Below, one piece after another: positions 1 through 64,000 of a stretch of 64,000 bases of DNA (position 1 is the stretch's first letter; each line of letters begins with the position of its first letter). The position numbers and the translations under genes are program-made. Origin of the DNA: Oopsacas minuta (taxonomy: Eukaryota; Animalia; Porifera); the NCBI GenBank assembly GCA_024704765.1, contig JAKMXF010000328.1, positions 62,001-126,000 of the forward strand, read 5' to 3'. The notes beneath the pieces were generated by a model, which saw only the letters and a list, made by a program, of their open reading frames with translations, had not been told where the DNA came from and made no database searches.

Positions 1-1229
1 TAAAATTTCTCGGTAATATATTTGAAACAATTTCCTTCTTTATCTAATGCCCTTACAAACTGTTTCATCAATCCTAATTTTATATGAAGTGGTGGAAGCA
101 AAATCTTGAGAGGATCCACTAGAGGCTCGTGAATAATGGTCTTATCTCCAACATTAAGATTGGTTCTAGCTGGCCAGCTCTGTCTAGAATAGTGTTCGCT
201 CTTTGCACGACTGTCCCATAAGCATAAAAAACAAGGGTATTTTGTATATCCTGATTGCTGTCCCAAAAGAATGCATATGATCTTTAAGTCACCACAGATT
301 ACCCAATTGTGCTGGTGATAATTAATTTTATGAAGCACAATTTTCATGTTATCATATCGTTCCTTTAAACTTACTGAATGTCCAATTGGTATGGAACTAA
401 ATTTGTTGCCATTATGAAGTAGAACACATTTCAAACTTTGTTTTGAACTATCAATAAAGAGTCTCCAATCATTAGGTACATACGGACATCCAAGAGCATT
501 AACTAGCGGTGAAACATCATGACAAAACACAAATCCGTCTTCCATTATGAAATATTTCAAAAATTCGATCTCTCTGTTCCTATATGAGTAAAATTTTGTT
601 TCTGGGAGAAGCAAGTTTTTTTCTTTTAGCCTAGAACCTAACAACTCCGCAGATTCTTTAGGTAAATCTAAATCACGTACCAAATCATTTAATTCAGACT
701 GATTAAATAACTGTGGAGAATTAGAACGAGATAATACACACGGAATAAAATCCTCATCTTCTCTAATTAATGAATCTCTAGTTTCACAATCATCAATTTC
801 CGAGATAACATCCAAATTAGTAAATTTTGGAACAGGTACATCAATAGAATGGGGAACGGGTCGTATTGCTGAATGTAAATTTGGATACTTGATCAATGAC
901 TTGGTTTTAGCATTGAATCCGGAAATATTCGCCATACAAAAGTAACAATCGCTAATGTGATTTTGTGGCTCTCTCCATATCATTGGAATTCCAAAACTTA
1001 AACTCTTTCTGATTCCTTTTGTCCATTGTCTCAAATTTTCTACACAAGATCGGCACACTGTATGTGGAGCCCATGTTTTGTCTTGATCACCTAATCTCAT
1101 TCCAAAATATTCTAAATATGCTTTTTTAACAAATCCTGTTATTGCCATAGTTTGTTTAGAAGTCATAAAACTCCCACAAATATAACAAAAGACGTCTGGA
1201 TCATTACTGCACCTTCTCCGATAAGCCAT
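1..1229 (-). CDS. Chapaev3 transposase, N-terminal part (partial, appears open to the window edge)
   Basis: ATG at 1229; reads MAYRRRCSNDPDVFCYICG...AYLEYFGMRLGDQDKTWAPHTVCRSC...WREPQNHISDCYFC. It has the extra base that copy 2 lacks, so the N-terminal Cys motif is in frame. Confidence 0.8.
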   Translation of the reverse strand, partial: MAYRRRCSNDPDVFCYICGSFMTSKQTMAITGFVKKAYLEYFGMRLGDQDKTWAPHTVCRSCVENLRQWTKGIRKSLSFGIPMIWREPQNHISDCYFCMANISGFNAKTKSLIKYPNLHSAIRPVPHSIDVPVPKFTNLDVISEIDDCETRDSLIREDEDFIPCVLSRSNSPQLFNQSELNDLVRDLDLPKESAELLGSRLKEKNLLLPETKFYSYRNREIEFLKYFIMEDGFVFCHDVSPLVNALGCPYVPNDWRLFIDSSKQSLKCVLLHNGNKFSSIPIGHSVSLKERYDNMKIVLHKINYHQHNWVICGDLKIICILLGQQSGYTKYPCFLCLWDSRAKSEHYSRQSWPARTNLNVGDKTIIHEPLVDPLKILLPPLHIKLGLMKQFVRALDKEGNCFKYITEKF

Positions 1230-1575
1230 ATGATAATAAAATATCAAAATAGTAGACTATAGTACAATAAAGCTGTATATAACAAAAATAAAAATAAAAA
1301 AATTATGTAGAAAAGAATGGAGTTAAAGGGACTAATTAGAAAATGCAATAAAGCACGCATCTGTTTATTTCAAAAGACAAAAATTCACACATGTATCAAA
1401 TATAATCATTTATTCTAGGGAAGTGTTCTTAAAAAAATCGACTTACATTAAAATGACATTTGAGTAAAAACGAGACGTGATAGGGGAATTCTGATGACAG
1501 ATTGAGAATCAGCATACTCAAGTTAACTAAAAACAACCCATGGATAATAATCAGCAAATTTGACGCAGGGCAGTG
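1..1575 (-). mobile_element. Chapaev3-type (CMC) DNA transposon, copy 1, runs off the left edge
   Basis: Near-identical reverse complement of 13033-14606; 5' terminus CACTGCCCTGCGTCAAATTTGCTGATT ends at 1575, flanked by tta (TAA on minus). Confidence 0.85.
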
Positions 1576-1917
1576 TTATCAAACAAAATATGCTGAAAAA
1601 TTATTAGAAATGTGCCAAATATGCATCTATCAAAAATATTTGGTAAAAACAGCAATCCTTTGATGCATTGTAAGACGTTAAATATTGCATCTTTCGTTAC
1701 AAATTGGAAGTGAAGCGATCCTCAGTTGACTAAATCATCAAAAGTTGGACATGAATTATGAAAAATTAAAAGAATTACTTTTAGAATACCTATGTCACTA
1801 AAATATTTGCGTATATATAGTATCCACATGAGTAATTCAAAGAGTAGTTTTCAATAGAACCACTATTATTCAGATCAGTGGTTATAACTCGTATTTACGT
1901 AAAATTCAAAAGATATT

Positions 1918-1975
1918 GTGGGAAAATACGGGAAAAAATAAAAGAAGTGGGAAAATACGGGAAAAAATAAAAGAA
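1918..1975. repeat. 29-bp tandem duplication
   Basis: gtgggaaaatacgggaaaaaataaaagaa twice in tandem. Confidence 0.85.
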
Positions 1976-2199
1976 GTGGAAAAAACTCATTCTAAACAAC
2001 AAGGATTATGAATAATTCATTAATTCAAAAATTAGCTAAAGTAGAAAAGATACACATATGTTTATATAAAAGAACAATATCCCCCAAGCATATCATGGAA
2101 TCTTTACCATATATGTGTGTATTTGAGATTAAGTAACCTACTTAAATTTGTAAGAATTATCTTATCAAAATGCGTTAACAGGGTAACTATAATAGTAAA

Positions 2200-2360
2200 A
2201 CGCAATTAATCTATAGTAGCGCGGTTCCCGTGCTAAGTCATTTCCGATAGTTTGGGTCGTTATGCGACCGGTAATATACTCGGCACTACGTGCCTCGAAG
2301 AAAATATTTTGCAGAAATTATGATTGTAGATTTGCCTAGCAAACGAAGTGCGCTAGTATT
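2200..2360. repeat. Dispersed short repeat, related to 47115-47290
   Basis: Shared acgcaattaatctata(g/c)tagcgc start and atactc(g/a)gcact..gtgcctc; cgaagtgcgctagta near 2344 is the reverse complement of tactagcgcacttcg near 47129. Confidence 0.5.
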
Positions 2361-3740
2361 TTACTGATTGGCTACACTGGTTTGAGATAATCTCCACCAT
2401 TTAAATTGGATATCAATAAAAGGTGTCATCTAAGCTATGCCCTCTAATATAATTCAAGAATGAGTCAAGCTTCCAATTATATTTTAACAATTTGGATAAA
2501 AATATGTATAGTATGCCGGATCGAGAAAGGTATAAATCGTCAGTTTAACTTCTCCTTAAGGGAAAAGTTGCCCTTACTCCTTGCTAGGAAAATGCGAAAC
2601 ATATATTTGAAAATATTTCGAGTTGACCTTTGCGGTTATATATTTTTGTTGTGGCACTTTCGCAAAATTGAACTTAAATTGTCCGAATTTTCTAATTCCT
2701 TTGAGTTTACCCCTTTAGATATATTACTTGTAAATAGTAAGTCGCATATTTGCTATCGAATGGTGTATCAGGCTAATTTCTATGTCCAAGGATACTCAAG
2801 TTATCAAGATACTTTTTGCATATTCTCATACCCTAATAATATTACCCACCCCCCTTTTGTTCCGAAGATTTGAGAATGCATAATTCTTACAAAAAATAGC
2901 TATATACTCACCAAACTTAGTATAATTCTGTATCTATATCCAAATTCATTAATAGATTACAACAAAGAAATTTACCAACTTTCCTTAGCTCTTGCTCTTA
3001 ACTTAGTTACCATTTATCTAGCATGGAATTTATGGTCAATTATTGTATCTAAATATATACTCGATCAATTGATTCATATTATAGAGTGATTATATCCCTA
3101 CAATTTATGTATTTTTTAATATGGCAGAATACACGCTAAGTATTGTAGTATTTCATCCTGTTTTTGGTTATCCTGGACCCATTCCTGAAAATCTACTCCC
3201 AACAAAACTAAATCTATACAATCATTATAGTATGCTTGGAAATGAAGATTCTAATTCAACTAGAGACGATATAACCAATGAATTAACTGAAGTATTACTC
3301 GTATCTATAATTTGTCTTCCATACCCATAAAATCAGAGCTCAAAATTTACAGTACATCATTTTTGATATGATCGAGAGAGTAAAACATTTTGCTTCTTGA
3401 ATTAGGCATTTGTAACTTGAGACGTTGAACAAGACATTGAACTCGGAACTTATAGGGTGGATACAGTCAGGTCGTTGCTTGTTTTGGATACTTTTCTATA
3501 GTATTTGCTCTCCCAATAATATCAGAAATGATGTACTGTAAATTTTGAGCTCTGATTTTGTGGGTATGGAAGACAAATTATAGATACGCAGTAATACTTC
3601 AGTTAATTCATTGGTTATATCGTCTCTAGTTGAATTAGAATCTTCATTTCCAAGCATACTATAATGATTGTATAGATTTAGTTTTGTTGGGAGTAGATTT
3701 TCAGGAATGGGTCCAGGATAACCAAAAACAGGATGAAATA

Positions 3741-6700
3741 CACAGTGTGCCAAAATTGCCATAATGGCGTATTAGGGTAACCATTACAACTAGACATGTT
3801 TTATATGGTCTATATAGTAACTCGACACCGTAAATTTCAAAAATTTCATTTAAATTTTCCGTAGTATTACCACTATTGGGAATATGACGTCATTTCGGTG
3901 ATTTCATTATTTGTAACATTCATGGTTCAATAATATTATTTGTAATTTCTATTATTGAATTAATGGTATAAAGTCAAGCTTCCTATTAGAAAGATTATAG
4001 CATATATAATAAGCTATTATATAATAATGAACCAGGGGTGTAGTTTTTCCCTTTACTACATATTGAGGGGATTATACCTTGTGGAAAAACTGTTACTAAA
4101 TATATAAACTCAATCTCTAATATTCTTTAATTAATTATTATTCTCCAACACTATGCTATTATATAAGATATCTTGGGGGCTATTTGGGTCATTTGCACTA
4201 GAATTCCTCGTTTTGGTGGATGTAAAACGATTCTGCACTAATAGGGGATCACTACAACACAGAAGGCGAACTAGAATATCTCGTACATTGTCAGAGAATG
4301 ATGTTTTTCTGGCAAGATTTTCCCGATACCGCCTCACGAACTTATTACAAGCTTCTAAACATTCTTCTGATAGATTCTGTAATCCCCTGCCATTATTATA
4401 TTCTCCAATAATCTTGAAAGAATGGGAAAGTAGCTTGTGTAAAGAGGGGGGGTGACGTTCGCCCATGGAAACTGAACTAAGATGTATTCATACGTTTCTT
4501 TACACAATTCTTCCATTTTGCTACAATTAATTAAGTTACCGCTGTTCACAAGTCGTAACACCACAGATAGATTAGTCTGGATCTTCTCTAATAAGAGTTT
4601 ATCAGATGGATTAATCGAGGAAGTCGCCCATTTTTAAAAGTCTCGCTTATCCAAAAAGCAATCACGTACGATGTCCCCAGTAGTTGATGTAGCGCCCTGA
4701 CTTGAAGGAATATCCACACTGAAACTACACTTCTCTAGAAGAATTGCTCGAATCCGCCTCATAGATGCATTTACTTTGTCATTAGATGGTGACCATACCT
4801 TGTGACCCGCATCAAGATGGTATATTAATAACATATACCACCGGAATACACATAGGTAGGCATGGAAAGGGGATGCAGCAATTATATTGATGTCAGATGT
4901 GGGTTTGTGAGTTATGCCCAAGCGTTGTTTGGATGGGAGTTTGAGGAAGTGATCCTCATTAACATCATCAAAGAGTTGCCAGGCATCGCTAATTAACCTG
5001 TTTATGGGGAATCCAGAACGAACCCAGTCAATGCTTTTGATTTCTTCGTCAGATGCAGTACATAGATGACGAGAAGCTCCTCCAGCACCATCTAACAGTC
5101 CAGCCATTTTTGGTGTCAAAGAGAGAACGGACAATATCAACTTGTACATGTCCTCCTGTTAGGAATAATCCGTTCACCAATATTCGGTCGGTTTGGGGAT
5201 TGACAATTTTATCCATGATAAAATGAACATTATTATAATCCTCTTTCAATGCCATCAACGCAACCGGTCTGAAACAAAAGGGGGAGTTAGGAGAATGGTT
5301 GTAGAAGACATCGTTTCCAAGTGTATCTGCTATTGATAATATTTTGAATCCAAATAAGATGAAACATTTAGTACTAAAGACAGGGTTATTATTTTGTTGG
5401 TTATAGGTGCGATGAGACCCGGAACCATCTAATCCATCTGATATCTTAACTGTGAGTGGATATTGTGAAATAGAAATTGGCACTAAGGTTGAAATCAAGC
5501 GTTCGACTGTAAGCTTTAGTATCGAATGATAGGAGATACAAGTTCCAATTGAGAAACCTTCAGGATCATGGACTATCTCAATCTCATCAATCAAAGTTAT
5601 TTCTCTACGATATCTGGAGACAAGCTCATAGGATGGTAATTTTACTTGACATTTGAGGACTTTTTTTTAATTTTTATATTTGCTCGCTCCAATCTCTAAA
5701 CAGTCCAACAGAAAGGCAGATTTATCGATTGGCGCTTTGTGCAAGATTCCATTAAAAGAACCCTTGTTGATGATCTCCTTACACACTTGTGAAGTATCTC
5801 GATCGTAAGAATTGTTAGATATTAATCCTAAAGCCAGAGCAGCTAGTTGTTTAGGCTCGACATTTTCTCTTTCAGCTAAGAAATGAATATGGTCTAAAAG
5901 AATGCTCAGTCTAGAAGGGAAGTTTGAAGATTGCAATCAAGTAAATGCTTTCTGGAATCATGGACAATTTCTTCAGAGAAATTTCGACTTTCAGAAATAG
6001 AAACTTTACGAAAAGGTTCTAATCCAGGATCGAGTGAAATTCTCTTCTTTCTCGGAATGGAAATAGATAGAGGTGCAGTATATGAATGGAAGGTCAAATT
6101 CTCCCAGGTCTCAAGATCACTCTTCTTCCGGTAATACTCTCTGGATGATTTAAGGGACTTGAACTTATATAGAATAGTATCATGTTCTTCCTGTGAAATA
6201 TTATTATCATCAATAAGATACTGCGTAGTGGCTTTAGGGCTTTTCCCCATTGAAATATAGCTAACATATGCTTCTTTGTTGATTACAACAGAGGCCATTA
6301 CTTCACTAGGAGCTATTATTAGACAGAAAAAGATCAAAATTATTTCGTGCATCATCTAAATTTGCATGAGGGCAAGAATATATAGAATTTACTTGAATTT
6401 CAAAAAAATCCTAAAAATACACTTTTCCGATTTTTTGTCTGGTCCAAGCATTGATGTACTCAAAAATATATTCGTGCACCCCGGTGCACGTCTGAAAATT
6501 GGTGTATAATTTCAAAAAAGTAAGCACTATAAGCGATTAACAATAAATTATCGTCCTCTTTTGTCACCTGATAGATGCAGCACTCCAAACACTATATTAA
6601 AACTAAAATATTTCACTCCAGGCCTTTAAAACTAGACAGCCAACAAAATTTTTTGGAAACAATGATACTTGTAATAATTGCATAAACTGATCTAATATAA

Positions 6701-6970
6701 GAAATACGTCAAATTGATGATTAACTACAAACGTTATACAGTATATATTTGGAAGAAAATCGTTGCTAAGGTAGTTAGGTATTTACTCTTGAGGTTAGCT
6801 ATTCAAAATAATCTAAAATATGCTTACTTTAGCTCGCTGTAATCGAAATTCCTATGGGTCATACATACAGTCGTCAATATTTTCCTACTAATTCGACGAT
6901 GGAGATTCATAAAAACGTAGTTAAATTCGTAATTGAAATTTTGCCTAATACGCCATATCGGCACACTGTG
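3741..6970 (-). mobile_element. RAG1-like (Transib/RAG1L-type) transposon A, complete, 3230 bp
   Basis: CACAGTG at 3741 and CACTGTG at 6964-6970; 5-bp TSD AAATA (3736-3740, 6971-6975); bipartite TIRs sharing ATGGCGTATTAGG; empty site visible in the sister foldback arm (3149-3153). Confidence 0.93.
4131..6298 (-). pseudogene. RAG1-core-like DDE transposase, frameshifted (element A)
   Basis: ORF pieces 5906-6355, 5667-5936, 5049-5594, 4634-5149, 4355-4564, 4131-4466 join into a RAG1-like core: RKHLLD (NBD-like), DGLDGSGSH (D600-like), LFDTK (D708-like), HKLLSH, SEECLEACNKFVRRYR (E962-like), SDP. Confidence 0.88.
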
Positions 6971-7626
6971 AAATACTACAATACTTAGCGTGTATTCTGC
7001 CATATTAAAAAATACATAAATTGTAGGGATATAATCACTCTATAATATGAATCAATTGATCGAGTATATATTTAGATACAATAATTGACCATAAATTCCA
7101 TGCTAGATAAATGGTAACTAAGTTAAGAGCAAGAGCTAAGGAAAGTTGGTAAATTTCTTTGTTGTAATCTATTAATGAATTTGGATATAGATACAGAATT
7201 ATACTAAGTTTGGTGAGTATATAGCTATTTTTTGTAAGAATTATGCATTCTCAAATCTTCGGAACAAAAGGGGGGTGGGTAATATTATTAGGGTATGAGA
7301 ATATGCAAAAAGTATCTTGATAACTTGAGTATCCTTGGACATAGAAATTAGCCTGATACACCATTCGATAGCAAATATGCGACTTACTATTTACAAGTAA
7401 TATATCTAAAGGGGTAAACTCAAAGGAATTAGAAAATTCGGACAATTTAAGTTCAATTTTGCGAAAGTGCCACAACAAAAATATATAACCGCAAAGGTCA
7501 ACTCGAAATATTTTCAAATATATGTTTCGCATTTCCTAGCAAAGAGTAAAGGCAACTTTCCCTCAAATAGAAGTTTAACAAACGATGTGTACTTTTCTCG
7601 ATCCGACCTAATGTATAGATCATTTC

Positions 7627-8303
7627 CAGGGGCGTCGCAGGGTGTTAATTCATGGGGGGGTAGAATTATGATAATGCTTGAGTAATAACACTCTAATTAG
7701 TGGTCTAGATAGCCTAAATTAGAGCTTTGTCAATCTCACAAACTTCCTTTCACGGTACTCAGCATTAATGAACGTTCTTGTCATCTTCATGCTGTCTATC
7801 TCAGCAGATATCTCTTTTTCGATTGCCAGTATCGATAGTTATGTCAATCTTGATTGAGTCATAGTGGATTTAAGCCATGTTTTAAGTTGGCGAAGTACGC
7901 TAAAGCTTCGTTCTGCACTGGCTCCGTAGACTCCCACCACCAGCAAAACGGTTACTAACCGTGTAACATCAGGCTGGATGTGTGAGATTTCTGTTGAATA
8001 TACTTCACAACTGGCAACAACATTATAATATAAAAATAACTATAAACAAACTATGAAGGGGGAGATACTATCCTCAAGGGGATCACACCCCCATCGTAGT
8101 TGGGTTATAATTATTTTCAAACAAGTATCGAGAATGCCGAACCGGGGTACACGATTGTACAGTATAACCCTCCTAAATTGGCAGAATGTTCTAATAAACT
8201 CGAAAATAATTTAATACTCACTCACAATCATAGGGGGATTATTCCCCTCTGTCTAAATCATGGGGGGATGAGAACCCCATTCCCACCACTAGCAACGCCC
8301 CTG
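7627..8303 (-). mobile_element. Internally deleted hAT element
   Basis: TIR CAGGGGCGT(C/T)GC; 8-bp TSD ATCATTTC (7619-7626, 8304-8311); minus strand carries a hATC dimerization remnant ASAERSFSVLRQLKTWLKSTMTQSRL. Confidence 0.85.
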
Positions 8304-8499
8304 ATCATTTCATACATTGACCTTGAGATGATGCAATTTAACGTTCTACAATGCATCAAAGGATGGCATTTCCCAAATAAAATAATAAAAGTTTACAAGA
8401 CATATATTTTGGCAGATTTCTGAAGTATTGTAGCATATTATTCAAAGCATCCAAAAAGTTCCCATCGTTGTCAAATATCTTGACACTACAGCTACTTAC

Positions 8500-9560
8500 T
8501 AATCAAAATTTCGAATTATAATGTTCGAAATACTCGCCCTATATCTATGCATAGTTGTAGCCTTCAACCCACTTCGAAAATGCTTTATATACTCGTCTCA
8601 GTCCACTGAATTGAGATAGTGGTAAACCCCGTTTCCTAGCTCTTGTCGGGTATGAAATAGCCGTCCGCCGAGATGTTTTTGCAGCTCAGGAAATAACCAG
8701 AAATAACAAGGTGTGAATCTGAGGAATAAGGAGGATGTTCCAACGTTTCTAATTCGATATCTTCAATGATTACCCTAACGTATGTTGAAACATGAGGTCT
8801 GGAATTATCATGGAGAAATTTGATTCCTCGAGTTTCTGTAGGCGAACGTCGTGTTCTATAGACTTACTCGAATTCTCTCAGGCATTAATCTTCGGAAAAT
8901 GCTCCATTGAATCGTTCTCCTTTAGGCATAGGGCATTTGAACGACTGGTCCATACGCATCAAAAAATATGCTGTAGAGAACCCTATCGTCTCCGAAGTCT
9001 GGACGTGCCTTTTGGGGGGGAAAAAACTTTTGAAGCCACGATTTGCTTTTTTCCTTACGTAGAGCTTCAGAAATTTTAATCCAAGTTTCGTTAACATTAA
9101 AAATTTCATATAATCTTCAAGAATCACACTCTTTATATTATTTAAGCAATTTTTCTAGTTTTGCCCCTTTTTGAGGTTTTTGTATCCATCGCGCTGAAAT
9201 CTTTCGATCCTCGAGAAACTGTGTAGAATTGTATGAACACTTTCTGATGAGATGTCCAAGATTAGGGCAATCTCTTCAAGCTCAAATGGGGGTCAATATC
9301 CAATAGTTCCAGAAATTGAGAGGCAATTTCATGGGATGGTAGCGGAAATTGGTCTTCCTTTCGGAGGGTCATCTTCAATGCTACCCCTACCAGCCTTAAA
9401 TTTACGTGCCCATTCCTTTACAGTAGGATACGCTAGAGCTTCCCCATGCTAAACGGTGACGAGATCCTCATGTATCTGGTGTGGTTTGTTGCCGAGTACG
9501 GTGCGAATCTTTATGTAAGCTCGTTGTTAGGTCTTGCTTGGTATGTGTTTTAAAGCCATG
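8500..9560 (-). pseudogene. mariner-type transposase remnant
   Basis: Manual translation: RAYIKIRTVLG...YPTVKEWARKFKAGRGSIEDDPPKGRP (HTH), DETW, FWLFPELQKHLGGRLF; many stops; TIRs not resolved; ends approximate. Confidence 0.7.
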
Positions 9561-10399
9561 AAAAGTTGACTCTCGAAAATAGGCAAAATTGAAAGAAGGA
9601 TAGATTCAGATATATAATAGCTGGAGTGAATTGTTCAACAGAATTAATTAGGAAATCGAAAGGACTATAGGGTATAATATGCATTTCACATAACCGGGTA
9701 GATTTTGGCTGCTATAAACTAAGGATGCACACTTTTTGAATGCCCAAGTATGTTTGATAACTTGCTGTTCTACAAATATGCCATACATGTATTCGAGCCA
9801 AAACGCATAGATTTTGTAATATAACAGTCACCTTTTGTATATTACTCGGCCTGGCAATACATCCCTGGTCAATATTCCTGAACATGTGTCATGGCTTTAT
9901 GTTACCCAGGTTATGCTACATTGTATTTGATGATGTTTCCAAATAATTGTGTATGTAATAAACATCTTAGCTTGAGATCGCCTGAGGGCACAATTTGGCC
10001 GGGGCCGTTGCTCGGGCCCCGGTCGATACCTAGTTCCTCAAGTACAACCTAGATGTTGGATTTCGCTCATTCAAATTACTACAACCACCCCCTGACGTAG
10101 TTCTTCCTATCAATATGTCGAGGAAATTGATGATGATAGTAGATGGATTATAGAGATATGTATATATTTTAGATTTAGTATCTCGCATATGCATTTATTG
10201 TTCCAAACCTACGATGTTTTGCTTTTGAAATCACTCTTAGCATAAATTTCATTAAACACTGGCACTGGCCAAGGACAGGGTTCTCAACTTTTGTCGGGCT
10301 GAGGCCCCTATTGATCCCTAATCTCAGCCAACAATCATGCATAATGCCTCAAGCTCATATAAAGTATAACTCAGATAAAAATTGTTTTTAATTACAGCT

Positions 10400-11330
10400 T
10401 TTATTCTGTTTGGCAAAGCTCCAACCGCGGCACGTAAGACCTCTTGGGGAATTTTCTGTCATTTTGCTAGCAAAGATCTCTTCAAAGGCTCAATAGTTTG
10501 TGAGATTAACTACAGGATTTGTTTCGAGAATGGACCATACAAAATAAACCATGGGGTTTAGATCTGGTCTGTAAGGAGGCTACTGTTCTTTACTGATAAA
10601 CCCCGGGATATTGCTGTGAAGCCAATATTGAGTGGCATTTGAGGTATGGGCAGGGCTCCATCTTGTTGGAAGACGAACGAACTTCGATTGAACACTGTGT
10701 GCCCTAGATACTTCACAACCAGTTCTAAAATCAACTCTCGGTATGTAGAAACATTGATTTTAACTCCATTGGGGACAAAAACCAGAGGTGTACCCCAACA
10801 AGCGGATATTCCAGCCCAAGCGATCACTGACAGAGGTTTGTGCATCCGAGGGACATATCTGAGCATTTCTTTATTCCTACATGTAGTGGATGATATTATC
10901 CTGTCATTTTGACTATTAGAAACCTCGTGGATTGTGAACATTTTCTCATCTGAAAACAGGATATTTTCCAGACCACAAGTAGCGTGTCGACCAAGCTCCC
11001 CTTTACATATCAGTAATCTCTTCTCTTTAACCTGTTCGCTAAGGTAATGAACATACTTTCTCTCGTAACATCGCAACCCTAAGGGGTGAGTAAGGTCTAG
11101 AGACTTGCGATAAGTTCTAGTTGATCGATCTCTGAAATTTTAAGAGGATTTTGGAACATTGTCTAGTATCCAATTATGCAATAATATTAAATAACTAAAT
11201 ATTGGAATAATTCTTGAAATTCTAAACTGGTAAACTTTCAAAATATATTAACAAAAGTTGAGCAAAGATACTTCTGTAATGGATACAGATATTTGTTTGA
11301 AATTGCCTAGTAAGAAAAGTAAGTTAATTA
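10400..11330 (-). pseudogene. Tc1/mariner (maT-like) transposase remnant
   Basis: ORF 10558-11076 with ILFSDEKMF, NSQNDR, FQQDG; similar to the element at 51908-53221; no TIRs found; ends approximate. Confidence 0.7.
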
Positions 11331-11871
11331 GAATTTCGATTTTAGCAAGGAGCAGCCATTTTCATCACTCTACCTAGTCTATCAATTTTCTCCGGATAAA
11401 ACATTCTGAAATTTCAATAATTCTAAAGTTTCATCATATATTGCATATCCTTTCAACTTATTTTTCTCAAGTGTGTGAGTTCTCCCCCAAACCGTTGAGC
11501 ATTTGAATATCCCATATATATTGACGAAATTACCCTATATTGGTCTATAAATAATCTACTTCTGAGATAACATCCCCCAAAGGCAGAAAATACTTCAAAC
11601 ATTGATTATATGGTAATTAATATTAATAATAATAAAATAATTAACAACTAACAACTATGATAATGAATATATGAACACAATACAAAGATATATAATGAGA
11701 GGTAATTATGATGAATTTATAGTAGTAAACATAGAACAAGGACCTATCTAAATACGAGTAGATTGTGAACAAGTAATAGAAGTAAATTAGAATTAGTTAG
11801 CTCAGGAGAAATTGAATAATAGTAATGAGGCGTCAATAGTGTTTTAGAGAAAATATCAATAAAATAAATTC

Positions 11872-12075
11872 AAAAAATACAAAATTGCAACCTGTGCCAA
11901 CAGCTTAGTCTATTAAATTCAATTTGTTTAAAAAGCGGGACTATTATTGGAGGCACTATGAAAGGTTAGGTTTAATCCCAATGCTCATAGTGCCTCCAGT
12001 TGATAATGCCACTTATTAAACAAATTGAATTTAATAGACTATGCTGTCGGCAAGGGTTACAATTTTGTATTTTTT
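11872..12075. repeat. ~200-bp hairpin MITE with nested inverted repeats
   Basis: aaaaatacaaaattgcaacctgtgccaacagcttagtctattaaattcaatttgttt mirrored at the right end; inner IR ggaggcactatga / tcatagtgcctcc; half copy at ~15598-15668. Confidence 0.75.
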
Positions 12076-12378
12076 CCTCGCTCCGCTCGGATCTAAAATC
12101 CACCAAACAATATATTTACAAATGAATATGATCATCCAACCTATATAATGTTCAATTTCTTTGCAGTAATTATCAGTTGACTAAATAATATTAATAGAAG
12201 GGAATACTGGAGATTTCATCGGTACAAATTCAAAAGAATCAAATTCTCAATCAACGTATTGAATTACCCCCTTTGCTGTATACAACAATCTTCTACGATT
12301 ATTCAAAGGTTATATAATCAGGCAAATACATGTCTTGTAAAGTATACATGGTAAATTTGAAAAACATTATGATCATAA

Positions 12379-12840
12379 AGGGGCGCATGCATTAGTCCAA
12401 ATTCGTATGTAAGCATTAGCCCAAATTACATATGTTTGCGCTAGTCCAAATATCAAAATCGGCATTATTCAAATTTTTGGTGATAGAATAAATGCATTCA
12501 TGGGAAAATTTCGTCGGGAGGAAATATAACAATGTACTTTTGTTGTTTTGAATCGAAATACTCTAAGCAACTCACAGCCGCTCCAGATACAACGATAATC
12601 CAATCAAAGAGCACACCACCTAACCTAATAGTCTACTGAAATGCTCATATTCTCAGCTCAAACCAATCTAGCTAGATAATTAATTCAAATTCAATTCTAG
12701 CCCCTTCCAACATGAGTTCTAAATACTCTCAGCAACTGACAGCCTGCTCCAAAACCAACTCACGCTAACATCACAAAAATTAGGACTAATGCCGATTTTG
12801 ATATTTGGACTAAAGAAAATATACGAATTTGGACGCCCCT
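12379..12840. mobile_element. MITE, possibly PIF/Harbinger- or Zator-like
   Basis: Termini AGGGGCG / CGCCCCT; subterminal IR blocks gtccaaattcgtat and tagtccaaatatcaaaatcggcatta; imperfect 3-bp TSD taa/tca. Confidence 0.55.
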
Positions 12841-13032
12841 TCATTAATACTATCGAAATAATTAAAGCTACCGGTAAATTTAGATGCCCAATGAATGCAT
12901 ATTGTATACAACACTAAAAGTATCTATTGTTTAACCAATAAATATTTAACATCTAAGAGCAATAGAATTATACTGATGACATTGTGATATACAATGAATA
13001 TTTTTCATTTACTTTCAGCAATAAAACTATAA

Positions 13033-15349
13033 CACTGCCCTGCGTCAAATTTGCTGATTATTATCCATGGGTTGTTTTTAGTTAACTTGAGTATGCTGAT
13101 TCTCAATCTGTCATCAGAATTCCCCTATCACGTCTCGTTTTTACTCAAATGTCATTTTAATGTAAGTCGATTTTTTTAAGAACACTTCCCTAGAATAAAT
13201 GATTATATTTGATACATGTGTGAATTTTTGTCTTTTGAAATAAACAGATGCGTGCTTTATTGCATTTTAATTTTTGTCCCTTTAACTCCATTCTTTTCTA
13301 CATAATTTTTTTATTTTTATTTTTGTTATATACAGCTTTATTGTACTATAGTCTACTATTTTGATATTTTATTATCATATGGCTTATCGGAGAAGGTGCA
13401 GTAATGATCCAGACGTCTTTTGTTATATTTGTGGGAGTTTTATGACTTCTAAACAAACTACGGCAATAACAGGATTTGTTAAAAAAGCATATTTAGATAT
13501 TTTGGAATGAGATTAGGTGATCAAGACAAAACATGGGCTCCACATACAGTGTGCCGATCTTGTGTAGAAAATTTGAGACAATGGACAAAAGGAATCAGAA
13601 AGAGTTTAAGTTTTGGAATTCCAATGATATGGAGAGAGCCACAAAATCACATTAGCGATTGTTACTTTTGTATGGCGAATATTTCCGGATTCAATGCTAA
13701 AACCAAGTCATTGATCAAGTATCCAAATTTACATTCAGCAATACGACCCGTTCCCCATTCTATTGATGTACCTGTTCCAAAATTTACTAATTTGGATGTT
13801 ATCTCGGAAATTGATGATTGTGAAACTAGAGATTCATTAATTAGAGAAGATGAGGATTTTATTCCGTGTGTATTATCTCGTTCTAATTCTCCACAGTTAT
13901 TTAATCAGTCTGAATTAAATGATTTGGTACGTGATTTAGATTTACCTAAAGAATCTGCGGAGTTGTTAGGTTCTAGGCTAAAAGAAAAAAACTTGCTTCT
14001 CCCAGAAACAAAATTTTACTCATATAGGAACAGAGAGATCGAATTTTTGAAATATTTCATAATGGAAGACGGATTTGTGTTTTGTCATGATGTTTCACCG
14101 CTAGTTAATGCTCTTGGATGTCCGTATGTACCTAATGATTGGAGACTCTTTATTGATAGTTCAAAACAAAGTTTGAAATGTGTTCTACTTCATAATGGCA
14201 ACAAATTTAGTTCCATACCAATTGGACATTCAGTAAGTTTAAAGGAACGATATGATAACATGAAAATTGTGCTTCATAAAATTAATTATCACCAGCACAA
14301 TTGGGTAATCTGTGGTGACTTAAAGATCATATGCATTCTTTTGGGACAGCAATCAGGATATACAAAATACCCTTGTTTTTTATGCTTATGGGACAGTCGT
14401 GCAAAGAGCGAACACTATTCTAGACAGAGCTGGCCAGCTAGAACCAATCTTAATGTTGGAGATAAGACCATTATTCACGAGCCTCTAGTGGATCCTCTCA
14501 AGATTTTGCTTCCACCACTTCATATAAAATTAGGATTGATGAAACAGTTTGTAAGGGCATTAGATAAAGAAGGAAATTGTTTCAAATATATTACCGAGAA
14601 ATTTTACTACCTAAGTGATGAAAAAAGAAAAGCCGGTATATTCGACGGTCCTCAGATAAGACAACTTGTTCGAGATGATAATTTTTCAAATTCTATGATA
14701 TGCAAAGAAAAATGTACATGGAATGCATTTGTAGATGTCATGAAAAACTTCTTGGGAAATACGAAATCTCCTAATTATAAAATACTTGTGAATGAGTTGA
14801 TTGAATCTTACAAGAATCTCGGCTGCAATATGAGTGTAAAAGTTCACTTTCTTCACAGTCATATTGACTATTTTCCAGAGAATCTTGGAGCTGTTTCCGA
14901 GGAGCAAGGTGAACGATTCCACCAAGACATAAAAACAATGGAAACACGATATCAGGGGAGGTGGGACGTTCATATGATGGCTGATTACTGCTGGTGCCTC
15001 AAGAGAGATTGTATTGATGTTATTCATGCTAGAATGTCAAAAAACGGAAATTTACTCCTGATTCAGACTAATATATTCAAATTATTTATTAACTAAGATT
15101 ATATTATCAATAAAAATTTTATTGTAATTCTTAGTAAAAATTTATAAATGGCAGATTTTCACTATTTTACTTGTAGAGGTATCATGCATTCATCGATAAA
15201 TACACCAATATTTAAAAATAATTTTGCAAAAAAACTAGACGTGATACGTATATTTTACAAAATTATTTAAAATCAGTATTAAAATGTGGATTAGAAAATG
15301 TTTTGCAATAACAATCAGCAAATAAAATTTTTTTTTCCGCAGGGCTGTG
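13033..15349 (+). mobile_element. Chapaev3-type DNA transposon, copy 2, complete
   Basis: CAC...GTG termini (cactgccctgcg / cgcagggctgtg) with inner tttgctgatt / aatcagcaaa; 3-bp TSD TAA (13030-13032, 15350-15352). Confidence 0.88.
13379..15096 (+). pseudogene. Chapaev3 transposase with a 1-bp deletion near 13497 (and probably one near the C-terminus)
   Basis: 529-aa ORF 13507-15096 (GDQDKTWAPH, WREPxxHxxDCYFC, LFIDSSK, CGDLK, HFLHSH, SEEQGERFHQD, MMADYCW); upstream MAYRRRCSNDPDVFCYICG is out of frame here but in frame in copy 1. Confidence 0.85.
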
Positions 15350-15666
15350 TAACCAATATAAAAATTCGTCAAGAGTACAATTTGTTTCTCTTTTGAAAGG
15401 TGAAAAATTTGGCATTTTTCCTTTCATAATTTTTTGCTAGAGGCCAGACAAAGTTTGACCAGTGTGAAATAGTGGCACTTAGTGTCCGATTGATTAGCAA
15501 AGGGGAGGAGGCACACCCGACAAATATCTCCAATAATTCTCACACAGTTTATCACCTTAATTCTATCCAGTTTTGCTGCAGCCCTTTTACGGAGAAAAAA
15601 TATATAATTACAACCTGTGCCGATAGCTTAGTCAATTAACCTCAATTTATTTTTAAAGTGGCACTA

Positions 15667-17412
15667 TTAATTGGTATCTCGATTTATTCCACCAGAAACT
15701 TCTTCCAAGGTAATAATCAACGAATCATAAGTGTGGCAAATCGCATTAACAGAAGCTTGCCTGCAGGTCCATCTTGTATCTGATAGCTTTGGTAGCTGAC
15801 GTACTTGCTTCTCTGGGTGAAGCTCCTTTTGCATTGACACGAAGATCATATGTGCTTAGAGGAAGAAATGAATACATAGAGAGCCTCAAGCAATAAGAAA
15901 AAATCACAAGCAAATTGAATCTTCTTTGCGCAGTCAACGAGAACTAAGTTTAGTTTGTGTGCATAGCAATGGATGTACATTGCATAGGGATATATTTCTT
16001 TCATTCGCTGCTGCACACCGTGACAGTTTCCACTCATGACAGCAGCTCCATCATATCCTTGAGATACGATGCAAGCACGATCCAACCCATGTTTATTGAG
16101 AGTGGATATGAGGTAAGTTGTCAAACTCTCAGCAGTTAGATTAGTTCAGTCCACGAAAGTAAGGAATCTCTCATGAATGTTTGCTTTGTCGTCAACGTAC
16201 CTAACAATAATAGCCAGTTGCTCCTTGTTGCTTTCATCTTTTGATTCGTCTGCAAGCAGCAAAAAGGAAATCGCTTTCCGTACACTATCACAAATTTTTA
16301 TTCTAAGCATGTCACCCATGATATTTAATAACAAATTCTGAACTTCTGGTGAACGATAAGTTGCATTTTGTGGGCCATGTTCGAATCTATGTTGGATAAT
16401 TGGGTCATGGTTGCCAATAACTTGCAGTACCTCAAAAAAGTTTCCTTTGTTCAGTGAATTTTCGGATTCATCATGTCTTCGGAAGGCAATTTCAAGGCTA
16501 CTACACAAGAGTATAACTTCGGCGATACTCTTAATATAATGTCAATTTAGGCGGATCTGCTCACTTCTTGACGAATCAATGCGACTCTCAATTGATGTAC
16601 CAATCCTTTCATTTTGTTTATATTCATGCCATGAAACCATCGCGTTGATGTGTGTAAGGCATTTATCATGACAGTGGAGGGTACCATCTCTTCCTGTTGC
16701 ATGCTTCCAGTCTCTAAATCCTACACTTTTAAACGCATCTTCAGTTCTACCACTTACAGTATTAAAAATGGGGCATGGGTAGCAGAAACCAGCGTCTCTT
16801 TCTACTGAGTATTCCAACCAACTAAAAGTGACAAACCAATCTGGATTGAATTGTCTTTTCTTAGTTCCCACTAATGTTGAAGGAAATCGACAAGTATGTC
16901 GATTGGGCTGAACCGGCTTATTATTAGGCCCTTAAGCAATATCTAAAGGTGGCTGAAGATTGACATTGGGAATTTCAGGAGAAATTGATAATTGCGTTGG
17001 TGCCATACTGGGTAGTGTTGTTTCCTCAATTGGATCAGAACTGACAAGATTAGTAGTATCACATGTAGGCACGAAGTCAGGCTCTTGTGCTTCCTGAGAA
17101 TGAGAAGGTAAATATTATCATAAGTAATATCAATATCATCTTCAGAAGTTAGCTTTATTCTCTTGTAAGTGGCAAACAAAGTTAGCTGCGAGCTGTTGGT
17201 AATGTTAAATTTTCGAGACATATATGCTAATTACTAAATATAATAAATCGTAGAATAGTAAATTAGGTAAAAAAGTAAAAGGAATTGATATATGTAATAT
17301 AACAATTAATAGGGATGAACTGATGTGAGTGTACAGACATAATATTTATTGCCTGGGCACAGAGAAGTTGGCCGGGCACAGGCCAGCAGGCCCGTGCTTA
17401 GCTACGCCACTG
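15667..17412 (-). mobile_element. hAT transposon (ZMYM1/TTF-zinc-finger, DUF4371 type), 3'-truncated and frameshifted
   Basis: 5' terminus CAGTGGCGTAGC ends at 17412; ORF pieces FNPDWFVTFSWLEYSVERDAGFCYPC, AFRRHDES..NKGNF, LADESKD, QGYDGAAVMSG, HCYAHKLNL, SDTRW. Confidence 0.85.
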
Positions 17413-17731
17413 AATTACCTCAAGATTTCTAATTATGTCCCGAAAATAAGTATAAATCAAAAATATCATTCAGGAATACACCTTCATTAGCTTATTCTCT
17501 TGAAAGTAAATCCCCTTGCACTTTCTGACAAATTCTTCTTTCTGTAGCGATCACTCTTGATTTCTGGTGGGATAATATTCGTCTGGAGGTATCCACGAAT
17601 TGCTTCATACTCTGTCGCATCCAAATGAAAAATGTCAAAGTAGATATAAGTGTTGATGTTGAAATCTAGAAATAAAGTAAAATGTTAGTGCATGCATTTA
17701 GGATGACACACATGTATAAATACGAATACTA

Positions 17732-19073
17732 CAGGGTGTTAAGAAATTGATGCCCTAATTATATTTGAGTAACAGTTTGAAATCAGCGGTATAGAATGTG
17801 GTGATCACTTTCCAATATAACCGCCTTTACGTTTTATACATTCTTTAACTCTATTACACATCCCTAATACTAAATTCTCCAAAATTTCTGGAGATATCCT
17901 CGACCAAGCCAGCTTTACATGATTTTCCAGCATCAAAACGTTGGTTGGAATAAGCATCATTTGAATATCATGTTAGACTATTGACCACAAATTTTCAATG
18001 GGATTGAGGTCCGAGAGTTACCTGGCCAAGTTTTCTTTGTCCAAAATTCGACTAAATTGTTATCACACCATTCTTGCGTTCTTTTGGCAGTGTGGGCTGG
18101 AGCACCATCCTGTTGAAAGATGGCTCGTGACATGTCTGGCAACATCTTGCGACGTAAAATACTCGCTTCTTCTGGTTGACGCTGCATAGTAGACATCAAT
18201 GACTTATTCAATATCTCTTACATAATAATCCGCGTTAACAGTTTGACCTTTGGGGATGATATGGAGTTCTGATACTGCACGATATGACATCATACCCCAA
18301 ACGAGGATTTTTGAGGGGAATTTCACGGTTTCAGTTGGTAAAATTTGAGACTGTTTGTAAGCCCAGACACGATCATTCTGATGGTTAAGTGAGGATATAA
18401 TTCGAAGGGAGACTCATCTGAGCACAGTACCCGGTGCCACTCTTCATTTTTCTAGGATTTCCGATCTTTACAAAATTGGAGGCGAGCCATCCGCTGTTTT
18501 TCAGTGATTTTTGGCTGTTTTTGAGGTTTAAAGGGCTTGACAGAGAGTGTACTTCTTAAATATGTATGTACTGTTACATGAGACACTGGGCATCTCTTGG
18601 AGTGTAAGCGCTTAGCCAATCTCCGCGTTGATTGGTGTCTTTTGCAAATCGATTTTGCAATGACGATTTTAGCAATTTTTGTGATTGTGGATTTGCGTCT
18701 ACGTCCAGGCTTGTTTTCGAGGGAGCGACCTGACTTATTGCGGCTCAACCAATGTCGACTTGTTCGAATTTTTATTCCTAAGCTCTGTGAAACCCGTATC
18801 TGAGTCATTCCACTCAATACCATTCCTACTGCCCTGCTTCTTGTGGCGGAAGTAGCTTCTTTGACAATTAGTATACGCTATAATTCGTACAATCGGGTTT
18901 GATAATATACAAAATAGAAATTGGCATTCTGACTGAGAGTGATATACTAAAATTGTCTAAAACTGGTTGTCAAATTGAAATAAGAGTGGGTGTATTTCAT
19001 AAGATTGAACACTGAAACTATGGTTACATTATTGTAGATTAAGTGATTAGGGCATCAATTTCTTAACACCCTG
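17732..19073 (-). mobile_element. Tc1-like element (DD37E), complete ends, frameshifted transposase
   Basis: 28-bp TIR CAGGGTGTTAAGAAATTGATGCCCTAAT, TA TSD; QQDGAPAH...SPDLNPIE with 37 residues counted between D and E. Confidence 0.92.
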
Positions 19074-19079
19074 TATGTG

Positions 19080-20830
19080 ACTAGGGATGAAATGTTGATA
19101 TTCCTTGATTTGCAATTGCTACTTTCGGGTCAAAATCCTATGCAACAGTGCTTCCGATACGATGAAAGGAAATTGCTCTCTAACTATTTATATGGAACTC
19201 ACACCTTTCCCTTATTGAAACTTCATGTTTCTAACCCGATAGGAGTCCAGTTCTTTGGAACAGTAACATCTTTCGAGTAACGAGCTCTAGAGTTTGCTCT
19301 TTTATCTTTTCCAACTGTTGGATCATCAAATTCCATCCAGAGAATACAGGGAACACTTTTCATGTGTATTACTCCTTGTTCCATATTCTATTCTCGTAAG
19401 ATAAAAGTAGCTCCATTCAGAAGACCGTCTGCAGTGTCGTTATTAATCGTCATAAGGTATCTAGCAGATATCATCAGGTAGTCCTTGAGTGCCTGATGCT
19501 TCAAACCTTGAATAGTGGTCCTCATTTGGTCATAAATGTCTAGCATTATCACCTACTAAAGATTCAATAGCTATAAACTTACAACCCTCAGTAATTAATT
19601 TATTCAGTACAGTCTCGTTATGAACATTAACACTAGCGTTAGCACTGAATAAAAGTATAGCTTTAGGAGGAAGATCAATGAAAAATTGTTTTCAATTTGT
19701 CTACTTTTAAACAGATTAGTACCATCCTCCGTTAATGGACAGTTAGCAAAATTGTTCAATGCAATTGCAAATTTTTGATCTTCTTTTGTCTCATTATCTC
19801 AGTTAGTTCTACAAAAGGAAACTTTTCGCAAAGATAAGGCCCAACTAATCCATCATAATTCTCACGAGTAGTATTTGATACTTGAAAAACTTAGGTATCT
19901 TTTACTGGATGAAGTTGATGGAAATCTCCTACACAGAATATGGATACTCCACAAAGTCAAGTGAGTTATCCATAATCGCTTTGAGTCGGCTATTAACTTG
20001 AGATAGAATTTTACTACCAACCATGGATATCTTGTCAATAATCATAACTTTCAATGGACTTTGTTTACTTCTTAAAGTGTTGCATACATCAGAAGATAAG
20101 TTGGGAGCGGGGCCGTTTAATTCAGTTACTTGTAAAGCAAATGCACAATGTAGTGTCATATCATGGATATTATGTGTAGCTTTACCAGTAGGAGCTGTTA
20201 ATAAAACCTTAACAGCATCAGGGTTAGTACCTGGTAACGAATCAACGTATCTTACCAAACCTTCGCATAAAGCTCGTATTACGTACTTTTACCTACTCCT
20301 GCACCTCCTCCTATGTAGAGATACATATGAAGTTGCATAATCGTTTTGAAGCAATGTAGTGTATCCAGAAAATTTGCCCATTGAATTGTATTTAAATTCC
20401 TACACATTTGTATAAATTCCTCATCAGTGCTGATATTAGGCCAATTTAAAATCCACCTGGAGGTTTCCAGGAGGATTGCTAGTCGGGTCTACATTCCAGA
20501 TATTAACTCCAGGATTATCAATCAGGTAATCAGTGGCTTCAATCACATCAATACCGTCATTATTCATTATTTCCTCAATAGCAATTCCATCAAAGTTAAT
20601 CTCATCAGAATCTAAATCCTCTAGGATATGTATAGCCTTATCAATTGAGGACTGGTCTCTACTTCAAATAATGACCTGTTTTGTGTAAATAATTCAAGAT
20701 TAGATTCATAAATACTCGTATAATCTAGAGTATCGGAGCCACTCTCTTCTCTTCAAGGTACACAAAACATTAATTGTTCTCTATAGAAGTTATCTCCGTC
20801 CTGTATAACAGTGGTTCTCAAACTGGGGGT
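19080..20830 (-). pseudogene. PIF1-like helicase remnant, probably Helitron RepHel
   Basis: ORF 19929-20258 VLLTAPTGKATHNI..TLH.AF..VMIIDKISMVG; downstream decayed MRQKEDQKFAIALN and GLLNGA; ends approximate. Confidence 0.7.
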
Positions 20831-21499
20831 CGCGGAACGGTTATGGAAATTGATTTACGAAAAACCTTTTTAGAGCGTTAAATGCAACAATCATACTATG
20901 TTGAGAATAGGTATAACTTCAATTGATAGTTTTTAAATAGATTGTATCTTTGCTAATGGGAGAGCTGCATTTGTCCGAATTTTGTAGTATGCATTTATCC
21001 GAATTTTGAAGTATGCATTGCCTGACAGAATTAAGCATTGTTATTCATATGATATTTCGTCGCTAATAATTGATAGGTGACATATACTCAAGGTGTCTTC
21101 AGTATACCAGAAATATGTCGATTCCGTATTTTAACTCACATTGCTTTCAGGATGGACTATTTCTCGTATAATAGATTATTCCTGTTGAGAATTGGGAAAT
21201 GGGATTTTTTCGCATTTTTCCTGAGGGAATTGACTTCCCGTAAAAATGTTGTAAATATCACCCTGATTAAGGAGATTTTCATCACTACAAATCACAGGAT
21301 AGGATTTACTGTTATTAGGTTCTAGTATTCTTGTCGTACAAGTTTTGGCTTTCATTTTCACTTACTACTGAGCCAAAGCTTTTACCTGCTACTAGTTTGT
21401 TCCAATTTCCTTCATTCAGGCCTTACATTAGTCGGACAAATAATACTTCAGTCGACCTGATGTATACTATAAAATTCGGACAATCGCTTGCGTCCCTTT

Positions 21500-22657
21500 C
21501 TAATTATCGATTATTATTTTAGTTATTAATTTGGTATCGTTGAAAAAGAAATTTATGACCAAACGAAAGTGAGGACAATTCGATATCGGAACACAAGCAA
21601 ATTTGTTACCATTATGCAGCAACACGCACTTTAGACTCCGTTTAGACCTGTCGATAAATAAACGCCACTCATTTGGATTGTATTGGGACAGTCCCATCGC
21701 TGAGAGAAGTCCTGGGATGTTATTACAAAACACAAAACCGCCTTCTTCACTGAAATTGCGAATAATTTCTTCGTCTCTGCGTTGGTAATAAGTTATCTTA
21801 GCTTCACTGTGGAGAACATGGTGTTCACTGAGACGGGAAGCCAGGATCTCTGAAGCATCTTTTGACAAGCCTAAGTCTCTCACTAAGTCATTGAACTGCC
21901 CTTGTGTAAAAGGCTCCGCTTTACTTATCTGTAACAACTCATTACAGCTATTGCTGCTGTAAGTGCTGTCCGACGATTCATCAATTGCCTCAGTAAACGC
22001 AGTATCACGTAAGGACTTAAAAACAGGCACCTGAATTTCGCTGCAGTGTGGAATTGGGCGTCTTGCAGAATGTATGTCAGGATAATGCCACGAATTCTTT
22101 TTCTGCCGGTTCCATCCAGACATGTTAACCTTACAGAAGTAGCAGTCATTGTGATGATCCTTGGGCTCTCGCCAAACAATTGGTACCCCAAGCTTCATGG
22201 ATTTGAATTTTCCTTGGGTTCATAGGCAGAGGGTTTCTGCGCAATATTTGCACACTTTGTGAGGGCTCCATGACTTATCCTGATCGCCTAATTTAATACC
22301 AAAGTAAGCCTGATAAGCTATTTTGGGGTCATTTCTAATAGTAAAACGATGTTCCTTTGCCATATTCACCACAAATATAGCAATAGACATCGGGACCATT
22401 GAGGCAACAACGTCTAATGCGTTTTGAATCCATAAAAGTTTCTATGTTGTGAACAAATAGTTGTAATGTTGATATAAACATACAAACAGAAAATATTTGT
22501 AGTAGTACCTTAAAATTTAAGCTTGTGTAATATCTAGAAAACTAGAGCCAATTCAGCAAAATTAATAGTATTTTCGGATACAGCAGCCCCGATATAACCT
22601 AAAAACACTCCAACAATCTGAGCCAAGAGATAGAAATATTTTTGTTGTTGACCTGTG
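21500..22657 (-). mobile_element. Second, divergent Chapaev3-family element, 3'-truncated
   Basis: Candidate 5' terminus CACAGGTCAAC ends at 22657; ATG at 22433, CCLNGPDVYCYICGE, GDQDKSWSPH, WREPKDHHNDCYFC, LFIDRSK; no partner TIR found. Confidence 0.8.
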
Positions 22658-23409
22658 ATATTGATTGACTGTAGATATCAGGTAAACAAATTCAGTAATT
22701 TGTGAAGTAATTGTGACTTGCCAATTTGATTTGTTAAAAAAAGTATGGGAGCGGCGCTCCCACCCGCTCCCACAGCAGGACACCACTGTTCGTACCATAT
22801 CCTAGATGCCAACCTGGCTTCTCTCCATGTCATGAGATTTCTTCTATATATCAAAGGAGATCATATGTTCTTTTTTCATATGACATTCCTCCTTTATTGG
22901 TGCCTGTCCTTGGTTCTCCTGCGTCATATTTTTGTCCTATACTTTCGTTTTAGTCCTTTTAACTGATTAAAGCTCCAAACCGAGACCATCACTTCATAAA
23001 TAGTTTGATTTTCTGAGAATATAAAAGAGAACCGATTTAGCAAGTATATACAGTAGAACTCGGATAAGACATGCCCCCTCGCTGATCAATAATTTGTAGC
23101 TTTTAGCCGAATACTATTCCCATATATGCAAGTAGAGGTACCAGTTTTAAATAGTAATACGTTCTCACAGAGTTCTACTGTATATTATTTGCTGAAATTT
23201 ACTATTGTGAAGTTAGCCTAGAATTGGACCATGTAAACCACAATCACTAATTTTATTCATTTGTACACCTCTGATTTACATGTAATCGGTATCATTCGAT
23301 AGGGGAGCGATGGCCGTTTTAGGGAATATACTTAAAAGATTTCAAAATTTTGATTTTTACTCACTATTTTGTCATAGTAAATATGTATCGAACTTCATTC
23401 GAAATTACG

Positions 23410-26400
23410 CACAGTGGCACGAAATGGTCAGAATGTGGAAATAGGCATTTTGATGGCACATAGGTCCTCAAAATGTATTATTGTCATATAGGTTTTCGAG
23501 CCCAACGAATCGAATGGGATACTCATTTTTTCTCTATCCCTTCAGATGACAAAGTTATGACGTCATTGTCACCTATCTGAGGTGTGAAAATTCCCCAAAT
23601 TTTCTATTAATCGATTGAGAGGTTTACTTTTAATCATCATTATGATCTTCATGATCACGAATAAGGGTGTTCACTAAAATATCTTGGCTACTTCTAAGTC
23701 CTTGGCTAGATGGAGGTCTTGGAATAGAAAACTTGCGATTCATTAACAGCATGGGATCACTGTGAGAAATCAATCGAACAAATACATCCTTTAAATTTTC
23801 TTCAAATGAAAACTTGCGAGCAAGACGATCTCTGTATCTCCGAATATATTTGTTAGAAGCCTCTAGTCCTTCTTCAGATAAGTTCTCTAGCCCATGTCCA
23901 TCATTAAACGTTGAGATGATTTCCGGTGCATGTGCTAACAGTTTGTGTAACGTTGGGGAAACATTAGCCCAAGGAAATGCACAGAGAATTGACTGGTAGA
24001 TATTACTGCAAACAAGCGCTAGTTCTTCTGTATCCACTCTTCTGCTGCTATTATAGACGCGTAGGATTGCTCCTAGGCATGTGTGAATTTCAATTATGTG
24101 GGACTTGAACTCAGACGGGATCACTGTCAAAACCCAGTAGAGGAAATCTTGATCATTGTCATCCTTTCTTATCAAGCATCGTCTTACCACATTACCAGTA
24201 GTCGTTGTGTCACCTTGTGTTGAAGGGATGTCAATAATAATATTGAGATTGTCTTTAATTAAACTTGTAACGAAAGTTTTAGCATCTGAGACTCTCTTAG
24301 AAGTTGGTGACCACTTAAATACTCCTGCGTGCAAATGGCTAATTAGATGTAAAAACCAGCCAAAACATCGGAGATATGCATGCAAAGGCGAACTAGGTAT
24401 GATTTCTAAGTCAGATATTGGTCTGTGTGTAACGTTGAATCTGTTGTCAGAAGATAATGATAGAAACTCCTCTTCGTTAACTTCATCAAATAATACTTTG
24501 AGGTCTGTGATGGATCGATTAATTGGAAAACCGTCTTTTACGATATCCGGATCATGGATTTGTTTGAATGTCGCTGTGCAGAACTGGCAACATGCACCGC
24601 CAGCTCCACTAATAATCTTAGCCATTTTGCCACCCAATTGTGAACGTTGAATTTCAACTTCACAAAATCCGCTTGTTAGTTCTAAACCCTTTTCCGTTAT
24701 CTCTGTGGACTCCTTATTGATTAGTGTATCCATAAGATATCGAATATTGTCTTCGTTCTCCTGTAGAGCTAGTATCGCAACGGGTCTAATTGAGAAAGGA
24801 GAATTTGGTAGAGGGTTTTTCCAAATCAGTTTGTTATCGGTGTCGGATATGGAAATCACCTTAAACCCGAATAAAATAAAACTTTTTGTTGAAATATTGG
24901 GGTGAGTCGCTTGCTGATAAACCCGGTGAGAGCCAGAACCGTCAAGTCCATCTGAAATTCGTATCCTCTTAGGATTGCTGGCGCTGGGAATTGCATTGGC
25001 AGAAGCAGTCAATATTCTGTTTACTGTATGAGTCAGAAGCTTTTTGTAAGATACAAGCAATGCCTACTCGATGTTCTCGATCAACTGAAAAGATGTCATT
25101 AGTCAAGCAAATTTGAGATCGATGGGTAGCTAATCGATTGTAACCTGGAAGCTGGACATCTGAAAGCAATAAACGTCTTAAATCGATGTATTTCTTCTTT
25201 CCAATTTCTAAAGAATCCATCAAGAACGCAGCTTTATCGTAGGTTAGTTTATTGCAGACTGGACCGAAGCTTCCCTTAGCAATAATTTCTTTACAGAACT
25301 TGGTAGTAGTAAAGTCGCATTCAGTCTGTGAACATAGCATCATCAGGTAACAGGATAGTTCTTGACTGGAAACATTCTCTTGTACAGCAACTTTTTCAAG
25401 ATGTGTTAGTAAGGAGGACAATCGGCTGCGAAGACCTTTAGTTGATAATTCCCTCAGAGGCTTACGGGTGGGCTTACTAAAATCTTCTTCGAAAACAGAG
25501 GTTGATTGGCTAGAAGAAACACTCCCTATCACCATGACTTCATCTGAGCATTGATAACCTGTACTCAATCTCGGGTGTTTAAGTGGTGTATGAAAAGGTA
25601 TCGCATTCCAAGTAGTTATATCGGCTCGTTTCAGGTATTCTCTCCTATCTTCTCTGAGGGTCGAAAATTTTCTCCGAACTGTATCATGCTCTGTTTCTTC
25701 CAAATTATTGAGGACAATAAACGAGGACGCGAGAGAAGTGATTGTTTTGTTCTTTTGTGCAGTTAAGAACGTGTATGCATCTTCGTTATTCATAATGAAA
25801 AATGTGCTAATAAACAACCACAACAATTATTTATGATTTATATGGGCCAAAAATTAGATAATTGTGAATGGATTATATTTAAAATCGCAAAAAAAAATAT
25901 CGTTGACACTTCCTGACACCATAATTTAAAGTGTATTTTGTAGAGGACGAAAAGAGCTATTAGGAAAGTGCAATGGAAAGTTCCGCAAGTGAAGGCAAAA
26001 AAAGTACTAGAGTTTTAATGAAACGTGTTTCTATTTATTGCACTTGTACGAACAAGCTTGTTTAAAATGAGAATAGTAAATTCCATCTGTTCATTGGAGC
26101 CAAGATTAACGTGATTTATTATTCAGCAACATAAGATCTTTCGATTGGTATACTATAAATAGCAGTTATTTGACGTGGAGAATCCAAATTATTCAAAATT
26201 ACATCATGACCGAAAATTGAAACCATAAATCAATCTTTCGAATTTCAATTATGCTCTCATTGGAATAGACGTAGGAGTTAAATGGAAAGTCTATTGTAGA
26301 GATGTCAAATGTTTTCCGAGGTTTGTGGGGGTGCTGAATTCAAATATCAACACTATAAAGCAATTTGAGGTTATATTTTTTTCACCTATTTCCACATGCC

Positions 26401-26411
26401 GTGCCACTGTG
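23410..26411 (-). mobile_element. RAG1-like (Transib/RAG1L-type) transposon B, complete, 3002 bp
   Basis: CACAGTG at 23410 and CACTGTG at 26405-26411; 5-bp TSD TTACG (23405-23409, 26412-26416); bipartite TIRs sharing ATGTGGAAATAGG. Confidence 0.95.
23630..25793 (-). pseudogene. RAG1-core-like DDE transposase (element B), ~721 aa if one 2-bp deletion is repaired
   Basis: ORFs 24969-25826 and 23630-25060; RKPLRELSTKGLRSRL (NBD-like), DGLDGSGSH, CQFC, HKLLAH, SEEGLEASNKYIRRYRDRLARK match RAG1 core motifs CDGMGD, CTLC, HKTLAH, SEGNESGNKLFRRFR. Confidence 0.92.
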
Positions 26412-28379
26412 TTACGGTCAAAAATTTCGAATTTGATACTGAAATTCTTTCCTATAATTCGGAGATATGGACGTTTATGGAATTAAATTTTATTCCAAAA
26501 TTCCTACAACTCGCTGAGCTATCAGATTTCAAAATTGAAGTTGGAAGTGAGAGTTGAGGAAGATGGATAAGATTATGCATAAGGTAGGGTCAGTTCAAAC
26601 TGTTGTTTCTTAACCTTTACAAAACTGAATCTAAAGTATTTTTATTGCTAATCGATAGATGAGATGTCAGCGCCTCCAACTATATCGGTATTATCGTGAG
26701 ATACGAAAAATTAGCACTCACAACACCATTCTAAAAATCATTAAATTAACAGATTAAGTGTATTACGAATTTCAACTTTGAAGTCAATTCTCGAAATTAT
26801 TTAGCACCAGAACCGCCTCAACTTTCATATACCTTCCATCGTATTCTATAATTCAATTTCTTAAAGAAAACAGGGGGTCGCTAGTAGATTTCATGACTTT
26901 TCAATCTTTTTGAAAGTATGTATTATTTCTCAATTGATTTAATCATTTCAATACTGTAGCTGCTGTATAGACTATACTTGTTATCTTGTAAGCCTATACA
27001 CAGTGACTGTTTTCTTACACAAAGGAATTATTCAAAGTTCTAGTAAATATGAGCTGAGGGGTGGATTTTATCTTACAATATGTTTGAATATTCAAAATGA
27101 TGTTTCGTATTCAAAATGAAACTGGAGCTGTATTATTATTACAATTGATAAAAGAGATGAGATTTTTGTTGCAATAGAGTTATTCTCGCGTAATACTATA
27201 TTTACACCCACAACGGTGTTCCAAAAATTCTCAGTTTGTCACGTATTGTTTCAAAATTGGATTCCATTTTATATATCTATTATATGGATAATTATAGTCA
27301 GAATTTCTTAAAATCTTATAGCCACCTTCTTTAGTGAATTGGAATTCAATCTTCTAAATAAATTGGGATCGCAGGTGATATTTGTGCCTTTATGTTCTTA
27401 AATAACTTCTACTACGAAAATCGTATTTGTAATCCATGCTCTGTCAAACCAAATGGATATTTTTTTCTTACGAATTGAGTTGTGTACATCATTGCTAGTT
27501 CCAATTTCAAATTTTGACGCTACTTGTTTATTTCCATTTTGGTAGAATACAAAGTACGAAATATGCTTTAGGCAATAACTATATATAAATGCTTCACCAT
27601 TTATTAAATTATTTGAACTTCAGCTCTTCTTTTTCATTTTGAAAAACAAACGCGATCCTACTGTGAATATCATGATTTCTATTGAATGGCTTGCTCGCAT
27701 TGATATGCACTCTCTCTACAAATCCCCCTAATCATTCCGGATCATCATTTGAATTGAAGTCTTTTACATCGACTACATCTAACCTGTTTTCTACTCTATT
27801 GGCTTGTGTTGTCTCTATCCTCCTCATCCTTGAGGGATCGAGATCAATCCAGGACACACCACCCCGACTCAGAGAAATATCACGAATAAGATAATATATA
27901 GTAGATTAATGGTATTCATTTTGTAGCTATACTATTAACTGGATCCTTTGGGGCCAGCCTTACCGATTCTTTTTCTTTTAGAATTACCATTACCCTCCCA
28001 TTCTGGTCACTACTTTTCGTTCTTTCGACGTCATGATCAGCAAGTTATTCGTAAGCTCAAAATTCTAGCACTATTTGGATTCCATTGCAAGGAGGTCTAC
28101 TCTTACAATAGGCTTGACCAAAGACATAAACCATACCTAAAGTGGAAAACAACTCGTGCAGCTTTCAGTCAATTGTGAGAGATTCTTTGACTAGAAATTC
28201 CACTTTGGAATGTTGAGTTAGTCCCATTACCTCAGAGGAACAGGTTCAATTAAGTTTCAGTCTTAATAAGATTCCTAGTAGGCCATCACTTATAACTTCT
28301 GCCATTGTTAAGGATGTAGCTAAAAGCTTAGTTAGCCTTCAGATTCAGTTTCCTCGTTTGGTGAATTCGATTTAACTGA

Positions 28380-28830
28380 TCTTTAATTCGATTTAAAAGA
28401 CGATAATCTTCTTATAGTGTGTGCTTCTTCAGCATCTGATTTAACTTTATATAACGAGTTGAATAGAGAATCCGATTGTGTAACTGATAATGAATTAAGC
28501 GAAAGTCCTAACTTGTTTAATACCACTAAAGCTCAGTTGTGGGTAGACGTTGCGAGGTTTTATGGGTTAAATTGTTCGCATAATGTTTCAGGATGGTTGA
28601 AATTAGCCAGTTATATTGATGAGTGTTTTGAGTTCATTAATATAATTACAGATACGTAATCTAAAAGCTATGTTGGGTATATTCCAATGTTAGTTTTGTG
28701 CTTAGTTCTGACACAGCCTGAAAATAGTTTAGTCTTTCATATGTTCGGAAAGAATTGTGTTTTTGTTGGAGAAATTTTAAGTGCCTTCATTAGTTGGGTT
28801 TAGGAACGGATTAATGAGATTGACACTCAT
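28380..28830 (-). repeat. Decayed dispersed repeat, possibly a non-LTR retrotransposon 3' fragment; related to 48500-48850
   Basis: Shared blocks aagctcagttgtgggtaga, ttagttttgtg(c/g)ttagttct, cattagttgggt at both loci. Confidence 0.4.
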
Positions 28831-28999
28831 TGCATCACCATATTAGAAAATTTATATGCTGAATATCTAGCGAATCGAGTAGACTGTAAAGTTACTGAAC
28901 CTGTTCCTATTCTCCAGTCTTACAGCATTACTTGTAGTGCAGACTCCGAGGAAATACCAAATCAGTTGATAGAAGTCGGCTCAGATATCGACATTAAAA

Positions 29000-30070
29000 C
29001 TTATACAAGTCCTGAGAGTGGATAGTTCTATTTTGAATTTTCTGAGGGCATAGTATTTGTACTACCGATCCTAAAGGTAGAGCGTCCTTGGTAAGCAATC
29101 GAACCAATGTTTTTGCAGACAAATTTCATGACATAAATAGTGCGTGTGTATTACAATTCAGATCTTATTGGTTGCAAAAACTGATAGTCGTGAGGTAAAC
29201 AGCCCTTTCCTACGAGAAAAAGCAGAATGTATATTTGAAAATTGTCGAGTTTACCTCTATTATATAGAGCATGAGATTAGTAGGTTTAATAATCGGGTAG
29301 TTGTCAAATTTTACTCAGAAGGATCTCTCTCACGCCAATATACAGATGGCACCAGCGATTATAGTCGCCATTTATCTTATCGTGGGCGCAGTCATTTGGG
29401 AGGACTATTAGTGAACAATTCAATTAGTAATATATTAAAGAAACAATTCAATACTTCTGATCAAATTGGTGGATTTTGTTATGGAAATTTAACTTATCTA
29501 AAAATCAGCTGATTGTGTAAGGAAAGTGAAATCTGAAATGAAATCACAGGATAGGTGTTCTAATAAATAAATGGAGGCTGTGGCGGCCACCCAGCAATCC
29601 ATTTTGTTTTCTGCTCCCTTATTATCCTATTCCGGATTATGTTCAGTACTTTGTACAAGATCCGTTTATAATTCATATGTACACTGCTGAACTAATCCAG
29701 CTCTTAAATTTATTCAAGAACAGGGTTGTTGTTCAAAATTTAGATGTTACTTGTTTCCTAATTAGCAAACTTCCTTCTTGTTCAAACGAAATATTTATTA
29801 CGCTCTGACAATACAACATGCCCAGTATTCTACCAGTCAGATACCAGTTGCAGAGATGATTAGCAGTGACCATAGCACTGCTGAAATCTCTCATTTCTTA
29901 CACAAATGGTGTTTAAAATTAGTTATTGATAGAGATTTACAAATTAATAAGGTAGAAATGGACTCTTGTTGGGCGATGATACATAATACTTGGTTAGCAT
30001 TGTATAGGAAGTCCGACAAAACGTTCCACGACATTTCGCTCCACTTTTGATTGGCCAATTTTTGTTAATA
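29000..30070 (+). pseudogene. NOF/Foldback-like (Mutator-related) transposase remnant
   Basis: ORF 29778-30050 IPVAEMISSDHSTAEISHFLHKW...VEMDSCWAMI resembles NOF-FB-like proteins from memory; cut by the hAT at 30079. Confidence 0.4.
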
Positions 30071-30078
30071 ATTTAACA

Positions 30079-32251
30079 CAGGGTTTCTTAACCGGGGGTC
30101 CATACCGTGCAAATTAGTTAATATAGATTATAGTTTATCTAGCTCATTATGTCGAAGAAAGGGAAGTACGATGAATCCTATGTATCGTTTGGTTTACATT
30201 ACTGAACGTGATGGGACACAAAAGCCTCAGTGTGTTTTGTGTGGCATCGTTCTTGCAAATGGAAGTATGAAGCCTGCTAAACTTAAGGAGCACCCCACCA
30301 CTGTACATCCTGATTATGCAACTTACGATGTGGATAGTTTTCGTACAAAGAAAGCAAAATTTGAGAAGACTGGGACTTTGCCAAAACTTGGATTTTGTCC
30401 AACACAGAAGCCTTGCCTCGAAGCATCTTACAAAGTTGCTTATCGCATCGCCAGGCAAAAGAAACCTCATACGATTTGTGAAACTTTAATAAAGCCATGT
30501 GCTCTGGACATGGTCGAACTTGTTTGTGGATTGGAGCAAAAGAAGAAAATAGAAGCAGTGCCTTTGTCAAATGATGTCATACATTCCCGAATAGTTGATA
30601 TTTCCTCTAATATTTTGAAACAAATCATTAAGGAACTAGCAGACACACCATTCCCTTTCAGTATGCAACTTGATGAAACTACAGACATCATTCAGTGTAA
30701 CCAGCTACTTGTTTTCGTCCGCTATGCGCAAGCCGAAGCCACCAAAGAAGAGTTTCTATTTTGTGAACCACTTATGCAAACTACAAAGGCCACCGATATT
30801 TTTGAAAAGTCCAAAGCTTCTTTGCTATGCAAAACTTTGATTGGAAGAAAAAGTTGGGTAGTCTGTGTACAGATAGAGCAACTACGATGCTTGGCAATAA
30901 ATCTGGTTTTGCTGCTTTGGTGAAGAAAGAAGCTCTTAATGTAACTGTGACTCACTGTTTCTTACATCGACATGCACTGGCATCAAAAACTCTTCCAATA
31001 TTTCTCAAAGGGGTTTTGTCTACCGTGGTGAAAGTCATCAACTTCATCTGAGCCAGCGCCCTAAATCATCGTATTTTCAAGGAGCTTTGTCAAGAAATGG
31101 GATCAGAATATGAAGTCCTTCTCTATCACACAGAAGTTCGCTGGCTTTCCAGAGGAAAAATCTTGAAGCGTTTGATGGCACTTAGGACAGAAGTTATGTT
31201 TTTCCTGAAAGAAAAAGAGTGCCCACTCTTAGAATATTTTAACAGCGTGGAATTCATTCATGGCTTGGCTTATCTAGCAGACATATTTGGCAATATGAAT
31301 GAGGTAAATCTTTCAATCCAAGGACCCGAAGTCTACATTATGGATGCTGCTGAAAGACTACAAGCTTTGCTGGGCAAGTTGGGCTTATGGAGGAGGAGAC
31401 TCGAGGTAGGCAACTATGCGAACTTTTCAATGCTGGAAGAAGTGCTTCTGCATGATGAAGTCGAGAGGAACAAACCCCTCTCAGCCTCTCTTCAGAATGA
31501 AATGTGCGAACACCTGGATACACTACAGAACTCATTTACAGGTTATTTCTCTTCAGGTGATCTAAAAGTTGAAACATGGATTTGTAATCCCTTTTCAACT
31601 GATGTTAACTCCATTGATGATTCAGACCTTGCCAAAGATGATATTATTGACTTAAGTACAAAGGAAATGTTACATTGTGAGTTCGATTCGAAGAGTCTGG
31701 GAGAGTTTTGGTGTTCATTGACACAAGCCTACCCTCGTCTGGCTAAACGAGCTATGAAAGCTTTGATACCGTTCGCAACCTCTTACCTCTGTGAGTCAGG
31801 ATTTTCAGGACTTGTTAACATAAAAACAAAAAATAGAAATCGATTGGATGTCCAACATGACATGCGTATTGCTTTATCAAATATCATCCCAGAATTTCAT
31901 CTCCTTATTGAAGGAAAACAACAACAGTCTTCACACTGAAAAGTTCTGTCACTTCGAGCAGAAAAGCAGTTTCATGTACTCTGCAAACTTTGCATTCTAT
32001 TTATATGAGAAATATTTTTTCTCGTGATTATCATAACATACTAACTCTGAATTATGCACATTTACTGATATACTAAATTACTAGTAATTCAAAACACCAT
32101 AGTTTTTCTTCAGATTTATCATGCGAGTAAATAATAAAATTGTGTCAACTTAACGCATTATTTAGTTTTGTACAGTTTCTGGATAGGGGTCCATAACTTT
32201 CACCAGATCTTCATAGGGGGTCCGTCACTCCAAAAAGGTTAAGAATCCCTG
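30079..32251 (+). mobile_element. hAT (Buster/Charlie, ZBED5/SCAND3-like) transposon, complete ends, frameshifted
   Basis: TIR CAGGG(T/A)TTCTTAACC; 8-bp TSD ATTTAACA (30071-30078, 32252-32259); BED finger PQCVLCG, QLDETTDI, HCFLHRHAL, EVRWLSRG, SYLCESGFS. Confidence 0.92.
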
Positions 32252-33389
32252 ATTTAACAGGTTTAAATGGCTAAATAATTGAACTAATTTCTTGTCTGAA
32301 TTCGTTTGGTTAATTCTAACTTAAATAAAATTCGTTTGCCAATTGCTGTGCAGAATTTGCTAAATAGATTAACTAAGTAGCTTGTATAGATTCATTTAGA
32401 TTGTGGTCGAAAATATACATAGTTTATTATTAAAGGATAACATATATAATTACGTAGTAGTTATTACAAACTGGTATAGCTTCAAGAGCGGTTGACTAGA
32501 TCTTATTGTATTTGTTTCAAACAATTTTAGCGTCCTGGCGGATTCAGAGGTGCTAAAACCTTTTTTTCTGAGCCCGCTTCTTTGAGCTTCTTTGTCCCGA
32601 TTGAATTCCAAATTTCCAATAGATAATAACATGAATTTATTTCAGAATTACAGACACTCCATAATTCCGACTTCCAGCCATTTATTAGTGCCAAATTTTA
32701 TTGATAACCCCGAAATTACGGCCATTTGCCTGAGTTCAAGGGTGACCATAATTCAGATGTTCCACTGTATATATATATATGTGTGTGTGTGTTCACTTGA
32801 AATTACTTCCTTGTTCATACCTTTGGGTTGTGGAGGGGTTAAGACCAGATTTGGTATGTATACTCGCAATGAAATCTAGATGTGCACGGTTATCGAAGTG
32901 CTGTGCAGCACGCCCTGTGTTGGCTTTGTCCCTGTTGATTAAAAACATTGTTTATTGGTTATATATGTATACCGCCCAACGGCACCACATACGATCCAAC
33001 AAAGCTGCGTCTTGTAATGTGTGCTTTATGTTCGCAATATTATATATAAACTAGCGAGTTTCACTTGCGGTTTACGATCACGCTATTAGGGGAAACCAGG
33101 CCTGACTAAGCCAATGGACAGATGACCAATTAGAAATATTTTAAGTTTATATTGCATTGCTTTTGTCGAGATTACTGAGCCAAAGCTCTTTACAAATCTT
33201 AGTTTCCCAGTTTAAAAAGGACTACTTGTATTATGAATAAGTAACTTGCAAGAAATATAATTAATTAATTAAACTTTTATCTAATAACAAATAGAAGCTA
33301 GAAAACTAAACTATGTTCTACTTGGGTGCAGCTACCACATCTCGACCACTGTCCACTTCAATTGGTAGCTGCACCGTCAGGAATGAGGA

Positions 33390-35760
33390 GGAAGTCAGGA
33401 GAGAGTTAGCAGAGAGGAGATTTGGCACATTGGCATGGATAGAGAGGGAAAGAGAAAGCAACGGTTCGTACGAAGGGAACGGAGTGAAGCGTACGAATGA
33501 GCATCTGCATGTACCTGATGTGCAGACTACGGGCTGCTGTGAGATAAAGGCCGGCATCAAGAGGAAAACACGGGACACACAGGATAGTTCACACCACATA
33601 ATCGGTGAGGGTATGCTAACAGCATCAGAGGGTACTACTGGTAAACTACCTAAGCTGGACAGCCTGAAGCGGACGATACAGCGTCAACGTGCAAGTGTAT
33701 TATCAGTCCTAGTGGAGCCTACCGCCCTATCAGAGTTGGTTCTACCTGCTGAATACCAGTGGACAGCCAAGGGGGAACAGTTCCTACTCTATGACTCTGG
33801 GGAAGACGATGCATATAGATTCCCCATCTTTGGGCCACAACGCAACCTCGGAGTGCTACAGCAAAGCAAGATCTGGCTAGCTGATGGCACCTTCAAGACG
33901 GTGCCTCCCCTCTTCGCCCAGGTGTATGTGGTGCATGGACTCCGCGGAGGAAACGATCCTATGAAGACTGGTCATCTGTTGCCGAGTCTGTTCGTGCTAC
34001 TGCCCAACAAGACAGAGGATACCTACCGTAGGATGTGGGAGCAGATCCGCCTACTCTGTCCTCTTGCCCTGGATGCTCCTGGACTTTGAGAAGGGCGCAA
34101 TTAACAGCTTTGAGCATGTGCGGCCTAACACAGTGGTGAAGTGCTGCTTCTTCCACCTCACACAGAATATCTGGCGCCATGTGCAGTCTGTAGGGCTGCA
34201 GTCTACCTACACACCTGACGAAGAGCTGGCCATGCGCATCCGGAAGATACCAGCCCTTGCATTCGCCTGACCAGCAGACGTACCCGATCTGTTTGAGCAA
34301 GTGTCAATGGACCTCCCCCTTACGTCTGAGATAGGCGAGCTAGTCGACTACTTTGAAAGGACGTATGTCGGTCGCACGCTAGCCATTGGATACCATGTAG
34401 CGCGACGTTCCCCATTGACTTGTGGAACTACCATTTCAGCACGCCCTTCGGACTCCCAAGTACAACCAACGCCGTAGAGGCATGGCACCACAGCTTCAAT
34501 GTCACTGTCGGCTGACATCACCCCACCATATGGAAGTTCCTCCTAGCCCTCAAGCGTGAGCAGGGCCTAGTGGAGGTGCGGCAGACTAACTACCTTGCTG
34601 GGAAGCCGCCAACCAAGCGGAGGAGGTCCGAAGGGCGTGCTAAAATGGTAGTTCCACAAGTCAATGGGGAACGTCGCGCTACATGGTATCCAATGGCTAG
34701 CGTGCGACCGACATACGTCCTTTCAAAGTAGTCGACTAGCTCGCCTATCTCAGACGTAAGGGGGAGGTCCATTGACACTTGCTCAAACAGATCGGGTACG
34801 TCTGCTGGTCAGGCGAATGCAAGGGCTGGTATCTTCCGGATGCGCATGGCCAGCTCTTCGTCAGGTGTGTAGGTAGACTGCAGCCCTACAGACTGCACAT
34901 GGCGCCAGATATTCTGTGTGAGGTGGAAGAAGCAGCACTTCACCACTGTGTTAGGCCGCACATGCTCAAAGCTGTTAATTGCGCCCTTCTCAAAGTCCAG
35001 GAGCATCCAGGGCAAGAGGACAGAGTAGGCGGATCTGCTCCCACATCCTACGGTAGGTATCCTCTGTCTTGTTGGGCAGTAGCACGAACAGACTCGGCAA
35101 CAGATGACCAGTCTTCATAGGATCGTTTCCTCCGCGGAGTCCATGCACCACATACACCTGGGCGAAGAGGGGAGGCACCGTCTTGAAGGTGCCATCAGCT
35201 AGCCAGATCTTGCTTTGCTGTAGCACTCCGAGGTTGCGTTGTGGCCCAAAGATGAGGAATCTATATGCATCGTCTTCCCCAGAGTCATAGAGTAGGAACT
35301 GTTCCCCCTTGGCTGTCCACTGGTATTCAGCAGGTAGAACCAACTCTGATAGGGCGGTAGGCTCCACTAGGACTGATAATGCACTTGCACGTTGACGCTG
35401 TATCGTCCGCTTCAGGCTGTTCAGCTTAGGTAGTTTACCAGTAGTACCCTCTGATGCTGTTAGCATACCCTCACCGATTATGTGGTGTGAACTATCCTGT
35501 GTGTCCCGTGTTTTCCTCTTGATGCCGGCCTTTATCTCACAGCAGCCCGTAGTCTGCACATCAGGTACATGCAGATGCTCATTCGTACGCTTCACTATCT
35601 CCGTTTCCTTCGTATGAACCCTTGATTTACACTCTCCTCTCTGCTTACACTGCCAATGTGTTATTTCTCCAACTCTCCTGTGCGTCAAATATTGGTATCC
35701 TCTTCTAACAGCTTTTGTCCTCCCTTGTTTGTTCTGATCAGCCGGAAGGAGGACTGATCA
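33390..35760. mobile_element. FLYWCH-MULE transposase fragment present as a tail-to-tail inverted duplication
   Basis: 970-bp arms 33483-34452 (+) and 34627-35596 (-), only a few substitutions; WLADGTFK, DFEKGAIN, CFFHLTQNIWR, TTNAVE motifs; FLYWCH HWQCKQRGECKSRVHT on the minus copy. Confidence 0.88.
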
Positions 35761-38700
35761 AGGTCCATTGATAAAATGACGAGTTGTTAAAAAATATAAA
35801 ATGTAGGTTATAATCTTTAACTGATAATGCAAGCTGCAGAATAATACAGTTGCAACATTTAAATAGAACTACACAGGTGACTTTCCATGTTTACTGGCAA
35901 ACATACAAATAAGTTTCACACCTTCCCCATCAATGGAATTAATTACTACGTATGCATTCCTGATAAAAATTTGTTCCCTTTATTATAAATTCGTTACCTT
36001 TACTATAAATCATCTTACCTCACTTTGCTAACACAGAACTTCTATGTTTAGGTTTACGATATTAAAATTGTGACATTAGATTCTTCTGAAATCATTCATC
36101 CCAAATTCATTTATTATATTTGCAATATTATTTAGCCATTTAAAACCTGTTAAATTATTAACAATAATTGGCCAATCAAAAGTGGAGCGAAATGAAATGG
36201 AACAAAATGTCTGGAACGTTTTGTCGTGGAATGAAATGTTGGTATCCGAAAGAAAATGGCTAATTTATAGACAGAAGTCACCATTCGACAAACACTTGGA
36301 ACAAATTTATAATAGTACTCTACATATCATAATACATAATGAAAGAAATATTAGGTTAATGTAATTGATATTTGTCACTATCTCCAATAATAGAGTTTGT
36401 ATTAACATATTATTATGTGTCACTGTTACATTTATGGAGTGGAATAATCTTGTCTACTATTAACCCAAATAGATATAGCTGTATTGAAAGTAATGTTAAT
36501 GTAGAAAATTGGTCAATAATTGTGAAAAATTGCATTTATAATTCAGATAACCGATTGAGAGCAGCAGATTTCACAAGGACAATGTATGTAAATATTGATC
36601 ATAGGATTGCTGCTTTTACATTCGCTTTAAACTCGTTTGCACACAAAGTATTTAAACTAAGGAGAAAACTGGGTGAAAACGAAGAAGTTGTAAAGAGGAG
36701 TGGTCTAGAAGGAAGAAGAGTATAATAAGTTATATTGACTCTTCTAAGAAATGGTTTTCAGAGTTTTGGAAAGTATATTACCGAATAAAGAAATTGTAAA
36801 ATGTCCATTTCTAGAAAATCTATAAATTATTAATGATTCTAGTTTGCCTGTTAGTATTAAATTGGATACAATTGTATTAATAGTTAACTGATAGCACAAA
36901 ATACTGTTTCGAAAGGTAAAGATGTAGAAATAATTACAGACTTAGATTTTAAGTAATGAATACTTCCTAATAATTGAATTATTATATTAGTATAGGTAGT
37001 AATAATTAACTGGTGTCTTCAATAGATTACCAAATTAATTTGCGGAACTAATTTCGGCAATTGACTGCAACATAAACTTTAATAGTAGACAAGAGAAACA
37101 AAAATATTTCGGATCTTTCATCGGAAATTGTAATGGATTAAATGAAGCATAACTCGGATAAGACGTACCCCCTCGGGAAACAAAAATTAGTACGTACTAA
37201 CTGAAGTGCGTCTTTTCCGAATCTTTTTCCTATACAAACGGTACAAGAATTGATTATCTGTTTTAGAGAAAGTACGTAAAAACCGAGTTTTACTGTATGT
37301 AAATTTTTATTAGTTAAACTAGTTAGATATATAAAGTCCATCAACACTGTAAAATAAAACAGAAAGGAGTTTAAAACAAGGAACCAGCCGTATAATTTTA
37401 AACTACACTTTTGTGCATCCATAATTTGGAATTCTTCCTAAATTGTATTATTAAAGGGATCTTGTACAAGTACAGGACACACACCATATCGGGAATAGGG
37501 GAACCAGAATCAAAATCAAAGGAATCTGTAGTTGATAATTTACCTTCACATTACGAATATATCAACATGTGTTTATTGGGTGGATTAATATTCAGTGCCA
37601 TGCTTAAATTCTGAAGAAAGACATCTGAATATGATACCTGAAAATTGTTGAGAGTTTCTCCATAATTATGTAACAAAATATGTACTTAAAGACAAGCCAG
37701 AAGATTGAAATAAGACAAAAAGCGATTTAGATTTTAGAAGTGTCCATTGGGTTAAGTTACCATTACCAGGATATCACCAGTCACCACACTATCTGTCGTA
37801 GACAAATTCATTGAAGAGCTCTTCTACTGACGTTATTATTATAGTATATAAGCTTAGTTAATGTGTAAATCTATGCTGAATATATTGTGTGCATTCATGA
37901 TATAGCAAATAATATGTGTTTAATTCCAAATGGATTTTGGTATGTTCTGTTTAAATTGTCAATAAATGCAAAAGAATTTCGTTACAACTCCTAGTAGATT
38001 CTCATTAGTCATTACTATTTCATTTTGATTATAGTACTTTTATGTGTAAAATGTATTGTCCGAAAGCAATTGTACCAGATAAAATTAGAAATCATTTCTG
38101 GGATCTTATTGGGAGGAACATCTGAAAAAATATTCAGTTGGAATAAGTACTTGTTTGTTGTTCTTACATTTGTAATTTGCTATATTTTGAAAGCATTGAA
38201 TTACTTAATAAACTAATAAAGTATTTGCGAAGGGGATATAGAGTCTTCGTGACATGATGGGTACTTTTACACATGGATACAGGTAATAATTATAAATGTT
38301 GTGGTAACAGAAACAAGAGTAAAAATATCGCAAAATTAAGGAACTTTTAAACTTGAAAAGTATAATGTTAGCAAACTCTACTTAAGTATTCAAAATTTGG
38401 GCGCAATAGGGAATTCTGCCCTAATCTTGTAATGCTTTTTCTCTTTCTTCAAAATATTTCGTTTCGAAAGATTCCGACCTCTTATATATGACGCTTGTTT
38501 TACTTCAACCAAGCCTTGTTCTAAAACGCCTTATAGAAGGATGATTGCAAGACATGTGACAAGCAAATGAACGGTGCCATGCCTCAACTGCATTATTTGT
38601 CCTTGACAACCTATTCTGAACCATGAAGTGGTTATCCCACATTCCCATTGGAAATATGGGTGAGGACACAAGTGGGGAATTAGCGATATGCCTACCAAAT

Positions 38701-40279
38701 AAGTAGCTTCAAAGTATATTACCAAGTCGTAAGCTTCCCACGATGTTCATAACCTCAAATATCTTCGGAAAAATATGGTGCGTGGAATTTAGGTAGCAAA
38801 CTATGTATTTTTAAAGTTGAATTCAATGGAAAAAATTTTGAAATCGATTCCATGCGAATATAGAAACAAAATTGAATATCATTGTTCACACCTTTTCCTA
38901 TTCTAAAATGCATTTTAGTTCTGGAGCTATTAAGTTTAGACGTTTAGAATGTATTACCGACTGATAAAGAGTCATAAATTTTGGTTCTGTTGATGCTTAA
39001 ATTATATTTATAACTAATAGGGTTGTTGACTTATGAATTTCCTAGAGAATGATAGAAGAATGAGGAAATACTTTACTTGTTATGATTTAGATAATTATCC
39101 ATGATGAATGAAAATAGTATTTGCACTACTATTATTATATAAAACGAATTCTTTACATTTGCGACAAGATAAATATTTTGAGAATCTTCACATTGAATTC
39201 CACAAAAGAAATGTTTTGATAGTCGATTTCCATGGGCCACACTTTTTCAAACAGGAATGGCTTTTAGCACCGTGTTTGGGAACCAGCATATTATAAAATC
39301 TCAGCACATGGGAAATATTTTCTAGATCTTATGGATTACAATAATTTCATTATACCATAAATATCAAATCATCCAATATTAATTTAAATCACGTTTAACT
39401 GCATGATATAGTCACCATTTTACTAAAGTGAAGAAACTGGACTGCTAAAATAACTGGATAATTAATAAAACTTGAAAATAAGCCAAATTGAACCTAAAAA
39501 CTTGAACTGTTTAGATTCATATATTTGGAATTTGTATTATCCAATTCATATTAATATCAAGATGTATGATTCATAGTGTGATCACTTTGTTGAATTGCAT
39601 GTTAGATTTTCAAAATTATGTGGGGAGTCAATGGGTCACGCGATGGGCCACTGGACCACAAAATGGGTCAATGGGCCATGGATCACGGCTACGATGGGTC
39701 AGATGAACCATGGGTAGTGATCAGCCAGAGTACAATTCTTTGCCTAGACGGCAGTTGCCATACAGGCATAATTCTAGCTCGTCCAAAGTAATGTTTGAAA
39801 TTCTGGTATATATCTGGCATTACAGCTAAATTATGAGTATGGTTGGAAAATGCTTTGAATAATCTATACTATTAACCGAATACATACTATTTGAGGCACT
39901 GTGCCCCCAAGTAGGTAGATCATGGTTAAATTCTATTGTAGGAGTGTACTGTGTCAGTATATCAAAGCGAAGCCAACTAGATATGGCGTCAAAATCTGGT
40001 CCATCTGTAGTGCCGGTTGCGGTTATAGTCTAGCCCAGAACCTATTCTTAGGCTCCACTAGAAATCTTTTGGTCGAAGTGATATAGTATTACAGCTAACC
40101 AACCCATACTTTGATGAAGGCAATAAAATCTATAGTGACATATTCTTCTCCCATCTTGACTTGGCGGCCTATCTAACATCACGCAGAACAGGCATGGTCG
40201 GCACTTCATCTATCAAAAAACACTACAAGATCTCGATTACGTAGTCACCAATATGCATCCTCACACCTGGGCATATATA

Positions 40280-41168
40280 CAGGGCCGTCGAGAGGGGGGG
40301 GGGGGTAGGCGGGGTAATTACCCCGGAGCCCGGGGCCCGAGAGGGCCCGAGAAATTCTGTTTGTGAATGTATGCATGGGCTTTATTGGCTGCATTAAGTA
40401 GACAAGTAAAGGGGAAAATAAATACATCGCTGGGCAAAGTAATACTTTTGTTATTTAATCCTTCCTAGAAACCCAGTCTTTGGAAAGAAGTATCCTAATG
40501 ATATTTCCCAAAACCATTTGGGAGAAGGTGATTCATCTTAAAGCCACCCATATTGCTAATTTTGGAAACGAATCTTTGGGTCCTCTAAATATTTTGAACA
40601 CTATAAGAAAATTTAAGTTAGATGAAATATTTTGCAATGTCTGTACTGCATTGAGGAGGTTCTGCACATTGCCTGTTACCGTTGCTTCTGCTGAACGTTC
40701 GTTTAGCAAGTTGAAACTCATCAAGAACTTTCTGAGAAGCACTATGAGTCAGGGAAGACTGAACGATCTCGTGATGTTGTGCATCGAGGCTGAACGTGCA
40801 AAGCGTATTGACTTTCGAGACATAATCAATGATTTTGCTATGAAGAAGGCACGCAAAGCTTTCTGTTAATTACACTGACCGTTAATTTTTGTATTTTTCT
40901 GTTCTTAACTACAATAACTCTTGAAGTATTAGCTTTGTAGTATTAGTTTTTCATTTATACTACTTAACATCATAAACTCTATAGCTATATAGCTATATAG
41001 TTATAGGCTATTTGAAAATGCATAAAATATAAGAGTATATAGGATTGTATTGATTTAAGAATTTAATATATATATAATACGAATGCGATAGTTTGCGTTT
41101 AGTTTGTTCACTTCACGATAACGGAACAAAATATCAGAGGGGGGCCGCTCGCGCTCTCGACGGCCCTG
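40280..41168 (+). mobile_element. Internally deleted hAT element retaining the dimerization-domain ORF (40480-40869)
   Basis: TIR CAGGGCCGTCGAGAG; 8-bp TSD CATATATA; LPVTVASAERSFSKLKLIKNFLRSTMSQGRL. Confidence 0.9.
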
Positions 41169-42257
41169 CATATATATGGTTCATCTTCCAGGCTACAAGC
41201 AAGCACAATCCCAAAATAGGACCCACCATAAACTACAAGCATGTGAGCACGTATGTCTCCTCGTATGGAATGACAAGAGGTATAGGACCGCTGATAAGAA
41301 ATAGTATTCATTACGAACTGTCTACCAGAATTTCAACCTCTTACGATAAACAATTTCATCACAAGAATATTCGTGACGCCTAGTTACATTACGACCCTTT
41401 ATGACATCATTACCTCAAGAAACTACAAAACATTTGCATTCAATCTAGTCCTTCCATTACCATAGTCCATAGATGCTATTATTCAGCATCAGGTGCAATT
41501 AATCCTCAAAGTGACTAATCTCAAAAGTGAATTTCGAAAGGGACATTGCCTCATTTGTAAATTACCAGTCGCACAGCTTGCTTAGCCTGTCAACAGCTGT
41601 AACAGCTCTGATTGTGGTAGAGAACATCTGAGGCGACAGAATGTTCAGAATGAAACTAGTCACCTGGATGCTGAAGAGATTCAATCAATTCTACTCCCTG
41701 ACGAAACTAGTCAATAAGACAATCTATCTTGAAACACTACTCCTGATCAACTTGATGAGTTTGATCTGATAGAGGAAGTAATTGGAACATCTCAACAGGT
41801 CGAGTTGAGTGGATTTGACCTGTAATAGTATATACTACTTTCCATTAATCCATGAGTCATAAAGATAGTCTTACTTCTACTCCAGGGCTTAAATGTGTAT
41901 TCTTATTGTAATTGATGTATTAACTTACCCTAAGGCCAAGTACAATACGTTGATGGTGGATGTTGGCAAGTATGCCATGTATTTCTATAATAGTATCTAA
42001 TTCTGTCCCCTGCCCTATTTCCTGGAAATTCATGGTTGAGATGTGAAATACAAGGGCCGTGCTTCACAATTTAGATGTTTTATCATGAATGGTTCTAGCC
42101 TGAATATTCAGTTATATATTTTATAGCACGGAGTCATTTAATTGTAAAACACTCTAAAATGTCTATCAAAGTATTAATGCACCAAACGGTGAGAATAGAG
42201 TTGTATACTAAACATAGTTATGTAAGGTATCAATTATACCATAATCGGCAATAGAAA

Positions 42258-42402
42258 CAGGGTTTCTTTCAGGATTTCATGTAAGAGGAGCAAATGAAGG
42301 TTTGTAGGACTATAAAGGGAGTATGGTGCCTTAGAAATGATATTTTAGTCATTTCTAAGGTGGGGGAGGGACAAATGCCCATACCCCCTGAAAGAAACCC
42401 TG
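42258..42402. mobile_element. 145-bp hAT-like MITE
   Basis: Perfect 16-bp TIR CAGGGTTTCTTTCAGG; TSD not conserved. Confidence 0.6.
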
Positions 42403-42874
42403 ACAAAGTATTATGGATAGATACTATCTGTGTTTTATATGTTGAATGAAATTTTAACTACTTTGCTCGTTACTTTGTAGTAGATTTTTCAAAACTAGTT
42501 AGATTATTTATAGATTACATGAATATACAATAGTGTACGTATACTGATTCTAAACAAGTCAGTTATATTCATGACTCATATAATACACAAATTTATCAAT
42601 AGCATCATATTTGGATTTTTAGTAGATCACGCATAAATGTGTCAGCTAAGTATACTTTGCGGTGCCTCAACCTAACTAACCAGATAATAGGTGATTCAAT
42701 AAGAAAATTTGTTTCCTAGTTGAAAGTACGCTGAATTCATAGAGATATTGAACTCATAATCTCGTGTAATTCAAAAGTAATTTCGTATTTCCCCCAAATG
42801 CCTACCGTGTAGTAGGCCTGTTTATCGAATATAAGTTAAATAATTTCTACTCCTTTCCTAGCTACCACACACTA

Positions 42875-43273
42875 ATGGCTTCGAAGAATAGACACAGCAA
42901 ATTTCGCCATGTTGATGTTCGTGGAAATAAACAAGAAACTTGTATGCAAAATATTAATTTTTTTTCTGGTGGCTCTTCAGATTCATCAATTTGTGATGTT
43001 AGTCGAAAATTTATTGCTGTTATCCATGAGGCTATCGGCGGCGGGTCATTCATCGTAATCAGACTTGATGAATATGGTCGTTATGAACTCCAACATCCTA
43101 AAGTTTGTGGGCACGCATCTACTGTTCTTGATGTAAAATGGTCACCCTTCAATGACAATATTGTAGCATCTTGTTCTGCTGATGGTACATTAAAGTCATG
43201 GTATATTCCTGATGGAGGTTTGACTGGTTCTAATCTAACAGAATGTCTAGTTGAATGCAATGCCCCGAAAAAG
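42875..43273 (+). CDS. CORO: Coronin, coding exon 1
   Basis: MASKNRHSKFRHV...FIAV..EAIGGGSFIV...P.VCGH...VLDVKWSPFNDNIVASCSADGT...IPDGGL, a typical coronin N-terminus; donor AAG|GTTATA after 133 codons (phase 0). Confidence 0.9.
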
Positions 43274-46200
43274 GTTATAAATTCATAAGTTGATTATATT
43301 ATTTATTATTTTTACGCGATAGTTTACAGCAGTGTATAAACTTATGTATCTATAACTCTGGGACATCATAATTCTGGTCACTCGTACCCCTACATCACTC
43401 TTAAATACTTGCAGGACTTGTGTTCATTAACATTATCAGAGGAATTGTTTAACTTGGTATAATCATAACCTACAATCCTACTCTACATATGGCCCGACAA
43501 TAACCTATAGATTGGGACTTTGGATAAGTAACTTGATTGAAAAATATCCTTGCGGTTTATAGATTGAGAAACGGTGCATCTTGCCCTAGTAAATTTAATG
43601 CAAAATTTTTGAGCAACAATTTTTATCCATTTTATGCTGTAAAATTTGAGTAGTGTATCAAAATAGTGTCTAGTGAGCATTTATTTGTTAAAATATGCGA
43701 TTATTTGATACCTTTTATAACTTTAGATAATTAATTTTTCATCTAAGGTGAATGCATGTTTTTTCTGATTTTCTTACAAATTTGGGGAAAAGTATAGTCG
43801 GATCATGACTAGAGATCTGAAGACTTTTATATGAGTAGTTTGTGGTGGTTTCATGTTGGCCAATAATACTTTACATGATAACAAACTTTTACTGTTCTGA
43901 GAATGCTGTGAAAATCATTTTAATAGGTGATGCATCTCACACCACTGCTGGGAACACACATCTCCATATATATCTTCTAAACAGATTGGTTATAATTTAT
44001 TTTTGCTGAATTGGAACATCCTCAAATACTCAAATCCCAGTTTTTAGATCTTTACTCATGATTTAGCTATTTAATTACAAAATTTGGTTTAAACCGGATA
44101 AAAGGCACTAAAAACCTGCATAATTCCAAAATTTATATGATTCCATCAGGGTTGGGCCCGATTACGGTTACAATCGTAATCATGTTTATATTTGGCTGTA
44201 GTATAATCAAATTCGTAATCAAATCATTCTATCAGATTGTAATCTTACTATTCATCGTATCATGCTAACTTATTATTCCATTGATCTTTCAAATTATGGT
44301 TATACGTCATATAGTTAATAAGGAACAAATTGCATTCTATGTATATAGTTGGGTTTATTGAATTCACCTTTCCCTTGTGTGTTCGAACTTTTCAAATGAT
44401 TTGCCATATCAATTACTTGGAAACAGTATGATGCAAAAGTTACTGGGAAAACTACTTCTAACTTCATAACCTATCTTAAGAGGAGCCATTTAGTTATCCC
44501 TTGATCATTAGATGCCAAGAATATACCATATGATCGTAGTCAAGGAACAGTATCTACAACCAAAAGCAAAAAGAGTCCCGGATCAGGGTAATCAGAATGA
44601 GACAACTGAGACAATTTTTACTTAGTTGCAATGGACCTACTGCCTCTACTGTAGTTATAGGCCTTTCATTCAGGAATATTCTTGAGAAAGCTCAGCCGTG
44701 CTACTTGATGCCATTTAGAAAGTATCTAAGTAGTACTTTGTTGACCTAAAGTTACTTCAGGTCATGTGCTGATATCTGTGATTTTCTCACTTGCGCCACC
44801 ACTATTCTTGACAATTGATATTTGGTCAGATAGACAGAAGCGGTCTCCTCTTGGAGTGATCAGTCACTTTATTATTGACTTTAAATTAAAGAGCGTTATG
44901 TTTGCCTGACGTCGACTTCCTGGGTTACACATAGGTGAAATATTGTCCATCATTTTAAAACATTCCCATTTCCTATCACTAGATAAGTAGATAGAGTAAT
45001 TACTAATAATGCTAGTAATATGAAGAAAGCTTTCCATTTTATCGATATTTGTAATAATGAAGATCGAAATCATAGTGATGGAACGAGCATTGTGACGATG
45101 AGGAGGAATTCTTGACAATGGAGACAGATGAAATGTCTTTTCAACTTGATCTCCATCCGCTAATCATCCATCATCACTCCTGTTTCGATCACAGATCGCA
45201 AATGGTTTGTAAAAATGGCCTGAAAATGTTACACAATTCCAAAGAGAATTGGGAAAGATTTCTAAACTAGTATCTTATGTGGGTCACTCATCACAAGGCT
45301 GTAACCACTTCGAAAAATGATTTCCATTCCAGATGGTCAATGCCACTTGATGGACAACTAACGCTGATCATATCTTACTTATTTTATCGGATTCTAATAT
45401 CCAAATGCTTGACTTTAGCGGGAAACTCAATGCTCTTATGCCAAAGTTCTGCCGTCGTATTCATTAAGAGTCTCTATAAATGGAGATCCTCGATAATCCT
45501 GGCAATTTTGGTCAGCAGCCATTCATTTCCATAGAAACGAACCTTAATAAGCGGTGGGTGGGGGAATGGGGAATATATTGAAATTTAATTTCGACTACGC
45601 GAAAGATCTGTGCCTCAGGTTAGCCAGTATTTATGGGATAATTTCTTTGTACTTTAAGTCACTACGCGACTAACTTCTCTCGAGCGAGGTTGTGAGCGCC
45701 ATGTCATAGCCTGCTACGACAAATTTTGCGAGCGATGGGAGAAGAACCATAAGGACTCACTTCCATTCTTGTCAACCGTCCCATTTTGACGGGACATCCT
45801 GCATTTTCGGACGCCAAAACTTGTCGAAAGCCTAAAAACCAGCCCACACACATAACCTCGAAATTGATTAGAAATGTCGTAATCTCAATTTTCTTATCAT
45901 AGCTCTACTTTTCTCATCAAAATTCTATAATAATTCCGCATTGGCCCGTTTTTTTGTATTCCAGTCTCATGTGTATCCTATGTCCCACGATGTCCCTCTA
46001 TACTAGTACTTTTCGTCAGCTTTTTCTTCACTCAGGTTGGCAATATGCATTTAGAGATTCAAAAAATGGTGTGGTAAGAATCTATTAGTTGGGTTACTGA
46101 TTATTGATCTTATGCATTTTGAGACAATAGATCTTATTAGTAAGAATGTTTCATGTTCAAATGGTAATGACAGAATTGAAAAATGGGGCATTGCAGCCCT

Positions 46201-46878
46201 GCCCATTATAGTTACTCGCCTAGACGTGTTTGCTCTATTAACTACGGAACTTCCCGTTGTCCCGCAGTGCTAATTCGCTCCTCGCTCATTCAATCAATAT
46301 ACTTTCCTTAGAGTCTTTGAACACTTTACACTAATTGATATAAATTGTAACCTGGGATTTCAAATTTACAACCTATACTAAGTCAAATAGCGTATAGAAT
46401 GTGCAATCCGAATATCAAGGATTTCCTAAGAATAGGAGAATAGGGTGCTACATTTGTTTGAATTTACATGTTGGCAATAATTCGAAAGTTAAATACATTG
46501 GAACATCATCAAAACTAATGGACGGTCAAAAATTTTTCTCCTTATTCGGAGTTCGTGTTAAGCGGAATAATTCCAATTGAATGACTATTCTTAGACCTGA
46601 TTTTGTTGAAATATATGTTTGTCTTATCTTGATATTCGTGTTAACAATTTCGTATTAACGCGGTTCCACTGTTTATGCGCTATTTCGGAATAATTTTGAA
46701 GTTGGCATTATTAGTTAGAATGAATTTTGATTTTGGAATTAGTATTAGTGTTTGCAATCCCTGGATTGGATACTACACATAATATTATATACTTAATTGC
46801 TCACGCTAGTAGAAGTGAATCAAATTCCAAATCTCATCTAATAAAATGAATATTTCTAATATATCTACAAAATACATA

Positions 46879-47114
46879 CCGTAGTCTGGGGCTACTTTGG
46901 CCCACTGGGTTTGCTTTAGCCCAAATATCAAAGTTTCAAAGAAACTAGATTAGATTCAGTATTATACTTGAATATGACTTGCCAAATTATTAACGAATTT
47001 TCAAATATCGTTAGAGAATTTCGAATACAAATACAATATCTATTCGATACGTAAGCAAATTTCAATATTTGGGCCAAAGCAAACCCAGTGGGCCAAAGTA
47101 ACCCCAGTTTACGG
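46879..47114. mobile_element. 236-bp Tc1/pogo-type MITE
   Basis: ~48-bp TIR ccgta(gt/aa)ctgggg(c/t)tactttggcccactgggtttgcttt(a/g)gcccaaat; TA TSD. Confidence 0.85.
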
Positions 47115-48499
47115 TACGCAATTAATCTATACTAGCGCACTTCGCTTAATAGGTCTCTACGAGACAGCTTAGGGCCTCAAGTTTGCTTAGGTATTAACCA
47201 GCTACGTTTATTGATGCTTTTGTTGGATACGAAACGGGATATACTCAGCACTTTGTGCCTCAGGGAAAATTTTTATCGAAATATTTATTTATTATCCATG
47301 GTCTATCTAAATTCTACTTAATGGCCTTCTTTGGTAATATTTGAACTCTTATGGCTTTAGGTGAGTAGTCTTTGCACTTCGTATCTCCAATAATATGAAA
47401 TTTCTCAAAAAATTTTGTAGTCATGATTACGTAGTAACCCATGATGAGTTAGCTTTTGGCTAAAATCATGACGCCAGGATATTTGTCACAATGAAGGGGC
47501 CCTTGATTCAAATTTCAGACTTCTATCATGTATATTAGCTGAGCAGTGGTTAATAATTTGACTTTTCGGAAATCCAAAAAGGTTACAATGAGGTCATAAT
47601 TTCGTCATTGGTGTGAATATTCGTCCAAGACACGAACTAGTACGGGCCAGGCCCAAAATACCACGGTGTGCCATAACTCGACCTAGGGATCTTTCAGTTT
47701 ACGAAGAAGAAGTAGTCAGTCAATTCAAAAAATGATTTCACTCATAAATTTGACCGACTTTCCGTATAGCTAACGAAATATCTTGTTATTATTCGAAAGT
47801 ATAGCGTAGGTGGATTACGAAAATGTCATCAGAATTGTAAAATATGTGTGATGACTTAGCATTGAGGTATAAAATTTTTCATTCGTGTCAACTATTATGT
47901 GCTATTTGACCAGCTTCTCATTATAATATTGATTATGGTTTCTTCTCCATCTTATTGAGAGTTGGTGGACCATGTGTTTAAAGTTTCTGACTTGTAACAC
48001 GAATTCTAACTTTGAGATCAATTCTTGAAGTTATTTCTCTTACAACTCCTTCAAAATTTATAGATACATAATTATATTTCCTTAAAAAATACAGGTGGTC
48101 GTTATTAGTTGTTTTAACGATTGGTGGTCATATATTTTCAAGAGGTCATTTTCATTTTGAGTCAGTGTTATATTTATTTCTTGTGCATACAAGTAAATGC
48201 ATACGTATCTAGTAACATTTGCGTCAATCTTATGGTATTTTTTCGGAACTAACATATATAATTTTACCCCATCACCTAAATTCTTATTGTCGTATAGTGG
48301 GAATATGATGTAATTATGACTTTAGCTGAGTCTTCAATATCATTTTCATCTTTTTGGTGATCTATATTTACACTTGAATTCGAGTTACCAGAGGATATGT
48401 TTCTTATTGCGTGGGCATCATCTGCCTAGGATTTTCCGTCTATAAAAATTTGTAGGAGTCATTTCATTAATTGTATTGATAAAGAAAATTCTGGAGAAA

Positions 48500-48850
48500 A
48501 TTGCTTGTATTTCTTCAATACAACTGAAGCTCAGTTGTGGGTAGATGGAGCAATATTCTATGGGTTATCTAATGCTAGAAATAAATCTTGATTTTGTATT
48601 TTACTGATGCATGTTTTATTGATTAGTGTTTACACTTCATTAATGTCATCACAGGTACTTATAGTAATAGCTTTGTTGAGTGTAGTCCACTGTTAGTTTT
48701 GTGGTTAGTTCTAATACAACCTTGTCATAGTTTGTTTATCAATTGTTTGTTAAAAAATATGTATGTTTAAGTGGAGAGGTATTGAGCTTTTTCATTAGTT
48801 GGGTATTGGAACAAAGAATTGAATTTGATACTAATGGCATTACCAGTTTA
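48500..48850 (-). repeat. Second copy of the decayed repeat at 28380-28830
   Basis: Same shared sequence blocks. Confidence 0.4.
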
Positions 48851-48899
48851 CAATATGTTTTTTCTCAATATCTTATTTTTGTTGAAAGTTAGTTTAAGA

Positions 48900-50714
48900 A
48901 TCAATTCCCCTTCCCCAGGTTCACAATCCTAAGCGTAATGTCCATTACCTCATTTCGCGAAATGTCTCCTGATTACGATACTACAAGAAACCTCTGGAAC
49001 AACAGAGCTGGGTTAATTGTTCTGTCCTCGTACACTTTGATTGCCCTAGCTAATGCCATTATCTTCACTTTCAACTTTCTTTTTATTCAAGGAAAATCCC
49101 GTCTTTCCATTTCACCACTGCTAACTTGCCGATGTTGAACATGTTACAAAGATTGACATCCTCGTTTGCATTCACACTTGTAATGATCTTACTTGAATGT
49201 GCTTCATCAGAGAATGGATAAAGGCCCTTGAGTTTCTCAACTATCTTCTTCAGGTCCGCAAGATCTTTATTCATCCTGGACGCTGTTGCCTCCTTTTCTT
49301 GTCCACTAGTGGTGAACATACGGGTAAAATCTTGCATCGCATCATAGTCTGTTGACGACACATGTAAACGCTCCCCACTAGCAAAACAACCCCTCGAACT
49401 AGGCTGTCATCTGGTAGTTCTTGTTTGATTTGTGAAGCTTTCCAATTCACCTGGTCAAATGTGACAATTGCTGGGCTGTGTGTGGTGCTCATAAACAAGC
49501 TTGCATATGTACTCAAGTGTTGAGAAGATATATGTCTTTCCGGCATACATATCAACCATTGTTAAGAAGACCACAGAAGATTGTTCTGTGTGATTTACGG
49601 TGCTTGTGGAAAAGTGTATCATTCTTTGCTAATTCCGTACAAGCTGTTTCAAGCGGAAGGACATCTCCCATAGTATATCAATCCTGCGATTAGCAGACTC
49701 AAGGAATGACAATTGCTGAAATTTAATCCTGCGGTGTGTGTGTGTGGAAAACGGGTATTCTTTAACATAGACTTTGTTCAGGACAGCTATATGTAAATCC
49801 GAATTATTTCTTCTGAAAATTGTTTGGGCGTTATCGCTGCCATCATCCCTCTACCGTGGAATCGTCCCTTCCCGTTCAATGTAACGATATTATGATCAAA
49901 TTTGCCTGCCGTAAACAACCTATCTAATCTGTCACTGTCATAACCAATACATCTGAATGATCTGATGCAACAGAAGCCGTAGCATTTTCTTCAAATCTCT
50001 GAACCTCTGAACCTCAGAATATGAAGAGAAAAGCCATGGCTAAGAGACAATCTATCAATATCGTGACCTGAAATGGTGGTGCATCTGAGCAGCTAAGCCA
50101 AGCTGTAATGGGGAAATCACAACCCTGGGACGGACTGCTTGGACAATTGCATCCCCAATACTTGCTTCTTTCCTATGAGTGTACTCGTTGTAACATACTT
50201 TAATGCTGACTATAATTCCAGTTCAGAAGCTTTTTGATGCTCATCAGTATTCAGTGAGTTCTTCGACTTGAGTTCACTTTTGATATGTCTAGCAGCTGTC
50301 TCTATGGTAAGTCTTTTCTGGGATTCCTTATCATCCACCTTTTGACATGCTGAAATATACTCTCAGGATTTGTTTAGTCTTCTCTTGGAATGTTACAATA
50401 TCATGCAACCTTTCGCCCTCGGCTATGAATATAGACTCTCTCTAATGATCAACAGTAGACTTTAGGTACTGATGACCCTGGTGACATCATCTCGTTCGAT
50501 CTGATGCTCCTTATTTTACTGGCAAGACAAGTGATTGTCGATTGTTCTTCATCGCTTTCCTCAAAGAGGGAGCACGTTATTAGGAAGGATTGTTCTTGGT
50601 CATTGCTTTTAGGCCTCCATGTATAATTCAAATGCTAAGTAAAGAACGTATTGGATCATCCATTGGTGATATCTATCAAACATCAATTGGAACGCATTAC
50701 AAAATACTACCAAC
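48900..50714 (-). pseudogene. Probable Academ-type transposase remnant
   Basis: IVTFDQVNWKA..I (cf. TFDQPLYWKA), FDHNIVTLNGKGRFHGRGMM (cf. DHN..TLDGK.TFHGMG), DLADLKKIVEKLKGLYPF; family from motif memory. Confidence 0.55.
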
Positions 50715-50716
50715 TA

Positions 50717-53349
50717 CAGGGTGTAACAAAAGTGTTGATACCCTAGATAATTCATTAAAACTTATATATTTGAGAGATTCGAAATATTATCGGTTTATAT
50801 ATGAACCATTTTGTTCTAATACGATTCTTATACGTTCCGGCATGCTAGCTAATAAATTCTCTGAAATACTTAGGTTAATGTCTCTCCGTCCTAATTTTGG
50901 TGTTTCTATTCGCTGTTCCTTCTTTGTGATTTTGCCCTCTTCAGTAACCTTCTCTTTTACTATTCCCCAAAGGTTATCAATAGGATTTAAATCAGGGGAG
51001 ATTCCAGGCCATTCAATGTTACGCCAGAAAGCATTTAAATGATCTTGACACCACTTCTGCGTTGCATTCGCTGTGTATGCCGGAGCACCACTTGCATGAA
51101 GATGAATTCGGACTTCTTTTCCAACATTGACCGCTTCAAAACAGATCCATTATTTCGACAACGGTGAACTGCCTCCATACAAGTCGTGGCCAAAATTTGA
51201 TTAATGTAGTAGGCACTATTTATAGATTAACCTTGCGGGATTATATGCAGTTCTGAAAGTTCCTGATGTGGCATCATACCCACACATGAATCTTTCCTGG
51301 AAACTAAACTGAAAATCCCGAAGGAACATATTGCTTATTCTTTGGCCAAACCCAATTATTTTGTTTGTTTGGCGTTGCAAAGAGCTGGAAGGGAGACTCG
51401 CTGACCAAAGAACTTTTTCCAGTAGTTAACTGCCCAATTTTGATGCTTCCGAGCAATGCTCAGGCCATCTTGGATGTTCTTTTGGGATAATCGAGGTATT
51501 TCTTCCCTTTTGAAATACCTAACACCCACCGATTAGATCAAATGACGATGCACACACATATGAGATACAGGATTGCCTCTATTCTTCAATCTCTGTGCAA
51601 GTTTTTTTATGGATTGCCTGCATTTACCGAGTGACTTGTAAATTAACAATTTTATCCGCTCGTTTCAAAATAGGAGCCTCCCCTGAATGAAGTTTATTCA
51701 CTAATGAACTACCATTTTATACAAACTACTAGACCATCGTTTCACCGAAGAGATAGACATTCAAGTCTTAGGTCACTTTCTTTTGTGTGAGCCCTGTACC
51801 TAGCATGCCTATAGCTCGAGAACGAAGCAAGATTCCATGATCATGGACATTCATTAATACGAAATAATGTAACAATGCTAAAATTGGGAAAAAAAAATCA
51901 AATGTTACAGGGTGGCTTTTAAGTTTTGTCCCATGCAAAACTATTATTTATTAATATTTATATATGGCTTGGTGGTAATGATATTTATTGTTCTAATTTA
52001 TGATTCAGAGACAAAACATTTATCGCGAATTTTTTCAATATAGCCTTCATCATTTTGTATTACACGTGTAATTCTATCTGGCAAGGCCTCAATTGCAGCA
52101 CAGAGGGTTTTTTTGGGAATTTTCTTCCGCTCTTGGCCAAATTTCCTCTTCAGTGACTTGATACTTGTGTGAGAGTTATCACCAGCTTTCGTCTCGAGAA
52201 TTGACCACATAGAATTATCCATGGGATGCAGGTCAGGACTGTAAGGAGGCCATTCTTCCTTGGTTATAAACCAGGAAAATTGTCATGTAACCATGACTGG
52301 GTAACATTAGATGTGTGTGCTGGCGCCCCGTCTTGCTCGGAAACAAATGAAGTACCTCCGAACATGTCTCGACCTATATTCTTCAATACTGGCTCCAAAA
52401 CCATTTCTCGATAATTAATTGATTTAATTTTTACTCTTTGTGGTACAAAAACCAATGGTGTCCGGCCCATTTTTGGCCCCCCCCCCTGCCCAAACCATCA
52501 CCGGCTTAGGTTTCTGTATTCGGCTAACATATCTGAACTTCTCGTCGACTTTGGAAGGAGATGATGTAGGTATACGATCATTTTGTATGTTGGTTGCCTC
52601 CTGGATAGTGAATATTTTCTCATCTGAAAATAATATTTTTTCTAGATTTTCAACAGCATACCGACCCAACGCACCTTTGCATCCTGCAACCCTTTTTCCT
52701 TTACCAATTGAGAAAGGAAGTGTACCTTCTCACGCTTGAATGAACCCATCCCTAAATCCCTTTCACAATTTTAGTCATTACACATGTTGATACTTTCAGA
52801 TCTAGAGCCATTTTCCTTATGGAAAGTCTAGGATTTCGGCGAATTCGCTGGGCGATGACTCTCCCCAAGCTGGAGGTGGTTACTGAGCACGGACGGCCTG
52901 ATCTCGCCTTATCTTCAACTCTTCCAGTATCCTTGTATCGCCTAATAGTGCGGTACCAAATTTCCTTTTGTTTAGAGAGAGTTTCAGGATCTTCAAAATT
53001 TCCCTTGAAGGATGTCCTTTTGCAAATAATTCTACAATTGCCGACCTATCACGTTCCATCACTGATAAAATTGAAATTTCTCTACAATTGTACTCTGAAA
53101 CTGTATATTTATGTTAAATACAGTATAATAAGGTAAACTAATAAGATATATCTAATAGTAGAGACTCAGCTTGGAAAAATTGTTCTTATAAATCATGGGA
53201 CAGAACTTAAAAGCTACCCTGTATAATACAATAAGTAATTACTGTAGTATATAATTTAGAAAAGTATAGGAAACAAATTATGTATGGCTCATTGATATTT
53301 AAGATATTCATAAGAAAATAAAAGGTATCAACACTTTTGTTACACCCTG
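50717..53349 (-). mobile_element. Tc1/mariner element (outer), decayed transposase, host of a nested element
   Basis: TIR CAGGGTGTAACAAAAGTGTTGATACC, TA TSD; WPGISPDLNPIDNLW near 50970-51010. Confidence 0.85.
51908..53221 (-). mobile_element. maT-type (DD37D) element nested in the outer Tc1
   Basis: TIR CAGGGT(G/A)GCTTTTAAGTT(T/C)TGTCCCATG, TA TSD; FSDEK, QDGAPAH...SPDLHPMD, 37 residues counted across a frameshift. Confidence 0.88.
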
Positions 53350-56044
53350 TAGTCAAGAAATACAAGGAGTCACTCGGTATGATTTATTCTTAATTCTGTG
53401 ATCAGATTTTCACATTCAGACCGTTGCTAGGGAGTTCGAAATGTTTTTCTCAAAATATAGTCAATATATATATATATATATCTAATTTTCAGAAATTTGA
53501 TGCTGAGCACGAATGTGACAAAGATGATGATCTGCAATCATTTGAAAAGGATTATCCTCAGTTTTTACAACCGGTGATGTTTCGAGTGTTGTGTTAACGA
53601 CAGGATCGTAAAATCTCACTTTCTGATTGTCCCATTTCGGTATATTTTAGTATGTTACTCCCAAGACATGATACTATGAAAAATGCAATAAACAATTTCG
53701 GCAAATTTTTAGGTCGGAACTTTTTCCTTCTTATTTTGACCAGGCTAATACTTGAAGAACTCGTTTAAAAACTAAAAGATCAAATCTTCTGTAATGTATT
53801 GGAATGATGTAGAGACATGCACGACATATTTTGGAGATGACCATAGACTGTTGAGGTGATGAGATTTGTTTGAGAGGCCAAATCTGTTTCAATATGTTAT
53901 ATCTTCGTCCATCCATTGGTTCACGACTGTTTTAGAGCTCCCAATGAACAAATTGAAGCCTAGAAACCTCTGGCCAAGGAAAATAGTCATCATCAGATTC
54001 AGAATCGTACATGTTATCAATGCCCTGTTGCATCTGGCTTTCAGCAGATGCAATATGAGATCAGTTATCAGAACTATTGTGAATAACCTCCGAGATGTTG
54101 CAGTCGGTTGAACGCAGAATATCATTACAAACTGATTCAAGTTGTCGTATATGACATAGAGTTACATAAGGTAATGGGAAACGTTCACCATTATTATACG
54201 AGCAATAGGCAAGCAAATGCTACTGATATGTTTGTATTTACTTCAATCTTACAACTATTGACACTCGGAAGCATAAAAACAAATGTATATTCTTTCAGAT
54301 GCCATGTAGACCATATATTATCAACTGAAATAATAGGAAACTTAATTGTGAATCTTTAACTTCTCCTTCTCTTCTACTCCTGAGTCTAGACTGAGTGAAA
54401 CAGCTTTATTGAGAAGTTCTTCATTCTTGTCTTCTAGAGAGAGTCGGCTGATTTGACCGAGGAGTAAGTTTTAGTAAGAAGGACATCCTGGTAGTATAGT
54501 CTGTACAGCTCCATCTTTAGCTTTGGACGATTGGAAGTTCCTCTAGGTAAGTTCTGTCTCCATTCGGCACTCTGTACGTGGTCTCGTCTTCATCCTCTCT
54601 AAAATGTTTAGAGCACACGTACACAACGTTCAGTTTGTCTATATCATTTTTGTGTAGATCTCATAGGAAAACATATCTCAGCTCATCAGGCTTCTGTGGC
54701 ATCGTAAATTTATTCTGTCTTTCGGATTATAGTTGCTTGTACAACTTGGTGCAAGAACACATGTTGGGCATGACCGTAAGGTAGCTAGTAAGATAGATAA
54801 CGTTTGGGAAAGCGTCAGAAGAGTGTGTGACAAAGAGAACTAGAAATGCCACAAAAGTAATACAATTAGATCTTTTTCAAGACTGTGAAATAATTTTATG
54901 GAGAATATTTATACTTTTAGGGTCATTAATAATTTCATCTTCAAACGCTCCCTGGTGAAGATTTCTCAGGATTATTGTTAGTTACGTCTATTCACGGACT
55001 ACTAATTTCGCCGACTTGACAAAGAGAAACCACAGTCAAAAAGGCATAGGCTGAACAATGTATAACTATAGATATGGTCCATTCTGTATTTTAGTCACTA
55101 GATTTGGTATCTAACAATCTTTGGGTGCTGAATTCAAAAATAACAATTTCAAGGTTCCAAAACTCACTCCCCGCCCTAATTTTGGCAAACAAGCGTAGTC
55201 ATACCCAAAAATCAATCCAATATTTTGTTATAATATGTCATCATACACTAAATTCGCAATATCCTCTCAACTAGGAACGATATTGATTAACCTATGATCA
55301 ATAAATTGTACAACTAAATATATTACTATAATATGGACATTTAGCCCAATTAGGTGATGATGAATTAGCAAAACAATACAATCCACAGTTTTGATTGTAG
55401 AAGCTTGGAATTTTATACCAGCAGAGGCACGGGCTACTAAAATTACCGGACGTGACTATACCATATCACAGTGAAAAATGCATATGCTGAACCATAGCCT
55501 TCTCTATGTAAGGCCTACCATCAACCTCGAATTTTTGGACTAGGGATATGTAGTGTACTGTGAATTATATTAGTATATAGAATGGTTTCATATCGTACCA
55601 AAGGTATTTTATACTTAAGTAGATGTATTACAGATATGTAGAAGATCATGTCACGAAACTAACAAAGCAAAAAATTATCAAAATGTACCAATTTCTTTGC
55701 TTAGTAAGCATTATTTGGAAAATATGGCCCAATTTTTGATGAGCTGCAGAACGTCAAATATCGCATCTTTGATTTCAAGGTTAATGTATGAAATGATGTA
55801 AAGATGCTTTTGTAAATCATATAACAAATTTGTCATAATTAAGTTGGCAGGTTTTTGTGATGCAGTCGTGACCATGGATGGTGATAATTTGTCAATGTGC
55901 ATTTATAAGTAGAAAACCCTCAATGGTGCAACAAAACTCAATATCGCCGATATATAGCATATTCCCGATTTCCCATGCCCTTGTGATATATTTTGATAAT
56001 ACATCTAAAATGATTATTGCATAGTCATCAATAAAGCCCTATAT

Positions 56045-59000
56045 CAGGGGTGGCCAACCTTTTATACTCTGCGGGCCACATTTAGTTATTGGAGAACTCG
56101 GCGGCCTCACTAATCCAAATTCCCCAAATAGGTTTGACGTTTAATATATACAATTTTGGCAGGGGAAATAACTTTTATTGTACTTTAAATTATGTAAGCA
56201 GATTAATGTGACTTTTGAGATTGTTTTTGATAGGCAAGTTTTATAAAGTCTGGTTTTAGCTCTGTCGTGCTCAACCGAGTGATGCTGCCACATGTTCATC
56301 TGTTAGTCTTAATCCTATTTTCCATTTTGTAAGCTTCATCAATGAAAAGGTTTGCTCACATATGTAGGTGCTACCAAAGAGAGAAAACATTCTCTGAGTA
56401 CGTCTCCTTAAGTTTGGATAATGTTCACGTGGAAGTTCTTTGTAGAACGCAAACAAATCCCTTTTATTGATTTGTGTTTGGTAGTCCGCTTTGATAATTG
56501 GTTCGCTTTGAAGGGATAGCAGCTCAAGCTGTAGGTTTGCAGATGCAGTATCAATATCAAATATAATTGGATTGGATATCAAGTCAAACTTAGACTGATA
56601 CCTACGAAAATCCGCGAAGCGTTCTGTAAACTGCTTTATCAGGTGATCAATTGACGGAATGTAGTCCTGTACTCATCGGCAATCTTTTCCCAGAGATTTT
56701 AGTAAAGGGAAATGGGTGATGTCTTCTCGTGCCAGTTGACATTTTTGAAGTTTCAATTTGTTGGTGAGGCATCGACACTGGCAATCATATCTAAGATGTT
56801 CTTTGACTTCCCCTGCAGTTGAGTGTTGAGACTGTTTAGGTGGCTTGCAATGTCATCAAAAGTACCCAACATCTGACATGAACTCCGGATTTGTCAAAAG
56901 GTAATCACGCTCTTTGCTCAACAAGAACTCCCCGATGACATTTCTTAACTCAAAGACACGTTCCAAAACCTTCCCACGTCTAAGCCATCGAACTTCTGTA
57001 TAAAACGGTATGTCGGAATACTAGGCGTTGCACTCTTCCAGGACAATCCTGATTTGTCTGTGTTTGAGAGCATGTGATCGGGTGAAGTTCATGTATTTAA
57101 TCACAAGTGACACGACAACTTCATACCCAATTGCTTTTGGGTACAGGCTTCTTGGGGAATAATGCAGTAATACTTCATTTTTCATGAGATTTAGAAGTCG
57201 AAACTCCACCTATACCGACTTCAACTTGTTCTTTAGCATGCTCAGTCAGTTTTGTCACTGCCCCTACCCTTGTGCCTATCATGGCAGGGGCACCATCAGT
57301 AGTTAGTCCACTCAGTTTTCACCATGCACCACCTAATCGTATTGTATCAAGCCCTTTGATTGTTTCTGCACCAATGTCCCCTCCGGTTGTGGTACTCATA
57401 ATTGAGCGCATTTCTACTAATTCTTCTGTTATTGCAAAGTCATCATTAACTCCACGAACGCAGATCAAAAGCTGCGATGTATCGGAGATATCCGTGCTCT
57501 CATCAAGAGCAACAGAAAATACTCGAACTTCTTGCTAACTATTTTCAGTTATTCTCTACTATCACCTGCTATGTCTACAATTCTCCGAGTGACTGTTAGG
57601 TGGGACAAACTGACATCTTCGAACTTTTGCTTTCCTTCAGGCCAAGTTCCATTGCACATCCTACCATACACTCTTTGACAAATTCGCCATCTGAAAATGG
57701 TTTGCATTTTTCAACGATTTTCTGTGGTACAATGTAGCTGCAAAGCATAGCTTTTTCTCTGTCAATTGTAGCTTAAAAAGTGAATCCTATTGACTTTTCA
57801 GTCCCTTCATTAGTTTATCGAGTCTTTGTTTCCTGGCATCAATATGAAGCTTTTCAAATTCATCTTTATGCATTGTGTCCTACAGTTTGGATACATTACT
57901 GACTTTCATTACAATTCCACTCTGATTATCCATAAGACAGATCGGCTTTCCTTTCTCTTCTATGAAAAGTACTGTAATATCCACTCTTGTTTAAAAGTTC
58001 TACCTTCATCAGTAACTTACCTATTCTTTACGGGCCCTGATGCCATTCTTTAAGAAATATGTAAGAAAAAAGACTAATAATAATAATAATAAATAAGAAT
58101 TACTTTCATTTTTCTGGAATGAATCCCTGTTGTATACCTAGAATTACGGACATGCCTCATTTACGGAACTTTCCGTTCCGTTCCGTAAATTAGGTATGTC
58201 CAGAATTGCCATCATATTGCTAATAAGAAATCCCTGCTGATAACATCCTATTCTTGTAGGATTTCAAATTTTTAAAGAATGACAAATACAGGGTGTCTCA
58301 AAATTACTGCGGTGTTGTAAAATACTCAATAACTTTAGAATTAATACACTTTGATAAAGTTCTATTTGCCAATATATTCCCCTGACAATTCTATACATTT
58401 CTGAACGCGCATTGGCATCCCTAAGTACAATCTTTCTATAATATCAGGGTCGATTGATGCCCAAGCATTTTTTAGCATCTTTTCCAAATCATTAACGTTG
58501 ACAGCAGGCTTCATCTTGTCAATCCTATCTTGAACGATTGACCAAATATTCTCAATTGGGTTGAGATCCGGAGAGTTGCCTGGCCACTTCTGTTTCTCCC
58601 AGAACCCAGGTAAGTTCTGTCTGCACCAGTCTTGAGTCATTCTAGCTGTATGAGCCGGAGCTCCATCCTGCATAGATATCGCTTTGGACATGTCTGGTAT
58701 CATTTTCCTTTCTAAGATCCCTCTATTTTCATCTGTTCTACGCAACGCTTGAATACATGGCCCTTCTAGAATCTCATCTACATAATATTTCGCATTAATT
58801 GTCTCTTTTTGAGGCAATATATGGAGTTTAGAAAGCGCTTGATAGCTCACCATACCCCAAACCATCACTTTTGCGGGAAATTTAACAGTTTGGCGGGGAG
58901 TTACTTGTGTACCGTCTCTTGCCCATATTCGATCGTTCTGTGGATTCGATGGGTGAAATAACTCATAGGGAGATTCGTCTGACCAGAGTACACGTTTCCA

Positions 59001-59914
59001 ATCATCCACTGTCCAATTCACCTTATCCATACAGAAGCTTAGTCTGTTTTTCTTATGAAATTCTGTTAGTAAGGGGGTTTTTGGTCTTTTATAAGGGTGA
59101 ACTTTAAATCCTTGAGCAAATATCGGTATGCAGTGTCCTTTGAAACTGTATTTCCCATGTTTGTAAGTTTCTTAGCCCTAGATCTTGTCGACTTGTGTCT
59201 CTTGCCCAATGATTTCGCAATAACAATCTTTGAGACTCTGGATAACATTTTCGGACGTCCAGCACCCCTCTTATGTTGTAGGCTTTTATGTGCTTTATGT
59301 TTGTACCACCATCTTTGTATGGTTGAAACATCTTTTCCAAGAGAGAGAGCAACGGTCTTTTGTGTTTTTCCACTAAGCAGCATTCCAATGGCCCTGTTAC
59401 GGACTTCAACTTTCTCCAAACGCATATTCATCTGCTAATAATTCGCCAATACTCTAAGCTAAACTCAAAATTCCAAAAATAACTACAACCATCTATGGTA
59501 TAATGCATATTAATAGTTACTAAGGTTGGCTTATAAAATTCGCACTAGTAAATTGAACCTGTATCCGATTACACTCTTCTTATTTCATTATAGTTGATCT
59601 AATACAGCACCGGAATAATTTTGAGACACCCTGTAGTATAATATTACTAAAATGACAAATAATATCAATCTGGATCCATTAGCATAAATGTAGATTTTTG
59701 AATCCAGATTGTTATCATTTGTCCCTACCATTATTTATCATTTACATATTAATCGAGTTTTAATAGGATGTTTCTTCAAAATTTGAATTCAAAATGGGGT
59801 GTTATTAGCAATATGATCAGAATTATGAGGGTCCATTGTACATATTACTCATTCTCATTTTGAGCCCCTGCTGGCCACTAAGGTGGATTGTGGGCTGCAA
59901 GTTGGCCACGCGTG
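56045..59914 (-). mobile_element. hAT (SPIN/GTF2IRD2-like) transposon, decayed, with a nested Tc1
   Basis: CAGGGGTGGCCAAC / GTTGGCCACGCGTG; TSD ccctatat / ctctatat; remnants ALDESTDISDTSQL, EVRWLRRG, SLFGSTYICEQTFSLMK in 56271-58050. Confidence 0.85.
58289..59633 (-). mobile_element. Tc1-like element (DD37E) nested in the hAT
   Basis: ~31-bp TIR CAGGGTGTCTCAAAATTA(C/T)T(G/C)CGGTG, TA TSD; WSDES, QDGAPAH...SPDLNPIE (37 residues); one frameshift between 59066-59431 and 58362-59030. Confidence 0.92.
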
Positions 59915-61159
59915 CTCTATATGGTAATATTCAGGTTACATAACTATGAAATCCTTGATGCGATATTTGACGTTCCATTCCACAGCTCATCAAAGATTGG
60001 GCCGTATTCTCCAAATAATGCTTGCTAAGCATAGAAATTGGTACATTTTGATAATTTTTTGCTTTGTTAGTTTCGTGACATGATCTTCTACATATCTGTA
60101 ATATATTTACTTAGGTATAAAATACATTTTGTACGATATGAAACCATTCTGTATACTAATATAATTCACAGTACACTACATATCCCTAGTCCAAAAATTC
60201 GAGGTTGATGGTAGGCCTTATATAGGGAAGGCTATGGTTCAGCATATGCATTTCTCACTGTGATATGACATTGTCACGTCTGGTAATTTTCGCGGCCGTG
60301 CCTCTCGTGGTATTAATATTCCAAGCTTGTACAATCAATACTATGAATTAGTATTTTTTGCTAATTCATCATCACCAAATTGGGTTGAAATGTACATATT
60401 ATAGTAATATAGATTTTTCTGAACAATTTATTAATCATAGGTTCATCAATATGGTTCCTAGTTGACAGGATATTCCGTATTTAGTGTTTGATGAGTTAAT
60501 AGCACAAAATTATGGAATTGACCATTTTTGTGTGTGATTACGCCTTTTTGCCAAAATTAGGGCGGACTGTGAGTTTTTGAACCTTGAAATTGTCATTTTT
60601 TAATTCAGCACCCAAAGATTGTGTTAGATGCCAATTTTAGTTCCTAAAACTACAGAATCGACCATATTCTTTCGTCATTCAATTTCAGCCTATGCATTTT
60701 CACTGTCGTTGTCTTTGTCACGTCGGGTAATTTAGTATACCGTGGTCTATCCTAGGCCTGCATATTTCAAACACAGCGGTTAATGATGTTTTAAATGGAA
60801 TCCTTACCATCGGGTAACCCATCCCTGGTCCAAAATCCATATTGTACTGTTAAGCCTTATGTAGAGTAGGTTATGATACTTCTTATTAATTCTAGTTTTT
60901 TGAATTTAGTATCTTTTCATATGACAACATATTTGCACATACGATAACTAGTTTTCGGGTTTGGCATTTAAATCATACAGGCTTCATTAGATCTCAGAAA
61001 GACGTGCCTCCTTTGACTCAATCAATAGTACATAGTAACCGAAGTGCTTCAAATCCGAATATTCCTCCTGAACAATTTTTCAAGAATAGAAATCCGTTTA
61101 AGTGAAATGTAGTAGCCATGCTCAAGTGCTCAACTGTACTATTGTTTCTAATTACAGTG

Positions 61160-62520
61160 CACAGTGGCTCTAAATGGCTATCCGTAGGCTTTAGGGTCTT
61201 GGGTACATTTAAAGTGCATAAAATGTAGTTTGTTTCTATGGGTTATTGCATATAACTAGTTGATTGAGAGGAAAAATATTTTTGGTATGGCTTCTATTTT
61301 TTGAGTTATGATGACGTAATCACAATTTGCAGAAAACATATAAACCAGCGTAAATCTATTTAGGTTGGAGTTAGGGTTATATAATATATTATTTACTAAT
61401 GGATTAATCGCTATTTAAAGCAGATTGAACTGATTGAGCATTGTATATGGCTTTTGTTTTTCTTATGATGACGTAAGCAAATTTTATAGTTACTTTCTGG
61501 AAATATCTGTGTTATTCGAGTTATTTAGATATGTGTTCACACTAAATTTATCTACCAAGGGATAAAGTGTTTAGATTATCAACCAACGTTCATTTTGCTG
61601 TATTATTACTGCAATAGCAATTTTATCGAAGAAAAGAATATAATTGAAATTTTAAATTTGTCAGTAACATGACCGTTTTGCGTGTTCTTAATAACCAACG
61701 GTTAATTTTTCCTTAAATTTTATTTTACTATTGTAGTCTTACTGCGCTCCCAATGTTTCGTCCTGTAATGGACTGCTCAGTTGTCTCGCCTTTTCCGCAA
61801 TACACATCAGATGGATCAGTGTTAATTAACGTTTACTCCTTTGCGAGTCGCTTTTCCATTATCTGGGCTCTCCATAATTGGATTGCGTAGCCTGAATAGC
61901 TTCGGACAGAGGTCCCACAAAGTTCGATGTACCTGCCTTTGAGCGCTTCGAAAACTATTTGTATGGAAGTTGAAGAATGAAGGCGAGACGTTACTCAAAT
62001 ATTTAACGAATTAAATAATATGTCTTAATCGTTAGTCTGGTGAAGCAAATTTGTGCTTTTCAGCCTGCCTGTATGTCCGATTCCTCTACATTGCTTACAC
62101 TCAAGGACATTACTAAACCTATCAGAACTGGACTGATATTACGCTTACTGGCAGTATCACGTCAAGAAATTCAATTCGTTGATTCTTCTCCGAATTTAGG
62201 AGAATTCGCCATCTGAAAGATCAAATATCTGTATGAGGGAATCGACAACTGTTCTGATTGATGGTTGAGATAGAAAAAATCAAGTGCATCATGGTTGTTC
62301 ATTTAGAATTTGAAATAATTGCTAGAAATTTCGTAGATAAAGTAGTTTATTATGAATTGCTTGAATTCTGAAATTCTTAAATTAACTGGTCGCTCATTTT
62401 AAAATGCTTGGTGTTCATTTGGAGGATGTTGTGGGAGGCCGGATTTAGTTCAAATTATAGATAATATTTTAACAAATCACCCTAAAACTTGAAATTACCT
62501 GGCCATAACTAGCCACTGTG
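61160..62520. mobile_element. Putative non-autonomous Transib/RAG1L-type element C
   Basis: Both ends read CACAGTGGCT....ATGGC...TTTAGGG; left end matches the long TIR of A/B (TAGG at +26 to +29) and has ATGACGTAAT at +151; TSD does not match (cagtg/agttt); no transposase ORF. Confidence 0.5.
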
Positions 62521-62964
62521 AGTTTGAGGTGTAATTAGACCAAGGTAATATGTGTCCAGACACATTATGTAACGTCAAAATTATCTGAACCATGGAGGAA
62601 ATATTCAAAGTGAAATGCTTAGCTCTTATCATAATTGTGAAGAGTATATTCTGGACCAATAATAGGTTAAAACTTTGAGCTGTCATTCTCATGAGTATCT
62701 TTTGATAGCGAGAATTATATGCCTATGTATAAATATATAATAGAGGTGAATAATGAATTCAATTATAGCTATCCACTAAGAATGACATTTGATTAAAAAG
62801 TAATAGGAAATTTTTCAAGAAAATTATGATTCCCAGGTTTCAGACTATGCTGAATTTAATGATAAATTTTCGAAAGCTTATGGGATGATGAAAAGTTGCC
62901 CTAAAGCCTATGTTGAAACCACTGTGTGGTGTTTGTTATCTATTTATCCCTATTTTTTATTTAG

Positions 62965-63294
62965 TTGACTTCAATTTCCTGGCATCCTACTGCTGAGAAT
63001 ATTATTGCTTCCGTATGTCATGACTTCACTGTTATTTTTTGGAGGATTGATACTGGAAAGATGATATTTACTGCCCAACACACAGATTATATCTTTTCTT
63101 TTGCTTGGAATTTCGATGGTAGTTTATTTGCGACTGCTTGTAAAGATAAGTTCATTCGTTGCTGGGATGCTCATAAGCGAAAGCAATTATGGGAAACCCA
63201 AGGTCTCAAGGGAACTATGGGTTCGAAATTGTGTTTTAGTGGCTCTTTAAACTACGTCATTTCGACTGGATTCTCTAGAGATCGACTAAGAGAG
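62965..63294 (+). CDS. CORO: Coronin, coding exon 2 (gene continues beyond the window)
   Basis: LTSISWHPTAENIIAS...HTDYIFSFAWNFDGSLFATACKDKFIR...STGFSR WD40 repeats; probable donor GAG|GTTGGT after 110 codons. Confidence 0.85.
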
Positions 63295-64000
63295 GTTGGT
63301 TCCATATCTTCTTATCCATCTATTACTTAGTCATTGTATATGTAGCCCATTTTCACAATTTTGATTATTTTCATGTTCACAATCTTCATTAACCACTTAT
63401 CAACAAAATTCCTTTCTGAATGAAGAGGAGCTGGTAGGATCAATTTTATATTTTTATCTTTAATAGTGTCCTAAAATTTTGGAAATTTGAAAATTTGTAT
63501 TGGTACTATTCATATTTCGAATTTCCAATCATAGGAGGGGGTCATGGTTAAGATTGTCGTTCAATGTGTTCTAAGTTGTCACCAAATTCAATTTGTCCAC
63601 AGGTAAATCTATTCAATTGAACATTATTCCTATATTCGAGATTATGCATAACTTCTTCTACATACTTTACTCCTTATAGACTTTCTATTTCGTCATAAAC
63701 CGCTGATTCTAACTCCTCATTGCTTGAAATGATCTCCCATTAATGTTTAGGGAACAGCTATTACTCATAGTGAGCTATGTAGATAGAATATTGCAGCTGT
63801 GGTAGAGTAGAGGTTCTATTCTCTTTAGCATTCTCTCTTGTCAGTACTTGTGTGTGTTCTGGTGCATTATCATTGTGTAATTTCATTCCTTAATGTCGGT
63901 TTTAGGATGCTGAGTTTAATCTCTTCGAATGAAACCTTAAGACATACTTCTCACTTCTGTTACCGTTTACCTGTTACTAATAGGCCAAATTTCAGTCTGA

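Follow-up and report, generated by a model that had tools for sequence, protein, structure and literature searches.

Asymmetric bipartite ends and a homologue of the RAG1 nonamer-binding domain (NBD) in decayed Transib transposons of the glass sponge Oopsacas minuta

The 64,000-nt stretch of the O. minuta genome analysed here (the window; assembly GCA_024704765.1, contig JAKMXF010000328.1, positions 62,001 to 126,000) harbors two decayed DNA transposons, elements A and B, each from a different single-gene Transib family. In both, a CACAGTG heptamer and an inner box of 13 nt are separated by 7 nt at the end 5' of the transposase and by 16 nt at the 3' end, and a 9- or 10-bp displacement of the box is seen in nine of the ten families compared, A and B included. 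Taken as a whole, these elements are probably best explained as the remains of NBD-bearing Transibs with bipartite ends, of which one 5' and one 3' end were synapsed.

Results

A and B are single-gene Transib elements

The transposase matched Pfam RAG1, and its best PDB sequence match was HzTransib (6.7e-22 for the B ORF and 2.2e-66 for the family profile). The predicted model also had HzTransib as its best fold match (Z 33, 22-23% identity), followed by RAG1 and BbRAG1L. The A and B protein pieces are 40-50% identical to each other. The elements are 3.0-3.2 kb long, of which a single gene takes up about 2.1 kb, and their remaining ORFs are short and antisense to it; a search within the elements for a RAG2-like gene or a convergent RAG1L+RAG2L pair found the single gene only. 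Because they have no such pair, A and B fall outside the RAGL (ProtoRAG-type) class, and they show the features of Transibs, namely a RAG1-core-like DDE transposase, a 5-bp TSD, 5'-CAC heptamer termini and no RAG2-like gene. The view of A and B as two divergent, RAG2-less RAG1-related transposons, put forward in an earlier note on this DNA, is thus upheld by the protein identity, the top PDB match and the lack of a second gene.

The family keeps all three catalytic residues (D, D, E), with the exception of window copy B, which has Gly at the second Asp. Many relatives carry a C-terminal CCHC knuckle (P0039, P0041, P0105, P0102 and P0115), including other families of the clade to which A and B belong. 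No knuckle was found in A, B, P0037, P0010, P0011, P0014, P0015, P0021 or P0029, and its loss appears in aligned tails as a clean internal deletion. Set against the Subgroup I Transibs of Tao 2022, A, B and their closest relatives have the asymmetric TIR pair and no CTT1/CCGHC-type knuckle.

Table 1. Transib-related features of the window (positions in the window; strand in the third column).
Feature	Position	Strand	Details
Element A, decayed Transib copy	3741..6970	-	3230 bp; CACAGTG termini, 5-bp TSD and transposase homology
A long (3') end	3741..3776	+	heptamer 3741-3747, 16 nt, inner box 3764-3776
A short (5') end	6944..6970	-	heptamer 6964-6970, 7 nt, inner box 6944-6956
A TSD AAATA, perfect	left 3736..3740, right 6971-6975	.	
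Paralogous empty site of A	3114..3189	.	other arm of inverted duplication
Element B, young Transib copy, dead	23410..26411	-	3002 bp
B long (3') end	23410..23445	+	heptamer, 16 nt, inner box 23433-23445
B short (5') end	26385..26411	-	heptamer, 7 nt, inner box 26385-26397
B TSD TTACG, perfect	left 23405..23409, right 26412-26416	.	
B transposase frame, two pieces	23630..25793	-	Met 25793; 285-aa and 476-aa ORFs, overlap 24969-25060
Gly codon GGT at second catalytic Asp of B (RAG1 D708 position)	24632..24634	-	Asp in all relatives
NBD-like segment of B protein	25263..25478	-	family profile A2 matches RAG1 NBD structure 3gna
Third Transib-like element, non-autonomous	61160..62926	.	8/17 layout; long end 61160 (+), short end 62926 (-)

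Both window copies are dead members of recently mobile families

The boundaries of A are fixed to the nucleotide by its paralogous empty site, which exactly matches the reverse complement of the joined flanks of A with a single AAATA. The arms of the inverted duplication that hold A and this empty site are 97.7% identical over 869 bp. Transposase homology in A is spread over four frame segments, so that three frameshifts separate it from the intact P0037, a relative with 71-77% identity, and the copy is dead. A second copy of the family (L012), 94.8% identical to A, also keeps the 27-nt short end.

The boundaries of B are confirmed by contigs from public runs, since unrelated flanks start exactly at 23409/23410 and 26411. 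Many distinct flanks meet these termini, and word depth in the same runs is 10-100 times higher within B than in its flanks. Two private lesions make this copy dead. Its frame is broken by an extra T at about 25055-25056 that is absent from the copies L001 and L002 and from the public-run contigs, and its second catalytic Asp is lost to Gly. The latter change is likewise confined to window copy B: other family-B proteins have Asp, and in the public-run contigs the whole depth at 24633 carries a letter other than that of B. L001 and L002 are 98.6-98.8% identical to B, with private lesions in each copy. The empty site of A, together with the near-identical copies, high depth and many flanks of B, shows that both families were recently mobile.

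The ends are bipartite and unequal in length

The four ends of A and B lie where the earlier note had placed them and read as it had stated, with spacers of exactly 7 and 16 nt. So do the inner boxes, which are identical within each element and match at 9 of 13 positions between A and B, and the polarity claimed for the ends is borne out by the transposase frames, whose minus-strand orientation in both elements puts the short end 5' and the long end 3'. A pattern search for CACAGTG-N(5-30)-ATGNNGNANTAGG gave 4 matches in the window, while none of 100 dinucleotide-preserving shuffles contained a match. Within A and within B, the two ends are identical past the 7-nt heptamer, up to 11-12 nt from the tip. 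The 16-nt spacer of the long end is not free sequence, as an A-tract/AAATGG motif within it is conserved between families.

A third, non-autonomous Transib-like element (Table 1) has an inner box that is 12/13 identical at an offset of +9, while its TSD matches at only 3/5 positions. Coding similarity was sought in this element and none was found, nor was a further copy present among the recovered loci. Two other CACAGTG pairs, 55467/60262 and 34129/34950, were rejected as Transib termini, being located inside longer inverted repeats.

The layout recurs across ten families

Eight families besides A and B were recovered from the O. minuta genome and three ENA assemblies, giving ten for comparison (A, B, L005, L006, L007, L003, L008, L009, L010 and L021). 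Protein identity among them falls to about 27%, and they form two deep clades. All ten have CACAGTG at both ends and the short end on the 5' side of the transposase; the eight recovered families, like A and B, have perfect 5-bp TSDs. One of them, L005, has a naturally intact reading frame (P0037). The inner box is offset by +9 in seven families (10-13 of 13 matches) and by +10 in two. The box of the remaining family (L003/L004) is weak, with 6/13 matches at +9 and 8/13 at +13, and was counted neither as support nor as an exception. Boxes are best conserved in A, B and L005 (13/13). A metagenome scan with the family profile yielded eight short contigs, none with both ends, and no termini were recognisable on the 3.4-kb contig of L011 (P0102).

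The sequence of the inner box varies between families, yet agrees between both ends of each element. A protein-binding site evolving in concert with the transposase would be expected to change in step at the two ends in this way. That the offset of +9 or +10 recurs in 9/10 families while the box sequence changes supports a constraint on the short-5'/long-3' layout, and agrees with the selection that the earlier note had proposed. Its 7/16 spacing stood in part: polarity is constant and the +9 offset is found in seven families, but the spacer lengths are not invariant, with 8/17, 7/17 and 8/18 occurring in other families. The long ends have a motif of their own, in which an A-tract (positions 12-15) leads into TGGC/GGCC; it is found in 8/10 long ends and in none of the short ends.

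Sequence profiles and models identify a RAG1 NBD homologue

A profile of 30 sequences (A2) searched against the PDB matched 3gna, the RAG1 NBD-DNA complex (E=1.8e-5), and RAG1 residues 391-444 (E about 1e-5). A single-sequence PDB search with the N-terminal 181 residues gave no match; only the 30-sequence profile reached the RAG1 NBD. The full-length model can be aligned to RAG1 390-1007 over its residues 105-687, but to HzTransib only from residue 179 onward. With a model of the domain only, the top 18 PDB matches were all RAG1 chains, and the TM to 3gna was 0.78. Profile and models together show that the transposases carry, in their N-terminal part (residues 98-182 in P0037), a true homologue of the RAG1 NBD, which is missing from the solved HzTransib chains. 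A basic R/K patch replaces the GRPR motif of RAG1 in the sponge domain. A second N-terminal domain, helical and confidently modelled, is predicted for residues 1-71 of P0037; in a structure-atlas search with N-terminal residues 1-75 no match scored above 0.71, and the matches are leads only.

Discussion

In the RAG recombinase the NBD dimer accommodates and enforces 12/23 pairing (PMC10629977). With an NBD homologue present, the reader proposed for the 13-mer exists in the sponge enzymes, and it is plausible that the NBD reads the inner box. Each end consists of an outer module, formed by the CACAGTG heptamer and 4-5 further shared bases, at which cleavage would occur and the 5-bp TSD be made, and an inner box of about 9-13 bp that starts at position 15 in the 5' end and at position 24 in the 3' end. 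The displacement of 9 bp (sometimes 10 bp), close to one helical turn, has been retained through deep family divergence. A transposase dimer may hold both heptamers in its catalytic core while a hinged NBD dimer reads both inner boxes; with one box a turn further out, the synaptic complex would pair a 5' with a 3' end, much like that of RAG on 12/23 RSS pairs. A bend or an additional contact may come from the conserved A-tract/AAATGG motif in the stretch by which the long end exceeds the short one. Two hallmarks of a 12/23-like system are present, two signal types with a conserved length difference (9/10 families) and an NBD homologue in the enzyme; that the NBD reads the box and that unequal pairing is enforced are inferences.

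Several observations weigh against this reading. The offset varies between 9 and 10 among families and is not strictly fixed, and the sponge NBD has the R/K patch, not GRPR. In addition, the 12/23 preference of RAG1 disappears when RAG2 is absent (PMC4840297), so unequal pairing may go unenforced in an enzyme that works without RAG2. The same finding favors an account in which the asymmetry is real but implies no pairing rule: the extra 9-10 bp would be a separate cis element, not a length spacer (an intrinsic bend, a site for a host factor or another contact of the transposase), and any pair of ends would be accepted. ProtoRAG, which prefers 5'/3' over like pairs only moderately (PMC8289069), and the conserved A-tract with TGGC/GGCC, which has no short-end counterpart, are in keeping with it. 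We consider it unlikely, as the distance from box to tip is constant within 1 bp for each end type down to about 27% protein identity, and the enzymes contain a homologue of the very domain that sets spacing in RAG.

The box could also be read by another part of the protein. The CCHC zinc knuckle, which is present in the five relatives named above and clamps TIR DNA in amphioxus RAGL (PMC10629977, PMC8289069), might act on it as the CTT of BbeRAG1L does on TR2, or the reader might be the confidently predicted N-terminal helical domain. Against the knuckle, A, B and L005 lack it and yet have the best boxes, and ProtoRAG TR2 directly adjoins the heptamer and does not occupy positions 15-27 (PMC8289069); the atlas leads lend little to the N-terminal domain. 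Such a reader in place of the NBD seems improbable. Finally, the offset might be a functionless frozen accident that arose once, long ago, when 9 bp were duplicated or inserted in the 3' end, and that all families inherited. The long-end segment in the register of the short-end box does resemble the box (47/130 matches against 34.4 +/- 5.0 in shuffles, P about 0.009), hinting at an old tandem duplication, but the resemblance is mostly generic, with a mean of 4.2 matches in cross-family pairs and 4.7 within families, and we gave little weight to the idea that the extra 9 bp are a degenerate second copy of the box. Moreover, sequences outside the heptamer have turned over while no family has moved beyond an offset of 9-10 or reverted to symmetry, and the ends of a cut-and-paste element are directly selected for recognition. 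An accident of this kind is therefore very hard to credit.

Returning to NBD-directed synapsis of unequal ends, it is conceivable, if somewhat doubtful, that the NBD dimer alone, aided by the long-end A-tract, enforces short-plus-long pairing without RAG2 and, in the A and B lineages, also without a zinc knuckle. If true, a 12/23-type rule would be an ancestral property of RAG1-like transposases, older than the capture of RAG2 and present in the earliest animal lineages. Whether the rule came from RAG2 or already resided in the RAG1-like transposase is debated: RAG2 has been implicated in it (PMC4840297), and asymmetric ends and an NBD have been placed in the ancestor (PMC10629977, PMC9435367). 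As a natural system in which to test this, the sponge families are compact, with one gene, a true NBD, no RAG2 and sister families with and without a CCHC tail. Their end types are sharply defined and one helical turn apart, their copies are young, and at least one frame is intact (L005/P0037).

Comparison with known systems

The earlier note overstated the novelty of the asymmetric, short-5' ends. Transibs with 5' RSS12-like and 3' RSS23-like ends were described by Kapitonov and Jurka 2005 (PMC1131882), asymmetric Transib TIRs and the 4/13 spacing (9-bp offset) of AanRAGL by Tao 2022 (PMC9435367), and a 10-bp offset in PflRAGL-A (PMC10629977). What the sponge elements add is the phylum Porifera, which is not named in the literature searched, and a spacing variant; they add no new principle. 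Tao et al. 2022 (PMC9435367) mention no sponge, either in the paper or in its supplements.

Compared by gene content and ends, insect Transibs (Transib5 of D. melanogaster; Transib2_AG and TransibN1-N3_AG of A. gambiae; PMC1131882) share a single gene, a CAC heptamer, a 5-bp TSD and bipartite short-5'/long-3' ends with the sponge elements. However, their offset is about 11 bp (12/23) and their nonamer A-rich, as opposed to 9-10 bp and a G-flanked GGAAATAGG-type box in the sponge. HzTransib of Helicoverpa zea (PDB 6pqn, 6pqx), the closest solved structure, has the RAG1-core fold, no RAG2 and a 5-bp TSD. Its solved chains are without the NBD-like segment and N-terminal domain of the sponge proteins and, according to the passages on it in PMC8289069 and PMC4840297, its TIRs are symmetric with little nonamer similarity, unlike the sponge ends. 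Subgroup I Transibs (PMC9435367) resemble the sponge elements in their asymmetric TIRs and NBD-like region, and their CCHC tail recurs in many sponge-element relatives but not in A, B and their nearest kin.

Among RAGL transposons, the mobile AanRAGL of Aureococcus anophagefferens (PMC9435367) has two end elements 4 and 13 bp apart, and thus the 9-bp offset, and a 5-bp TSD; it differs in its RAG2-like gene, which the sponge elements lack, and in its box sequences. PflRAGL-A of Ptychodera flava (Martin et al. 2023, PMC10629977) shares a heptamer with a nonamer-like box, a 10-bp asymmetry, a conserved A-rich spacer start and an NBD. By contrast with the sponge elements, it combines RAG2L, a GRPR/K motif and a CCGHC tail, and its spacer start is conserved at both ends, whereas only the long end has the A-tract motif in the sponge elements.

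The RSSs of V(D)J recombination have the identical CACAGTG heptamer, are bound by a homologous NBD and come in two types about one helical turn apart. If the last 9 nt of the box are taken as its core, the sponge short end reads heptamer-11-nonamer, near the 12RSS, while the long end reads heptamer-20-nonamer and not 23. The sponge box does not resemble ACAAAAACC, RAG2 is absent, and the sponge ends belong to a transposon, not to a host recombination system.

Elements A and B are Transib transposons with exact termini

The long open reading frame of element B is matched best by HzTransib (6.7e-22), then by amphioxus RAG1L and then by RAG1. A database search returned 131 relatives, the closest of which are annotated in Oopsacas minuta (LOD99 tags, GCA_024704765.1), and the profile of an alignment of 30 full-length relatives (A1) matched HzTransib at 2.2e-66 and BbRAG1L at 2.5e-40. 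The AlphaFold model of P0037, an intact transposase relative from locus L005 (pLDDT 87), superimposes on HzTransib with a Z of 33 and on RAG1 with a Z of 31-32. Each element holds one gene and a RAG2-like gene would not fit. Thus, A and B are Transib elements and not RAGL transposons, which agrees with the earlier note, where they were read as RAG2-less RAG1-like transposons.

The four end positions and letters given in that note are all exact in the window sequence, and the composite of heptamer, gap and 13-mer has four matches in the window compared to none in 100 shuffles. An end-pairing scan of the whole window that required CACNNTG ends and identical 5-bp flanks recovered A and B, and no credible pair beyond them. 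As both transposases are encoded on the minus strand, the gene is preceded by the 7-nt end and followed by the 16-nt end. Inside each element both copies of the 13-mer are identical, and A and B share 9 of its 13 positions.

Features of the window
Feature	Position	Orientation	Details
Element A	3741-6970	transposase - strand	TSD AAATA
Inverted duplication	2502-3384 vs 3504-7620		arms ~0.87 kb around short loop
Empty site of A	3114-3189		single AAATA
Element B	23410-26411	transposase - strand	TSD TTACG
NBD-like segment of B	25263-25478		encoded by B
Perfect inverted repeat	34129-34950		at least 55 nt
Inverted repeat	55114-55783 vs 59941-60622		arms ~670 nt
Third Transib-like element	61160-62926	as A and B	1767 bp, non-autonomous
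Solo terminus	62466-62520	- strand	long-type

Element A is present in only one arm of an inverted duplication, the arms of which are 97.7% identical over 869 bp and 100% over 718 nt; in the other arm the empty site is preserved exactly, with nothing inserted. The termini of B were checked against the contigs of four public runs, all of the same sample. Word depth within B was 10-100x that of the flanks, and loose ends with several distinct flanks began exactly at 23409/23410 and 26411, indicating a multi-copy family with many insertion sites and the same termini. One family-B copy (L001:2384-5381) has intact 7/16 ends and unmatched 5-bp flanks (AGTAC vs CCAAG), which suggests recombination between copies or a neighbouring rearrangement.

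B differs from its copies L001 and L002 at ~1.2-1.4% of sites, and each of these family-B copies, window B included, carries private indels. In window B, a private extra T near 25055-25056 splits the frame, and this T is missing from contigs of two public runs; codon 24632-24634 is a private Gly at the position of the second catalytic Asp found in all relatives. Element A shows three frameshifts relative to P0037, and the A-family copy L012 is 94.8% identical to A and 3'-truncated, with its 27-nt short end unchanged. Family A is older than family B, and the A and B copies are dead with their ends intact.

The displacement of the inner box is conserved across families

For eight further family members we fetched the surrounding DNA and called termini by CAC ends and a 5-bp TSD. 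All have CACAGTG ends and a perfect TSD, and in every family the short end is the 5' end when the gene is oriented plus. For each element, the offset is how far the best 13-nt match shifts from one end to the other.

Offset between the two ends, by family
Family	Offset	Matches
A	+9	13/13
B	+9	13/13
L005	+9	13/13
L006	+9	10-11
L007	+9	11-12
L008	+9	10-11
L021	+9	11
L009	+10	8-9
L010	+10	exact 10-mer
L003	no clear offset	-

The families form two deep clades (~27% identity), and asymmetric ends occur in both, bearing out the earlier argument for selection rather than chance. Of the 7/16 layout, the short 5' end and longer 3' end hold and the numbers 7 and 16 do not; the invariant is a 3' end 9-10 bp longer. 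Boxes vary in sequence from family to family, yet within an element the two ends agree, the sequence signature of a candidate binding site co-evolving with its transposase. Loci L003, L004, L007-L010 and L021 lie on long, high-coverage contigs of three ENA assemblies (ERZ25069837, ERZ25071281, ERZ25066843) with animal-looking neighbour genes (NHL repeat, zf-TRAF).

The two tips of an element are identical over 9-14 nt, beyond the 7-nt heptamer. Within the inner box, the final 9 nt (GGAAATAGG type) form the conserved core, and counted from this core the ends read heptamer-11-nonamer (short) and heptamer-20-nonamer (long). The extra segment of the long end contains an A-tract at positions 12-15 with TGGC/GGCC after it in 8 of the 10 families, a motif with no counterpart in the short ends of the families examined. 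This long-end motif, found in A, B, L005, L006, L009, L010 and L021, is kept down to ~27% protein identity, and the 16-nt "spacer" is thus a third conserved box and not a free spacer. This extra segment may descend from a tandem duplication of the first part of the box.

The third Transib-like element, which has no coding similarity, has an 8/17 layout: the box RTAGGCTTTAGGG is set back 17 nt at its long end, at 61160, and 8 nt at its short one, an offset of +9. The boxes match at 12/13 positions, the TSD is identical at 3/5, and the long end carries the TAAATGGCTA motif. The solo CACAGTG terminus resembles a long-type end of the same family as this element's 61160 end (GGCT..ATGGC...TTTAGGGT); it has neither a partner end nor a TSD and may be a remnant or a piece of a rearranged copy. 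Elsewhere in the window, the arms of the inverted repeat at 55114-60622 are 82-93% complementary and enclose ~4.2 kb; CACAGTG at 55467 and 60262 was rejected as transposon termini, both being internal to these arms. The perfect inverted repeat starts with CACAGTG, and its palindrome extends into the flanks. It falls in the region at 34-36 kb, where GC is 0.50; no other part of the window is GC-rich.

Candidate readers of the inner box

The sponge proteins are ~700 aa, with an N-terminus ~180 residues longer than the solved HzTransib chains. Against mouse RAG1, the alignment of the full P0037 model begins at RAG1 residue 390, where the NBD starts; against HzTransib, it begins only at model residue 179. 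A profile (A2) built on the segment that corresponds to P0037 98-182 matched the RAG1 NBD by sequence (3gna, E=1.8e-5, RAG1 391-444) and places an R/K patch opposite the GRPR of RAG1. For the domain-only model, the best 18 PDB matches were all RAG1 chains, with a TM of 0.78 to 3gna. By profile and fold alike, these transposases carry a real homologue of the RAG1 NBD, the domain assumed in the earlier note.

Many relatives, and most families in the comparison of P0025-P0115 with P0010-P0037, have a C-terminal CCHC zinc knuckle, which in RAGL is known as the CTT; A, B and several further lineages show a clean deletion of it. The tree suggests repeated, independent losses among NBD-bearing sponge-type Transibs, although some "absent" calls may reflect decayed copies. 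Asymmetric ends are kept irrespective of the knuckle, which argues against it as the box reader and fits the redundancy idea of Martin 2023 (PMC10629977). Repeated loss is what that paper predicted for redundant DNA-binding modules. Upstream of the NBD, beyond a disordered linker, P0037 residues 1-71 and their equivalents are confidently predicted to form a small helical domain, for which family and fold searches found no assignment.

Proposed mechanism and comparison with known systems

The data establish how the ends are built, that this build is conserved, that the transposases have a homologue of the RAG1 NBD and that the elements moved recently. We propose that a sponge NBD dimer would read both inner boxes, that their one-turn displacement would make the 5'/3' pair the preferred synaptic substrate, and that the A-tract motif might assist bending of the long end. 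HzTransib and RAG use nick-hairpin cleavage at the heptamer and leave 5-bp TSDs, and the RAG NBD dimer, on its hinge, both accommodates and enforces 12/23 (summarised in PMC10629977, PMC4840297). The putative 5'/3' preference is tempered by the loss of 12/23 preference in RAG1 without RAG2 (PMC4840297) and by ProtoRAG, which favours unlike ends only moderately (PMC8289069).

Part of the earlier interpretation is borne out, namely the constraint and the NBD, and the 7/16 pairing rule is a hypothesis; its novelty was put too high, as asymmetric ends and a 9-bp offset are published (PMC1131882, PMC9435367). Kapitonov and Jurka (PMC1131882, section 9) described Transib families with RSS12-like 5' and RSS23-like 3' termini and drew the 12/23 analogy, and their report is the basis of the hypothesis of Yakovenko 2021 (PMC8355894). 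Asymmetric TIRs, a CCGHC tail and an NBD had each already been found in Transibs (Martin 2023, PMC10629977). Sponges are unmentioned in these four papers and in the other literature searched; what is new here is thus the host phylum and its own spacing. The sponge Transibs are of value chiefly as a clean system, free of RAG2, in which to test how the 12/23 rule arose. Tao 2022 (PMC9435367) found asymmetric TIRs in all Subgroup I Transibs and both kinds in Subgroup II; PflRAGL-A has an asymmetry of 10 bp (PMC10629977), and the 4/13 spacers of AanRAGL (PMC9435367) give an offset of 9 bp, the same as in the sponge +9 families.
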